This document shows, piece after piece, positions 1 through 64,000 of a DNA stretch of 64,000 nucleotides. How positions within the stretch are numbered: position 1 is the first letter of the stretch; every line of letters starts with the position of its first letter. The DNA is taken from positions 2,315,929 to 2,379,928 of the forward strand of contig OU015570.1 in assembly GCA_907165135.1 (NCBI GenBank), written 5' to 3'. The translations under genes and the position numbers were made by a program. Origin of the DNA: Oikopleura dioica (lineage: Eukaryota; Animalia; Chordata). A model generated the notes under the pieces. The model was not told where the DNA came from and did not search any database. It saw only the letters and a program-made list of their open reading frames with translations.

Positions 1-739
1 TGAGTCATCTTTATCACTTGGCTCTTTATGATCTATATGACTCCTTACCATCTTTTTATTCTTCTGAGCAGGAATGATCTCATCTCTATCAAAAAGGAGC
101 GGTTGATCTGTATGAGAGTAAACTTTAGACTTAATCTAGACTTCGTCTTTCAGGACTTTCCCTTGTGATTCAGCTACCTCATCTTCCTCGATAAATTCTG
201 TTTTGTTTAAGGCAGTCTTTCGTTTGAGCGACTGATATGACGCCGATATTCTTTTTCGTAAATGGACATTTGAGTTCGTGATTTATTTGCAGAAGCAAGT
301 TGGCTTAACGTTTTCGGAAGAGAATTTTCATCATCAGAGCCTTGCCTTGAAATCACTTGAGCATCTTTTTAACGCATACAAACTAACTTTTTCTTGTGAA
401 ACTGCAGAACTGATCAAAATCCGAAAACAACCCCTATCCCAACCAATATTCTAGAGATGTTCGAAAATTAGAATTCAAAAGTTAATTGAATCAGAGGCTC
501 CAATACGCCTTTAATTTTGCCTCTGAATGGTATCACAATATATAAATCTTTCGATGCTTGCCGATTAAGATTAGGGTTATTTAGAGATATTTCTAATCCT
601 TCGACTTGTTTTCTCTTGTCGTAGGATCAGTTTTTGTTCAATACAGTAAACATTGAACTGAGGTACTCAAACCGAGATCAAAAATTATTTTCCTCATCAT
701 TAAAGGCGTATTGGAGCCTCTGATTCAATTTACTTTTAA

Positions 740-1482
740 GGGTAGAACATGAAATCGGCGCGCGGCGCCTCGCTCGCCCAGCGCCCCGCCGTGCCCTACT
801 TTTCAGAATGCCCTAAAATCAGAACGGATAAAGCTTTTTCAAAAATTTTTCGGATTTCAGATTATCAAAGCCTTTATTTTTCACAGATAAAAAATGAGCA
901 GAATCGTCAAAGAATAAGTCGGAGAAAATGACATGAGTTGGTTAAACTCTATCTCCTCTCGCAATTCTTATCAGATTTTTCAAATTTAGATAGGTCGAAA
1001 GTGCTCCGTTAGACCTAAAATTTCGTAGTCTCAGAATTAATTTTGAAGCTTTATGGAATTTTATATGAGCTTTTGAAATGAGAGCTGCACCGTCGAGAGG
1101 CGCGCAGCGCGAGAGAAGAAGCGGCGCGGCGTGAGAGCACTTGTTTTGAGAAGCCGTGTGGAACTTTAGGGAGGTTCAAAATTAATTCTGAGACTACGAA
1201 ATTTTAGGTCTAACGGAGCACTTTCGATCTATCTAAATTTGTAAAAATATGATAAGAATTGCGAGAGGAGATAGAGTTTAACCAACTCATGTCATTTTCT
1301 CCGACTTATTCTTTGACGATTCTGCTCATTTTTGATCTGTGAAAAGTTAAGGCTTTGATAATCTTAAATCCGAAAAATTTTTGAAAAGCTTTATCCGTTC
1401 TGATTTTAGGGCATTCTGAAAAGTAGGGCACGGCGGGGCGCTGGGCGAGCGAGGCGCCGCGCGCCGATTTCATGTTCTACCC
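740..1482. mobile_element. Foldback MITE with about 310-bp arms, TTAA-flanked
   Basis: TTAA|GGGTAGAACATGAAATCGG ... CCGATTTCATGTTCTACCC|TTAA. Confidence 0.9.
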
Positions 1483-1486
1483 TTAA

Positions 1487-2446
1487 GGGATCGCCCCCGT
1501 TTTGGCCATTTTCAACTGGAAATTCAGCCGATTTGGGCTGATGAATTGGGGCGTATAATAGCTCTACGGATAGCCCAGGTGCTATCCGCTATTCTCTACT
1601 ACAGAGAAGTTTTTGCTCAAGGCAAACCTTCCACTAGGAGGCGTCAAAATTCGAAAATTTCGAAAAAAGGGTAACCGGTGAAAATAATTCGTTGGAACGA
1701 ATCATTCGTTAGAAAAACGAATAATTCGTTATATTACGAGCCAAAATCCTATAAAATCCCAATCTATATGCGCTCCGCGCCTGATTTGATAGAGAAACTC
1801 ATTTTTGAGGATGTTATCTTTCTACCTTACCGCGCAGACAGTCAGTAAAAAACATTTTTTATCCGAGGGTAACGAATTATTCGTTGCAACGAATTATTTT
1901 CACCGGCGACGCATTTAAAGCCATTTTTGACTCGAAATTCAGCAAATTTGGGCTTAGATAAACACGATCTGAAAAAGATTTAGATAGAATAACGCCTAAA
2001 CTTATCTAAAACTTTATCTTAAACTTATCTAAACTTATCCTAAACTTTATCTCTAGTACAGAGAACTGATTTGGTCAAGTAATAAAAAGTTTTCTTAAGA
2101 ACAACCAAATTTACCCATTTTTTGCTTTTTAAGTGTTTTTTGCTCTCTAGCGCCAACATAAGGCTGATATCTCCAGTGCGGTTATAATATTGTTTATCGG
2201 TGCGTTCTAAGCTTTCGATAGACCCCTTATATGTCTTATTTCGATGACATTGAAAAACCGAAAAAATTCGATTTTTACGCAAAGTACAATTTACATGCAT
2301 TTTTGAAATTTTCGAATGCTAATATTTCGAGGAAATATGTTTGTAAAGGGGTCATATGATACATCAAAATAATCCTCAGAACACGAGGAATCTGAAAATA
2401 TCAAATACAGACTTTTATGAAGCACTTGAAAAAACAGGGGGATCCC
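1487..2446. mobile_element. TTAA-flanked MITE sharing a target site with the preceding element
   Basis: TTAA|GGGATCGCCCCC ... GGGGGATCCC|TTAA. Confidence 0.7.
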
Positions 2447-5253
2447 TTAAATTCTTATTTTCGAACATCTCTAGAATATTGGTTGGGATAGGGGTTGTTT
2501 TCGGATTTTGATCAGTTGCTCAAGTGATTTCAAGGCAAGGCTCTGATGATGGAAATTCTCTTCCGAAAACGTTAAGCCAATTTGCTTCTGCAAATAAATC
2601 ACGAACTCATTTATCTTCACTGATGTCAACATTTATCAAATGGACATTTGATTATGTAGCTGTCCTTTGATAGTCGCCGGTGAACTTTGAATGGACCTGA
2701 CCAGTGAATTTAAAGTTTTCGAGAGTATAAGTCTGGTTTCAAACAGAGAACGGAAGTGCCAATTTCGAGAACAGGGCAATCATTTTTGTCTCTTAGAAGG
2801 AGTTTTAGGTATCTTTGAACCTAGAAGTTAAGTATCGCAGGATGGAGTTTCTTCATGTATTCATTCAGAGCAGTACTGAATGGTTTGGAGTTTTCAACAC
2901 TTAGATCTTTAAGAGAAGCCGGACGGTGCCGGTACAGTTTTTATGGAATTTTTGGACATCGAATTTTTGGACATTTTTGCTATTTTAAGGGGTTTTCTTA
3001 GGACACTTTTCAAAAGTGCCCGTATCAAATTTTGGACATTTTCTGCGCCTAATTTTTAAATTTTCTGTTTTTTTGCCAGATATGAAGTTTTTCTTATTAA
3101 AAATCTTACTTTTTCTTTGAGAAAAATAAGATTGAAGGTTGATCTCGTACCATTAAAACATTTTTTGTCTTTAGAAGAAGGATTAAACAAGGAGATTTTT
3201 CTCAAAAAATTTTTTAAGCGATTTGGATGGGACATTTTTTGGCCGCGTGTATCAAATTTTTGGACATTTTTGCGAAAATCTTGGGACAAAAAATGTCCAA
3301 AAATTCCATAATTAACTGTACCAAATTGGTACCCAGTACAAAAATTGGTACACGGTACCAAAGTCAAGCATATTTTCTCACTCATAAAAATAAAAGTGTC
3401 CGCTCCGCGGCTGAACTGCAAGGAGACTTCATTTATTGACTAAATACTTTTTAAAATCAATTTTGGCTGGGTGTCCTGACATTTTTTGGTACCGGGTACC
3501 AGAAAATTGGTACCTGGTACCAATTTTTGATTGGTACCGGCAACGTCCGCTCCCGTTTTTGAGCGTAAATTGAATGTGAAATTGTCTCCCGAAGACAGCT
3601 TGATTACTTGAGATTCCATCGAGGCTTCCTTTTGGCATGTTATTAAGATATAAATGAGCAAACGGCCAGTAATCAGACCATGAGCGGTTTGTTTCGAGTA
3701 GGACCTTGAGTTTTTGATGTAGATCGCGATGAGTTCGTTCAACTTTACCATTCGTTTAACTGTGATATGGACTTACTTTGATGTGAACGTCCGAAATTTT
3801 GAGGAAAGGTTCAAGTTCAAGGGACAAACAATGCCGACGCTGAGAAGCCATTGACTACAAAATGGCCGGATTTTAAGAGAATGAAAAAATAACCGAAGGT
3901 TTGATTTAAATGGCGCATTCAGTTTTTACAATTCATACTTGGTTCGTGCGGGAAATTTCTGATAAGGCCCTTCGCCTTTCATTTTTGATTCCCATGATTC
4001 AGTCCCTTACTTCAGAAATAGAAAAATTTAAGCGTCATCCAACTTAGTCGGAGAATCACCCAACTTAAGGCCACTTTTCAAATTAGCTGTCATCCAAAAA
4101 GTGGCCTTAAGTTGGGGTTTCCCTGTAATCAGCTTTTCTTTAAGTGAAACTTTGGGATTTTGAATGTCAATTGAAAAAAGTGGGCTTAAAATGGTTTTTT
4201 CTGGGATGACAGATTTTGGGGATTTTCCGAAAAAATGGCTTTAAAAGGGTCGGCCTTAACAGTGCTTTACACGCGCATCCTCACGACACAATTTTATTTC
4301 ATTGCGAACGGCGTTCGCAAAATTGAGCATGCCGATGCTCAACCGTGCTCAAGCTCCGCCAAAATTTAAGGTCTCTGTCCTTAGCCGTGCTCATGCCAAA
4401 ATTTATGACTTTTCAAACCCTAGCTACAGTCGGTATGACTTATTTTCGACCGTAGATTGCAACGGTTACAATTGACGCGAACCCCCAATCAGTAGGAACC
4501 CTTATTTTCGAAAAACTGTGGATTTTTAGCAAAGTGGTCGATTCGGGAAACGGTCGGTTACAATACCAATTGGGGTTCCAATACCAATTTTGGTATTTCA
4601 ATACCAAAGTCGGCAGAAAATGCCAATTTTTCAAAATTAAAAGTCGGGTGTGCGCTTCGCGCCTGTATTATACGATATTTTAGAAGTTTTTAATAATTTC
4701 TCGGGCAAAAAATCCAAATTGTCTAAAAAATTTGGTATTGGAATACCAAATTTTTGTATTGGAATACCAAAAAGCTTTGGTATTGTAACCGACCGTTCCC
4801 GGTCAATTCCACAGATTTCAGCGAAATCGACCAAAAAAATCTGCGGAATGGACTATACCTATTTTATTCAAGCCCAATCGAAAAAATTGTAATTGAAATT
4901 TTTTGTTTGGATCACGTGATCGCGGGTAACCGACCCTCGAAAAGCTAGAAAAGCTTGCCGTGCTTGATTCCCTTATGGCATCATCTTCTCGTGAGGCTTG
5001 AAAGAAAGGTCTTAAGGTTCTAGTGGCTCAATTGAAAAAATTCTGGTGCCGTCTTTACAGGAGACGCTAGCAGTGTTTGAAAAATGGTGAGCGCGAGCCA
5101 CAAGCAAGCGCGAGCGAATGAGGTAGCGCTCATGCTCACTCACTCATGTGATTTCGAGAACTCTATGCTCGCGCTCGCTCACTCACCATAAAATTCAAAG
5201 GTCCCTGCTTGCGCACACTCGCGCTCGCTCACAGTAAATCCACCCGGTTGTAG

Positions 5254-5992
5254 GCGGTCACCTGGGTTTACAAACCCAGAGTCTCAAAAGTATCGAGTTT
5301 GGGATTTCTAATCCCAGGAGGTAAAATTCTTGAGTCTTGGTTTTCAAAACCCAGGCTCGCCACTTCTCCGAGCCTGGGATGGTCAAACCCAGGTTGCCGC
5401 GTTTTATCAATAAGTTGAGCCTGGGTTTCTTGTTGCTCGATAAAACAAGTTTCTAGGGTCCACAAGCTGTCTTTGTATATGGTAAACTCTCAGAAAAGCT
5501 TCAGAGTATAAGAAAAAAACCGATTCGGCAGTAGAAAATTATTAAATCTAATTGCCCCTTGCGACGGGGCTTCGCCCCTTAGGCCCTAAGATGCCGGGGT
5601 CTAGTCTATTCGGTAACCCTAACGAACCCTAGCCTATCCCCCTCGGGTAAGACTGTTCCGTCATTTTGCCCAGTGCCCCTAACACTAACCTCAAGTTATA
5701 GAAAGTAGTTAAAACTAAAAATGTTTTTATCTTTAAAGTAGGTGTTGAGCAGGACTGGTTATAATTTTGTCTTATTTTATTTCTAGACGACGTGGAAATT
5801 GTGTTGGTTCGAGCAAAAAACCCAGGCTCAACTTACTGATAAAATGCGGTGACCTGGGTTCGGCAAACCCAGGCTCAAAAAATTGGCGAGCCTGGGTTTT
5901 GAAAATCCCAGACTGAAGAATTGGACGATCTGGGACTGGTAATCCCAAACTGGGCATTTTGAGACTCTGGGTTTAAAAACCCAGGTGACCGC
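5254..5992. mobile_element. Foldback MITE
   Basis: GCGGTCACCTGGGTTT / AAACCCAGGTGACCGC ends, about 200-bp arms with CCCAGG subrepeats. Confidence 0.8.
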
Positions 5993-6968
5993 ATACCACC
6001 ATCCACCCTCAAGACTAAGTCAATAATTATGAAATCTGGATATTATGTTTTAATGGGTTTTGTTACCCGGTGACGCTAAGTAAGAAGACGGCGACGGGAA
6101 GCCAAGAATTCATAAATTTGTACTTTACTGTAGGATCCAGTCCTGAGGTACAGAAATGGGGCAGCAGAGAGAGAGACCTATTAGTAACCGGTCAAGCAAG
6201 TGTCACATGGGAAATTGGCGGAGCGGGAGGTATTTGATAGAACTATGCATGTGAGTGTACACTCACCCATAAAGGGAAGAACGATGAGTGACAGTTCTAG
6301 CGCAAAGTGAAAAACAGGAATAATTTAAATTTTAATATCAATCGGTGTGGGTGGGGTTGGGGACGTAACTGAGATTGATCAACTCAGAGTTCCAAACCTC
6401 TGTAAAGCTCCTTAAAATTAAAAATCAAGGAACGGGGCTGAAACGGGCCGAAGAAAATATAATGATAATAAAATAATGAAGTAAAATAATGATTCTTTGT
6501 ACCGCTGGTACGTTATGTGAACCCGGGCCCGGTGTGCAAATTTTCTTTTTAACCGCGGCCGCCCGCCCCTTATTAAAACATATTTTAAGTATTAAATCAC
6601 CTTAAATTCATAAGTATTGTTAATTTTTTGAAGCTAAAGCGAAGCATTCAAAGCAATCATTCTCTAGAAATACTAAAAGACATTTCGTTTGCGACTTATC
6701 ATGCAGACATTGAAACAGTTTGTGCAGGTTTGATAATAAATTTTTCGTTTAAAGGGAAGATAAACAGTGCAACCCTTACTGAAATCTTAAACTCGGGAAT
6801 CAATATAAGTAGGGCCCTCGCTCAAAAAATAATTTTTTCAATATTGCTTTTTAGGTCTTTTCATCAATATAAAAGAGAAAGTCTATATCTAGGGGGTCCA
6901 CCGTGGGAAAATTCCGTGAAATTCAACCTTCTAAAACATGAAAAACAATTGATGGAATGAGTTCCTTA

Positions 6969-7542
6969 GACGCGCTTTTTTACGGTTGGATTCTTATAAC
7001 TTTTGATAGAGCTAACCATATCTGAAGTTTTGGGATCAAAATGATTCTCTCGAAAAACTTTAATTTTCCAATGCATTAGATTTTGAAAATTAAGTACCAA
7101 TTTTCCGGAAATGATTTCAGGTACTCCAAAATATTTTAAGATCGGGACGAAACTAGTACCAAAAGATCGCCAGAAAATTTCATGAAGAATGATACCCAAC
7201 TTGCTTCTTTTCGAACATGTCCTTACAAAATAGACGGTTATCGGATTTCAGTACTTTTGGGTATCTTGAGCTATTGATAAAATGCTCAAAAAGATAGATA
7301 ATAGTCTGGTTATAGTATCAATCTTCATGAAATTTTCTGGCGATCTTTTGGTACTAGTTTCACCCCGATCGAACAACATTTAGGGGTACCTAAAATCACT
7401 TCCGGAAAATTGGTACCTAATTTTCGAAATCTAATGCACTGGAAAATTTTTATTTTTAGAGAGGAGCATTTTGAGCCCAAAAACTCCAGGTTTGGTTAAC
7501 TCTATCAAAAGTTATAAAATCCAACCGTAAAAAAAGCGCGTC
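6969..7542. mobile_element. Foldback MITE with a TTA TSD (PIF/Harbinger-type)
   Basis: TTA|GACGCGC...GCGCGTC|TTA with about 230-bp imperfect arms. Confidence 0.8.
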
Positions 7543-7590
7543 TTAGATGATGAGGATCATTCTTTTTCATTATGGCAACCCACAGATAAG

Positions 7591-8304
7591 TTTCGAAAAA
7601 TGTTTTCAGACCAAAAATCATTTTTAACTGTTAGTGCCATCTTCACCGCCGTCTCAAACCGAGTCGAATGGTATATGTATCGCTTGAAAATTCTAGAGTT
7701 TCGGGTACTTCCGGTCAGATTTACGAAATTCTAGTATTCTACTGCCGTTTTTGATACAGAAATGGTACTATGGCATATAGCATGTCAAAATGACCGCTAG
7801 GACGTGAGGAGTGCAGGGGTCTCAAAAAAGTACTTTTGCAAAGAAAAGTACCTAAAAATAATTATTTTGTGATTTTTAGCACTAAAAATATCGAATTTCA
7901 CGGAATTTTCGATTTAAATGTAGTTTTCTTTGTAGATTTATTTTAAAGAGATAAAACTTGATTATCCATCTGCTTTCTGCCCGAAAAAATTAATAATTGA
8001 TATTTTTAGTGCTAAAAATCACAAAATAATTATTTTTAGGTACTTTTCTTTGCAAAAATACTTATTTTTTGAGACCCTTGCACTCCTCACGTCCTAGCGG
8101 TCATTTTGACATGCTTTATGCCATAGTACCATCTCTGTATCAAAAACGGCAGTGGAATACTAGAATTTCGTAAATCTGACCGGAAGTACCCAAAACTCTA
8201 AAATTTTCAAGCGATACATATACCGTTCGACTCGGTTTGAGACGGCGGTGAAGATGGCACTTACAGTTAAAAAGTGATTTTTGGCCTGAAAACATTTTTC
8301 GAAA
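7591..8304. mobile_element. Foldback element with about 300-bp arms
   Basis: 7591-7890 is the reverse complement of about 7995-8304. Confidence 0.85.
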
Positions 8305-10659
8305 ATCATCCCAAAATTCCTATTTCATCCCTTTAATTTTAAGGCTTAAAATTCAATTTTTGCTCGAGCTAGCACTTTTTGCGTTTTAAAAGTTCCAAAA
8401 GACTCCAACTTGAAACCATAAGAATTGTAATCTACAGAAAAAATTCTATTTTCTGATAGGTGAATCGTATTGTGCACTCGTATTGTGCGAAAAATTCAAG
8501 AGCCAATTCTTTCTCCAAAATCGCTTCTCTGTCCAATCTGAGGTGTTCGATTCCCGACGATGACACTTTTTTTTACTCTTTTTTTTATGTTATTACGGTC
8601 CAGAATAATAATCTTTTGAATAAAATACACGTCTCGTGATCAGAGGGGGCTCTGGTTTTTATTTAAAATGGGCTTGACAAAGGAAGTCGTTCTTTGACTT
8701 TTGACTTGGTAACCAAGTCTTGGTTGATGATTTCATGAGTTTTGTCCCCAACCCCACCCGCTCCCTTAGTTCTGAAATCCTTATTATTTCGTATTATTAG
8801 CATTTTCTGGTTTTAATATTTTTCGGAAGGAGGAAATTTGCTAGCTAATAAATTTTGATAGAAAAATTCAAAATTTTTTCATTTTCTGTTTTTTGGTCTG
8901 ATCGCTCAGGATAGATCCTTAGAGCTTTTTATGATCATTATTATGATCAGAGATCATCAGCGATCAAATTCATGCGACAAAACCCTATCTACGTGAAAGT
9001 TGAGAAAAATCATATTTTGACCCCATGTGACCTCACCTGACCTTTGATGACACCAAGTCACATGTCAAAATGATCAGTGGATCATAGGCTTTCTATCGAT
9101 GTGTCATAAAGATCTCAAAGAACTGAGTAAAACAAGCTAAATTTCAACCTAATATGAAAAGTGGTTAACGAGTTATGAACAGAGTTCCAAAAACGCAAAA
9201 TTTTCGCGTGCACGTGCGTGCGCGTGCAGAGAAATTCAAAATTTCGCGTGCGCGTGCGTGCGCGTGCAGAGGCAGTTTTCGAACAAGCGTGCGCACGCGT
9301 GCATGATCGTGCGCGTGCAAAAACTTATAGATAAATAAAATTTATCATACGAAATAAAAGTTTTTTAGGGAAATTTGTTGAGATAGTCAAAAACGGCTTC
9401 GTACTGATGATACTGTCTGAGTTGCACAACTCGTTCGCAAGTTATTCGGTTTCGTTTTGGGTCTCGGTGATATTGTGATGTACCGCTTAACTCCCGCTCC
9501 AACTGGCTTGTACTTCCGGGCAGGCGAGAATCTATATTTTTATTTTTATGCCTTCACATGAAAATTTTTTATACCGTTAATGCAAGTCGTCGGAGCCGAG
9601 GAAACTTAGACGAAACTTTGTGATCATTCCAAAATGCTCGCATTGTCGTAGATGCATTGTAAACATCGTTTTTGTCCACGTCACCATTTTTTGTGTGCTT
9701 TTCCACTCACCTTGAATTATTTTTTCATATCTTAAATAAAAATTATAAGTGAAGTAAAGGAGTTTATTGCAGATCGATTTCGGTCAAAGGACCATCTTCA
9801 GTGCAGAGAATTAAACTATCTGAAAAAGTAAACCAAACATAACTACCTACCGTCTCGGAGTTGCGGACGAACTAGTATTCCTTGAATAAAAATAACTGAT
9901 GCTCTCTAGTGTTCTAGAGATAAACGATCATTTGGGAGTTTTTGTGATTTTCAGAGGCACCAAATTGGTTTCAGTAATTGCCTCTGAATACGTAAACAAA
10001 AATAATATCAAGGGATTTGTGTTTTACTTGCTTGTTTAGTCGTGGTCCCCTTAAGCGAATCTCTAAAGCCTCAAATTGTACTCGCGTTTTATATTCAAAA
10101 TTTGAATGTAAGACTTTGAATTTCTCGCGAAGAAATGCGAATCGATTCTCAAAATTATCAATTCGCCGTAAGTCATCAAATCTTGACTTAAACTATTCGC
10201 AAAAAGACGTATGGCTTTAGATTGCTGTAGATTTACTCGGTTGTTGATGATCAATGCATCTATTACGTTAATTTTCGCATTTGCCTATATATCTTACTCC
10301 ACAACAACAAGTAAATAAATAAACACAGTTAAGGGCGTTCTTTTGTTCTGTTTTGGGCATCAGATGAGATATAAGTAGGTTTCTTATCGATAGGCAGCGG
10401 TGGGCAAAATGGATATTGAAATAAGGTAAAAATTTATTAATGAGTTTGCGTAATTCTCGAGTTATTTTTTGAACCCGATGGGAAGTATAAGGGATGCGTA
10501 AGGTAAAATTATTCGATGGGTTTACACGTTTGTCTTTTTCCCAATCCGTTTTTCTATCACTACCATTTTGAACCCGATCAATCGCCGCATTAACTACTTT
10601 TTCGGGATAACCTTGGCTGCTGTATTTTTCGGATATTGCAATAATTTCAGATTTAAGAT

Positions 10660-13621
10660 TATAGGGATTTACTGTCTTTATATCCCGATCAATCGGGTTG
10701 CCACTTGAGTCTTAGTCGCTCGAGCTTGGCGAGGCGCTCCTCAAGTGCACTCGAGCCCAGTACATAAAGAGCTGTACCCCACCCGGAAAATCAGAACAGC
10801 TTGAAAAGACTCAATGGGCATAAGCTTATACAAGACTTATATTACTGTTCCAATAAACTCTGAGAATTTATATAGAGTCATTCTTTGACAATCAGATAGA
10901 GATAGTAAATCTCTACAATGGTGTCAGAAGTGTTTAAGAACAGCGACTCTAAAAACTGCTGCGCATAAACGACGCAGACAGGTAAGCACAATAGGTGCCC
11001 GATTAAAAATCGAAAGAAATGACCAGCATAAGCAAGACTGGCACGGAAACCAACTAGTCCGCATTGTCGCGATCACCCAACGACCAGCCAAATGCTGAGC
11101 AAGCGCATTATTATGCCGATATTGGTGCGAGAGTTAAGTCTTTGAAACTGACACTCAAACCGTAGAAACAACAACAGCGACTCTATAAACTGCTGCGCAC
11201 AAAACGACGCAGACAGGTGAGCACAATAGGTGCCCGAATTCAAATCGAAAGAAATGATCAGATAAATACTGGCAGGTACAACAACGAGCAAATGACTCGG
11301 CAGATCGCTGCGCATCAATGACGCAGACGAGAAAAGCACGGAATGTGCTCGATATGGTAATCGAAAAGACAAGACCAGCGCAAGACTGGCACACTATTTA
11401 AATGATCCACAATCGCGAGATCAAGAAGCGACCAGCCGTAAGCTGAGCATAGGCAAAATTTGAAAAAAGCCGTGCGAGGGTTAAGTCTTTGACACTGACC
11501 CACAAACGAGACCGAACAAACAGATTACGCTGAAATAAGGATGTTAATCAACTAACGGCTTATTTCAGAGCAAAAATGCTTGGAAAAAGATCACTACTGG
11601 CAGGTACAAACACGAGCCTGCGACTCGCCAAATAGCTGCGCATCAATGACGCAGACTGGTTAAGCACGGTAAAGTGCTCGGTTAATAGAAATCGAAAGAA
11701 TAACCAGATAAATACTGGAATGAACCACAACGAGACAACGACTCGATTAACTGATGCGCATAGAATGACGTACACAGGTAAAGCATCTGAACTGCTCGAA
11801 AAAAAAACCAGAGAAATGACCAGATCACTACTGGCATTAATTAAATGACATTGATGGGTTAAGCATACAAAGTGCTCGATTAGAAGGAAATCGGAAAAGA
11901 GACCAGCGTAAGACTGGCATGTACAATTAGTCCGCATTGTCGTGATTATATAGCGACTAATGATATGAATCAATATTATCTCGAGTTTAAATTGATCGAA
12001 GGGAGCAATATTCTTAATATCGACAAGTCGAATAAACGGCGAATAGATATAACACGTATCCCTTAAATTTCCGGTGTCCCTGTATGTGTCTTTGGTTAAT
12101 TAATTAACCGCAGCGAGTTGTAAACTGCAACAGATTTTTATACCTCTAACGACTCCCTTGAAAATTCAAATGACGATCCCGGCCAGGTCGTTCATTAGGA
12201 TAGCCAATATATAGGCCTTAATATTGGCATGGTAGTGGAAAGATGCTCCCTAGTCTTCTTGTGGACACCAAAAAGGAGAAGTCACGGGAAGAACACACCC
12301 GAAATAAATCATTCAAATTTCGAGATAAAAGTTTCAAGCTGGTAGACCTTATAACGGTTCTGCCAAGAGAATATGGAGTAAAGATCTACTTTCTGGCAAT
12401 ATGATTATTTATCGTTCTATTGGAATCTTCAAATCCAATGACGAGTCCCCAAATAATCAAGGTAGAAAACAATGCGCATTTGTGGTACTGTAGTGTGAAT
12501 AGTAGGCTACAGTAGAATTAAAGCCCGTAGTAAAATAAAAACCTACGTTGATGAAAAAAGCCAGTTGATGAAAAAAGTAGATATCTAGAGCTCACCCCTG
12601 GGGAGAGGGCGCATAACGTCGAACTAGTTCTAGAATACTCTAAACTTACAAACAGATAATTGACGCCGCAACAAAAGGTATCAGCTCCACTTTCAAAATA
12701 ATTCTATAATTGAATTCTTTATTGAAAGGTTTTGTCAAAATTTTTGACTTAAGAAGCGTCCTAAAAACTTACTCTAAATTAAAGAGTCAATGTTGTCGCA
12801 CAAGTCTCGTTTGTTCCAGAAAAGGATCATTGAAAAATGACTGTCCGAAAAGAATTTAAACAACGAAGAAGCGTAACAAAAAGAGCAACGCTGTTTCCAA
12901 TTGATAATTGATAACCAATTATCCAATTCCATAAATTCATAAATCGTTATGAAATTATATGCAAAAGTGCTAGAGTACGAAAGAAAATACCAAATGAAAA
13001 AGTGAGAATGAGCAGATGAGACACTCGCCATTGATCCGAAAGGATAATTCTATTGAAAAAAAAAACTTTAGGAGTGAAAGAACCGAAAATGGAAGATTAT
13101 TTAACTTCCCGAAAAACATAACCAAAATCGAAAATCGTATTAAATAAGCCATTGTGAATGAGCGAAATAAGATTTCTGCTCCCGCGAAATATATGTAGGA
13201 CTGTCAATCTTGACAGCAGACAGCCTTCGTACGAAAAGCGCACAGAATAAAAATATATCTGCCCGCGCAAGAGGGAAGGGATAATGAGAAGACGATCGAC
13301 ACAAGAGCACCTGCAGACTGTTAAAAAAATGGAAGTGCATAATTTAGCTGATAACCAACGAATATCATACAATATTTGACCTGAAATGCAAAATCGACCA
13401 TCTTCAATCGTTAATCACAAACCTAAATATTCAACTCCAAAATTGGCCGCCTATCTCTTTGAGTTTTCACAAGAAAAAAAAATCTCGGCAGCTCATAAGC
13501 ATTTCTGTTCAAAATGGATTATTGTTGTTCACACATCCGCTATCTGCGTTGCCGGAGAGGGGGAAAAGTATAGGGATTTACTGTCTTTATATCCCGATCA
13601 ATCGGGTTGCCACTTGAGTCT
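10660..13621 (+). mobile_element. Degenerate, non-autonomous LTR retroelement with a tRNA-Leu-type PBS
   Basis: 5' LTR 10660-10917 (TATAGGGATTTAC...GTAAATCTCTACA), PBS TGGTGTCAGAAGTG at 10919, PPT GGAGAGGGGGAAAAG before a 53-nt truncated 3' LTR at 13569-13621. No intact gag or pol. Confidence 0.85.
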
Positions 13622-13870
13622 AATAAATCCACGTTTCATATTTGCAGGCGCGCAATCATCTAGATAATGTATTGGAACCGTACGCTTTTGAAAACTACGT
13701 ATCTCAAGAGTGCCGCAGCAGTGGGGAGCACTACTGCTAGTGGGAGAAACAAAGAGCTCAAAGTCCAAAAATTTTAATTTTGTTTCGATTGGATATTCGA
13801 CCGTAACTTTAATTTTTTCATTTAAATTTTGAAAAACGTTTAAAATTTCATCTAAATGTCCTTTTTTATA

Positions 13871-14267
13871 CAGTGAAAACTCAAAAATTGGCCGGATTTC
13901 AGATCCAAATTTCCGAAAAAAGCGGCCAAATTTTGAGTTTTTTGCCGGGTAGCCAAGCTTCCTCTTCAAAAAAGCAAAGTTTCGAAATTTTCGAATTTGG
14001 GCATGATTTTCACGTTTTTGATGTATTTAATTCAATTTTTCTGCTTGTTCTAAGTCATTTTTATCAAAATAAAGTTATTTTAGATGATTTAAACGCTTCA
14101 AAATAGCTTAAAATGGTCAGAAAGACCAAAATTTTGGTCTATTTTGATGCAAATTTTTTTATTTTTGAAAAAGCGGCCAATTTTTGAGTCTTTTTCAGAT
14201 TCAAAATTCAGCCAATTTCGATCAAAACCGGCCAAATTTAGAGTAGGCAAATTTTGAGTTTTCACTG
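13871..14267. mobile_element. Tc1/mariner-type MITE, 397 bp
   Basis: TIR CAGTGAAAACTCAAAA with a TA TSD; inserted just after the YLDD motif of the Penelope RT. Confidence 0.9.
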
Positions 14268-14499
14268 TACACTAAAAACGTATCGTCAAGATACCTTTTG
14301 TATAAATGAATAATTCCTCTCTGAATGAACTGTTCGACTGATTTACGTTCCAAATAGTCTAAAAACAGACCCGCAGGATTTGGAGACACTGAGTCTATGG
14401 TGGTTTTATACTGAAAGTAATTGGAACACGGGAATCAATCTCGAATATGTTTATTAATCCTGATAGGTATGAGCAGAAAATAATAAAATATATATATAT

Positions 14500-15095
14500 T
14501 GATGAATTTAAAAAACTTTTTGCAGGCAAAATCCTGACTTTGCCTGTTTTTATATTCAGCAGAAAGCCCGTAAAATTCTGAGTCGACTGCACTAGATTCA
14601 GACCGAAATCCTCAGAGGATGACGTCATAAATTACGCTAGAAGTTAGCAAAAATGGCCATTTCGGGCAAACTTTGAGTCACTTTTTTTCGACTTTTTTGA
14701 CGGAGTTTTCTCATGTTCTATAGCTCAAATTGATTCTTATGAAAAACTGTACTAAGGTTTTTCATAAGTTTTCATTTCCTCGAAATTTTTTTTTCGGAAA
14801 ATTCTAGAGCCAACTTTTTCAAATTTTTTTTCCTAATCCGTAAAAACCTAAGTACAGTTTTGAATAAGCTTTCATTTGAGCTATCGAACAAAGAAAAATT
14901 AAAGCAGGAACGCAGTTAAAATAAGACTCAAAGTTTCGGCTTTTTGGAACCTTCTGACGTCATTTGTGACGTCATTCTCTAGAAAATTTCGAAAACGAAT
15001 TGGTTGAATCGACTCCAAATTTTACGGGCTTTCTTTAGAGCTGAAAATCTAACCACCTAAGAATTTAGCTTGCAAAAAGTTTTTTTAATTCATTA
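14500..15095. mobile_element. MITE inserted in the 3' LTR of the Tor-like element
   Basis: TGATGAATTTAAAAAACTTTTTGCA / TGCAAAAAGTTTTTTTAATTCATTA inverted ends; absent from the other LTR. Confidence 0.8.
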
Positions 15096-15440
15096 TTATA
15101 TTTTATGTTATACCTGTAAAGTCAGGGAAAAGAATAATAAAATTATAGAGGTACAGTCGTTTTTATAGTGTAGGACACCACCCATCGGTGGCACGGACTT
15201 AGACTTGGTCGTATGAACTCGGCGTTGGCCATATCGCCAACGCTGGAATAGAGAGGGGCGAGCTGTCAAGGTATGAGTGAGTGAAAGCCTTGGCGTTGGG
15301 CGCGTCACGCCTCACTGAGCATAATTACGTTTACCACGCGCGCTAGAATTCCATATTTCGAAGCGAAAACAGTAGGAAAACCACTACATATTTTCCCCTT
15401 TTTATTTTTGAAGCGAAGCGTCCGTTGAGCGTAGAAATAT

Positions 15441-17124
15441 TTATTGTTCTTCGATGAAGTCCCAAACATTTTCTGGTAGAGAATTATGCTGGATGGAGTT
15501 TACGACTTGTAGAGATTCCGAATGTGAAATTTCTGCATGATTGATTCGGTAAGTCGAGAAATTGTGAGCAAGATCATTTGTGAAAATTTTGATGCGAGTC
15601 CTCGCGTATTTGAGCTGGTCGACAATTGATTTTGAATCGGCTTCTAGAAATTTGAAAGCGATCCTTGAGGTGTAATATCGTTTTTCATAGATTGTTTGAA
15701 ATTGTCTCATTAATTCGATGCGAGTGTTTTTATCGACCAAAAGCTGATAGAGAATTGCTGTCTCGCTTATCCAGTTGAGAAAACTGTCATGATTTTAAAA
15801 AAGCAAATCCTGGAGGTGGTTGATATCAAAGTGAAAGTGATCTTTAAGGGACTTAGCTTCGTTTTTCAATTCTTCAAGTGAATTGGAATAGTGACATCAA
15901 AGAGAGCAGGAATGATAAAGCGTTGAATTAGCCGCTTTGGAGGAGCGTCGTTGAGCAGGAAGAAATCATTTTGAAGAGAGGTCATTTTCGATTTTTTTCT
16001 CTTTAAAAATAAGTATTGGACCGACCAGTACTCCTTTCAGAACCATTTTTTTCTAAGGCTAGAATGCGCCATCGAGTGTTTCTTCCGGACGTTGTGAGGT
16101 CATTCCGATGTCTTTTCTTGTGGACATTCGTGACCAGTGATAAGTAGTCAAAGTCGTGAGTTGGGAAATATTCGGAAAAATGTCCACAAAAGTGGGCAAG
16201 GGTTCCCAAAAAAATGTCCCGCCGTAGTGTATTAAAATTTTTTCAAACATAAGTTTTTATAGAAAAATGACAAATTTCATTCTTGAAACGCCTTTCTCTT
16301 GCTTATGTTTATGTTTTTTCGACAAATTTAACAGCTTTAGCCCTTCATTTCACAAAAATAACCCTTGATTTTCGAAAAAAAATATGCTATTATTGCCTCT
16401 AAAATTTTTTTATCAGGAAAAATGTCCACAAAAGTGGAACATTATCTTTGCAATAGTGTCCCACGTAAACCCCTTAAAATCAAGAAAATGTCCACAAACT
16501 TGGGGTCCACAAAAGAGGAAAAAAACTGTATGATAATTTGCTTGTGACTAGTAATTAGAAGCAGATGTTAATTATTCTACTCTCTTGTGAAAACTATGAA
16601 GCTAACGAGCGAAATAACTTCAAACTTAAATATCAGGCATGTGAGCTTTTAAAAGATTAAGTTCATGAAAGTTTTAATAGGGATAAATTGAGCCAACGAG
16701 CAGGGCAATGATTGTAATAAGCTTGTGAACTAAGTATTAAAGCTTGTTTCCCTATCGTTAAGAATATGTAAAGCTATTGAGCGAAGCTTTGAGCTGAACT
16801 TGTGAGTTAAATGCCTAATTATTCATAAAAAGACTTTCTGTGTGTGATTTTGGCAACTGCACCAATTGCCAAACATCTGCAGAAGGATGGACCAAGGTTC
16901 AGGAAAGAGGTACTTATCGTGTGGCCAATTAATAAGTACATTAGCTGGATTATGAGAACAAAAATCCACAGAGGCCTGCATGTAAACTTCGTAATAACGA
17001 CCTGGTTGAGCATTACCAGTAAGCTGGATTCCCATTTGAGCATGATCGGGGGAGTTAGTATTCTAGTGAGCCAATTTCCAGTTGTGCATTGAATCGTTGA
17101 AGTTGTGAGGAACCAATTAAACAA
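15441..17124 (-). pseudogene. Third (env-like) ORF remnant, interrupted by a MITE at about 15980-16545
   Basis: Lies between IN and the 3' LTR. Fragments include PPKRLIQRFIIPALF (furin-site/fusion-peptide-like) and Cys/Trp-containing segments. Confidence 0.4.
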
Positions 17125-17357
17125 TTGACATCGATGTTGTGTGAGCAGGGCTTTAGACTACAGTGTGAGCGAGCAATTCAAATATGAGTGAACGGTGGCT
17201 AGATATTGGGAACGCATATCTGATCACCACCACGTCGTGAAAATTTGACGATTTGTGAGCGAGATAGTCGAGCAGCTATCTGTGAATAAGGTCGAGTTAT
17301 GAGCAAAACTTCTAGACCATTATACGGATTAGTCGAGCAGCTAATCACTTGACAACA

Positions 17358-20275
17358 CTATCGTCGTGAGCGGAGACGATCTTTCCAAACGTTGTCGTGA
17401 GCTGAGTCATCTCTATCACTTGGCTCTTTATGATCTTTATGACTCGTTAACATCTTTTTATTCTTCTGAGCAGGAATGATCTCATCTCTATCAACAAGGA
17501 GCGGTTGATCTTTATGAGAGCTTATTTTTGACTTTTCATTCTTCTGAGCAGGAATGATCTCATCTCTATCAACAAGGAGCGGTTGATCTTTATGAAAGTT
17601 AACTTTAGACATATTCTTAACTTCGTCTTTTAGGAATTTCCCTTGTAATTCGGCCACGTCATCTTCCTTGATAAATTCTGTTCTGTTTAAGGCAGTCTTT
17701 CGTTTGAGCGGTCGAATCAGACTGATATGACGCCGATATTCTTTCTTCGTATATGGACATTTGATTATGCAGCTGTCCTTAGATAATCGTCGGTGAACTT
17801 TGAATGGACCTGACCAGTGAATTCCAAGTTTTTCAGAGTATAAGTCTTGTTTCCAACAGAGTACGGAAGTGCCAATTTCGAGAACAGGGCAATCACTTTT
17901 GTCTCTTTGAAGGAGTTTTTGGTATCTTTGAACTTGGAAGTTAAGTATCGCAGGATGGAGTTTCTTCATGTATTCATTCAGAGCAGTAATGAATGGTTTG
18001 GAGTTTTCAGCAACTGGATCTTTGAGCGTAAATTGAATGTGAAATTGCCTCCCGTAGACAGCTTCGTTACTTGAGATTCCATCGAGACTTCCTTTTGGCA
18101 TGTTATTTATGTAGTACTGAGCAAACGGCCAGTTATCAGACCATGAGCGGTTTGTTGCGAGTAGGACCTTGAGTTTTTGGTGTAGGTCGCGATGAGTCCG
18201 TTCAACTTTACCATTCGCTTTACTGTGATAGGCTGTAGTAGTTGAGTGACGAATTTCGAATCGCTGGAGAATCGCTCTTGTTTTTGGTCCAAACTCACCG
18301 CCATTATCAGAAACGCAATTCTGAGAGATGCCATGACGCAGTATGAGTTTGAGGAAGGCTTATGCCACTAAGTTATCAGTTTTATTCGAAAGTGGTTCGC
18401 CATCCAAATATCCAGTTAAACTATCGACATACGTGAGCAGGTATCGTTTTCCATTGCGATCAGTTCGTCCATAATCGACGAGATATATGAATACTTTTTC
18501 GAAGGGTAATTGAGCAAAAATTCTGTCCTTAATGAGCGATGGGCGAAGTTGTTTGAGTGGTTTAAGTCGGATGCATGTTTCACACGAGCTGGTGATCGCT
18601 CTGACTTTTTGTTGAACATTACTGATGAAAAATCTTGTGAGCATTTGCACTAGCTGTTGACTTCCAGCGTGAGCGGTTATTGTGTGCAAGTATTGTATAA
18701 ATTCATCAGCAAGCGAACTTGGGAGAACAAGTCGATCACGAGAATAGAGCACATTGTCCTTGATCGTGAATCGCTTCTAATAAGGATTTATTTGCGATTT
18801 GACAATTAAATTTCTCGTGTCCGAGCAGGCATTCTGAGCAGTTGCCATTTCTTCTGACGAAAATGAGCGATCTTCGAAAGAGAATATAACATCATCTTGT
18901 GAAAGAGCGTGAGCAGCAAATGTTGTGTCAGCGACATCGAAGTAGTCTTCTGACTCTCTTTCTAGATCAGCGGACTTTGATTTCGGTAATCTGCTGAAGA
19001 AGTCGGCAGATGCCATTTCCGGACGTGATCCACTTTTATGTATGATGTTGAAATTAAATGAGAGCAGGTAGTGATGAACATTCACTAATTTTATATCCAA
19101 TTTTGATCGGCGCGCTTCACGGAACAGGAAGAGCAAACTTTTATGATCCACATAAACATCGAATTCAGTGTTAATTAGGTAGTATTCAAAGAACTAAATA
19201 CCCCAACACAATGCAAAAAGTTCTTGGTGTGGAATATTTAATGATGATTGAGTTTCCTGAATAATTCTGAGATGCTTCCATTTTTCGATTTCTTTTTGAA
19301 CTTGAGCTTGTGAATGGATTGGAATAGGTCTTGGAGGTTGATGAGAGGATTTTGTTTCATCGAAGAGCGGAAATGTATATCGAAATCCGAATAGTCTGCC
19401 AATATCATCGCTATCCATATTGAAGCTTAGCCTGTACTTGTGAATGAGTTTATCTAATTCAGCTTTTTGTCGAGGAGTCGATGAGCCGTATGAACCAATT
19501 TCTGGAAAGAAGTTTGTCTTTTGAGCGAGTTTAGATCTTCTTTCGATGAATTCCTTATGTTTATGTTTTTCTTCACCAGATTTCTTGTCTATTTCTATAA
19601 AACAGTCGTTTTCCATCTTTAGAGCGTTTTTCGGATGACAAGGGTTGACCAAAACGCTCTTAAGTTGGAAAATTTACGATCAAACTAGGATGACAGTGGG
19701 TAAAAATGATGCTTATTATGCATAAAATGAGCTCTTTTCAGAACTCTAACAATGTATCCGAGGTCATTTTTACCTATTTATGATAAAATATTTACGATCT
19801 TTCAATCAGAATGAATGATTTCACCTAAAAATAAGCGTAGAAAACATCATTTTTAATGATTTTTAAGGTTAAAATAAACGTTATTCTGATAATTAATTAA
19901 AAATACCCAAAAACGCTCTAAAGTTGGAATTTTTGCTGATGACAAAATACGGAAAATATTGGCAAAAACGCTCTTAACTTGGGCGCTCTTAAGATGGAAA
20001 ACCACGGTACCTGTAAGAAGTAAGTCTGATGAGTAGGGATCAATTGTTGGTATGGTTTTGTTTTGGAGTGTGATTGAGTTATCTCCTATCGTGATGTTTT
20101 TGAGCGTGTCCATAACACTTAAGAGTGATATTTGACGGTTTTTGATGGATGGATGCAGGAAGAAGAGCGAGAACATCTGAGCGGATGCATGTTCTACTGC
20201 AACCAGAATCAATGAGAGCGGGTAATCGGAGTCCATTAAGCAAGATTTTGACATATTTAAGCGAGGCGGGAGCAA
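17358..20275 (-). pseudogene. pol: pol remnant: protease, truncated RT, RNase H C-terminus, integrase
   Basis: CLMDSD (PR), HQPPRPIP..VQKEIEKW (RT N-terminus), HQELFALCWGI and VYVDHKSL...SADFFSR (RH), HAGSQQ...CETC, LLTYVDSLTG and KVERTHR (IN), with stops and frameshifts. Confidence 0.88.
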
Positions 20276-20312
20276 AGTTAACGTATTTACACGTTTCTGT
20301 TGACTGAGCTAG

Positions 20313-21613
20313 TCATGCCTCATTTTTGAGCGCGTCCTTGATTTCTTTTGGGACCTTGTCGCTGTAAATGTACTTGTATTTTGAGCCGAATCTACACTTT
20401 TGATGCTTCGTGTAGGTGATGCAGTGTCCGTCAAGTTTCTTCATAAGTTCCTTTGAAAGTCGTCGTCTTGGGACTTTTTGCTTCTTTTCTGGAGCATTTG
20501 ACAAAGTCGCGACGATTTCTTTTAGCTTCGAGCAGAGCTGTGAAAGTTCTGAGTTTTGAACTTTTGATTGATCATCATTGGCGAAAATATTTTCTCTCTT
20601 GAAGAAGGATCGTTCAAGTTCTGTTGCACGCTGAGCAATGTTTCGGAGATTGAGTAATGACTTTTCCCGTTTGAGCAGTTCCATAAGTCGCGGTTCTTGA
20701 GCTGTAATGAACCGTTCACAGATAATTGATTCGTCAGCTGCATCCAAAGTTTGTTTACCATAGCCTTTTTTGAAGTAGGCTTGCAGCTTTGTCAGAGCCA
20801 TTGCTTGAGTTTCGCTTCCTCTTTGGAATGAGTTGTAGAGATGTTTGTAGTATTCTCAGTCTTTTCCAAGAACGTCAGAAAGTTTGGTCTTGAACGCATT
20901 CCAATTTTTATGTTCTTCTGGAGTGATTGCTTCAATCAAAGAAGTTCCGCTTTCTTCTGTCAGGAGCTGAGACAGGGCGACTTTGATAAGTTCTTCTTCA
21001 GAGATGATTGAGCATGCCTTGAACAACTCCATCGCATTAATCCAATTCTCAACTGGTAATTGAGAGTCAAACTTTGGTGTTTTCATCTTAAATTTTCCAG
21101 AGGCACTAATTGGATCAACTTTTTGGGAGCTGCCGTGAGAGTTCTTTGCAGAAGATTGAGCTTTTTGTTTGGTATTTCCAGAGGACTGATTTCCGGTAGG
21201 ATTTCCGGTCGAGGTGCTAGGTTTTTGCTCTTGAGAGTTTTGAGGTTCCGGTTTGACATCGATTTTGGAGTCTTCATCAATTTTTTTATAATTGATGCAA
21301 ATTGATCCATTGTCACAATTTCGTTTATCTTATCAATGTCAATTCTATGATCGGATCTGGCAGTCTTTTGAACTGCCTCACCGACATATTCAGGATCATA
21401 TCCGAGAATATCACCATTTTTCCGGAAGTAAAACTTCTTTTCACGGTCTTTGAGAAAATCGGGTTGAATTGCCAAAAGGTTCAAAACAATGCCCGTTTTA
21501 TCGAATCTCGGAATCGGAAGTGGATATTCAGGACTAGGATGCCTGTCATAAATGACCATGAGTTTTTTTGCCGTAAGATCGACATTAGTCTTGAAATAGA
21601 TTTCTTCAGCCAT
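20313..21613 (-). pseudogene. gag: gag remnant with a decayed CCCH-like finger
   Basis: ORFs 21083..21613, 20856..21086 and 20313..20801; VENWINAMELF; CITYTKHQKCRFGSKYKYIY. Confidence 0.7.
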
Positions 21614-22490
21614 GATGGATGAATTGTCCCTAAACTGTTAAACTTACCGGATGTCAATTAATCTCTTATATCTCTATTGATGGGCGTACCGATTATTTCA
21701 GTCACCAAAATATATGGTGGTTTTATACTGAAAGTAATTGGAACACGGGAATCAATCTCGAATATGTTTATAAACCCTGATAGGTGTGAGCAAAAAATAA
21801 TAAAATATATCTATATAATATTTTATGTTATACCTGTAAAGTCAGGGAAAAGAATGATAAAATTATAGAGATACAGTCGTTTTTATAGTGTAGGACACCA
21901 CCCATCGATGGCACGGACTTAGACTTGGTCGTATCAACTCGGCGTTGGCCATATCGCCAACGCTGGAATAGAAAGGGGCGAGCTGTCAAGGTATGATGGA
22001 GTGAAAGCCTTGGCGTTGGGCGCGTCACGCCTCACTGAGCATAATAACGTTGACCACGCGCGCTAGAATTCCATATTTCGAAGCGAAAACAGTAGGAAAA
22101 CCACTACAAGTCGCCCATCGAAAGACCCTGTAGCTGTCTGTAAACTTTTTCGCAACATCGAAATGCGGTATATTTTTGTAAAACAGCCTTTAGTAATGGC
22201 CGTTATTTTGTTTTTGGAATCGGTTGTTTTAGTTTACCCTTTTTATCTCTGTATCTAGGAAGACATTTATGCGGTGACTTAACATTATAAATTTCATTTT
22301 CAAAAAATGAGATGAGAAGATCAGTGTCAACAGATGGATATAATTTAGTGATATCTAAAGAAACGTAATCAAATTTTGACATGTCAAATTTCTCGGATTT
22401 GAACCACAATGAAAACTCTTTGGAATTTCGAACGCAAAATTTTGGAGAGAATGATGTCAAAATAGGTTCCAAAATATGTTTTAGAAGGAT

Positions 22491-24850
22491 TCATCCGTGT
22501 ATTTTTCGACACTTCTGGAGAAGTTGAGCTGTAAGTTCCTCGACTTGTCGGTTCTTTCCTTTGATGGTTTCTTCGAGTGATGATTGATTCAATGCTCGTT
22601 GAATTTTCCGTTGCTTCAGCGAGCTGTTGCTCAGAAAGATTATGAGTCTTTGCGAGTTGTTCCAGCTGGTTTTCAAGCTCATCCCTGTTTTTTTTTCGAG
22701 TTGAGCTATTTTCGACTGAGCAATACTGATCTCTTCGAGTTTTTGCTCAAGTTCTTGTTTAGAGTGCGCTTTGAATCGAGCAATTTCGATCTGAAGCTCG
22801 TCCCGTTTTTTTTCTCAACTCATTCTGTTTTCCTTCGATTCTTCCTGCGTAGAGTTTATTTCTTCTTCGAGCTTTGTTCTCTCCCCGCAGAATCGTTCTG
22901 CCGCAGCTGTCGATGAGTCTTGTAGAGTTTTGACATGTTCAGAGACTGAACGAAGGTAATTCTCTAATTGAGCACGCTCTGCAACAAACTGCTCTTTTTC
23001 TTTCTCTCGGAGCTTATTTGCATCTTCTTTCTCCTTTTCAAGAGCTTCTTTCTGTCGCTGGAAAGATCGATTTGCACTTTCTCCTTTGCTATTACTCTGC
23101 TCCAGGTCGATTCTTAGCGTTCGATTTTCTTCGCGGATTTTGTTTTGAGTCGCTCGCGTTTCCAATATTCTCCTCAGCGACCTTGGTGTTGTTCAAAAGA
23201 GTGCTTTGGAATCGCTCACGCTCGTCTGGTGTCATTTCATCGAGCTCAGTGATTGATTTCGTTAGCTCCTCGACTTGAGCTGTGAGCTGACCGATCTGAT
23301 TCTCAATGTTAAGTTTCGCACTTTCCCATCCTTCTTGTTGTCTTCTAGCTTCGCTTGCACGCTCGTCGAAATCCTTGTTCGCGTTTTGAATGGAAAGCTT
23401 AACTTGTCGCTTTTCTTCTCCCCAATCAGCAGCTTTGGTGTTGATATCCACCTGAAGTAGGCGAAGACTCTCGGCAAGATCCATCGTCTGCTTTTGGGAC
23501 TTTTCTAGTTCAACTTGATGCTGAGCAAGCGCATTCGTAAGTTCAGCTTCTCGATCTTGGTACATTTGGAGTTGTTGATTGTATTCATTGTTTTGCTTCC
23601 CTAATTGATTTTCAGGATCTGCAGATTTCTCGGTCATTTCTTGAACAGCATTTTCGAGTCGTTTGCGTTCCTCAGCCCAAGAATTTTGCTTGTCTTTGAA
23701 TTCTTTAGTCAACTCACGGGTCGCCTGATTTAGCTGTTGTTGGAGAATTTCAGTCGTTTCGACTGAATCGGACTGTAATTTCTTTGCTTGGACTCCAGTT
23801 TTTTCAAGTTCTTCCTGGTTTTCTGCTAGGAGCTTTTCTACTTCCACCTTGGATGTTTCCAACTTCTCATTTTGATTTTGAACAACGTCAAGTTGTTTCA
23901 TCGTTTTAGAAATTTTCATTTCATACTCCCGCTGTTTTTCACCAAATGGAGTTTGAGCATTTGTTTGTGCATCCTGAGCTTCTTTCGAATAGTTTTCCAA
24001 AGATTTAACGAGCTGGTCTTTCTCTTGGAGATGACGCTGCTCTTCAGCCGTGATTTTCTGTTCCAAACTGCTTTTTCCAGCTTGGAGCATAGCAAATTGA
24101 GCCTGAATCTGCTGCGCTGCTTCTGTCATCTTAGTCGAGGTGGACTCTTTGGAAAAAAAACTCCTGCTGAAGCATTTCGATTATTCTAGCGCGGCCGGAA
24201 ACAGTCTCCTTGAGCTCAACGACTTTCATGCGTCGCATTCGTCCCATGTGGGCTTCGTTGAGCACTGGATTGCCCTGCGCCGCTCGCAGGGCTTCTTGAA
24301 GGTATTGCTGTAATTGTTTGTCTTTGGCCTGGAGGTGAGTCTGCATCTCGATCACATTCTGCTGAAGCGTCGTTGAATTCTTACGAAGTTCCCATCGATC
24401 CCCTCATTTCCGTCAGTTGAGCATGATATTGTTGAGCAAGAGCAGTGTGCTCACTTGCTTGAAGCTCAATAGCCTGGCTTGAGGCTCGTTGCTGAGCGAG
24501 TTCTTGCTCGTGGTGGGATCTCGCCTGGCGGAAATTTTCAGAAGCGCCTTGAAGTCGACGCTCGAGCTCTTGATTCAGTGAGTTGAGCTCGACAACTTGA
24601 CGTTCCAAGCTTAGCTGTTTGGACGTGACGCCGGATAATTGGTAGTCACCGCCATTCTTCTGGTTGCCGGATACTGACGGAGCGCGTTTTGGATATTTGC
24701 CTTCTTTTTGAGATACTTGTTGGTTCAGCATTGTGAGGTGTTCAGACAGTGTCTAGCCGCCCCGGTGTCTGGCCGCCCCGTCGCAGATGATCTTCTGGGC
24801 CAGAATAAAATGACCACATCGAACGGGAATCTGCATCTGGATCCATGCGA
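22491..24850 (-). pseudogene. Intronless long coiled-coil ORF (about 750-780 aa) broken by frameshifts, possibly ORF1 of the Penelope-like element
   Basis: ORFs 24381..24731, 24131..24355, 23092..24129, 22815..23165 and 22491..22682 are Q/E/K heptad-rich and joined by single-base frameshifts (extra G near 24392, T8 run near 24153). Confidence 0.65.
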
Positions 24851-25504
24851 GTGAAAACGGGAGGCTGACCATTTCGCTGTGATCGCTTGCTTTCTCGAAA
24901 TTAGCCTTGACCTAATATACGTGAGTTTGCCCCGGGCGGACTAAAAGTGTCTCTAGCTCCACCTACGAGTCCTGGCGGAGGAGAGAAGCTTGCTCTCATT
25001 ATTTTTTTGACATTTTGAAACCCAATTTTCAATTGCAGTTTTCAAATAACCATTTTTTTGCGAATAATGAAATTCCTGCAATTCAACCCGAGAATAAGCC
25101 TAGACCTATACTTTCATCAGTTTATTTAAAAAAAATAAAAATATTTTAATTAAATATCGATTTATAGCGACTTGGGTTACTTGAAAGCTCTTTAGCGACG
25201 AAAACCCTTCACTAGCGCAAAACTACTCTCAAACTCACTTGTTTTTTTTTTATATAAAGATATTTTCGAATACAATAATTTAAGTGTTGTTATCAAGGCT
25301 GCAAAAGAATCGTTGGAGGAGAATCAGAGGCTACCGATAGGATTCTTATTCGGAAAATCAGGACTTTTTTCATGAAAAATCGTCTCTTTTTCACTTCCCC
25401 TCATATGAACGGGCGCGGTCCGCCATTTCTAGCTTCGCGGCTCGTTTATATAGGGCCTCCTTTTTTACGACGTTTTAATATTTATGACGATGGCTCCAGC
25501 CCTA

Positions 25505-25765
25505 ATTATTTTCCAGGGTATCCAGCTGCTCCTTTTAAATGATGGCTCGCACGTGTTCTAGTTGCTTAATATTCATTTCCTGCATTGTTACTTCTCAGCA
25601 GATTTTTACGCTTTGCACCTGCTTCTAGTTTTTCGTTTTCCAGGGTATTCAGCTGCTCCTTTTAAATGAGGGCTCGCACGTGCTAGTTGCTAAATGTTCA
25701 TTTCCTGCATTGTTACTATTCAGTGGAATTTTTACGCTTTGCACCTGCTTCTAGTTTTTCGTAAT
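25505..25765. repeat. Direct tandem duplication of about 130 bp
   Basis: TTCCAGGGTAT(C/T)CAGCTGCTCCTTTTAAATGA...CACCTGCTTCTAGTTTTTCG occurs twice. Confidence 0.8.
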
Positions 25766-26228
25766 TACAGCTTGAACAAAGGGATCCCAAACAATAGTTG
25801 GTTTTCCATTCTCTCGATTGCCAGCTGTCCCCTAAAATTACACGGAAGAATTATTTTTTGGTGGGCCCGCAGCCTAATTATCCCTAGCGTGCGTCAAACA
25901 GAAAATACACAAAAACCAAACAAGCAACTTCCTTCCGCGAATAATCTCATCCTTTTCATAGACATCTCCTGATACGACCTAGGAAAATATCGTAAATTCA
26001 CGATTTCTCAACGTTCGCGAATCTTGGCCTTAACATGCAAGCAGTAGTTTAAAAATTGATCCCCAGCATCACACAATTTTGACGTACACCAATTTGCGAA
26101 CTGTATAAAAAAAAGAATCAAATTTCAAGCGATTACTTCTCTTCATAGATTCCATTGTCCACACATTTTGTATATTCAATAAGGCTTTGGGTCGTCAAAA
26201 CTTCTGACACCAAAATGTGATGATCTCT

Positions 26229-26330
26229 AGTAGTAATATCGCGAGTAGCGAAATATTAAGTGGCCTAAGTGCCCGAGACCAGCTGGTCACCTGGGCCGAC
26301 AAGTTCACGGTACCAGATGGTCAAGGGCTA
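26229..26330 (+). repeat. Left terminal inverted repeat of the Polinton (degenerate extension to about 26374)
   Basis: Reverse complement of 56818-56919 except CTGGGCCGAC vs CTGGCCCGAC. The terminal AGTAGT is typical of Polintons. Confidence 0.97.
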
Positions 26331-29300
26331 CGCACGTGCCATTTCCGTTCTCTAATTGCTCCGTTGAACACGTGTAGCCACTTCTAACAAATTTTCAAAC
26401 AATGACCGTATTCCGTGAAATTTCAACAAGCAAAAGATCAGTTTAAATATCAGATGAGTTCAAAGAAAAGGCGAAATCGCTCTTGCCTGGCGCAGGAAAA
26501 GTACGAACAACTTGCTGACGAGTTCGTCGAAGGATTTATGAAAGCTTTCTGATTCGTGGAAGAACTTTCACTGCCACTTTCTTCAGTCCTTCATCTGCCA
26601 CTCATTTTTCACAAAAATATATTTATCGAATATTTATGCTAAAACACGTGTCGTTTTCTTCCTTGATTTCGCAGAGCATGCAGAACTACGCTAGATCAAA
26701 GTTGTTATCAATATCTCCCAGAGGCTAAAGCCGAAATAAAGTTGGTAGAAATCTCTAAAAGATGATCTATAATGACGATTGCTTGCAGATGCTGAGTGGA
26801 ATTTTCAGTAGTTCGATCTCTATCGCGGATTGAACCATCTGTGGTTCAATCTGTTGGAACAATCTGATGGCTCGTTCCGCGCTATTTATTATCGATCGAT
26901 CAACCGAAAATTTCACTCAGAATAAAAATCAGAGCAAAACACAGAAGATTTTCTTCTTTTTCTCTTTTTCTACGATGTTGACCTATGGTGAGTTCAAAAT
27001 TTTGTAAATAGATAGGGGTTATTAGAAGGGGTAGGATAGGATTAATGTAGGAAGCGAATGCCCTCAACAAGGAAGTCCCTCGAGACATTGGACAGGAGAA
27101 AAGCTTACTTACGTAAAAATATAAGGGGTTAAAATTTTGTAGCGGTTAGCTGTCACGAATGCAATCGAAGTGATCATTTTAGATAGAAAGATTGGAAAGT
27201 GCTGTTGACAAAATAGATTAGTTTTTGAAAATTGTAATTATTGACTCACATTAATTTTTGTTTAGAGCATCTCAAAAATAAGAGGATGAACCGATACTTG
27301 AAGAAGCAAAAGATGAAAAACTTGCCTGTGGATATCGCCCTCGATGAGGATTTTCGTCGCGTTTGGGAAATCGCGGAAACGTTTCAACTCCGAAACTCTG
27401 ACCTATTTGAGGAGAAAATCAATGATACTGAGTAAGTTTTCTGCCAGTAAAAATGAGTTACAAAATCTTTAAGGCTTAGAAAATTCATCGGAAAGTCACA
27501 ACGAAATCTCGGTAGATCAGTCATCCTCATGGTAGAATTCTTCGGTCGAGTTCCAAATGCAAAAAACGCCAGAAATTTTCAACAACTGATTGAAACGTAA
27601 GTCATGAATACATCGAGCAGAGCAGGATGGCAGATCTACCGAGATTTCGTTGTGGCTTTCCGATAAATTTTACTAGCAGAAAACTCACTCAGCATCATTG
27701 ATTTCCTCCTCAAATAGGTCAGAGTTTTGGAGTTGAAACGTCTTTTTTTTCTTTCTTTTTCTTCTTTATTTTGTAAAATAAAAATAAAATCGGTTTCTTC
27801 GGAAGATTCGCATTAATGATCTGCAGAATACAATTAATCACCAGCAAAACTTGAGCATAAAAATGGCCAACGAAGCGAGCATCTCCTCCATGATAAAAAT
27901 AAGATTGAACTCTGTGAATATTATGCCGTCCGTTTATCGCCACAGTATTTTGGTTCGAGACCGAAATCTATTATTTTCGAGTAAGGTGAACACGGTGAAC
28001 GCGAATTTGCGCGAAATTGGCTTCGCCCCGCGAGTCGAAAGAGGACTGAAAAAGAAAAAAGTGACTTCATTATCTCACTCTCTCTAACATGGGTCAATTT
28101 GATTTTATTTTTCTTGGCAGAATTTCGCTGAGAAGATGAGGCTCAAAATTTTCGTCATTTTTTGCCGAGTTGTAGGTTCCCAACTTTTTTTCAAACTTGC
28201 AGTCTTCAAATTTAATATTTGCATAGACTTGAACTGTTCTTCTGAGTTCACTTTGAGTTGCTAAGTCTTTTGAAATTAGACAAATACGCATCGGCGGATG
28301 GTCATCTCATGGCAAGTTTTATTCTGTGTTCTTCGTGGTTTTGGCAGTGAAATTGAATTTTGTAAAATATATTTGTAAAGGCTATCTTTTGATGAGTTTT
28401 GAAAAGGCTTTCTCGAAGGAGTAGTTAACGTTTTTTCGCTTTTTTCGCGCTGCAGAATTTGTAGATCTTGTCGATTTTATCCTTCATGGCTTTGAGTAAT
28501 TTCACTTGATCGTTGATATTCATCAGCTAAAAATGGAATTGAAACTAAGGCGTTAAGAGTGAAAAAGGAAGGGAATGTCAGAAGACCAATAAGAGAGCGG
28601 TATCGCTTCCCCGAGCAAATAAGAAGCCAGAACCGTGTAAGAATCTCCCGCCGCTTTTTTTTCCGACCTTTCGTCCTCTCTTGCTTTGAAAGCTTAGAAA
28701 ACCAGAATTGAAAAATTACCTTCTCAAAAAAAGTCTGATTAGCGGGGGCGGTCCCTGCTCATACATCTTCTTCTGCCGTTTAAAAGCCTTTTTTCGTAGA
28801 GACGCCATATTCCCGTATCTTTTCTGAGCTCAAAATCTTCCAAAATCTGAACGAAAAATCTTGTCTTCTTCCTTCAAATAACGCTGATAATGAGTTTGAT
28901 GATTGAATATTTCAACGTCACCATCAACTTTTTATAATTGCTTTGGAAACAGCTCCTATCTTGTTCGACCAATTTATTACTGCGGTCAATTTATTCTTGA
29001 GAGCATAATAAACAGAATCGATACAAAGGGCTGTTACTCTATTTCAGCCAGAAATCGCAGAGCACACTTTCCTACGACATTCCGTTTTTGAAATTTGCGT
29101 ACAAATCACTCTACAAGGATACTAATCGTGCTTGAATATTTTCCTTCAGCCTGATTAAACCGACTTCCAAAAATGAAACCGTCAAATCGTGCATCGACCT
29201 ATCTCTTTATTTCGAATTGAAAATTTCCGGCCGAATAGATCGCTCTATCAATTCTATCGTTCTTTTGTTGATTTTCTTGATTTGAATCATGGGATAAACG

Positions 29301-29629
29301 TTTGCAAGATCTGAAAACTTTTATGAAGCTAATACGGCTCTATTATTATTGATTATCTAGGCAATGAGCAATGGTCTGATCAAATTGGAAAGAGTCGTCG
29401 CCAAATGCGCTAGAAGCACAGTACATCAAGCTAGCTTTGAGTTTACAGTCGGATGATTGCAGAGAGCAAGCACGTTTTATAAAAAGCTTAGTCGCAGCAA
29501 AAATAGAGTTTTTTTTGCTGGAATATAATGCGATAACAGGCATCATGTGACTGGACGACAGGGAGAAGCTCACTTTAAGAATTCGGTTAATCTTTAATTA
29601 CAACTGTAATATTAGCGTTCGCCAAATCC

Positions 29630-30070
29630 TTCCTCCGATTCCAGAAAACCCTGCTCAAGAAGAAAACGCTCCCGTAGTCGAAAATGATCCCGTAGTAGAA
29701 AACGCTCCCGTAGTCGAAAGAGATCTCGAAGCAGAAACCGTTCCCGAAGGCGAAAACGCTCCCGTAGTCGAAAGAGATCTCGTAGCAGAAAGCGTTCCCG
29801 AAGCCGCCAGCGTTCCCGAAGGCGAAAACACTCCCGTTGTCGAAAGAGATCTCGTAGCAGAAAGCGTTCCCGAAGCCGCCAGCGTTCGCGAAGGCGAAAA
29901 TGAAGACGAAGATGCTCTCGACTTTACGTCTGCTCCCGATATTTTCAATTCAACCTTGCTAACCGCTGGAAACACGCCAATCTTTCTCCCGGACATGACT
30001 TTTCTTGATTCTCGCATCCATCCTTCTCCCTCCGGATGGAGCGTTACTGTCGACTGGGATCCCGAAAGGG
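29630..30070 (+). CDS. Exon of an acidic low-complexity protein with ENAPVVERDL/AESVPEAAS repeats
   Basis: The plus-strand frame is open across degenerate 24-63 nt tandem repeats and ends DWDPER|gtaaaa. The rest of the gene is not resolved. Confidence 0.45.
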
Positions 30071-33000
30071 TAAAAACCCTGTGCCGCGAGCTCGTAAGAT
30101 ATTTTTATTTTTGCCATTTTGGAAGGGTTTCTAATCGATTTTTCTCGTTTGGCAATATTTCTCAAAAGGACAAATTTCTCCAGAAAAATCATGAGACCCT
30201 TTCATTCGTCAGTATAAATTTTATAAAATATTGACGGGCCTCTTAGCTTGCATACCCGAGATTTCAAAGAAGGGTCACTAAATTGGAGCAGCCGCGTAAC
30301 TTGCAGAGCGAGCTTGAATCAAAACCTCTTGATGCGAACTACGATGTTGGCCGTTGTGGCTTGCTTTTTGACTTGAGCCTCTCGCGAGGAGAGCGAATTG
30401 GAGATCCGCGAGTAATTATAAAACTCACAAAATCATTCATCATTTTCACATGTCATTTTCACGTCCAAACTTTTTTGGTTTTGCATTTGAAGCGAATGAT
30501 TTGATTCCTGACGCGATTCCTAAAGACAAAACTCAGTAAAGCGACACTAATCGTGACAGTATAAAAGATATCACTTTGCTTCCAACTGACAAGTTAATTC
30601 GAATAAGAAAGTTGCATACTTTCCATTACCGCTCGCCACAGAATTTTTACTGTTATTTTATCAGTAAATTAGGTATTGCACATTTTGATGGAGCAAGTTT
30701 GCTTGAAAAGTGGGAAGGCTTATTTGTACTCGTCAATGGCGGAAGAGGCGACAGCTTCGGCGGAAAGCTGTGACGAGAATTTTAAGATCTTCCTTGAAAA
30801 ACTCATCGACGATAAACTCGACGATACCAATGCTTGCATCATGAATCCGCGGGATATCAAAAAACGATTCAAACTCAGGGGAGGGGTTAATATCATATCT
30901 CGATTAGTCCTTTGGGCGCGCTTTTTTTGACTCGAAGCCGCAAGCGGCTTCTCGATTTTTGACAGTAATATTACTTCAGAAACAATTTTATTTCAAGCGA
31001 AAATCAGCTAGTCAGAAATAAGAAATGCGAAAATGAAATCAAGGAAGATTACCAGGTCGAACATCGAGTTTCCGACGAGATTATGAACTGCGTTTATCTT
31101 CTCTTTTGTTCTTTTTTCAAGGTTGACTTTTGAAGGTCAAACCCGTCGCTAGAATGTCATACTTTTCCTGTACGGATCAAAGGCTAAAAAGTTCTAAAAA
31201 TCTCTGCTAAAAGAGAGGAAAAAATGTAAAATTGTCAATCTGAGTTTTAAATTTCGCACGGTTAGTTAAGCGATCTTCGCGCATGTTTTCCGCGCTGCTT
31301 TAATCTGTCACAAGGGACTTTTGAGCTTGGTCAAATGCTCAAATGCTCTTTGAAATTTCTGCTTGGGTGAAGATTTTTTTCATTAATTCTAAATATCTGT
31401 AAATGATCAGCAAAGTAAGACCTTAAAACCCTTTTTTTTGAAAAGACAAGCCCCGAGATCAAATAATGATTGATAAACTAAAATCAATCCAAGAAGAAAT
31501 TGGCCTTGTGCCGATTACGGCACATATGTTTAAAAGTACTTCAAGGTGGTACAGTTTGGACTCGTGCCTTGTGTGGCGGCGGGATGGAAAGCGAAAAAGA
31601 AGTTGCGACAACAAGCTCGTGTGTAGCGACTTTCGGACCATGAAACTGGAAGCCCTTCAATATTGGACTGGTTTTATTTTTTTGAATTTTCGGTCGTGAT
31701 AAAATTTTCGAAAGAACTCATTTTTATGTGGGTGGGGGTTAAGGGGCTGCTAGATATGAAAAAAGAGTCCTTCAAAAAGGGATTCTCTTGCCGAAAATAA
31801 TTTGTGCGGATCAGTATTCCATAATCGTACAATTCCAGAGGATACGACAGTCGGAGCTGAATCCGAAGGCGGGAGCCGCAATTGATCCCTTTTCTGAGAC
31901 TTTACCTGGACATCAGGTTTCAGCAAAGTGTCCAGGCAGAGCCTCGGATCAGGGATCAATTGCTATTTTCCGTCTTAGATGAAGACTAAACAACTTTTCT
32001 CCAGCAACTCTTTCTAGCACCTCTTTTAACTTCTCTTCTATTGGCGTAAAATATGTTTTACTGTGTTTTTTCTTCGTTTTTCTCTCATTTCGAAATCTCG
32101 TTTTCAAAAATCTTTTAATAGTAATCATAAAATAAACAAAAATATATCGCGACATTCTGTTATTGCAGCTGAAAGTTGCATCAATCAAACAAAGGCAGAG
32201 CAAATTTATTGAAAACAACTATTTCAGCACCGTTATCTTTATTGATATTGAAGATCTGGCAGGTTGATTTCTTTATCATTACAGAAGAGTCGAATTTATT
32301 TTATGTGATTGCTTCAGCAGCTCGTTAGCCGAGAAGAGTGTCATGGAGAGTTTATTTAGATTCCGCCTGAAAAACAACTTAAATCGAAAGCTTTGAAGTG
32401 ATTACCCGCAGTTTTTGTCACGATAATGGTGAAAATCAAGAACGATCTTAGCATTCCAAAATAGTTGTTCATCACATATCTCTCGTTGAAATCATTCAGG
32501 CCAAGAAAAGTCTTGGCTGGTCCGATGCTTAAGACCATGATAAATTATGAAAAGCAGTCAAAATTATTTCATCAGATGTTTCTCTTCGAACTGGTCGGCT
32601 TTTGATTCTGGGCGAGATTTAGGGATTCTTTCTAGTTGGATTTTTATCATTTTTCTTCGACTTGACGGCTTTATCGAGAACGTTTTTCACCGAGTTTACT
32701 TGGTTCATCAGATTGTTTTTAAAGCTGGTATAGTTGTTTGTGGTCTTTCTTCTCGTTGAATTTTGAATTCACATTAGCGGAAAATGATGACGCTTCTTCT
32801 AATCTATTCAGCTTTTTGCCGCAATAAATTGATATTTGATAATGTCTCCGTGTCACGCTGCACGAATTCTACAGATCTCTCTGCGATTATGTGCAAAACA
32901 TGCTTGGCGATGCGGATTATCTCATGTTCTATTGGGTTGATTATATTAGCGATTCTAAAAACAACCAGTTTTTAACCAGGAAAAACAAAAAAGATAAATA

Positions 33001-35850
33001 TACTGATTACTTATCTTCTGTTCTATTCGTTTTTGCGCAAGCGTATCTTTCCAGCAAAGCTGGCACTTTTGTATCGTCATTGAAAACGTCGCCCCATCAA
33101 AGATTTTGGCTGAGGTCATTTTCCGTTCCCAGAGGTAGAACTTGCGTCTTTAACTTTGGTTTCAGCACGAGGTTTTTTCCAGTGGTTTTGGAGTAAGTCC
33201 TAACCGACCCATTATGTCAAGCACCAAGCTTATACTTTCATCGCTTCCGCAGAACTTGGAAATTGTCAAATCTCTGGAAAACATTAAGTCCGGGCAGCGG
33301 TCCAGCGCGCATCGAATCATAAACTTGTCCCGGATTAAGATACTGTCTGAATCTTCGCAGAAATTGAACACCTAAGAATCAATCAACTTCGGCGGTTGAT
33401 ACGGTGACGGAAAACAAAATTCACAAGGAGTTATTGAAGGCTGTGGTGTTTGATGATTGCTCATAGTTTGTCGACCATTATTCACTCACATAAAATTTTG
33501 GTCATCGACGAAGAAAAGATTCATGAAGAAGGTACGCATTCTGAGCTAATGAAGCTGCAAAACGATGTATCAACTGTCAGGTCTTTCCCGATCCTCTTCT
33601 TCTTTATCTCTACTTCTTGATTTTCCTCCAATTTGATTTTCCTTTCCCGTCTTTTTATAAATCGAGCGCGAAAATCATTTTTACAGCTCAAGTTCTGATC
33701 GATCAAGCTTTGATTTGAGAAGATTCAGCAAAATAAGCACAAATGGAAGCGAAAACGTCAAAAAATTTTTGATAAGAATAAAGCTTTGAGCTCAAATTTG
33801 TGGCAAATAAATATCCAAAATTTCTTCAAAAGATAAAAAAAAGATTTTTCTACCAGCAGCTTTCCAACAAATCTCTCGGTAAGTTCTTCCACCAAATAAG
33901 TTTTGGCGGGGCGTGGATCGAGCGAGCAGCACCGCGTCGATGCAAATTTGAAAACACCATAATTTTTTGCGTGAAAAGAACGCATGGAATTTTTATTTTT
34001 CTTCATTCTTTTGAAATAAAATTACTTTCCAAAGTATGTTAAAGTATCCAAAGTTATTCAACTTTACTTAGTTTATCATGTCAAAAAACGATACTACCGA
34101 AACCAAAAACTTAAAAATTTTCTTTCTCAATTCAAAAACAGAAGAATATTCTGAGTTTGGACCGCACGAGCGCTCAAATTCAAAGGGGCAAGACAGGAAA
34201 TATCGACGAAAAGCTCGAATTTGCTTTCTCTTTCGCAAATCTTACGATTCAAGGCCAATTTCGAGAAGTGACAGTCTTTTCGGAAATTCTTGAATAGGTT
34301 AGGAAACAACCGTATTTTATGAATAATTCGATGCTCCATAAATGGTATAAATACCATCATTTTATTGTCCCATTTGCAAAATATTAAACACAACAACGGC
34401 TCCCTTTCATAATAAAAACCGTCTCGCCATAAAAAAGAACTGCTATTTATTCAGATAGTCGCAGTGATTTGTAGAAAAGTATCGAATTTTTTTCGGAACA
34501 TGCATTTGCTTGAACATGATTTTACTGATGAGTATTTTGCGTTTATGACTGTTGAGCTTGTTTGGCTTTGTATTCGTCTGTTGTTTGATAGAATTTGGCC
34601 GACCAGTCAGCCCGAGTGTGAGATTGACGGAAAATGAAACTTAGATGATCACCATTGAGTAACGGCTCCAAATTTAGCCAGTGGCGGTGAGAGAAGCGGA
34701 TTGATTCAGTGACAGTTTTTCAGGGTGTTATGAATAGTTCTTAATATAAAGCTTTAGCGCTAGCGCGGTAAACTGTGTAAAAACCTGTGTCAGGTTCTGA
34801 AAAATAATATTTTCTGGCAAAGATCTTTTAGACCCTGACTCAGGTTACCTTACCGAACCCAGATCCAAGTATCACCTGAAATAATCATCGATTCCGGCAA
34901 GGCTCCATTTCAACGTAGGCGCCCAGAAAAAGATTGTCTTTGGCCCAGCAGAATTATCTGAAAAATCGACATAAAATCAACAACGAATCAGGCATGCATG
35001 CACATGTATGTCTAGTTACTCAAATGATGAAGACGAGAAATTGTTGTTCAATGACTTTTCCAGTCTGACTAACCAAGCCATATTTTTTGAGAGACAGACA
35101 GAAACCTTCTCATGGCGAAATTTGCGAACCGATTCCACATTCTTTTCTGAAAGAGAAAATCCTAGCTTGAGAAATTTTGATTTCAAAATTTAAAAAATAA
35201 CAACAAGATCAATTTAACTCAGGGGGAGGGTTTGATCGCTTTAGAAGAATCAGACACTTCTGAAAAAATTATTTCAGGGGGTTGATCAATAAGGGTTTTT
35301 TTGCATCCGAAAATGCTTTTTTGATGCTTATGCAGTTATTTTTCAGTCTATTTATTCAGTCTATTTTTGCAACAACGACATTTTTAAGCTAGAAATTAGC
35401 CGACTTTTCATTGAGCTATTCAAAAACGCCTCTGACAGATTAAAGATCTAAGATAGTTTAATTTTTAGAGGCCGTATGATACCCGCTATCCATGCCATGT
35501 TAAGGGTTATTCAAGGTTAAAGTTGGGGAAATCGAAGGTAGTACCCTTAAGGTCAATTTATTCAGCAAAATTATCTACATAAAAAATTTGGATCAGTTAA
35601 GGTGATCATAATGATTTCCATATTTGTAAAATTTTTTAACTTATCGTTGCGACACCCTTAAAAGCTTCCTATCCTTCAGGTGCCCCCTGGGCTGCAAAAC
35701 AATCAAAATTATTTCAAAAATCTTTAGGGGATCAGCCCGATATCCGTGTTTTATAATCACATGACGGAGGGGTCCTTGATGGAAAATGTAATTTTCTATT
35801 CAAAACCCCCGAGAGATTTTTTCTGGCCATAAATAGGGTGCCGACCTTCC

Positions 35851-36165
35851 TTGGTTATCAAAATGCGAGAAATTCGAGTTATCATCGAGTCCTGTAAGAA
35901 TTGTCGAAAAAGACAAAAATGCAAGACTTGCAACAATCCTTTACGATGCGTTACTTGTCAAAAAGTTAAGAAACCAAAGCGCGACATGTTTGAGGAGAAA
36001 CTCTACAAAAATCAAAACGGAGCCGTTTTTATCGAAGCCATGCAAGAAAATATCAACTGTTTATTATGTAAAGAAGAAATTGTTTTTGGCTCAGTCAACG
36101 TTGCAAATATGATTGACTTTCACCCTGCTTGTTATGACATATTATACTCTCATTTCATGAATTAA
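35851..36165 (+). CDS. Cys-rich zinc-binding protein (three CxxC pairs plus CxxC...FHxxC)
   Basis: CKNC, CKTC, CVTC, then CLLC...DFHPACY. Confidence 0.55.
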   Translation: MVIKMREIRVIIESCKNCRKRQKCKTCNNPLRCVTCQKVKKPKRDMFEEKLYKNQNGAVFIEAMQENINCLLCKEEIVFGSVNVANMIDFHPACYDILYSHFMN

Positions 36166-36168
36166 ACT

Positions 36169-36630
36169 TTATTCCAGATTCAAATCAATTGGTGGAGAAA
36201 AAACTTTTTCGGAAAATAAACGTTCAAGATCGTCAGTCAGCTTCCCTTCAAGTGCAATTTTTCTAAGAATTTTCGACCGGAGAGCACAATTTTTACTCGA
36301 GCATATTCTTGTCCCGCACCGATTAGTGTAAATTGTTTCCCACCAAAAACCAACTTCACAAAAGCTTCTGTTATTGTATTTTGCGCGGCGTGCAGCATCC
36401 AAACTAAATTTTCGGTCGACTTTGATCATGACAACACCATCGTTTTTTCCTTTCAATCGAAATAGAGCTTTGAAATCCTCTCTTTTCTCAACGTCGAATG
36501 CATTCATATTATATTCCCATTTGATAAGGTTAAGCAAATATTTCTTTCTGAAGCAATTCGCATGAAATTTACATTCAGTGCGAAAAACATTGTAAGGAAA
36601 AATCATTTCTGCGATTTTCTCGGGCTCCAC
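36169..36630 (-). CDS. Hypothetical 153-aa protein
   Basis: ORF track (GTG start); Cys-containing; no family recognised. Confidence 0.45.
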   Translation of the reverse strand: MEPEKIAEMIFPYNVFRTECKFHANCFRKKYLLNLIKWEYNMNAFDVEKREDFKALFRLKGKNDGVVMIKVDRKFSLDAARRAKYNNRSFCEVGFWWETIYTNRCGTRICSSKNCALRSKILRKIALEGKLTDDLERLFSEKVFSPPIDLNLE

Positions 36631-36752
36631 GCCCCTTTTATCCCTTTCTGTTTTCCCTGCAGCGATGAGTCAAAAGGAAAATGACTCATTCTTTCATATA
36701 TAAAAGAGGTCAAGCTGCTTGCACTCTCAGATTATAAAATGAAACAAAAGAT

Positions 36753-37094
36753 TTATTTGCTTTTGCGGTACTTTTTGCTTAATAATGAGTTTTGAAACCT
36801 GCTGAAATAAACTCTTGACGAAATTTGAGGTTTATATTTTATTTTTTTGAAGATCGTGCAAATATAAATAAGCGATAAAGACAGCGGTAAAAGGACAATG
36901 TGTGCGTAATTGAAAATAAACAATATCGATAAAGGCAGTGTAAAATAGGCGAGTTGCTGAAAATAATCTTGTATGTACAAATAAAAGGCAAAAAATAGAA
37001 CGACGAAATAAAGAGTCGATGGAAGCGGTGGAAACTTAGATGAGGTCGAAATTGATGCGGTTATGGTAATCGTAGTATCTGAAGGCTCGCTCAT
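36753..37094 (-). CDS. Small two-TM membrane protein overlapping the upstream gene
   Basis: Two hydrophobic stretches LYFVVLFFAFYLYI and LPLSILFIFNYAHIVLLPLSLSLIYI, and a basic tail. Confidence 0.45.
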   Translation of the reverse strand: MSEPSDTTITITASISTSSKFPPLPSTLYFVVLFFAFYLYIQDYFQQLAYFTLPLSILFIFNYAHIVLLPLSLSLIYICTIFKKIKYKPQISSRVYFSRFQNSLLSKKYRKSK

Positions 37095-38030
37095 CCTTGT
37101 CCATAAAAATTTGGCAACTGAAATCGTCAGTGTTCGGAGTGGCCCAAAGGACGATGCCGTTGATCACAACAACCCTTACGCCATTGACGCGGGTCAGAGC
37201 CGCCGAGACCTCACGGCCGTTGATTGTAGCTGGCAGCTGAACTGAAATTCCCTAAAAATAAAGGTTATCAATTGAAAAATTGCAGATTTGAAATTACCTC
37301 TGGCGGAAAGCGCATGGTCTCCACACGCACTGCCCCATTGTCAAAGGCACTACCGACGAGTTGAGCTTCGCCTGGCTCAAGCCTGACTCTGTGTGAGTAG
37401 TACACTCTTGACTCGGGGTCTTCGGCCTCGTAGCGCGCCTGATCGTGGAGTTCTGCAGCCCCGTTGACGACATGGAAGGGACCAGTAAGTGGCTCAATCA
37501 TCGGCGCGTTGTTTTCTTCGGCGGGGTCTTCCATTGGAAAGGCGGCTTCTTGCTCCGGCTCCATTCGGGCGGCGGCTTCTTCTTCGTTTTCGGCTGGAGC
37601 GGGGTGGTCTTCTGCGGCGTTGTTTTCGGCGGGAGCAGCTCGGTCGTCTGCGGCGGCGGCATCGTTAGCTTGATCCTGGTCTTCCCTGAAAACATGATTA
37701 TTTAAAGAAACTCAAAGGATGAACTTACATGACGAGCTCAGCAAGATGCTGGAGCTGCAAGTCTTCACGATTAAGAAGCGCCCTCCATTCAGGTGAAAGC
37801 ATCTCGCCTTCAAACCATTCGAATTCCTCGCCTTGTCCGTCCCTAGAAAATTCTCGTCTATATTCTTTTAAAATAAACAAACCTTATCGCAAGCTCATCT
37901 CTTAGCCGTCTCTCTTGTAGCCTAGTCCATCGCTGTCGAATTTGAGTCTCAAAAAGTTGAGGATTCTGCAGGATTGCGTCGATGATATCTCGGTCAACGC
38001 TGCTGATATTCTCGAGGTCGATGAGTGTAT
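37036..38030 (-). CDS. Acidic Ala/Glu/Pro-rich cargo protein, three introns (37843-37882, 37686-37728, 37252-37297), 5' end possibly frameshifted
   Basis: Splicing gives ...DELAIR DGQGEEFEWF...LVM EDQDQANDAAAA...MRFPPE GISVQLPATING...RINFDLI*. Confidence 0.65.
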
Positions 38031-38247
38031 TCATATTTCAAAAAAGATTTATTTCCGTTTTCTGAAAATCATGACCAGAGGGGTGATTTATATCGCGTCG
38101 CAAAGGGCGCCATCATTCGAGCGCGGCGCGGCATTTCAAACGCCGCGCGCAAACATGGATAGTGATAATCTCACCAACTTGCTCAACCAAGATGGATCGT
38201 GATAATCTTACTCACTAGGCCCGAAATCGATATCAAATTTATAGCAA

Positions 38248-38619
38248 TTGAAGATAGAAATGCTAACGGCAGTAAACGGACTATATAAGCCAGCAAGACT
38301 TGCATTGATCATCAAAATGACAATTCTTCGACTCTTCTTAGCTACTTTCTACAAAAAAGCCGGAAAAATCACTGCAACCATAACTTGTTATGATGAAAAC
38401 GGGGTCAGAACAAGATTAAGAGGAGACGTATCGCCATCCGAGTCAATTCAACTTCTCGAAAGCCTCGGTCAAAACATCACTGTTGAAATCCTTGGCGAAA
38501 GCCCGATGAACGAATATGAAAAGAAAAACGGCTACCAGAGCTTCTACGACTTTCGAATTCTACCACGAAAGAGATTATCTGATGAAATGAACGATGCCAA
38601 GAGAATTAAAATTGAATAA
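38248..38619 (+). CDS. Hypothetical 123-aa protein
   Basis: ORF track; no motif recognised. Confidence 0.45.
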   Translation: MKIEMLTAVNGLYKPARLALIIKMTILRLFLATFYKKAGKITATITCYDENGVRTRLRGDVSPSESIQLLESLGQNITVEILGESPMNEYEKKNGYQSFYDFRILPRKRLSDEMNDAKRIKIE

Positions 38620-38769
38620 AGAGTCAAAATTGAGTTTAAAAGTTTTATTAAATCTTTGGCAAGAAAAGTTGAGCAATAGAAAATCGAGCAGAAATTCAAA
38701 ACGTAGTTGTATTTACAGGCTGATTGTGTCGTAGAACGTGTCCTAGAAAAATGTAAGTCGGTTAAAACT

Positions 38770-39572
38770 TTAAACTTACTAACTTCGTTTGGGATCATTG
38801 GGAGGGGAATGTCAACGTCGATTTGGTCAAACGCTGCCTAAAATCATTCAGATGCAAATGGTGGCGAAACTTACTTATTTGTTTCCCTGATCGGAGGGTC
38901 AGGCCTTGATAGTGGTAGGGGTTTTTTGGCGTCTCCTCGACGGCTTCAGCACTTTCCTCTCCGCTTCCACTGTCGTCTCCAGACGAACCGCTTGAGTCGG
39001 GTTGAAAGTCCTCGTCGTTGACGTCGTCATCGTCCGGCTAATCACGTTTAGAAAAGCTTATTAGGAATAGCTTACGTCGTTGACTTTGTAAGCCCGGCCA
39101 CCACAGAGAGCGGCTAATTGGAGAAGGCGACGGAAGGCAGCAGTGCCTGATAATAATAAATTTTCTGGAAAAGATAATCTTACTTGAGCAAAAACGGTAA
39201 AGGATGTAGCAGATAAACCCTCCTTGGGATATCAAGATTGTAATTATTGCAAAATGGGCTTCGCTGAGGGTGATTTTGACCGACGATGATCCATTTTCAA
39301 TTAAAACTGAATATTTGACAAGATGAAGCAGTGATAATCTTACTTTCCGCTTTTGCCGGGCTTGTTGTTGTTGGCTTGGTTGTTGGTGGCTGAGTTGTTG
39401 GCGGCTTCGTTGTTGCAAGGTCGACAGGAACTACAAGATAGAAAAAAACAAAATTCGCGCAAGTACCTTTATCATCTTGGATAACACGAAATCTATCGTC
39501 ATAGATGGGCTGTGAGACGCTCAGAATTCGGCTAGTGATGGAAAAAAAGAGAGTTAATCGCAAAATATTCAT
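38770..39572 (-). CDS. Multi-exon membrane protein: signal-like N-terminus, Thr/Pro mucin-like repeat, TM segment and acidic tail
   Basis: MNILRLTLFFSITSRILSVS; TTKPPTTQPPTTKPTTTSP; AHFAIITILISQGGFICYIL; exon ...RAYKVND|gtaag..tag|PDDDDVNDEDFQPDSSGSSG. The full exon structure and 3' end are not resolved. Confidence 0.5.
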
Positions 39573-40356
39573 TTTTTCAAGTGGCTCAATTTGAGTGGGA
39601 AATTTCTCCTTATATACTCGCTTTTCCTTTTCAAAATTCCATGATAAAAGGGAAAAAGGGAAAGAACATCTGGAAGGGATTAGTTTGGAAGAGGTTATTT
39701 GAAAATTTCACTGTTTCAAAATAATGAATCATCAAAATTCCATTCTATTTTTAGGTTCCAAGGATTACTTGGGAAATAAGTTCAGAGGGCGTAAGCCGCG
39801 ACTCGTGCCGCCGACCAAGAATTAGCGCGAGAGAAATTCCATCGAGAAGTTACGTTTTATTTTTAGAAAGAACAGGTGGAAAGGATTAGGTGGGAAATGA
39901 GGTTCAGAGAACGAAAGCCGCGACTCGTGCCGCCGAATGGGTATTAACACCCTTGCTTTATCAGCAAATTCCATTGAGAAGATTCATTCTATTTTTAGCA
40001 AGACGGGATTAGGTGAGAAATAATGTTCAGGACAAGCCGCGAATCGATGAATTTACGCATCAGCAAATCTTGAAATTTTACTTAGTTGACAGTGGTCTCG
40101 TGCCGATTGTTTGCTGTATTCAATAAAGCGGAAAAAAACTTGAGGCAAAACTTAAGATAAAAACAAGCGGCGAGTATCCGATCAGGTGCTTTTATTATTC
40201 GAAAGTATTGGTTAACTACCAGAAATGAACTTCCAAAACACAAGTATCGTGTGTCTTTTCAGGTGGTCAAAAACGTTTTTTTAACCTTGACCGGGCTCTT
40301 AAAAACGCGTGACATTGGGTATATAAGCGGGACTGACCGGTTAAGCTCGCACAGAC

Positions 40357-40672
40357 ATGGGCGACATATTTTTGAGCTACCTTGAATATGATCTTTTTGA
40401 GTTTGAAACTCTTGCAAAAAGGATCCAAAGGGCCAGCGCCTCTCATTTTGGTCGCATAAAAATTCTACTACGTACACATTACCAGGAGATGACACCGAGA
40501 GAAAGGCGTCGAGTTGCCCGCATGATCCGTAAGTTATTTCATGCTGGAAAATTATTAAAGCGGCATAGGGAGAAAAGTTGAGGAGATTGAACGAACACTG
40601 ACGCTAAGCCTTGACAAGCTCGACAATTTGTCTACTGATTTTGAAGACGCTCTTGAATCTGATCTCATCTAA
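40357..40672 (+). CDS. Hypothetical 91-aa protein, intron 40529-40568 (40 nt)
   Basis: GTAAGT...TAG removal extends the ORF: ...RMIR RKVEEIERTLTLSLDKLDNLSTDFEDALESDLI*. Confidence 0.55.
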
Positions 40673-40698
40673 TCATCTGAACCTTTTTTTTCTTTGAT

Positions 40699-41466
40699 AT
40701 GTTCAGAATGAGATTTCATGTCTATCTTGATGAAATTGATCCATTTTGGCTCATGTGCGCGGCTCGCTATCTTTTCATTACGCCCGAATGCGTTTTCGGC
40801 CCCGATTACCGGCGAAATATTGCCTGTGTCAATCTATTAAAAAATTTTTATACAGTCTACTGCGCGAACGGGTTTTTACCGTCAGACTGTGAAAAAATCT
40901 TTTCTATGACTTTTTCGAGAATTGAAATTGACAGGCGTACCCAAGAAATAATTCCAAAAGAAATTCTTGTCATGAGCTGCAGAACCATTTTTTATGAAAA
41001 AAATAATGGGCGAATCTATTACCATTCGACTGATTGCAAGTCTGTTCTGCATAAATTGAAGCAATATTCGCGTCTTTCTGGGCCAGAGCTTTACTGTTTT
41101 TGGGTGACTAGTCTTTCGGCGTATTTGAATAGACCAGCTTGCTCTGTAACTGAGGCCAACATCCATTCTGTCTCGAAATTCATAGACCGCGGCATCGAAG
41201 TCTATAGCTTTACAGACGGCACGCTCACCTTTGAGTTTGGTAGCTATCTTGAAAAAATCGAAACCCCGCTCCGCATCATCAAACCTGATATCAAGAGTAT
41301 TGCTGAGCCTTGTCTCGTGATCTACAACGACCAGATTGTCGAAACAGCCATTAAAAAGGTGAACATAGTAAAAACGTCTTTGACTAAAAATAAGCCTGCT
41401 ACAACTGATTCTGGTCTCGGCTTTCCGTTGGACGCAATGATGGAGCAGTTTTTCCTGGAAAATTAA
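40699..41466 (+). CDS. Hypothetical 255-aa Polinton cargo protein
   Basis: Long intact intronless ORF; no motif recognised. Confidence 0.65.
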   Translation: MFRMRFHVYLDEIDPFWLMCAARYLFITPECVFGPDYRRNIACVNLLKNFYTVYCANGFLPSDCEKIFSMTFSRIEIDRRTQEIIPKEILVMSCRTIFYEKNNGRIYYHSTDCKSVLHKLKQYSRLSGPELYCFWVTSLSAYLNRPACSVTEANIHSVSKFIDRGIEVYSFTDGTLTFEFGSYLEKIETPLRIIKPDIKSIAEPCLVIYNDQIVETAIKKVNIVKTSLTKNKPATTDSGLGFPLDAMMEQFFLEN

Positions 41467-41635
41467 TCTTTACGTGCATTCTCTCTTACATGGTTTATTC
41501 CTGCATATTCATATTATTTTTTTTGAGTTTTTTATTCCATCCCTTTGATCGTCTTTTTTTTTGTTTATCTTCTTTCAAAAGCAGTTTAAATGGTGTACAT
41601 GGTTTGAATAAAACATTTAGATAATGCGCTATATT

Positions 41636-44600
41636 TAGGGTTCGCGCCCAAAAATCAAGTGCCCGAAATACTTATTGTATCTGTCTAAATTTCAGATATA
41701 TTATAGATAAGGGCATTCAAAGAATATATTCTTTCAAAATTTTTCTAAATATAAGAGGGTTGAAGAGAAAATGAGCCCCAAAATTGGCGAAAAATGGGTT
41801 GAGCATGTTAGTCAGCCCAAAATTAAAAATTTCAAAAACGGGGATGATCAGTAGAATCTTCTGATCTTTATTTGATAAAAAAATTTTGGGAAACATCTAC
41901 GGTTTCGCTAGAAATTAGAAAAAACCGCCTTTTTTGGCAATATTTTTCTGTTACGTGATCATGCGCGCGCACGCGTAACAGCGCGTGATACGGGGTGGCA
42001 ACGCAAAATTCCAATCAATTTTGCCAGAATATTTTCATCCTTCGGTTTTAACAAAATAAATGAAAAAAGAATTATTTCGTTGAAATAATCAAATCGTAAA
42101 TAAACTCATGAGTAATATAAATTTATAATTTTAATAATAAAAAACTTCAAAAAGTCGTTTTAAAAACCATAATGATGAATAAAAACGGGTCAATAGATAT
42201 AAATTAAGGAGAGGGAGTGGGTGGGGATGGGGACAGGACTGAGATTGAAACACAGCTGCCTCTCTCAAGCCCATTTAAAATTAAAAGCCAGGGACGGGGC
42301 TGAGACGGCCCGAAGGGCCGTCAAGCCCATTTAAAATTAAAAGCCAGGGACGGGGCTGAGACGGCCCGAAGGGCCGTCAAGCCCATTTAAAATTAAAAGC
42401 CAGGGACGGGGCTGAGACGGCCCGAAGGGCCGTCAAGCCCATTTAAAATTAAAAGCCAGGGACGGGGCTGAGACGGCCCGAAGGGCCGTCAAGCCCATTT
42501 AAAATTAAAAGCCAGGGACGGGGCTGAGACGGCCCGAAGGGCCGTCAAGCCCATTTAAAATTAAAAGCCAGGGACGGGGCTGAGACGGCCCGAAGGGCCG
42601 TCAAGCCCATTTAAAATTAAAAGCCAGGGACGGGGCTGAGACGGCCCGAAGGGCCGTCAAGCCCATTTAAAATTAAAAGCCAGGGACGGGGCTGAGACGG
42701 CCCGAAGGGCCGTCAAGCCCATTTAAAATTAAAAGCCAGGGACGGGGCTGAGACGGCCCGAAGGGCCGTCAAGCCCATTTAAAATTAAAAGCCAGGGACG
42801 GGGCTGAGACGGCCCGAAGGGCCGTCAAGCCCATTTAAAATTAAAAGCCAGGGACGGGGCTGAGACGGCCCGAAGGGCCGTCAAGCCCATTTAAAATTAA
42901 AAGCCAGGGACGGGGCTGAGACGGCCCGAAGGGCCGTCAAGCCCATTTAAAATTAAAAGCCAGGGACGGGGCTGAGACGGCCCGAAGGGCCGTCAAGCCC
43001 ATTTAAAATTAAAAGCCAGGGACGGGGCTGAGACGGCCCGAAGGGCCGTCAAGCCCATTTAAAATTAAAAGCCAGGGACGGGGCTGAGACGGCCCGAAGG
43101 GCCGTCAAGCCCATTTAAAATTAAAAGCCAGGGACGGGGCTGAGACGGCCCGAAGGGCCGTCAAGCCCATTTAAAATTAAAAGCCAGGGACGGGGCTGAG
43201 ACGGCCCGAAGGGCCGTCAAGCCCATTTAAAATTAAAAGCCAGGGACGGGGCTGAGACGGCCCGAAGGGCCGTCAAGCCCATTTAAAATTAAAAGCCAGG
43301 GACGGGGCTGAGACGGCCCGAAGGGCCGTCAAGCCCATTTAAAATTAAAAGCCAGGGACGGGGCTGAGACGGCCCGAAGGGCCGTCAAGCCCATTTAAAA
43401 TTAAAAGCCAGGGACGGGGCTGAGACGGCCCGAAGGGCCGTCAAGCCCATTTAAAATTAAAAGCCAGGGACGGGGCTGAGACGGCCCGAAGGGCCGTCAA
43501 GCCCATTTAAAATTAAAAGCCAGGGACGGGGCTGAGACGGCCCGAAGGGCCGTCAAGCCCATTTAAAATTAAAAGCCAGGGACGGGGCTGAGACGGCCCG
43601 AAGGGCCGTCAAGCCCATTTAAAATTAAAAGCCAGGGACGGGGCTGAGACGGCCCGAAGGGCCGTCAAGCCCATTTAAAATTAAAAGCCAGGGACGGGGC
43701 TGAGACGGCCCGAAGGGCCGTCAAGCCCATTTAAAATTAAAAGCCAGGGACGGGGCTGAGACGGCCCGAAGGGCCGTCAAGCCCATTTAAAATTAAAAGC
43801 CAGGGACGGGGCTGAGACGGCCCGAAGGGCCGTCAAGCCCATTTAAAATTAAAAGCCAGGGACGGGGCTGAGACGGCCCGAAGGGCCGTCAAGCCCATTT
43901 AAAATTAAAAGCCAGGGACGGGGCTGAGACGGCCCGAAGGGCCGTCAAGCCCATTTAAAATTAAAAGCCAGGGACGGGGCTGAGACGGCCCGAAGGGCCG
44001 TCAAGCCCATTTAAAATTAAAAGCCAGGGACGGGGCTGAGACGGCCCGAAGGGCCGTCAAGCCCATTTAAAATTAAAAGCCAGGGACGGGGCTGAGACGG
44101 CCCGAAGGGCCGTCAAGCCCATTTAAAATTAAAAGCCAGGGACGGGGCTGAGACGGCCCGAAGGGCCGTCAAGCCCATTTAAAATTAAAAGCCAGGGACG
44201 GGGCTGAGACGGCCCGAAGGGCCGTCAAGCCCATTTAAAATTAAAAGCCAGGGACGGGGCTGAGACGGCCCGAAGGGCCGTCAAGCCCATTTAAAATTAA
44301 AAGCCAGGGACGGGGCTGAGACGGCCCGAAGGGCCGTCAAGCCCATTTAAAATTAAAAGCCAGGGACGGGGCTGAGACGGCCCGAAGGGCCGTCAAGCCC
44401 ATTTAAAATTAAAAGCCAGGGACGGGGCTGAGACGGCCCGAAGGGCCGTCAAGCCCATTTAAAATTAAAAGCCAGGGACGGGGCTGAGACGGCCCGAAGG
44501 GCCGTCAAGCCCATTTAAAATTAAAAGCCAGGGACGGGGCTGAGACGGCCCGAAGGGCCGTCAAGCCCATTTAAAATTAAAAGCCAGGGACGGGGCTGAG

Positions 44601-45338
44601 ACGGCCCGAAGGGCCGTCAAGCCCATTTAAAATTAAAAGCCAGGGACGGGGCTGAGACGGCCCGAAGGGCCGTCAAGCCCATTTAAAATTAAAAGCCAGG
44701 GACGGGGCTGAGACGGCCCGAAGGGCCGTCAAGCCCATTTAAAATTAAAAGCCAGGGACGGGGCTGAGTATTTTTCTATTTTTGTTTATAAGAAAATATT
44801 TAAAAAACCTTTAATAGAAAATAGAAAATGTTTTATTTGAAAAAAATATTTAATAATTTTTAGTTTTATATTTTTTAGATTTATATTTTTAATATTAATT
44901 GACTTTTTAAAAATCTTTCTTTGAAAAGAGAGAATTTCTTTGAAATGAAAGAAAATCGGATTTCGCGGCGTTCACCCTAGCCGCGTCAGAGAAATGCCTG
45001 AGGGCGAACGCCGCGCTGTGCGACGCGCGCCGCGCAAAGATGGTCAAAAATAGACCTTCAATTGTCAATTACAGGATGTTAGTCATCTGTTTCCCATAAT
45101 TTTTGAATGGAATATTGTTCTTCTTTATTGAAATTTTATATAGATCTAAAAAAATTCTGGGAAACTTTTGACTAACATGGTTTTTTAACATTAATTTCCC
45201 TATATCTCTTCAACCCTTTAATTTTTTTTTCTCGAAAATATGTTTTTTAGATCATCAAACAGGTTTATTCTACCTGTAGAAATTTGAAAACAATTCCATT
45301 TGTCTATCAGAAGATAGTTTTTTTGGGCGCGAACCCTA
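41636..45338. mobile_element. Non-autonomous hAT-type element (3.7 kb) inserted in the Polinton and carrying the 56-bp array
   Basis: TIR TAGGGTTCGCGCCCAAAAA at both ends with degenerate subterminal similarity. 8-bp TSD GCTATATT at 41628-41635 and 45339-45346. Confidence 0.9.
42265..44768. repeat. Tandem array of about 44.7 copies of a 56-bp unit containing a GAA-triloop hairpin
   Basis: Unit AAGCCCATTTAAAATTAAAAGCCAGGGACGGGGCTGAGACGGCCCGAAGGGCCGTC. The register shifts 4 nt per 60-nt line. No variant copies were seen by eye. Confidence 0.98.
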
Positions 45339-45807
45339 GCTATATTCTAAATCGTGAAAGAGATGCAGGGTACAATCCTTTTCTTTTAATGGCGTATATA
45401 ATCGGATTTGGTTTCGACCCGGAACCTTACTTTGGGAGAAGAAAAGATCGGCGAAAACTTCTTTATCTCACAGAATTCCACGATCAGCATGTTCATCTTA
45501 CCATCAAAGAAATCGAACATTATTTCGTTGTCAATTTTTGCTCTATCGATTACGATATTTATAACCGGAAATATCAGCCAGACAACTTCTTCCTTATCAG
45601 TGAAAGAACCGTATTTTTCCAAATTGAAAATGGCAACATTTGGTTCCATTGGATCGACGGATTCACACTGCTCCAGGCACTCGAGAAAAAACGTTGCATA
45701 AATTGCCCAAGTGATTTGCGTAAGTTATAAAAAATGGACTAGGAATAAGCATTTTTTTAAGTTTCAAAATACGCTCAATCGAGGAGTTCTTTAAAGTACC
45801 AGACTTT

Positions 45808-48800
45808 ATGACACTCCGTTATCGAGATCTCAAACGACTCAGTGTTGCGTTACAAAAAGACATCGAACTTTACGTCCTTCATGACTCACCCAACATAAGG
45901 CTCTTCCATGCCAAAAAGAAAAAATTCAAAAACGCGCCTCTTCGTCTCTTGGTTGATGACGGTGAGAAAAACATGGACACTGTCATATGGCCGATTCTGA
46001 TAATCCACAATGAAAGAGCAATACCAAACGATCGTGTGTGCCCAAATCCAGGGTGTTACTATAGAACCCATCTTACATTCAATTTTGAGAGACACTTCAA
46101 AATCTGTAGTCAGGCAAAAACACCGATAACCTCAAAGCAAACTGCGTACGGGCAACGAACCGACATCATTTGGAAGCTTGTTGAAGAAGCATATCTTCCT
46201 AAAGAAGCACTGAATTTTCGCAAAACAAAATTTGGTAAAGATTGTTTTTGTTAAAAATAATAATTTTTAAGTCTGCTATGATATTGAAACCTTTGAAAAA
46301 GCAATGCGGGAATCAACAGATTGTACAGTTGTCCACGCATCTCACCAGCTGCTGAGTATTGGTATTGGATCAAATTTTGGATACGAGTCTGTGATTGTAA
46401 GGGAAGATGACACTCCGGGAGCAGCGAAAAAAATGGTCAATCTCTTTGTGCAAAAATTGAAGATGGCGGTGGAATCTGCAGATTGTTTTCCAGAATATTT
46501 CTATCGCGCGATTGTAACACTAGAAACTGAAAAGCTTCTAAAAGACGACAAGATTGAAAAATCCCGATTGTCTGCTCTTCTTCGAAAACTCAAACAATAC
46601 ATGAAGATTGACGTTTTTGGCTTCAATTCAGCGAAATTTGATTTACCTGTATTGGTGCCCTACCTGTTTCCCGCTCTTCAGGCAGAGTTTGGGAAGTTTA
46701 ACGTCATCAAAAAGGGCGCAAGATATTTTCTCATCGAAACATCGTGCTGTAATTTCAAAGATGTGCTCAACTTTACGACTCCGATCAAACTGGCAAAGTA
46801 TCTGAAGCAAAATGGTGTCGAAGAAGAAAAAGGAATTTGGCCATACAATCTGTACAACTCGATCGAAGAACTGAAAGCTGCAGACATGTTTCCAACTCAC
46901 GATAAATTCTATTCCGATTTGAAGAAAGCCAACATCCCCCTTGAGCTTTATGAGGAGAATTTGAAGATGTTCACCGACTTTAAACGAGAAAATTCATCCT
47001 ATAACATGCGCGATTGGCTCAAAAGATACAATACCCTGGATGTTACTCCTCTTGCAAAAGCAATCGACAATTCTTTCAAAAACTTTCAAAAAGTTTTTGG
47101 AATGGATCCGGCCGTCTCCTTGAGCTTACCCGGTTTTGCTCAAAATTGCCTTTTCTCCCTCTACTCTGAAGATGCTGCACTATCACGTAAGTAAAATGAT
47201 CCTTTTCTGTGGTTTAATATCATTTAGACTCATTTCATCAGAAGAATGACGAAATAAGAACACTTTTTCGAAACAATATTGTTGGTGGACTGGTCAATGT
47301 TTTTTCTCGGTAAATCGCTTTTAGTTATCCAAACTTATCGTTTTTTAGCTATACTGAACTTGGTGATGAAGAAGCTCCTCACAATGCGAAATTCGCCCAG
47401 AATGGAGAGCGTTTCTCCAATATATCGTTTCTGGATTTTAACGCTCTCTATCTCTGGGCGGAAAATCAAAAGCTACCGACCACCCAGGGTATTCTTTGGG
47501 AGAAGAAATCAAACAATTTTGTCAAAAATATAATGACAAATGGAAACTCATTCGTTGCTCTTCAATGGCTTCTCTTTGCCGAAGAAAATGGTAAGAAATG
47601 GTATCATGAACATAACCTTATATCTTTTAAGACCCAAATCTGACTGACAAAAATGGTAACAGGATTCGCCTTCAGCATCAGTATTTCCGAGGGGAGCATT
47701 CAGAAGAGGGTCGCAAGGTCGACGGTTTTGCGATTGTCGATGGTGTCAAAGTATTTTGGGAGTTTCTTGGATGCAAATTTCACAAGGACTGCCCTCGGTG
47801 TCGCCCAAACGAGACAGATGAAGCTTGGGAAAGAAAAAAGGCATTCTTGGAGTCACGTGGTAAAGTCATCTTCATCCACGAATGTAAATGGAGAACAATT
47901 GCGCGCAGCGTCAAATGGAAATCAAAATACCTACCACTTATCGAAAAAAAAACAGGAACTGAAGAGCAAATTCTGGCAGGAATCAAGGATGGCTCGCTTT
48001 ACGGCTTCATTGTCGCTGACGTTCGATGTCCCCTTCCAATCTTCGAAAAATTCAAAAATCTAAATTTTCCTCCGGTTATACAGCGACTTCAAATGACACC
48101 AGAAATGCTCTCCCCATACATGAAATCTCGAGTCGAGAGAGAGAAAACAACACTAAGAGAAACCGTCGTGCAAACGTTCAATGGTGATGGACTGTTGATG
48201 TTGACAGAGACCGCAAAGTTTTACATGGACATTGGTCTCGAAGTAGGCAACATAACAAAATTTATTCAATACCGTGGAGAAAAGATGCTATCTAAATTCG
48301 TCAGTAGAATTACAGAAGGTAGAATTAAGGCAATTCTGGATAAAGAAAATGAGCTCGGACTTGTTTACAAGACAGTTGGTAATAGTTCCTACGGCAAGCT
48401 TGGACAAAAGGTTAAATCTATTTGTTCGACAGTAAATAACTCTATTAAGGTTGGGCAGCCAACAAACGTTTATGGTGACACGAGATTTTTGACAGAACAG
48501 TCAAGAAAAAAAACTTTCAAGTATTTTACCCCGCTTGAGATGGAAGACGGTGACTGTGACTATTACGAAATCACTCGAAATTCAACCAAGGTCACGGACA
48601 ATAAGCCTTTACCAATGTGCGTTGCAATCCTTCAGCACAGCAAACTTCTATTCTTACGATTCATCTATGATGTTGTGTTCGAGTTTTTTGAGCCCGGATC
48701 CTACAAACTCTGCTACTGCGACACTGACAGCATCGCAATAGGTAAGCACTCACTTCATATAAAAACTTATTTATTTTAAGCGACAACTCGCTCAGCAAAG

Positions 48801-49289
48801 TCTGGCCGGACAACGAGACTCGGAAAAAGCGAAGATACATTCTTCCCCATCGTAAAAGAGGGTCGATTAGAAGAGTTCAAAAAGGTTTGGACAAAGTGGT
48901 TCGTTCTTGACGATACCACTCGCACTGAAAAAACACCTGGGTTACTAAAGGTCGAGTGGGAGACTTCAGTGGGGTCGCTTGTGGCGCTGACATGCAAGAC
49001 ATATCAGTGTGAGGGGAAGGACAACAAGCCTGAAGAAGTGATCAAGCGATCGACAAAGGGGACACCACATTCTCATTCTATCGAGCAAACAACATTTAAA
49101 CGCGCTTTGAAAGATGAGCTTGCTGAAAGAGACAATCAAGTTGATATAAGTCGCCTTGGCCTTAGAAATCATAAAATGCAGCGTCTAACTGTCACAAAAA
49201 AAATGCTCAGTTCAATTTTCTATAAAATGCAGCTTGAATCTGACGGTATCACTTCGCGACCTTTGCAAATAAACGGTGTTTATCTTTAA
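45808..49289 (+). CDS. polB: Protein-primed family B DNA polymerase, about 1081 aa after splicing, with a VSR-like nuclease insertion. Introns at 46235-46271, 47187-47227, 47310-47348, 47591-47631, 48742-48780 and probably 48411-48449
   Basis: Splicing the GT-AG introns gives one ORF (3246 nt, all phases consistent). Motifs: ExoI VCYDIETF, ExoII GFNSAKFDL, ExoIII YNTLDV, NNIVGGLVNVFSR, motif A LDFNALYLWA, motif B KTVGNSSYGK, motif C YCDTDS, KTPGLLKVEW. N-terminal C2HC finger CPNPGC..RHFKIC. Insert SFVALQWL...GE..KVDG..WEFLGCKFHKDCPRC..IHECKW. Confidence 0.95.
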
Positions 49290-49311
49290 TCATCATTTTC
49301 CTTTTTTTAGA

Positions 49312-49848
49312 ATGCTTTTTGATTTTATGGAGCGCGATGAGCTTCTTTCGATCCTTGATAAGTTTGGCGGCAAGCTTGATTATCTGGACGCAACTGAGGA
49401 ACAATTCTTAAGGGAGAAAAATCTTTTAAGATTTCAAAGAAATCACATTATATTTCCGAAAAACCGTTCTCGAAAGACACGAGCAGAAAATATCACAATT
49501 ATTACAACTCTTGGTGGAGAATTTGACCTTCAAGTATTCATTCGCGAAATCTTGGATAGCCTTTCCTCGCCATTTCATATAATGATTGATTTTGGAGTGC
49601 TCCTGTTCCACCCGACTAGCCACGAATTCCGCTATATGTGGGCTGAGCGATATACAGCGCTTCCTTTACCACCAAGAATATCATCTGATGAAGAACGAGA
49701 TAATTTTTTTAATTCTTTTATTTCAATGGACATAAGCTCAACAGTTTTAGAGGCGCATGCCAGTCAATCTCATTTTGACAAGAGTGGCTTCTGTTTTCGG
49801 AAATTTCTGACATGCACTGTTTTCCTCTCCAAAATTCCAGATTTCTAA
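49312..49848 (+). CDS. Stand-alone 178-aa protein resembling the terminal-protein (N-terminal) domain of polinton/adintovirus pPolB
   Basis: ATG at 49312, intact ORF. PFHIMIDFGVLLFHPTSHEFRYMWA...ISSDEERDNFFNSFISMDIS...DKSGFCFRKFLTCTVFLSK resembles my recollection of the FKINxSFGFIL..tgE.RYFYA...SxW..itn.tf.v N-terminal block of pPolB (by eye only). Confidence 0.6.
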   Translation: MLFDFMERDELLSILDKFGGKLDYLDATEEQFLREKNLLRFQRNHIIFPKNRSRKTRAENITIITTLGGEFDLQVFIREILDSLSSPFHIMIDFGVLLFHPTSHEFRYMWAERYTALPLPPRISSDEERDNFFNSFISMDISSTVLEAHASQSHFDKSGFCFRKFLTCTVFLSKIPDF

Positions 49849-51105
49849 AGCAGCTCCTTTGTCACGTTCCCGAATTCATCCAATGTCAACTTCGTCATCA
49901 CACTCGTAAAAACAACTTAATTTTTGTTAATCATTTTTTATCTGCATGACACTTACCTAAACTAAGATTTTCTGTAACATCAGTTTCAAAATCAATAACA
50001 AAACTTATCCAACCATTTGAATCTTCTAATTCTCCCTGAAACTCGTGTGAAAATAAAAGCGCTTTCTTGAAATCAAAAATTGTGTCAATCGCAGGTGATG
50101 AAACATCATAGATATTGCAAAGTATGTCCTGATATTTAAGATAGGGTTCCAAAGGGAATTCAGACGAAATTGACTTAAAACATTTTAGATAGGATAAAAG
50201 AACTCGATATTTACCATAGGATATCCATGACAAGACTTCCCATTGAGCAAAATATCAAATGTTTTCACATTGTTTTGTAGGAAAGAGATAGTCTCGGAAG
50301 AGTTGCTTCCGAGCAGCAATGGCGTCTTTGTTATTCCTGCAAAAAGATAAAGTGGAGTGTTCCCTCCAACAAGATTTTCTAATCGGACGCGGCGATCATG
50401 TTGAGGAATAGATCTTATTTTGGTTGTGAGATCATCGTACTTGTAGGTGATTGTGTTTCTGTTTGAGATGTGATCACGCAAATCTTTACTCGAAACATAT
50501 TCCACTTTTGCAAAGCAGTCTTTTAGCTCAAAGACACCCTCAATGTCTGGGTTCTCGTCCTTGATTTTGATTGTCGAAAACAATGCTTCCTGACGTGCAA
50601 AGGACAAAGCCATTTCCACATTAGGTGGAAGCGGCTTGTTATCCATGAGAAATCCGTCAGTAGGAATCATCATCAGCTGGTAGACATATTTACCATCCTT
50701 AAGGATAGTTCCTGATCTGCGGGTATTGACTAGATTTTGCTGATTTGTAGAAGTCAATTCACCATAATTGAAGTCATCAAAATATCCTTCTGTCCGAAAA
50801 AATGATTCCATATAGTTTTTCGTAAAATTTACTTTCTTGAAAAGCCAATCTTTCAAGTAGTAATCGATCTGAGTGTTTGGAGTTATTGGTTGACTTTGCA
50901 ACTCAATTTTAAGTGCTTTAAACTGCTTTGGCGCAAAACCGTTTTCAACAACATACTTTGCATCGACTTCGATGTTGAAAAAAATTTGAATATTATTTTT
51001 AACAAGGCAAAGGTTCGGGTCAGCTTCAAAAACGAATTCGAGCTTATCGTTGTTGTTTACTCGAGGATAATGTTTTTTGATCAGTTTTTTATCTGGAACA
51101 CTCAT
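49845..51105 (-). CDS. Major capsid protein (double jelly-roll type), 392 aa, with introns at 50174-50214 and 49916-49956 (41 nt each)
   Basis: ORFs 50185..51105 and 49931..50233 join through GT-AG introns into one frame ending ...GWISFVIDFETDVTENLSLVVFTSVMTKLTLDEFGNVTKELL*. It has Polinton MCP-like motifs (LEFVF, DGFLMDNKPLPPNVEMALSFAR, TFDILLNGKSCHGYP) and sits in the morphogenesis module. Confidence 0.85.
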
Positions 51106-51221
51106 TTTTGAAAAATAAAATCATTCACTCCTTTTTATATTCATTGAGAATGCCCTAAAGGGCTCAAAATAATTTGCCGATATCAAACAATAAAAATCAC
51201 TTCAAATACCTAAGAGCCATT

Positions 51222-51665
51222 TTATTCCCCATAATTTGGTGACATGATGAAAAAACTGTATGCAGTGAGAATGCAGGTTGATGAGGACGCAAAATTATCA
51301 GAAGAAGATAAATCGATAGAGTAGATGGTATAGTCTTTGTGAACGCTCTTGGCGTCGAGAATAAGATAATCACCAGTCTCAAGGTAAACGACTGCCGTGT
51401 ACTCGTTCATGATTGAAAATTCACACTGAAAGCAGGGTATCGCAGGTGCGTAGGGCGAGTTCTCCTGCACGACAGGAAGTGTTTTCCATTCAAGTTTAGA
51501 CGCATAACTTTGCTCGGGTGTATTTGTAGGCGCTCGAAAAATATGTGGATCCATAGTGCTATGGTTTTTGAACGAAAATTCGCTCGATGCTATTTCACTG
51601 AAAAAGCTCTGTGATTTTTCTGCTTTCTTATTTTTTGAAAACGCGTTTTTCACTTTCTTCATCAT
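51222..51665 (-). CDS. Hypothetical 147-aa protein upstream of the capsid gene
   Basis: Intact ORF in the structural module; no recognisable motif. Confidence 0.45.
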   Translation of the reverse strand: MMKKVKNAFSKNKKAEKSQSFFSEIASSEFSFKNHSTMDPHIFRAPTNTPEQSYASKLEWKTLPVVQENSPYAPAIPCFQCEFSIMNEYTAVVYLETGDYLILDAKSVHKDYTIYSIDLSSSDNFASSSTCILTAYSFFIMSPNYGE

Positions 51666-51723
51666 TTTGTGATTTGTAACAAAAAGGCTTGCTTATATGC
51701 GGGTAAAATAGCTCGGGGTGATT

Positions 51724-52286
51724 TTATTTCAAAAATAATAGAAAAATAAAGACAGTTATTGCAAGTCCCAAATCGATGTATCTCTTTGGCTTGAGAAAGG
51801 TTTTTTGAACATCGAGAAATTGCTTCATCCCTTTTTCTTTTACCAACATGAGATACTTGTTCATGAGCCGATCAACAAGGATAATTTTCATCTTTAATTG
51901 AAGTTTTTTCATTGATGATTCATCAATTACTTGAGAAGCTGTATTCATGACGAGAACAGTTGCGCATAGAACAGCTTGCAAATTTTTGAAAGACGCTTCT
52001 TCACACGCAAGTTTCTCAAGTATATCTAGACAAACATAAGTTCATCTTGCCCTATTTACCTACCTTCATACGTAAAAGAAAACCAAACTGCGGATTCAAT
52101 TGTAGTAACACGTCTTCGATATGCATCAAGAAGTCTCTTCCTATTGACATCCATGACGGATAAGTTCTGGTTGGAAAGTTGGTGAGTTTGCTCAATTGTT
52201 TGATAGGCCTCTTGGCTAGTTTGGACTAAATTTTCCGAGAGAAGAAGATTCGCAACATCAACGAAAAAATTTGCTTCGCTGCACAT
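51724..52286 (-). CDS. 174-aa helical tail-anchored protein, possibly Bcl-2-like, with an intron at 52026-52063 (38 nt)
   Basis: ORFs 52056..52373 and 51724..51981 join in frame (FTYE|DILEKL). C-terminal TM KPKRYIDLGLAITVFIFLLFLK. The Bcl-2 assignment is speculative. Confidence 0.5.
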
Positions 52287-52446
52287 TTTGACGATTTTTC
52301 GCAGGACGCTTGGCTTAAATGCAAAACAAAAAAAGCCCGAGGCAAAAGAGGACAGTTTCAATAAAAGACACATTACTCAGTATTTTTTTATTTATTGTCG
52401 CGAACACACCAATTTTTAGAAAGGAAATGGGTAAAGAGCACAGAAA

Positions 52447-52581
52447 TCATTTATGTCGCTTCTTTTTGGATTTTTTGTGTTTTTTCTTGACAGTGTTCTT
52501 CGATATCGGTTGCTTATTCTTTGAATCTTTTTTTCCCCAGAATTTTTCTCGATTTCGAAGCGATCGCGAGATTGCGGCCAT
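52447..52581 (-). CDS. Small Lys/Arg-rich peptide (44 aa), candidate DNA-condensing core protein
   Basis: MAAISRSLRNREKFWGKKDSKNKQPISKNTVKKKHKKSKKKRHK, overlapping the penton-like ORF. Confidence 0.35.
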   Translation of the reverse strand: MAAISRSLRNREKFWGKKDSKNKQPISKNTVKKKHKKSKKKRHK

Positions 52582-52951
52582 TTGTGTCGATTTTAAGGTT
52601 GATATAGGCAAAATCTGGCGGAATTGAAATTTCGCCACGGAGTTCGATGGCGAGTTTTGCTTTTGATAGGTCATCAACGTGAAGCTCATATTTATTTACA
52701 ATTTGAGCCTGATAATTGTAACAAGTAACCCCCGAGGGGATTAAAAAATTCGAAAGAACATGTTTTTTAATCGAGTCTTCAATATAGAAAGCCACGTAAA
52801 TTCCAGACGGGTTCGTACTCAAATAGAGGCCACTTTCAAAAAGGGATACTGTCATTGTTAGAAGATCACCAGGGCGAAATTTTGGAAGGGCGAATTCAAA
52901 ATTTTTTGCTGTTGTAAGATTCAAAATCGTCGGCGATTTTACGAAGCTCAT
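52514..52951 (-). CDS. Putative minor capsid (penton, single jelly-roll) protein, about 145 aa
   Basis: Predicted beta-rich, lies between the integrase and capsid genes. GIYVAFYIED...NKYELHVDDLSKAKLAIEL...AYINLKI loosely fits the penton C-terminal pattern. It is short for a penton. Confidence 0.4.
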   Translation of the reverse strand: MSFVKSPTILNLTTAKNFEFALPKFRPGDLLTMTVSLFESGLYLSTNPSGIYVAFYIEDSIKKHVLSNFLIPSGVTCYNYQAQIVNKYELHVDDLSKAKLAIELRGEISIPPDFAYINLKIDTNGRNLAIASKSRKILGKKRFKE

Positions 52952-53954
52952 ATAAGTAATGTGAGCCGGAGACTTCTTTGCCACCTAAGCTGACGAGTTT
53001 ATACCAAACAACTCCCGCCTTTTGCTTATGGGACTTGATTTTGTAGACGTCCGTCGACCAGTTCTGCTTGTATCCCTTGTCAAAAAGACTCTTTTTTCTC
53101 AAAATTCGAACAATGTTTCCTTTCTTGAGTTTTGGCTCGACTACAAGATCAATGTCAGGATAGAGCTTTTTAAAGATTTTTTCGGTATCTTCGTAGGTTA
53201 CACGCTCAGGGGCCATTCCAATTGAACGATGAGGCGTTGAATTATATCCAGCTGCGACGTCATCAATAATATCAAGCCATTTTATTGTTTTATTTGTCGT
53301 CATGTATTTTTCAATTTTTGTTTTTAAAGTCCGATTCACACGTTCAACCATTGAAGCTTTGATTTTCGTAAGAATACTGTAATGGTGGATATTAAATTGG
53401 TCGAGTATTTTACGCGTCGGAGCATTATAAAATTCTTTTCCTTCATCCGTTATTAAGGTGTTTGGCAGTTCATCAAGGCCTGACAGTATCTCCTCGACAG
53501 CTTTACTCACTTGAGCTCCACTTTTTTTCTTTAATGGCCTAACCCAGATAAATTTTGAGAAACAGTCAATCATGACTAGAATGTATACAAAATTCCTGTT
53601 TGCATATTTCATCTTTGGACTTCTTGTATACTCGATTAAATCAGCCATAAATATCTGACGCGGATGATTGACGATTATTCGCCGTCTCGGAAATTTCTTT
53701 TTGACGATTCTTCCATGTTTACTATTTGCTTCATCAGCTTGCAAAAAATCCTTAATTTTGCTCGAATACGCCGGTTTGCTTTTAACTCTCCGGTAAATTG
53801 ACTCAATGTCATTGTCAATATCTGCTTGCGTGCCGACATTTATACCGGCAGGTTTTGCATATTTACGGAGGTTAACCATTTGATGAAATAAAAATTGATC
53901 TGCGACTTTTATGTTTCCATGATAAATAAACACCCGGGGTGATTTTGGATTCAT
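52896..53954 (-). CDS. Retroviral-like (RVE/c-integrase) integrase, 352 aa, intronless
   Basis: DDE motifs FMADLIEY, LVMIDCFSKFIW, LITDEGKEF, ASMVERVNRTLK and YNSTPHRSIGMAP, consistent with the 6-bp TSD. Confidence 0.95.
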   Translation of the reverse strand: MNPKSPRVFIYHGNIKVADQFLFHQMVNLRKYAKPAGINVGTQADIDNDIESIYRRVKSKPAYSSKIKDFLQADEANSKHGRIVKKKFPRRRIIVNHPRQIFMADLIEYTRSPKMKYANRNFVYILVMIDCFSKFIWVRPLKKKSGAQVSKAVEEILSGLDELPNTLITDEGKEFYNAPTRKILDQFNIHHYSILTKIKASMVERVNRTLKTKIEKYMTTNKTIKWLDIIDDVAAGYNSTPHRSIGMAPERVTYEDTEKIFKKLYPDIDLVVEPKLKKGNIVRILRKKSLFDKGYKQNWSTDVYKIKSHKQKAGVVWYKLVSLGGKEVSGSHYLYELRKIADDFESYNSKKF

Positions 53955-54929
53955 TTATTTTCGCCAGTTTAATTTTCTAGATTTTCGTTTTTTTGAACGT
54001 TCGTCTTCGTCAGATGACGATGACGTGTATGATGACGTCTCTTGTTCTGATGAGCTTGATTCTGATGATGAGAACTTCCGTTTCCTCGGAACTGATTTGA
54101 CATTTTCTTTTTTTGCCACTTTTTCTTCTTTTTTGAGAGATTTTTTGATTTCATTGTCGCTTTTTACTGTCGCTGTAAAGGTTGGTAATTTTGTTGTGTA
54201 TTTCTCTTGGATTTCGAAAAATCTTCGGAAATCGTTCTCGCTGATAATGTAGGACTTCATGCCGGAAACTGACCAGCACACTGGATAAGTCGCCATTATA
54301 TCCGTAAACATACGATAATTTGATCGATGCGCCTTCGGCGATAAGTTGATAAGAAAGTAGGGATACTTATCATATTTTGAATGCTCTTCTGCTTGTTTGT
54401 AAGCTTGGGCGAGCCCAAGAGAGCGACAGACTCGAAGGTTGATTGACGTGTCCAGACAATTCCGCAGAAGCACCTGCATGTTACAGCTGTTTCTTATGTC
54501 TCGAGCATAACGTCCCTGTGAATAACTATTTTGAGTCATTATCATAACACTCAAGTTTCGTTTACCACTGGTTACGCGAAATAAATGATCAATAGCCTCC
54601 GAATTAACGGCTTTATCGTAGAGATCGTCCAATACAATAAGCGAGTGACAGTCAAGATCGTCAATGTCGTCTTGATCAGGTAGACCTTGCGCAAAATGAA
54701 TGGGAATGTTGATTCTATCGGATTGATCCCACGTTATCGGTTTTTCCTTGAGAAATCTCGGATAGTAGTAAACAATTTGTGAAGGGATTCTTTCGAAGAG
54801 ATGGAAATTTTCACAAAGCAGACCGGCAATATAAGTTTTCCCAGATTGCGAGGATCCTGAGAAAATGCTTCGAAACGGATAAGGCAATCGGTAGTCCTCG
54901 GCAATGTCTCCCGAGATTGAAAAACTCAT
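53955..54929 (-). CDS. A32/FtsK-HerA-type genome-packaging ATPase, 324 aa, with a Ser/Lys-rich C-terminal tail
   Basis: Walker A FSGSSQSGKT, Walker B LIVLDDLY, and SGKRNLSVMIMTQN...RDIRNSCN. Confidence 0.92.
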   Translation of the reverse strand: MSFSISGDIAEDYRLPYPFRSIFSGSSQSGKTYIAGLLCENFHLFERIPSQIVYYYPRFLKEKPITWDQSDRINIPIHFAQGLPDQDDIDDLDCHSLIVLDDLYDKAVNSEAIDHLFRVTSGKRNLSVMIMTQNSYSQGRYARDIRNSCNMQVLLRNCLDTSINLRVCRSLGLAQAYKQAEEHSKYDKYPYFLINLSPKAHRSNYRMFTDIMATYPVCWSVSGMKSYIISENDFRRFFEIQEKYTTKLPTFTATVKSDNEIKKSLKKEEKVAKKENVKSVPRKRKFSSSESSSSEQETSSYTSSSSDEDERSKKRKSRKLNWRK

Positions 54930-55075
54930 TGCGATAACGGCTTCTTTTGCTGTTGTAATTGAAGAAGCTTCGAAAAGAAATTAAGAACAAGAATGCCAAG
55001 AATGATGTAAAGAGAAGTGTTTTGCTTTGAAATATTTTTTTTAATGCAAGAAATGATATCTTCGTCGAGTTTCAT
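54926..55075 (-). CDS. 49-aa single-TM protein whose stop overlaps the ATPase start (ATGA)
   Basis: MKLDEDIISCIKKNISKQNTSLYIILGILVLNFFSKLLQLQQQKKPLSQ*. TGA at 54928-54926 overlaps the ATG at 54929-54927. Confidence 0.55.
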   Translation of the reverse strand: MKLDEDIISCIKKNISKQNTSLYIILGILVLNFFSKLLQLQQQKKPLSQ

Positions 55076-55246
55076 TTGATTTTATTTTGAGATACAGGTG
55101 ATTTTATAGAGAAAAAATTGTCCTGCGGCGTTTTGTAATTGAAACTATAAAATTTATCAGTTTTCATCATGAAACTTTAAACTTACTTTCTTCTCAGTAT
55201 TCTTTTCGGAGACGAATCATTTTTGTGAAGTTTTTCAATTGATGAA

Positions 55247-55453
55247 CTAAAAAAGATATTTTTTTTTACTTGTTTTGGCTTCATTACCGATAGCTCGGTC
55301 CGCACGATTTCTTGATGAGTGACGAACAATGCCATTGACGGAAGTCATTGGAAGTTTTTTCAACATGAACTTCGACAGGCATCTTACACATGATAGGAGC
55401 TCATCATCACAACCAAATACAAACTGACACTTCCAGCAATAAAAGTATTTCAT
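55247..55453 (-). CDS. Third paralog with the zinc ribbon only (RING apparently lost)
   Basis: MKYFYCWKCQFVFGCDDELLSCVRC; no RING exon found downstream. Confidence 0.55.
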   Translation of the reverse strand: MKYFYCWKCQFVFGCDDELLSCVRCLSKFMLKKLPMTSVNGIVRHSSRNRADRAIGNEAKTSKKKYLF

Positions 55454-55574
55454 ATCTAAAAGGTAAGAAATAAGCCTCAGTATTGTGGTTAGATCTGTGT
55501 TGAGCGTTTTCTGGTTCCATTATCGCGACGGAGCCTTATTTATACAAATAGGATTCATGTAAAATTAAATACTA

Positions 55575-56014
55575 TTAGGACGATGGAAAGATATTTCTGC
55601 GACACATTCCACATGTTTTGTTGCGATGATCGGTGACGTATCTCTCAAAGCAATTCTTGTGAAGTTCGTGACCACACTCTGGCCTGATTGCTTTTTGCCC
55701 GACTAAATTTGTTTATTTTACATATTTGAAATTATTGACGGCTTACTTTCAATATTTTCGATACATATGTAGCATTTGCTCGGTTCTCCTTCCCGTTTTC
55801 CGAATTCAACCGGGCCACTGAGCTCGAGAATCTGCATCTCATTCGTTTGATAAATTGCCTGATTTTCTCGTTGACTGGTAAGCTCGACAAAGCCTTCAAT
55901 ATTCCCAATATGTGTTCTGCTTAGACGACCTGCTATGAAACACATCGGACAGGAAATGGCATCGTTCGAGAGTTCCCAAAAAATTGAGCATTCCCAGCAG
56001 AAAAAAATAGACAT
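55575..56014 (-). CDS. Second zinc-ribbon plus RING-H2 paralog, intron 55703-55746
   Basis: FFCWEC...CPMC. Spliced CYICIENIEIGQKAIRPECGHELHKNCFERYVTDHRNKTCGMCR, with the intron at the same position as in the first paralog. Confidence 0.85.
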
Positions 56015-56158
56015 GTCTTAATAATGATAAAAAAGAGATGATTTGATGGTTTAAAGTTTTCGAAAGACAGGATAGGTAAAATGGTTCACGGAAGAGGTTT
56101 TTCGTTCTTTTACTTAATTTCATTCAAACTTATTCAAAGAAATAAAAAGGTACCGTTT

Positions 56159-56665
56159 TCACCAAAACATATTTTCACGGCACATCCCACAAGAAGAGTG
56201 GTAATTGATGTATTTGTAGAAGCACGATGCGTGAACATGATGACCACATTCAGGTCGAACGGCTTTTTCTCCAACTTATTTTTTATTTTTATGAATCAAT
56301 AATTTTTACATACACTCGATTTCTTCAATGCAAATATAGCATGTGTCGATTTCACCCTCTGTTTTCATGAATTCGATAGGTCCTTTCAGAGTGGGATTTT
56401 CCTCAAATTCGTAAATGATCTCTCTCTCAATTTCTTGTTGATTTTCAGCTGGAGCCTGATAATTGCCTTCAACAATTGCAGTTGCTTGATCAGCGTAAAC
56501 GATTTCTGTCTCATTAACTTGTTGATTTTCATTTGGGGCTTGATAATTGCCTTCAATAATTGCAATTAGTGTGTCTGGAGAGGAATGATCAGCGTTACAT
56601 TGCGGACAAATTGAGCTTTCTTGAAGCTCAATAAAAATTATACAATTCCAGCAGTAGAAAATCAT
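56159..56665 (-). CDS. Zinc-ribbon plus RING-H2 E3 ubiquitin ligase-like protein (RNF115/RNF126-like architecture), intron 56275-56313
   Basis: N-terminal FYCWNC...CPQC. Spliced C-terminus CYICIEEIEFGEKAVRPECGHHVHASCFYKYINYHSSCGMCR is a full C3H2C3 RING. Confidence 0.85.
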
Positions 56666-56817
56666 TTCTAGAGATTTGGCCGAGGCTTACTTGCTTATAT
56701 ACGCGTGCTTACAAGCCGTGAAGTTTTCTCATTTTTCGAAGATTGTTATCAGATATTTATTCTTGCTTGAACACGTGATGAACGGAAACCAATTAGTGAA
56801 CGGAAACGACACGTGCC

Positions 56818-56919
56818 TAGCCCTTGACCATCTGGTACCGTGAACTTGTCGGGCCAGGTGACCAGCTGGTCTCGGGCACTTAGGCCACTTAATATTTCGC
56901 TACTCGCGATATTACTACT
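56818..56919 (-). repeat. Right terminal inverted repeat of the Polinton (degenerate extension to about 56772)
   Basis: Mirror of 26229-26330 and followed by the TSD ATCTCT. Confidence 0.97.
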
Positions 56920-57181
56920 ATCTCTCTCTGTATATCTTCATATTGTCATAAAGAGTAGATCAAACTGTATAGTTTTGAAATTGTATTTTATTCCATTTTT
57001 GTGTTTTGTTTTTCAGGCTAACATAAAGTTACTAAAATCTAAGAGGGTGCATCGTTTATAAAGGGCACATTTTCACGGCAAGGTTTTTCCGCGCCCATCC
57101 CGATCCATCGAGCTGTAATTGTATGTATTCTAGTGTTGTAGCGTACCAGCTCTCGGATCAGGATGGACTTGGATTACAGGG

Positions 57182-57732
57182 CTAGGGTCGGACCCCTTAC
57201 TAAGGTTTCCTTAGTTACTAAGGGTAAGGGTTTTGAAATTGATGAAAATCAAGAAAGGCCTAAGGAAGGACTAAGGGCCTTCCTTACTAAGGCCTTAGTA
57301 ACCTTAGTAAGGATCTGATTAAGTGCGATTCGAAAAAATGTTCTTATTGATAAAAATTGCAATAATTTAAGTTTATTTGGTATTTTTTGCTGTCAGTAAG
57401 TTAACAAGAGACATTTTTATCAAATTCCTTCACAACTCGTCCTTAATTCCCTTCCTTACTAAGGCTTTTGTAAGGGTTTTTTTGATAAAAGCGTTCTCAA
57501 AATGCTTAGGCCGTCAAAAAAATCCTTTTTATAATCCTTAGTAAGGAAAGGGATTAAGGAAAAATCGCTAAGGATTGAAGATCCTTACTAAGGATCTCTG
57601 AAAAATCAGAAAGGAACTATGGTAAGGATTTTTTTCCGCCGAAATCCGAAAAAGGGTAAGGAAAATATCCATACCTTACTAAGGAAAGGACCCTTAGTAA
57701 GCAAAAAATTAAGGAAGGAAGTCCGACCCTAG
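57182..57732. mobile_element. hAT-type MITE with internal CCTTACTAAGG repeats
   Basis: TIR CTAGGGTCGGAC; 8-bp TSD TTACAGGG at 57174-57181 and 57733-57740. Confidence 0.9.
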
Positions 57733-58799
57733 TTACAGGGGCTATTTACAGTCAATTCATAGTTATGTACCATAACATTTGATCTCGAAAGAAGAGGTTA
57801 TACCGATTGTGTAAGACGGCTCTGGCGGCAGTAAGGCTACCTTGGCTGCGATTCTTGACGGACAGGGTGGACAAAGAAACAACCTACAGATTTCCGAACG
57901 GCCGAGTCCATTCATTTAAATTTTCTCTCAGGTCTTCATTTCATAGTTCTCTGAATAATTGCATCTTTAACTTAACGTAAAATTGTAAATATACAGTAGT
58001 TCTCTCATTTCTCTCGTTCAGACAATCGGCGCGGCCGCTGACTGGCTGAGGATGCCCCCTCCTGACAAAATCAGCCAATCAGCGCGCCATTTTCAAATTT
58101 TTGAAAGTTACGTGCGAGTTTTCTCTCTGCAAAACAATCTGTATGCTTATAACGGTTGGCCATAAATAATTGAAATTTGTCGAACCACATAACCGCCGCA
58201 GTGGAATCCTCAATCTTTTTATATTCTGAAGTTCGTAAAATCCGATGGTCACTTCTTGTTTATTTATGTTTTTGTTTGTTTTTTTTTTGTTAACATATGT
58301 TTATTTATATTTATGTTTATTTATTTGTTTATAAATTGTTTACATTATCTTAAGCATTATACAAGATTACAATAGTTCCCGCTGAATTGGGACGGTCCTA
58401 ATAGCGGCCCCCGTACCAATTTGGCGGGCACTCTCGCCAGCCGCCGCGAGCGCCTTTTTCACTTTTCTCGAGGACCCAAATAGCTTCGCGCTGGCTTGGC
58501 GCTTGTCTTGTTGAGGATTGTTGACGGATTTAAAATGGAAATTTGAAGAGCTCAATAAATATATTTTCAGTTAATTTTAGCTAAGTTGTAGGAAAAGTAT
58601 AATACAGTTTTAGAAAGCTCACGAGGTCTTCTTTTCTTCTTCAATCATTCTGAATCCATTGAGTCTAGATTGAACTAGAATTTCGACGATCCCATCATCG
58701 TCAAGAAGCGCAACTGGTGGGTCCACAAGGTTAGCAGCAAGGAGGTGGCCTTCCAATGGAACTTCTTGATGAACATGGGCATCTTCAAGTTTTTTCTCG

Positions 58800-59060
58800 A
58801 TCGCTCATTCTTCGGAAGCTCTGTTCTGCACCGCTCCAATTGTTCCAAATCCGACAGTATGAAAGATTGAAGTCTTCTTTGTAGCATTGAACCCAGCATT
58901 TCGAAAACGTCAACTGTTGTATAAATGTATCATCTTTAAAAATATCTCTTGATTGAACAATTTTTGCAAATTTTGTTATTAAAAGATTACTAATGATACA
59001 TCTATGGGCTTCGGCAACAATCACGTCGGAAAGCTGCTGCCGGAAGTGCCTGTAGGTGTC
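58800..59060 (-). pseudogene. pogo/Tigger transposase CENP-B-type HTH remnant
   Basis: ISNLLITKFAKIV...TFSKCWVQCYKEDFNLSYCRI fits the HTH_Tnp_Tc5 pattern by eye; no DDE domain follows. Confidence 0.55.
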
Positions 59061-59115
59061 TGTAATTTTCTTCTTTCTTGTCGTTCTCTTCGTTGTCTTT
59101 GTTTGGAGGGGTGTA

Positions 59116-59404
59116 GGGCGGCCACGGTACAAAGTTGTATCGCCGTTACAAATTTGTACCGCCGGTACAAAAATTTTTGTACCGCCGGTACAAGCCAAAA
59201 ATATAATCCGAGAAAAAGTGTGCGCTTCGCGCTAGAATTGAAGGAAACTCCTTACTGGTATAGCTGAGGTAGAGTTCCGTCCAAAAATGAGCATTATTGT
59301 GGGTAAAAATCGGTTTTTATTGTCAAAAAAATTATTATTTTTTGTACCGGCGGTACAAAATTTGTACCCGCGGTACAAATTTCACTTTTGTACCGTGGCC
59401 GCCC
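59116..59404. mobile_element. MITE with GTACCGCCGGTAC subrepeats
   Basis: TIR GGGCGGCCACGGTACAAA / TTTGTACCGTGGCCGCCC. Confidence 0.8.
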
Positions 59405-59593
59405 GCCCCCCGTTTGGAGTAAGCTCTCTTGATCTTTTATAATTCTATGAATGGTGTTTTTAGATGTATTTATGCTTAATTTTTCAATAGCTTATAGCTA
59501 AATTGTACTTTATATTCTACTTATAATCATTCAAATTCTGGACGTCGCTTTAGCATACAGCCGACCTACTCGAGTCCTCGACATTCTGGATAA

Positions 59594-59999
59594 AATAGGT
59601 AGTGGCTTAAAACGTCGTCCAGTTGCTGCATGTGCGGCCTAAAACGTCTCTCTTATTCCTGCGTGTGTTGCTCAAAACGTCTTTCCTGTTGCTGCATGTA
59701 TTGCCTAAAACGTCTTTTGAGCCCCTAGGCTTAATGAATGAGTGAGTCCAGAGATGCTTGGTAAAGCCACGTCGCCTAACAGCCCCATAATTTCAACAAT
59801 AGCTAGCCTCGACGATGACTCGGCTTCTTATGTAACGATGAGACAGGAAAAACAGATATTAGCCTAGGGGCCCAAAAGACGTTTTAGGCAACACACGCAG
59901 CAACTGGAAAGACGTTTTAGGCCTACACATGCAGGGACAGGAGAGACGTTTTAGGCCGCACATGCAGCAACTGGACGACGTTTTAGGCCACCACCTATT
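59594..59999. mobile_element. Foldback MITE with about 30-bp subrepeats (AAAACGTC)
   Basis: AATAGGTAGTGGCTTAAAACGTC / GACGTTTTAGGCCACCACCTATT; arms about 140 bp. Confidence 0.8.
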
Positions 60000-61866
60000 T
60001 TAATAATCGGCGCGATAATTCTCAACGCGAGCAAGACATCATCCGCGATTCACTTTCCGTTTTCCACCCTGTAGATGTCATTCACATTTCCTGCTACCCA
60101 ACAAAACAAAGAAGCGCATGAAATTTGCTTCGTGTTGGGCCGCTGTGCGACCTTCATAATTCATAAAACCATCGTGCTGTTTGTTTACTCTCGCGAATTC
60201 AATGGCATCCATGCCGCCAAATCGTCCTTCGCCTCTCCATTCCTCGAACTGCCAGAAATTGACAGGAATGGAAAGCCTTCCAGTCACATCCGGCATTCGG
60301 CCTTTATTATTTCCCCAAGCCAAGGGCAAATGTGCCACCTGACAAATAAAGCGATTGTCCTTATCGACTTTACAGATCTCCTTGGCTTACAAGCCAGTGA
60401 TGTGATCTTTCTATGATTCACATTTTCGATGCTTGATCGGGCCATAATTATGCGCGAAAGTAAGTCTCAAGAATTTGTCGCCTTTATACACACACGTAAA
60501 AATGTACACGTGACCGACGGTGGTGTCAAATTGTACTCCAACACTGTCATTCATAACTCCACTGTATTCGAGCGGGCTCGAGGTTTGTTTAAACAGAAGC
60601 TCGAGTTCGGTCCGAATTCCGATCTCGGAATTTGGGATTCTTTACAGAATTCAGTCACCACGAAAACCTGCCTGCGAATCTGCCTAAACAACACCCTCGT
60701 GTATCTCTGTTCGTATTAGACTGGTTTATTACGACCACAGTTTAGTGCGACAGAAACATAATACAGACAAACTGCTCGCGAGAGACGAAGGGCTGGAAAC
60801 TGTTTTCTTTAGATCGCGAAAGGAAGTGGCAGTCCAAAAAGACCATACAAACCTCGATTGTCGTGAATTTTGTCGAAGAAATTTTAGAAATGGAACACTG
60901 GCGTAAAATGGAAGATAAGGACAGCTTCTCATGCAAAAGTAGAGACTCAAGAATATTTTATTATTCTTGAGCTCCTCGGCAGTTTGCGCTCGAAAATCAT
61001 CTTTGAGATTTTTCATTAAATGAAAAAGACACGATTTAGAATTCGCGAAAAGATTCTCTTCTGTGAGCTGTTTTTGAATTGCATTGAGTTTGTCCAAAAA
61101 GTCCCTTTTGAAAAGTTCTTATTATTATTTCCTTTGAAAAAATAGCGATATCTTTGTCAAGCCGTTAATTTGCTGTAAATACAGACCGATTGGTCCCTCA
61201 GAAACCGCAAAAGAGGTACCTGATCGGAAATCAAAAATTTCGCAAGCTTCTTACAAAGGGACTTGACCTGCCATGAATTATTTTTTAGCGGATGCCCTTG
61301 GCCTTGCATTAGGGTCCGGCATGATCGGAGGACCTTATTTTTCAAAAGCGAAAATCTTATAGTATTAAGAAAAAAATCTTATGGGATTTAAGGGATTCGA
61401 ATACGGCGAAAAAAATGATAGTGCCAATATTCTAATTCACCGCCGGAATCGCCGATTTCTCTCGGTTTTTCATACTTAAAATGGCTGCACAAACTTCTCT
61501 TTTTCAAATTTTGATGCATTCAGCCCTAAAAATCACAAATCTGCATAAAAAAATCTAAAAAAATTCAAGGTTTTTATGTGCTGTCCATTTGAAAATTATC
61601 CATTATTTATCATTATGTGAAAATTGAGGAGGCGCGCTCTGATTGGCTAAAGAGGAAGACATTCTCAGGAGTTAATTTTGAAGGAAGATAATTCTGAGCT
61701 TCCGCGATTTTGTCATTGTTGATGAAAAAGCTCTTCGTCGATTAAAAAAATTTAGTCCCCTGTCATATAGAAAGCCAAAGTTGCTAAAAAATATCGCCAA
61801 GCTTATCGAAATAATAAGCTTTCTCCTTCGGGCCGTCTCAGCCCCGTTCCTTGATTTTTAACTTTA

Positions 61867-62186
61867 TAAAAGGTTTCGGGACTGGCCAACGCTGCCTGCG
61901 TACAAAAAGACTACAAGTCTAACTCTAAGTGAGCCTTTATTGTGCGTGAGTTGCACTCTAGCGTGTGCATCTCACTGTTGGTGTTGAGAGTAAAATGTGC
62001 GTGTCTAGTTGAGAACAGTTCCAGTTTTATAGGGTGATAATTGTTAGGTGGCGCAGTGTAGAAAGTAATCAATCAACCGGTTTCACCTGTGAAACCGGTG
62101 GTACAAGGAATACAGCGTCGCATTCATGTGTATTCACCCATGACTACGTATGAGACATGAAACGTAAGGTTTCCCGAAACCTTATA
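61867..62186 (-). mobile_element. Solo LTR, 320 bp
   Basis: Inverted termini TA(A)AAGGTTTCGGGA / TCCCGAAACCTTATA and 4-bp TSD TTTA (61863-61866, 62187-62190). TATAAAA and AATAAA on the minus strand. Removing it restores the motif also seen at 6350-6460. Confidence 0.75.
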
Positions 62187-62869
62187 TTTAAGGGGCTTGA
62201 CAAAGGCATTTAACTCTGAGGTGATCAATCTCAGTTTTGTCCCCAACCACACCCACACCCGTTTGCATAAAAATGAAAATAATTCCTATTTCTTAGTTTG
62301 TTATGGTTATCGTCTTAGAAATTTCTTTTTCTCATAACGAAAATTAAAATTTTTCAATAATTCTGAAAGAAATTATGAAAAATTATGAAAAAAAATTTTG
62401 ATTTTAGGTGAATCGATCTCACCACCTCTTGCTTTTCAAGCGAGAGCGCTAACATTTGAGCCACCAAGGGAGGATCCTGGCAGTAATAAAAATCGCTAGG
62501 CGGAGCTGACCAATCAGAGCGCACTTGGCTCTGCATTCAAATTTTCATTAAAGCCCTGAAAAGGGTTGAATCGGAGGTTTTCTGGAGAACCAGTGACCGG
62601 AATTGAATTCCTTAGGGTCGAATTAGTGGAATCGTGAAGTTTCATTGAAATTAAATTTTTTGTCCTAATCATGCCGGACCCTACCTTGCATCGTCCGCGA
62701 TTTTCGGATTTATGAGGATGAAGGCGTCCCTGAGAAATAGCTGATTAATTTATGCAATTTCTTGGCTTTGCACTCAGCTCAGATGTAAAAGTGCCAATGA
62801 AATCAAAAACTGCCAAGAGTCGCGAATGTCTGTTGTTGTGGTCCCGTCACAACAAGAATGAAAATGTTT

Positions 62870-62941
62870 TGGTAAGACTAGGAATCGAACCTAGGACTCT
62901 AGCTACGTAGCGCGGTGTGTTAACCACTACATCCTCTCACC
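62870..62941 (-). pseudogene. tRNA-derived pseudogene or SINE head (ACG in the anticodon position)
   Basis: 72 nt: acceptor GGTGAGA/TCTTACC, D-loop AGTGGTTA and T-arm CTAGG-TTCGATT-CCTAG are intact, but the anticodon stem does not pair. Confidence 0.45.
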
Positions 62942-63327
62942 GGTTGTTTGCTATTTTAATTGGGATCTATGTCACATTTAGTCGATGACTTCACTGTGAA
63001 TTTCCGGAAGTGGAATTTACAGAAATTTTCGACAGAAAAAAACAGGCCTGGGACAAAGCCAAGCATTATGGCTTTGGGAAGTGAAGTGCCTTCCTTAATG
63101 TTGCGAGGCTGGATTGTTTATCATCTTGAAAGAATGAAGAGTATATTAAGTAAGAAATTTTGAAGGTCAAATACCTTCGTTTTCGTTTAAGTTTTGACGG
63201 CGGACGCACTTTCACGATGATTGATCCCTCCCGCATTTCACTGCGGAGACATGAAGGCTAAAATCTGGGTCCATCGAAGTCCCCAAATTTGCTCTTCATT
63301 TTGGCGCACGCGAGATAATCAGAAATA

Positions 63328-63723
63328 TAGTGAAAACTCAAAATTTGCCTATTCTAAATTTGGCCGGTTTTGATCAAAATTGGCTGAATTTTGAATCTGA
63401 AAAAGACTCAAAAATTGGCCGCTTTTCAAAAATTAAAAAATTTGCATCAAAATAGACCCAAATTATGGTCTTTCTGACCATTTTAAGCTATTTTGAAGCG
63501 TTTAAATCATCTAAAATAACTTTATTTTGATAAAAATGACTTAGAACAAGCAAAAAAATTGAATAAAATTCATCAAAAACGTGAAAATCATGCCCAAATT
63601 CGAAAATTTCGAAACTTTGCTTTTTTGAAGAGGAAGCTTGGCTACCCGGCAAAAAACTCAAAATTTGGCCGCTTTTTTCGGAAATTTGGATCTGAAAACC
63701 GGCCAATTTTTGAGTTTTCACTG
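63328..63723. mobile_element. Second, inverted copy of the same Tc1-type MITE
   Basis: Near-identical reverse complement of 13871-14267, TA-flanked. Confidence 0.9.
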
Positions 63724-64000
63724 TATCAAAACTCGAGGAAACTGCCAAAATCAATCTTGACGGCCCTTGCGAAATCGGATTGAGCTCGAATATGAAACTT
63801 TCGAAATTTCTTTTGACTTTCGCCTAATATCACGTGGCGTCAATCGCTACGCGTTGTTGTTCCCCTAATTCTCCCGTTTTTCGGATTTTTAGCCAGAGAT
63901 CTGGGTTACGTAGAGTACCAATTTTCACGCTTTCTTGAAGAAAATTGGCACCCTCGAAATTTCAAAAGTTTTGCCCTTTTGGCTTTTCCAAGGACGAAAT

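Follow-up and report, generated by a model that had tools for sequence, protein, structure and literature searches.

A Polinton of Oikopleura dioica with polymerase and capsid genes probably interrupted by short spliceosomal introns

Introduction

Can a virus-like transposon keep the genes for its own replication and its own particle in pieces and rely on its animal host to join them? The core genes of Polintons (Mavericks) are usually described as intron-free, and the accessible parts of the vertebrate, nematode and adintovirus literature, which call Maverick core genes intronless, agree with a first-pass annotation of the present locus that Polintons are intron-poor in the literature (PMC8097293; 10.1101/2022.07.12.499685; PMC8502044). 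In a window of 64,000 nt from Oikopleura dioica (contig OU015570.1, positions 2,315,929 to 2,379,928) lies a 30.7-kb element (26229-56919) whose polymerase and capsid genes carry eight putative introns. The host is known for extreme intron turnover, the mechanism of which is unsettled, and Mavericks are listed among its Y-chromosome elements in the portion available of one report (PMC5240408). Our literature searches turned up no account of Polintons with spliceosomal introns in the polymerase or capsid gene; supplements, older surveys or Repbase may mention Oikopleura ones.

Results

Ends and gene content of the element

The ends are as first annotated. The target-site duplication ATCTCT is present on both flanks (26223-26228 and 56920-56925), and the 131-nt terminal inverted repeats recovered by a repeat search (26228-26358 and 56790-56920) are 96% alike; within the element the left repeat (26229-26358, plus strand) starts AGTAGT and the right one (56790-56919, minus strand) terminates ACTACT. 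AGT...ACT termini are typical of Polintons/Mavericks, and the element bears the marks of that group: inverted repeats, a 6-bp duplication, a protein-primed DNA polymerase B (pPolB), an rve integrase and a double-jelly-roll capsid. It also holds a perfect tandem array of 44.7 copies of a 56-nt unit (42265-44768, repeat search).

Relatives came from a single scan of marine metagenomes, which yielded 17 loci; because the scan used capsid motifs, polB DNA was obtained from only three of them. No polB or capsid relative was found in the viral_contigs collection, which is not evidence of absence.

The rve (retroviral-type) integrase (52896-53954, minus strand; PF00665, E 4e-12) and a P-loop ATPase in the packaging-ATPase position (53955-54929, minus strand) are each a single ORF, intronless as had been stated. 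The candidate packaging ATPase has syntenic homologs in six loci, weak PHROG ATPase matches and motifs that we take to be Walker A and B, and no A32 family match was found for it in Pfam. The ORF at the minor-capsid position (52514-52984, minus strand) is weakly similar (score 52) to a syntenic ORF of locus L007; a search for a family match gave none, and by position it may be the minor capsid (penton) protein.

Using the L007 protease, which matches PF00770, as the query, we found no adenovirus-type cysteine protease on either strand of the element, with splicing allowed. The best spliced-alignment score was 42 in the element and 36 in the closest locus, L001, where no protease gene was found by this method, versus 218-798 in 12 other loci. 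To call the Polinton complete was therefore an overstatement, and with no protease gene found in the window or L001, virion maturation is doubtful. The place where relatives carry the protease is occupied by a 203-aa gene with a hydrophobic C-terminal tail (51724-52373, minus strand). It had been labelled Bcl-2-like with one intron; a candidate intron (52026-52063, 38 nt) does join open frames, in a gene with no homolog, but the label found no support, as neither exon had a Pfam or PDB sequence match and no NWGR-like motif was present.

Candidate introns in the other accessory genes were recovered as described. Two RING paralogs (56160-56665 and 55577-56014, minus strand) each contain one intron (56275-56313, 39 nt, and 55703-55746, 44 nt) at the equivalent site, with the RING pattern spanning each junction. 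In a gene at 37036-38034 (minus strand), removal of three candidate introns (37843-37882, 37686-37728 and 37252-37297) leaves one open 289-aa frame, and in a small gene at 40357-40674 (plus strand) a 40-nt candidate with a weak acceptor (40529-40568) joins open frames, with no homolog. Strong splice-signal pairs outside the original list lie on the minus strand within 38743-39343 (39307-39343, 39038-39075, 38838-38874 and 38743-38779).

The polymerase gene

The pPolB gene (45808-49289, plus strand; assigned by homology and Pfam) has seven exons and, read with X at the junctions, forms a 1082-aa open frame. The count of five introns plus one in-frame candidate held: six GT-AG segments of 37-41 nt were found. 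Their positions beside the exonuclease (ExoI) DIE motif and the YCDTDS motif were confirmed in the translation, with intron 1 (46235-46271; 37 nt, phase 1) just 5' of DIE, two codons before C-Y-D-I-E, and intron 6 (48742-48780; 39 nt, phase 1, with an in-frame stop) a few codons past Y-C-D-T-D-S. Intron 1 is absent in L005. Intron 6 has a counterpart of identical position and phase in both L003 and L005. Introns 2 (47187-47227; 41 nt, phase 1), 3 (47310-47348; 39 nt, phase 2, with an in-frame stop) and 4 (47591-47631; 41 nt, phase 1) are absent in both of these loci. Intron 5 (48411-48449; 39 nt, phase 0), which is in frame and has no stop, is the least certain of the six and could instead be a 13-residue coding insert.

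All six junctions are colinear with homologous proteins, and a profile made solely of seven continuous-ORF metagenome proteins retrieved five of the segments as exact GT-AG introns and the sixth as an insertion. A public O. dioica gene model, P0001, begins within exon 2 and contains six of the window's exon translations verbatim; it matches the pPolB domain PF03175 above the cut-off (E 5e-9), compared with an E of only 0.002 for a single exon alone. Because P0001 carries six exon translations, five of the six polB sites were already spliced in automatic annotation, and to see this locus as unique would be an overstatement. In the public annotation, which also includes a second model, P0002, P0001 is not treated as an intron-bearing Polinton.

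Upstream of polB is a gene or first exon (45389-45811, plus strand; open-frame reading). The intron proposed there is present as a GT-AG segment with two possible donors: with the one at 45720 (45720-45761, 42 nt) the product is a protein of its own, its stop codon overlapping the ATG of polB, and with the one at 45724 (45724-45761, 38 nt) it is a 1208-aa fusion to polB. By sequence similarity, an ORF at 40681-41466 (plus strand) is paralogous to this upstream gene and to the N-terminus of P0002. A conserved ORF 3' of polB (49312-49848, plus strand) is also present in L003-L005, with a 54-nt intron in L003. A terminal-protein-like domain is a weak lead for this ORF; no clear fold was found, the highest Z being 6.3 and the lowest Foldseek E 0.03.

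The major capsid gene

The major capsid protein gene (49845-51105, minus strand; assigned by homology and the predicted structure of a homolog) has three exons. Its two introns, the number first reported, are 41 nt each and were placed by alignment to an uninterrupted homolog, P0021 (45% identical): intron 1 (50174-50214, phase 0) has the same site in L001, and intron 2 (49916-49956, phase 1) the same site in L001, L004 and L005. The predicted structure of P0021 (pLDDT only 50.5) matches capsids of mavirus, an iridovirus and Sputnik, with E values down to 7e-8 and a TM of about 0.2, and on this model the product is a double-jelly-roll major capsid protein. The capsid protein of the element appears in a public collection as a shortened, 208-aa capsid call.

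Splice signals and chance

Homologous proteins run continuously across all eight polB and capsid segments, seven of which break the frame or contain a stop. All eight start with GT[AT]A and finish with T[TA]AG, and their GC content is 24%, versus 41% in the exons. They thus combine a GT-AG consensus with exact frame restoration, the marks of U2-type introns. The length distribution of host introns has its peak at 47 bp, 76% of them lie at new positions and 12% are GA-AG (PMC4122922), whereas the eight segments are slightly shorter, at 37-41 nt, and all GT-AG. In the intronless genes, 10-13% of codon positions carry a GT..AG pair of the appropriate length class by chance, which for eight such sites gives a probability of 4e-8 if the sites are independent. 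Scanning for motifs at a low threshold gave 39 matches versus 47 in shuffles, so that without homology the signals are not above chance. Outside polB and capsid, the strongest splice-motif class has 9 members versus 2.3 expected, a number reached in 0 of 100 shuffles; for lower-threshold classes the figure is 6-7 of 100.

Relatives and selection

Three of the window's sites are common, in position and phase, to relatives with 46-56% capsid identity, so the segments are not private insertions, an outcome that the first-pass annotation had named among its refutations. These are capsid site 302 (present in 1 of 15 covering loci), capsid site 373 (3 of 14) and polB site 1054 (2 of 2). Site 302 marks the window's clade, which has an SH-aLRT of 100 in a quick tree. 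Capsid site 81 is present in 13 of 15 covering loci and absent from the window element. The other five polB sites are missing in the relative that covers them and that has four sites of its own.

Of the 33 GT-AG introns counted, 37-54 nt in length, 22 are not multiples of three. Four calls of 72-87 nt with GA/GC donors were excluded from the length counts, and L017, which has a frameshift in its capsid gene, was excluded from the tree, dN/dS and intron statistics. No introns were found in the integrases (9/9), ATPases (6/6) and proteases (12/12) examined in relatives, from which it follows that the aligner does not invent introns. The exons are kept open as had been claimed, with no stop or frameshift in polB or capsid, and the capsid exons show purifying selection, with a dN/dS of 0.04-0.08 in the 4 of 11 pairs that could be measured, 6 being saturated and 1 near-identical. 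At the same sites, intron cores are 55% alike, versus 53% for shuffles. Taken together, the shared sites, unrelated intron sequence and purifying selection indicate that the segments are probably introns of long standing that have been maintained, with both gain and loss within the viral lineage. Gain versus loss was judged on unrooted quick trees, with intron states of database proteins inferred from ORF ends, not from DNA.

RNA data

No spliced junction reads were found in four raw-read runs (X4, X5, X6 and X1), which contain only relatives (13, 10, 10 and 2 partial matches, nearly all <90% alike), nor any spliced junctions in contig runs X7-X10, which leave most of the stretch without cover and likewise hold only relatives. 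No RNA dataset was listed as matching 45200-55000. Two X7 contigs of a related family bridge intron sites and are longer than the exons (672 letters vs 628, and 513 vs 474), so intron-length sequence is retained in them; the RNA status of this run is a guess, and DNA or unspliced RNA gives the same picture. We infer splicing of the polB and capsid transcripts from sequence: with eight intron-type segments, three of them at relatives' positions, the element likely depends on host splicing.

Discussion

We read this locus, with a probability of about 0.85, as a Polinton that inserted recently and carries, in its polymerase and major capsid genes, eight short GT-AG segments that are likely removed by the host spliceosome. 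Of the original interpretation, the introns and the open exons survive; completeness and uniqueness were overstated, and the Bcl-2 label is unsupported. Transcripts are predicted to be nuclear and would be made by host RNA polymerase II, and the host's major spliceosome would remove the eight segments to yield pPolB and capsid protein. The polymerase would copy the linear DNA starting at its termini, and the integrase would reinsert the copy, making the 6-bp duplication. Such copying goes from DNA to DNA, so that an intron, once acquired, is passed on along with the element. The lineage would have gained and lost introns over time, most likely through the same process, whatever it is, that underlies the very high turnover of introns in the host.

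The alternative that comes closest to an even chance, though we lean somewhat against it, is that the introns are real and the sub-lineage, its protease lost, is now only a nuclear transposon or depends on a helper for particles. The low protease scores of the element and L001 (42 and 36 vs 218-798) and the unrelated ORFs filling the protease position speak for it. However, the capsid gene is intact at 56% protein identity to L001, with synonymous sites saturated, and a diverged or host protease could substitute. As to splicing, loss of the protease is compatible with our preferred explanation. That the segments were inserted privately after integration into what is now a dead fossil would fit the five polB segments unseen in relatives with DNA and the intron-length sequence kept in a relative's contigs. 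This view is largely refuted, and we give it very little credence, given the three sites shared in position and phase, exons without stop or frameshift, termini 96% alike with an intact duplication, and the exact splice consensus in 8 of 8 segments.

The origin of the introns can also be read differently. The tight spread of their lengths (37-41 nt in the window) and the introners, intron-generating transposons, reported in the accessible part of a study of dinoflagellate Polinton-like viruses (PMC12166617) would suit copies of a recently jumped introner. We find this improbable, since the similarity between cores of different introns does not rise above that of shuffled sequences (0.53 vs 0.53; best pair 0.79 vs a shuffle maximum of 0.71); an old, decayed introner might conceivably be their source. 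Somewhat less improbable, but still doubtful, is an intron-rich founder followed by loss only. Capsid site 81 occurs in several of the deep clades, with gaps on scattered branches, as this would predict, but the ten polB sites among three elements, only one of them shared, would demand many parallel losses, and in the most distant clade 10 of 12 rows are long continuous proteins, some of which may be spliced gene models. Maintained introns with both gain and loss remain our preferred account.

A broader picture, unlikely in its entirety, would make this element a member of a widespread marine polintovirus clade long caught up in the intron turnover of larvacean hosts, with micro-introns gained and lost in polymerase and capsid genes while the genes for integrase, ATPase and protease always stayed free of them. 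The need to splice 37-54-nt introns might then act as a gate that restricts the virus to hosts able to remove micro-introns, intron retention might silence the replication and capsid genes while the element is integrated, and the clade might have shed polB-less capsid-plus-integrase satellites with their own termini.

Under prokaryote-style ORF calling the capsid protein is shortened to some 200-320 aa, and the suspicion that ORF-based searches would miss such an element is borne out in that callers truncate both its polB and capsid genes. The number of such lineages is therefore underestimated, or they are taken to be degraded. Surveys of endogenous Polinton-like viruses, in the parts available, assume no introns and use such calling (PMC10120064; PMC9356565). 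The clade is a compact system, present in many copies, for mapping the gain and loss of spliceosomal introns onto a tree.

That DNA viruses can be spliced is in itself nothing new. According to the accessible parts of the reports on animal Polintons/Mavericks and adintoviruses (Barreat and Katzourakis, 2021, PMC8097293; Widen et al., 10.1101/2022.07.12.499685; PMC8502044), these share with our element the inverted repeats, 6-bp duplication, pPolB, rve integrase, ATPase and double-jelly-roll capsid; ours differs in its polB and capsid introns, the lack of a detectable protease, its 30.7-kb length and a 2.5-kb internal array. The full vertebrate and nematode Maverick gene set has a protease and intronless core ORFs, whereas in this element no protease was found and the polB and capsid genes carry eight introns. 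Dinoflagellate eupolintoviral proviruses also contain intron-type sequences (Gozashti et al., 2025, PMC12166617), but, as far as the available text describes them, these introners are recent, repeated transposons, of which about 25% lie in coding regions and most arrived after integration, while the introns here are non-repetitive, old and position-shared. Mirusviruses, in the sections available, likewise have GT-AG introns enriched in virion genes and taken as a sign of nuclear replication; they belong to another realm (HK97 capsid), infect protists and have introns near 80 bp, often with homing endonucleases (PMC12768974). Introns also occur inside the genomes of protist Polinton-like viruses, and those described in the accessible part of that work are self-splicing group I introns, 309-376 bp long, that sit in a small gene preceding the one for the capsid (PMC12220804), in contrast to the 37-41-nt GT-AG segments of the O. 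dioica element.

A Polinton with intron-split polymerase and capsid genes

By its defining features, the element at 26229-56919 is a Polinton. A 131-nt inverted repeat (96% complementary) delimits it, ATCTCT flanks it at either end, and it encodes an rve integrase (E 4e-12), a pPolB (PF03175), a P-loop ATPase and a capsid gene whose uninterrupted homolog, P0021, is 45% identical. The predicted fold of P0021, a low-confidence model, resembles the major capsids of mavirus, iridovirus and Sputnik (best E 7e-8). No protease was found in the element or in its metagenomic relative L001, although 12 of 17 related loci have one, and its absence leaves particle formation in doubt. The top polB homologs are gene models named Oikopleura dioica, and six exon translations from the window are present verbatim in one public model, P0001. 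Decayed retroelements surround the element.

Numerous long inverted repeats occur in the flanks (1-26000 and 57000-64000), along with decayed fragments of LTR type and of reverse transcriptase. Within the element, a perfect 56-nt tandem array (42265-44768; 44.7 copies, 100% matches), each unit carrying a short GC-rich hairpin, lies immediately upstream of the polB block, and an inverted repeat pair (27379-27741; arms of 74 and 48 nt) overlaps a small spliced ORF candidate.

The polB gene (+ strand, 45808-49289) contains six GT-AG segments of 37-41 nt (46235-46271, 47187-47227, 47310-47348, 47591-47631, 48411-48449 and 48742-48780). With X placed at the junctions, its reading frame is open over 1082 aa, and homologs run through every junction, none of which opens more than a few gap columns. 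Against circularity, we made a new profile using seven metagenome proteins with continuous ORFs; it recovered five segments exactly as introns, and the in-frame segment (48411-48449) appeared as an insertion. The capsid gene (- strand, 49845-51105) has two introns of 41 nt each (50174-50214 and 49916-49956), placed by P0021 alone. Five of these eight core introns shift the frame, two more carry a stop and one is open; all start with GT[AT]A and finish with T[TA]AG, and their GC content is 24% versus 41% in exons. In the intronless genes, 10-13% of positions have a suitable GT..AG pair. Compared with one another, the window introns are not a repeat family. The first-pass annotation, which had described introns splitting the polB and capsid genes of a Polinton, is confirmed.

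Outside the core genes, both RING genes have an intron at a matching place within the RING pattern, three segments of the 37-kb gene join into 289 aa, a candidate at 52026-52063 gives 203 aa, and one at 40529-40568 links 57 and 33 codons; these candidates, which have no outside homolog, are supported by frame or paralogy. Additional strong splice-signal pairs occur at 27432-27473, 32955-33003 and 38.7-39.3 kb. The top splice-signal class was enriched outside core genes (9 versus 2.3 in shuffles, with 0/100 shuffles reaching this number); weaker classes there were not. The earlier count of at least 15 introns is reasonable, with eight tested by homologs, two by paralogy and the remainder by frame only.

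Several features adjoin polB. Two donors four bases apart lie upstream (45720-45811): one choice yields a separate protein, with a stop that overlaps the start of polB, the other a 1208-aa fusion, a form also found in public model P0002. A paralog of this preceding gene lies at 40681-41466 (E 5e-6). Downstream lies a stand-alone ORF (49312-49848), conserved in the metagenome loci L003-L005; among its weak fold matches (E 0.03-0.46) are several pPolBs, an adintovirus protein and a phage terminal protein. We take its pattern to resemble the terminal-protein region that other Polinton pPolBs carry at their N-terminus, and this ORF might encode a separate terminal protein.

Intron turnover among relatives

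Scanning metagenomes with capsid motifs gave 17 loci (31-56% identity) with the element's gene order. Three intron sites are shared with the window. In DNA, capsid site 302 occurs in L001 only (1 of 15 covering loci) and site 373 in L001, L004 and L005 (3 of 14); the polB site after the DTDS motif is common to the window, L003 and L005. Capsid site 81 is present in 13 of 15 covering loci and missing from the window. L005 lacks the remaining five window polB sites and has four others (393, 657, 947 and 1111), two of them also in L003. Plain-ORF database proteins end or begin at the same intron places, which is weaker evidence than DNA. As first proposed for the window, integrase and ATPase are intronless, and so are those of the relatives examined (9/9 and 6/6), as are their proteases (12/12).

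With L017 excluded, there were 33 GT-AG introns of 37-54 nt, 22 of which are not multiples of three. Same-site introns were no more alike than chance (0.55 versus 0.53 in shuffles), and capsid exon dN/dS was 0.04-0.08 in four measurable pairs, synonymous sites being saturated in six more. In a quick tree, the window, L001 and three proteins ending at site 302 cluster (SH-aLRT 100), so site 302 was apparently gained at this clade's origin. The distribution of sites 81 and 373 is patchy and calls for losses as well. A wider FastTree has long continuous proteins in 10 of 12 rows of its most distant clade, and some of these proteins may be spliced gene models. The polymerase and capsid introns are old and selected around, and their turnover is visible across this marine clade.

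At polB motif B, three differing intron or ORF-end positions fall inside ~10 codons (956 in the window, 947 in L003 and L005, and the end of database protein P0016 between these; P0015 is also in the set), possibly an intron hot spot.

One relative, the 4.8-kb element L007:763-5553, has terminal repeats of its own (192 nt, 100%), and its 6-bp duplication reads TCTTTG. It encodes an ATPase, an integrase, an ORF in the minor-capsid position, a protease and an intron-containing capsid gene. No polB is present in it, and it is likely a helper-dependent mini-Polinton. The gene order is the same in L008-L010, L012, L016 and L017, loci without visible ends, and none of them gave a polB match. In the adjoining host gene, whose other intron call is unreliable, an 84-nt GA-AG call (L007:6277-6360) belongs to the non-canonical class that typifies O. 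dioica, a hint that the host is a larvacean.

Proposed splicing and mechanism

Four raw-read runs, guessed to be RNA, gave 13, 10, 10 and 2 partial reads, nearly all <90% alike, with no joints among them. In four contig runs, likewise guessed to be RNA, no joint coincided with an intron. Two contigs of X7, belonging to a related family, cross intron sites and exceed the exon length by 44 and 39 letters; they are therefore genomic or unspliced. Contigs in X7-X9 carry the polB 3' end of a relative. Without splicing, the retention of frame-breaking segments amid exons under selection would be difficult to account for. The proposal of a spliceosome-dependent element is partly supported: it gained no spliced joint from the read or contig runs, and from sequence we strongly infer that the core introns would be spliced.

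Following general Polinton biology, the element would be transcribed in the nucleus by host polymerase II, and its introns would be excised by the U2 spliceosome. Replication of the linear genome, starting at the termini, would be the task of pPolB, and reinsertion that of the integrase. DNA-to-DNA copying retains introns, in which retroelements differ. Excerpts of two O. dioica studies give an intron length peak of 47 bp, 76% of introns at new positions and 12% GA-AG introns (PMC4122922; PMC5240408); a long-term resident element would be exposed to the same high turnover. The window introns are slightly shorter than this peak and all canonical.

Comparison with known elements

Such introns are undescribed in the available portions of PMC8502044, PMC11244446, PMC11296320, 10.1101/2024.03.25.586562, 10.1101/2023.08.22.554363 and 10.64898/2026.10.13.758929, and two surveys, as excerpted, assume their absence. 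Among viruses and proviruses, the accessible passages describe introners in dinoflagellate Polinton-like proviruses, group I introns in cryptophyte ones, and mirusviruses rich in introns. Intact vertebrate Mavericks have no introns according to the available part of PMC8097293, and nematode Mavericks, as far as the excerpt goes, have an intronless core with introns in cargo, whereas here polB and the capsid gene are split. This Polinton differs from the described animal Mavericks in carrying old, selected-around introns in its polymerase and capsid genes.

What the first reader, a model, noticed from the sequence alone, without database searches (positions are those of the whole stretch)
49312..49848. 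Terminal-protein-like domain encoded as a separate gene downstream of polB
Seen: PolB starts at 45808 with only about 75 aa before the zinc finger and exonuclease, so it lacks the long N-terminal region. An intact 178-aa ORF starts 22 nt after the polB stop. Its motif string (FHIMIDFGVLL..TSHEFRYMWA...SGFCFRKFLTCTVFLSK) resembles the N-terminal block of polinton/adintovirus pPolBs and stops where the vOTU domain would begin. Established: in Polintons TP, vOTU and Pol are one polypeptide, whereas adenoviruses and PRD1/phi29 encode TP separately. Inference: an independent TP/Pol fission with relocation, removing the need for proteolytic release of TP. The PolB N-terminus and the 144-aa upstream gene both look like decayed OTU remnants with no catalytic Cys/His.
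Basis: inference. Interest (0 to 1): 0.82.

Follow-up and report, generated by a model that had tools for sequence, protein, structure and literature searches.

The report
Stand-alone terminal-protein gene after polB
A conserved 178-residue gene just after the DNA polymerase gene of an integrated polinton-like element is a free-standing copy of the terminal-protein (primer) domain that related elements carry fused to the front of their polymerase; a similar split is already published for a coral adintovirus, so this is a new variant, not a new principle.

Summary
An intact ATG-to-stop ORF of 178 codons (49312-49848, +) starts 22 nt after the stop of a protein-primed family B polymerase gene. 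That gene has only 77 residues ahead of its zinc finger. The ORF is a real gene: 56 relatives, mostly free-standing proteins of 169-197 aa, all unnamed, with no Pfam or PDB relative. Its core is homologous to the N-terminal domain of 1176-1295-aa polinton-type polymerases (hhalign 94.9 %, E 4.5e-8). In those proteins a vOTU Cys loop follows that domain directly. The AlphaFold model (pLDDT 91.5) has the strand and helix order published for the PRD1/adenovirus-type terminal-protein fold. A Ser-Gly pair sits in the loop where the DNA-linking residue lies; Ser is present in 36 of 36 relatives. No other TP-like segment and no OTU-like segment exists in the 64 kb. Three points are not supported or need a caveat:
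- The claimed "decayed OTU remnants" are not supported.
- The upstream ORF has no ATG start and no relatives.
- polB is not one ORF: it has 5 interruptions, and the three measured look intron-like.
Priming itself is inferred. A separate TP gene in a polinton was already reported (Stylophora adintovirus, PMC11071308). Verdict: new variant of a known kind, interest 0.55.

The parts
49312..49848 (+). ORF178: free-standing terminal-protein-like gene. It has an N-terminal helical extension (about residues 1-45) and then a D1-type alpha/beta core. Ser158-Gly159 sit in the loop between helix alpha2 and strand beta4.
49290..49311 (+). 22-nt spacer between the polB stop and the ORF178 ATG. A pyrimidine run plus AG ends 1 nt before the ATG. 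AATAAA lies at 49268 and TATAAAA near 49222, both inside the polB 3' end.
   Evidence: read from the sequence; function of these signals inferred
45808..49289 (+). [quoted passage not shown] It has a short N-terminus with no TP domain and no recognisable vOTU. The reading frame is interrupted 5 times: 3 changes of frame and 2 in-frame stop interruptions.
45284..45730 (+). It has no ATG at its start, no relatives and no family, TP or OTU match. It is unverified as a gene.
52896..53954 (-). Retrovirus-type (rve) integrase, an uninterrupted ORF of 352 aa.
   Evidence: PF00665, E 4e-12
53955..54929 (-). ATPase-like ORF of 324 aa. Walker A and B motifs were read by eye, and there is a weak PHROG P-loop hit. 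Its stop abuts the integrase ATG.
49931..52984 (-). Block of unassigned minus-strand ORFs convergent on ORF178. They are candidates for the morphogenetic module, but none was identified.
42213..44768 (.). Candidate left end of the element: a 36-nt block (42213-42248) followed by a perfect 56-bp x 44.7 tandem array (42265-44768).
61825..62260 (.). Candidate right end: inverted matches to the 56-bp unit (61825-61866, 88 %) and to the 36-nt block (62225-62260, 86 %). The evidence is weak.

Best explanation
ORF178 encodes a free-standing terminal protein (TP) of the PRD1/adenovirus/polinton D1 type, and it serves the pPolB encoded just upstream. In related animal polinton-type polymerases the same domain sits at the N-terminus and is followed by a vOTU protease, a zinc finger, the exonuclease and the palm. 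Here the polymerase starts 77 residues before the zinc finger, and the TP domain is a separate 178-aa protein with an extra N-terminal helical extension. Inferred mechanism: the helical extension docks the protein on PolB. The hydroxyl of Ser158, in the flexible loop between alpha2 and beta4, accepts the first nucleotide at a genome end. The protein then stays linked to the 5' end. Because primer and polymerase are separate chains, no proteolytic release is needed, which would explain why no vOTU can be recognised. Homology, fold order, the conserved Ser-Gly loop and the domain make-up of PolB are shown. Docking, priming, the linking residue and the reason for vOTU loss are inferred. How the gene is expressed is open: the options are a TATA-like box inside the polB 3' end, or a splice acceptor 1 nt before the ATG.
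For: The gene is real and conserved. There are 56 relatives, 24 of them 169-197 aa long, and all 28 aligned members start at the same Met and end just after the same motif. Homology to the polymerase N-terminal domain is supported by hhalign of the 28-member family against 15 carriers: 94.9 %, E 4.5e-8, ORF178 residues 69-178 aligned to P0059 residues 397-508. The family HMM hits residues 9-78, 7-62, 88-164 and 155-240 of 1176-1242-aa polymerases, with E from 6e-9 to 5e-5. The long-polymerase HMM hits ORF178 as the only TP-like segment among 1617 six-frame segments of the window. In 14 of 15 carriers a vOTU Cys loop follows that domain. The AlphaFold model has pLDDT 91.5 and pTM 0.88, with the order b0-b1-a1-b2-b3-a2-loop-b4. 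This is the fold that PMC11071308 describes for D1 and the PRD1 and adenovirid TPs, with the linking Ser/Tyr between a2 and b4 and a Gly or Pro nearby. Ser is present in 36 of 36 and Gly at +1 in 33 of 36 family sequences that reach the loop. That loop is the lowest-confidence block of the model. Foldseek against BFVD returns an adintovirus C2H2 protein, a MELD-virus PolB and bird 'densovirus' PolBs at probability 0.85-1.0. Y-family polymerases recur among the weak PDB hits, as the paper reports for D1. Homology of the window's PolB reaches the last residue of relatives (1221 of 1221, 1230 of 1230) before its own stop.
Against: No direct match was found to any experimentally proven TP. PDB Foldseek gave nothing significant (best E 0.05). 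No PRD1 or adenovirus TP appeared in the BFVD top 50. BFVD TM-scores are modest (0.35-0.39). In the profile alignment the Ser-Gly loop falls in a gap of the fused relatives, which carry a conserved Pro/Thr motif there instead. No clear terminal inverted repeats were found (weak candidates). PolB in this copy is interrupted 5 times, and one interruption is a bare in-frame stop, so this copy may be inactive. Linkage of the family to polB in other elements was not checked.
Confidence: 0.65

Rival explanations
1. ORF178 descends from the TP domain but no longer primes. It acts as an accessory factor, for example a DNA-binding or polymerase-binding protein like the little-finger domain from which this fold is thought to derive. 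Priming would then be done by something else or not at all.
For: The fold is shared with the DNA-binding LF/PAD of Y-family polymerases. The loop differs from that of the fused relatives. No proven TP was matched.
Against: The only invariant non-start residue of a family that has diverged to 18 % identity is a Ser in exactly the loop that carries the linking residue in PRD1 and adenovirid TPs. A pPolB without any TP elsewhere in the window needs a primer protein.
Confidence: 0.15
2. ORF178 is not a separate gene. It is a 3' exon joined by splicing to polB or to another upstream exon, using the acceptor-like site just before its ATG.
For: A pyrimidine run plus AG ends 1 nt before the ATG. The spacer is only 22 nt. 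polB itself shows intron-like interruptions.
Against: All 28 aligned family members begin at the homologous Met, and 24 representative clusters are 169-197 aa long. PolB homology reaches the very C-terminus of relatives before the polB stop. An acceptor before the ATG would equally serve a non-coding leader.
Confidence: 0.07
3. The family is real, but this copy is a relic. The element is decaying, and ORF178 is open only because it is short and the insertion is young.
For: PolB has 5 interruptions, including a bare in-frame stop. No capsid or protease gene could be recognised. No clean terminal repeats were found. The array next to the element is odd.
Against: The three measured interruptions each carry 42-71 nt of surplus DNA, and 683 of 689 profile positions are kept in order. 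That pattern suggests short introns, not decay. The integrase, the ATPase-like gene and ORF178 are all open.
Confidence: 0.1

Closest known systems
D1 (terminal protein) domain of polinton, adintovirus and bidnavirid pPolBs (Krupovic, Kuhn, Fischer, Koonin 2024, PMC11071308)
   Same: There is profile-level homology. The position relative to vOTU is the same in the fused relatives. The order of strands and helices is the same, and a hydroxyl residue with a neighbouring Gly or Pro lies in the alpha2-beta4 loop.
   Different: Here the domain is a separate polypeptide with about 45 extra N-terminal helical residues. Its gene lies after polB, not at the polymerase's 5' end.
Separate TP gene of the Stylophora coral adintovirus (reported in PMC11071308)
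   Same: It is a polinton-type element of an animal in which TP is detached from pPolB.
   Different: In that element a catalytically active vOTU is still fused to pPolB. Here no vOTU is recognisable and only 77 residues precede the zinc finger. I did not fetch that virus, so I cannot say whether its TP belongs to the same family or where its gene lies.
Adenovirid pTP and tectivirid PRD1 TP (stand-alone TPs of the same fold according to PMC11071308)
   Same: Each is a stand-alone protein with helical additions to the D1 core. The adenovirid linking Ser is followed by Gly, as in ORF178.
   Different: Those proteins are much larger (the adenovirid one has a long helical insertion), and neither came back as a hit in my searches. 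To my own knowledge their TP genes lie directly upstream of pol, whereas here the order is pol then TP. Adenovirid Pol keeps an inactivated vOTU.
phi29-type TP (gp3)
   Same: Only the proposed role, protein priming for a pPolB.
   Different: The phi29 TP is an elongated all-helical protein. ORF178 is alpha/beta, and no PDB match was found.

Membership tests
PRD1-like / D1-type terminal protein | Fold: a four-stranded sheet (optional beta0) with two helices, in the order b1-a1-b2-b3-a2-b4 | tested here: met
   The AlphaFold models give E45-47, E59-66, H73-83, E88-100, E105-109, H126-153 and E161-174. The definition comes from PMC11071308. The order of elements was tested; a 3D superposition on a TP was not.
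PRD1-like / D1-type terminal protein | Ser, Thr or Tyr in the unstructured loop between alpha2 and beta4, with a Gly or Pro nearby | tested here: met
   Ser158 is invariant (28 of 28 and 36 of 36) and Gly159 is present in 33 of 36. The loop is the lowest-pLDDT block of the model.
PRD1-like / D1-type terminal protein | Homology to the domain directly N-terminal of vOTU in polinton-type pPolBs | tested here: met
   hhalign 94.9 %, E 4.5e-8. HMM hits fall at the N-termini of 1176-1242-aa polymerases. A Cys loop follows the domain in 14 of 15 carriers.
PRD1-like / D1-type terminal protein | Structural likeness to the LF/PAD of Y-family polymerases and to proven TPs | tested here: inconclusive
   Y-family polymerases make up 13 of the listed top PDB hits, but at E 0.08-0.3 and probability <=0.51. 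No PRD1 or adenovirid TP appears in the BFVD top 50.
PRD1-like / D1-type terminal protein | Covalent link to the 5' ends of the genome and priming of DNA synthesis | not testable with these tools
   Sequence and models cannot show this.
phi29-type terminal protein | Elongated all-alpha fold | tested here: not met
   The model is alpha/beta. No PDB hit was found by sequence or by fold.
Polinton / Maverick / adintovirus-type element | Protein-primed family B polymerase | tested here: met
   tblastn and HMM against 1176-1295-aa relatives, E down to 3e-44 and 4e-38. The Pfam PF03175 hit is weak in the window and clear in relative P0070.
Polinton / Maverick / adintovirus-type element | Retrovirus-type integrase | tested here: met
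   PF00665, E 4e-12.
Polinton / Maverick / adintovirus-type element | Capsid proteins, packaging ATPase and maturation protease | tested here: inconclusive
   The ATPase-like ORF rests only on Walker motifs read by eye and a weak PHROG hit. No capsid or protease gene was recognised.
Polinton / Maverick / adintovirus-type element | Terminal inverted repeats | tested here: inconclusive
   None of 40 nt or more was found. Two short inverted matches about 20 kb apart are candidates only.
vOTU (D2) domain in the window's PolB or in the upstream ORF | Sequence similarity to the vOTU of related pPolBs, with its Cys loop | tested here: not met
   A vOTU HMM built from 14 carriers gave a best E of 0.076 on the PolB N-terminal segment and nothing on the upstream ORF. 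The window-wide search gave E>0.3. hhalign probabilities were below 1 %. A fold test was not possible.

The most novel reading that the evidence does not exclude
ORF178 would represent an old and widespread lineage of animal polinton-like viruses. Independently of adenovirids, this lineage detached the terminal protein into a compact gene of about 180 aa, moved it to the 3' side of polB and then lost the vOTU protease altogether. That would be a natural replicate of the proposed link between TP fission and vOTU loss. Ser-Gly would be the linking site, and expression would go through a splice acceptor placed just before the ATG.
Probability: 0.35. Interest if true: 0.65.

Novelty: new variant of a known kind. 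Interest (0 to 1): 0.55.

Why it matters
PMC11071308 proposes that vOTU exists to cut TP off the polymerase and becomes dispensable once TP is a separate gene. So far this rests on adenovirids (vOTU inactivated) and one coral adintovirus (vOTU still active). A diverse, unannotated family of compact stand-alone TPs, paired here with a polymerase that has no recognisable vOTU, would add an independent data point at the far end of that series. It also gives a sharply defined candidate linking residue: an invariant Ser followed by Gly. Finally, it supplies a profile with which TP genes can be annotated in polinton-like contigs, where they are now 'hypothetical'.

Tried and rejected
- **Family and sequence searches on ORF178.** Pfam, PHROGs and PDB sequence searches found nothing, whether run with ORF178 alone or with all 28 family members.
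- **PDB Foldseek.** No significant hit.
- **Upstream ORF.** It gave no hit in any of the following:
  - Pfam
  - PHROGs
  - PDB sequences
  - the word search
  - hhalign against the TP family and the carriers
  - BLASTP against the PolB N-terminus
  - a vOTU HMM

  I therefore dropped the OTU-remnant reading as unsupported.
- **Chance ORF.** Rejected because of the 56 relatives.
- **C-terminal extension of PolB.** Rejected because PolB homology ends at the relatives' last residue before the polB stop.
- **A second TP or OTU copy upstream.** Searched in six frames over the whole window; none was found.
- **Terminal repeats.** The tool found none. Sensitive blastn gave only two short inverted matches.
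- **Other element ORFs.** They remain unassigned.
- **Names for family members.** None exist.
  - fetching the DNA of relatives
  - any joined polB model
  - fetching PRD1, adenovirus, phi29 or Stylophora adintovirus TPs as comparators. None of these came back as a named hit.

Full report
**Observation.** The ORF is there as described. The last polymerase-frame stop ends at 49289, so the spacer is 22 nt. The first polymerase ORF starts at ATG 45808 and has 77 residues before a C-x4-C-x12-H-x3-C finger.

**Setting.** The ORF lies in an integrated polinton-type element.
- Upstream on the same strand is a protein-primed family B polymerase.
- Downstream, a block of minus-strand ORFs converges on ORF178. 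It includes an rve integrase (PF00665, E 4e-12).
- The block also includes an ATPase-like ORF with Walker A and B motifs read by eye. Its stop abuts the integrase ATG.
- Capsid and protease genes could not be recognised.
- No long terminal inverted repeats were found. Two short inverted matches about 20 kb apart are candidate ends only.

**Is it a gene?** Yes.
- The word search found five relatives, four of 175-178 aa and one 116-aa fragment, at 52-79 % identity.
- A profile of these, run against 1.84 billion representatives, found 56 proteins at E<=1e-3. Of these, 24 are 169-197 aa long, 28 are shorter fragments and only 4 are longer.
- In an alignment of 28 full-length members, with identity down to 18 %, all start at the same Met and all end a few residues after the same C-terminal motif.
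- None carries a name, none matches a Pfam family, and the profile finds nothing in PDB sequences.

**What is it related to?**
- *Longer hits.* Two of the four longer hits gave the lead: P0052 (402 aa) and P0059 (791 aa, an uncharacterised protein of the sea star Patiria miniata). Both have C2H2 fingers followed by the ORF178-like core. In P0059 the order is two tandem cores, a Cys loop of OTU type, a zinc finger, and then the start of the exonuclease.
- *Full-length polymerases.* A word search with that part of P0059 returned polymerases of 1176-1295 aa. P0070 has PF03175.
- *Profile-profile comparison.* The 28-member family against 15 such carriers gives 94.9 % probability and E 4.5e-8. ORF178 residues 69-178 align with P0059 residues 397-508.
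- *Local HMMs agree in both directions.* The family HMM hits the N-terminal 7-240 residues of the long polymerases (E 6e-9 to 5e-5) and P0059 twice (E 2e-18). The long-polymerase HMM hits ORF178 and most family members.
- *What follows the domain.* In 14 of 15 carriers a conserved Cys loop follows it, and a zinc finger lies about 112 residues further on, just before the exonuclease.
- *The window's polymerase.* It aligns with these relatives from about their residue 300-500 to their last residue. It therefore corresponds to the part from the zinc finger onward.
- *Whole window.* A six-frame search of all 64 kb finds ORF178 as the only TP-like segment and no OTU-like segment.

**Fold.**
- *Model.* With the 28-sequence alignment AlphaFold gives pLDDT 91.5 and pTM 0.88. 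The model has N-terminal helices, then beta0, beta1, alpha1, beta2, beta3, a long alpha2, a loop at 154-160, and beta4.
- *Published TP fold.* PMC11071308 describes the D1 domain of polinton pPolBs as the terminal protein.
  - D1 is homologous to the PRD1 and adenovirid TPs.
  - It has a four-stranded sheet with an optional extra strand, plus two helices.
  - The linking Ser or Tyr lies in the loop between alpha2 and beta4, next to a Gly or Pro.
  - Stand-alone TPs carry extra terminal helices.

  ORF178 fits each of these points.
- *Conserved loop.* Apart from the start Met, Ser158 is the only invariant residue of the family, and Gly159 follows it. Among all family sequences that reach the loop, Ser is present in 36 of 36 and Gly in 33 of 36. 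The loop is the least confident block of the model.
- *Fused relatives.* They have a conserved Pro/Thr motif at this place instead.
- *Foldseek against BFVD.* It returns an adintovirus C2H2 protein (E 8.5e-5 and 2.7e-4), a MELD-virus PolB and bird 'densovirus' polymerases at probability 0.85-1.0. The last group is the one the paper treats as carrying a fused TP.
- *Proven TPs.* The phi29, PRD1 and adenovirus TPs that I had in mind did not come back as hits.

**State of polB.** The span 45808-49289 is not one open frame. By my count the coding path is interrupted 5 times, by 3 changes of frame and 2 in-frame stop interruptions.
- Four body pieces cover 683 of 689 profile positions in order.
- Each of the three junctions between them carries 42-71 nt of surplus DNA. 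Short introns would look like this; point damage would not.
- One further in-frame interruption is a single stop with homology on both sides.
- I could not decide between introns and damage. No tool here predicts introns, and I did not fetch DNA of relatives.
- I searched the pieces apart and built no joined model.
- The integrase, the ATPase-like ORF and ORF178 are uninterrupted.

**Claims that failed.**
- The upstream ORF (45284-45730) has no ATG until codon 36. It has no relatives, no family or PDB match, and no similarity to the TP family, to the carriers or to the PolB N-terminus.
- A vOTU HMM from 14 carriers gives at best E 0.076 on the PolB N-terminal segment.
- With 77 residues before the finger, against about 112 in relatives from the Cys loop to the finger, a complete vOTU cannot be present in that ORF.
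- 'Decayed OTU remnants' is therefore unsupported, though not excluded.

**Expression (inference).**
- The spacer is too short for a promoter.
- AATAAA lies 44 nt before the ATG, and TATAAAA lies about 85-90 nt before it.
- A pyrimidine run plus AG ends 1 nt before the ATG.
- An internal promoter, alternative splicing from the polB transcript, or trans-splicing would all fit. Nothing here decides between them.

**Comparison with what is known.** Stand-alone TPs of this fold are known in tectivirids and adenovirids. PMC11071308 already reports a Stylophora coral adintovirus with TP as a separate gene and an active vOTU still on the polymerase, and it states that the split arose independently in several polinton groups. 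The following differs here:
- The protein is a compact form of about 180 aa and belongs to a diverse, unannotated family.
- The gene lies after polB. To my own knowledge, TP genes of phi29, PRD1 and adenoviruses lie before pol.
- The polymerase has no recognisable vOTU.

Whether the coral TP belongs to this family is unknown.

- Relatives include proteins of sea stars, and the fold hits are adintovirus-like. I therefore did not fetch loci of relatives by look-up, pattern or accession, and the gene-order survey was not done.

**Verdict.** This is a new variant of a known kind. Confidence is about 0.9 that the protein is a D1/TP homologue and about 0.65 that it serves as the primer. Interest is 0.55.

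Noticed in passing
window 42265-44768; also 61825-61866 and 42213-42248 / 62225-62260: A 56-bp unit is repeated 44.7 times with every copy identical, about 500 bp upstream of the polB region. One inverted partial copy (88 %) and a 36-nt inverted match (86 %) lie about 20 kb to the right. These could be degenerate element ends. Perfect identity across the array could also be an assembly effect.
   Followed up: partly
window about 17300-24200, minus strand: Remains of an LTR-type retroelement (Integrase_H2C2, E 3e-8), split over many short ORFs. It is unrelated to the finding.
   Followed up: no
P0059 (Patiria miniata LOC119726482), residues about 214-324 and 402-508: This sea-star polymerase N-terminus carries two tandem TP-like domains before its vOTU Cys loop. 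A duplicated primer domain is not mentioned in the paper I read.
   Followed up: partly
window 55718-56014 and 56306-56665, minus strand; 56410-56564: Two small paralogous Cys-rich ORFs have the same N-terminal and C-terminal Cys motifs. An 84-bp tandem repeat lies inside the second. Their function is unknown.
   Followed up: no
window upstream of ATGs at 51665 and 56665, minus strand: The same TATA-like motif lies about 25-35 nt before two minus-strand ORFs. It may be a shared promoter element of the element.
   Followed up: no
window 59608-59717 and 59876-59991: Two arrays of a 33-bp repeat lie in inverted orientation about 160 bp apart. This is a hairpin-like structure of unknown meaning.
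   Followed up: no
window 53954/53955: The integrase ATG directly abuts the stop codon of the ATPase-like ORF. The tight gene packing seen at polB/ORF178 is therefore a general trait of this element.
   Followed up: no
window 45240-45251: A second pyrimidine run plus AG ends exactly where the stop-free stretch of the upstream ORF begins. This hints that the stretch could be an exon and not a gene with its own start.
   Followed up: no
P0009 (252 aa) and P0017 (241 aa): Two family members carry an insertion of about 57 residues in the middle of the core, near model position 102.
   Followed up: no
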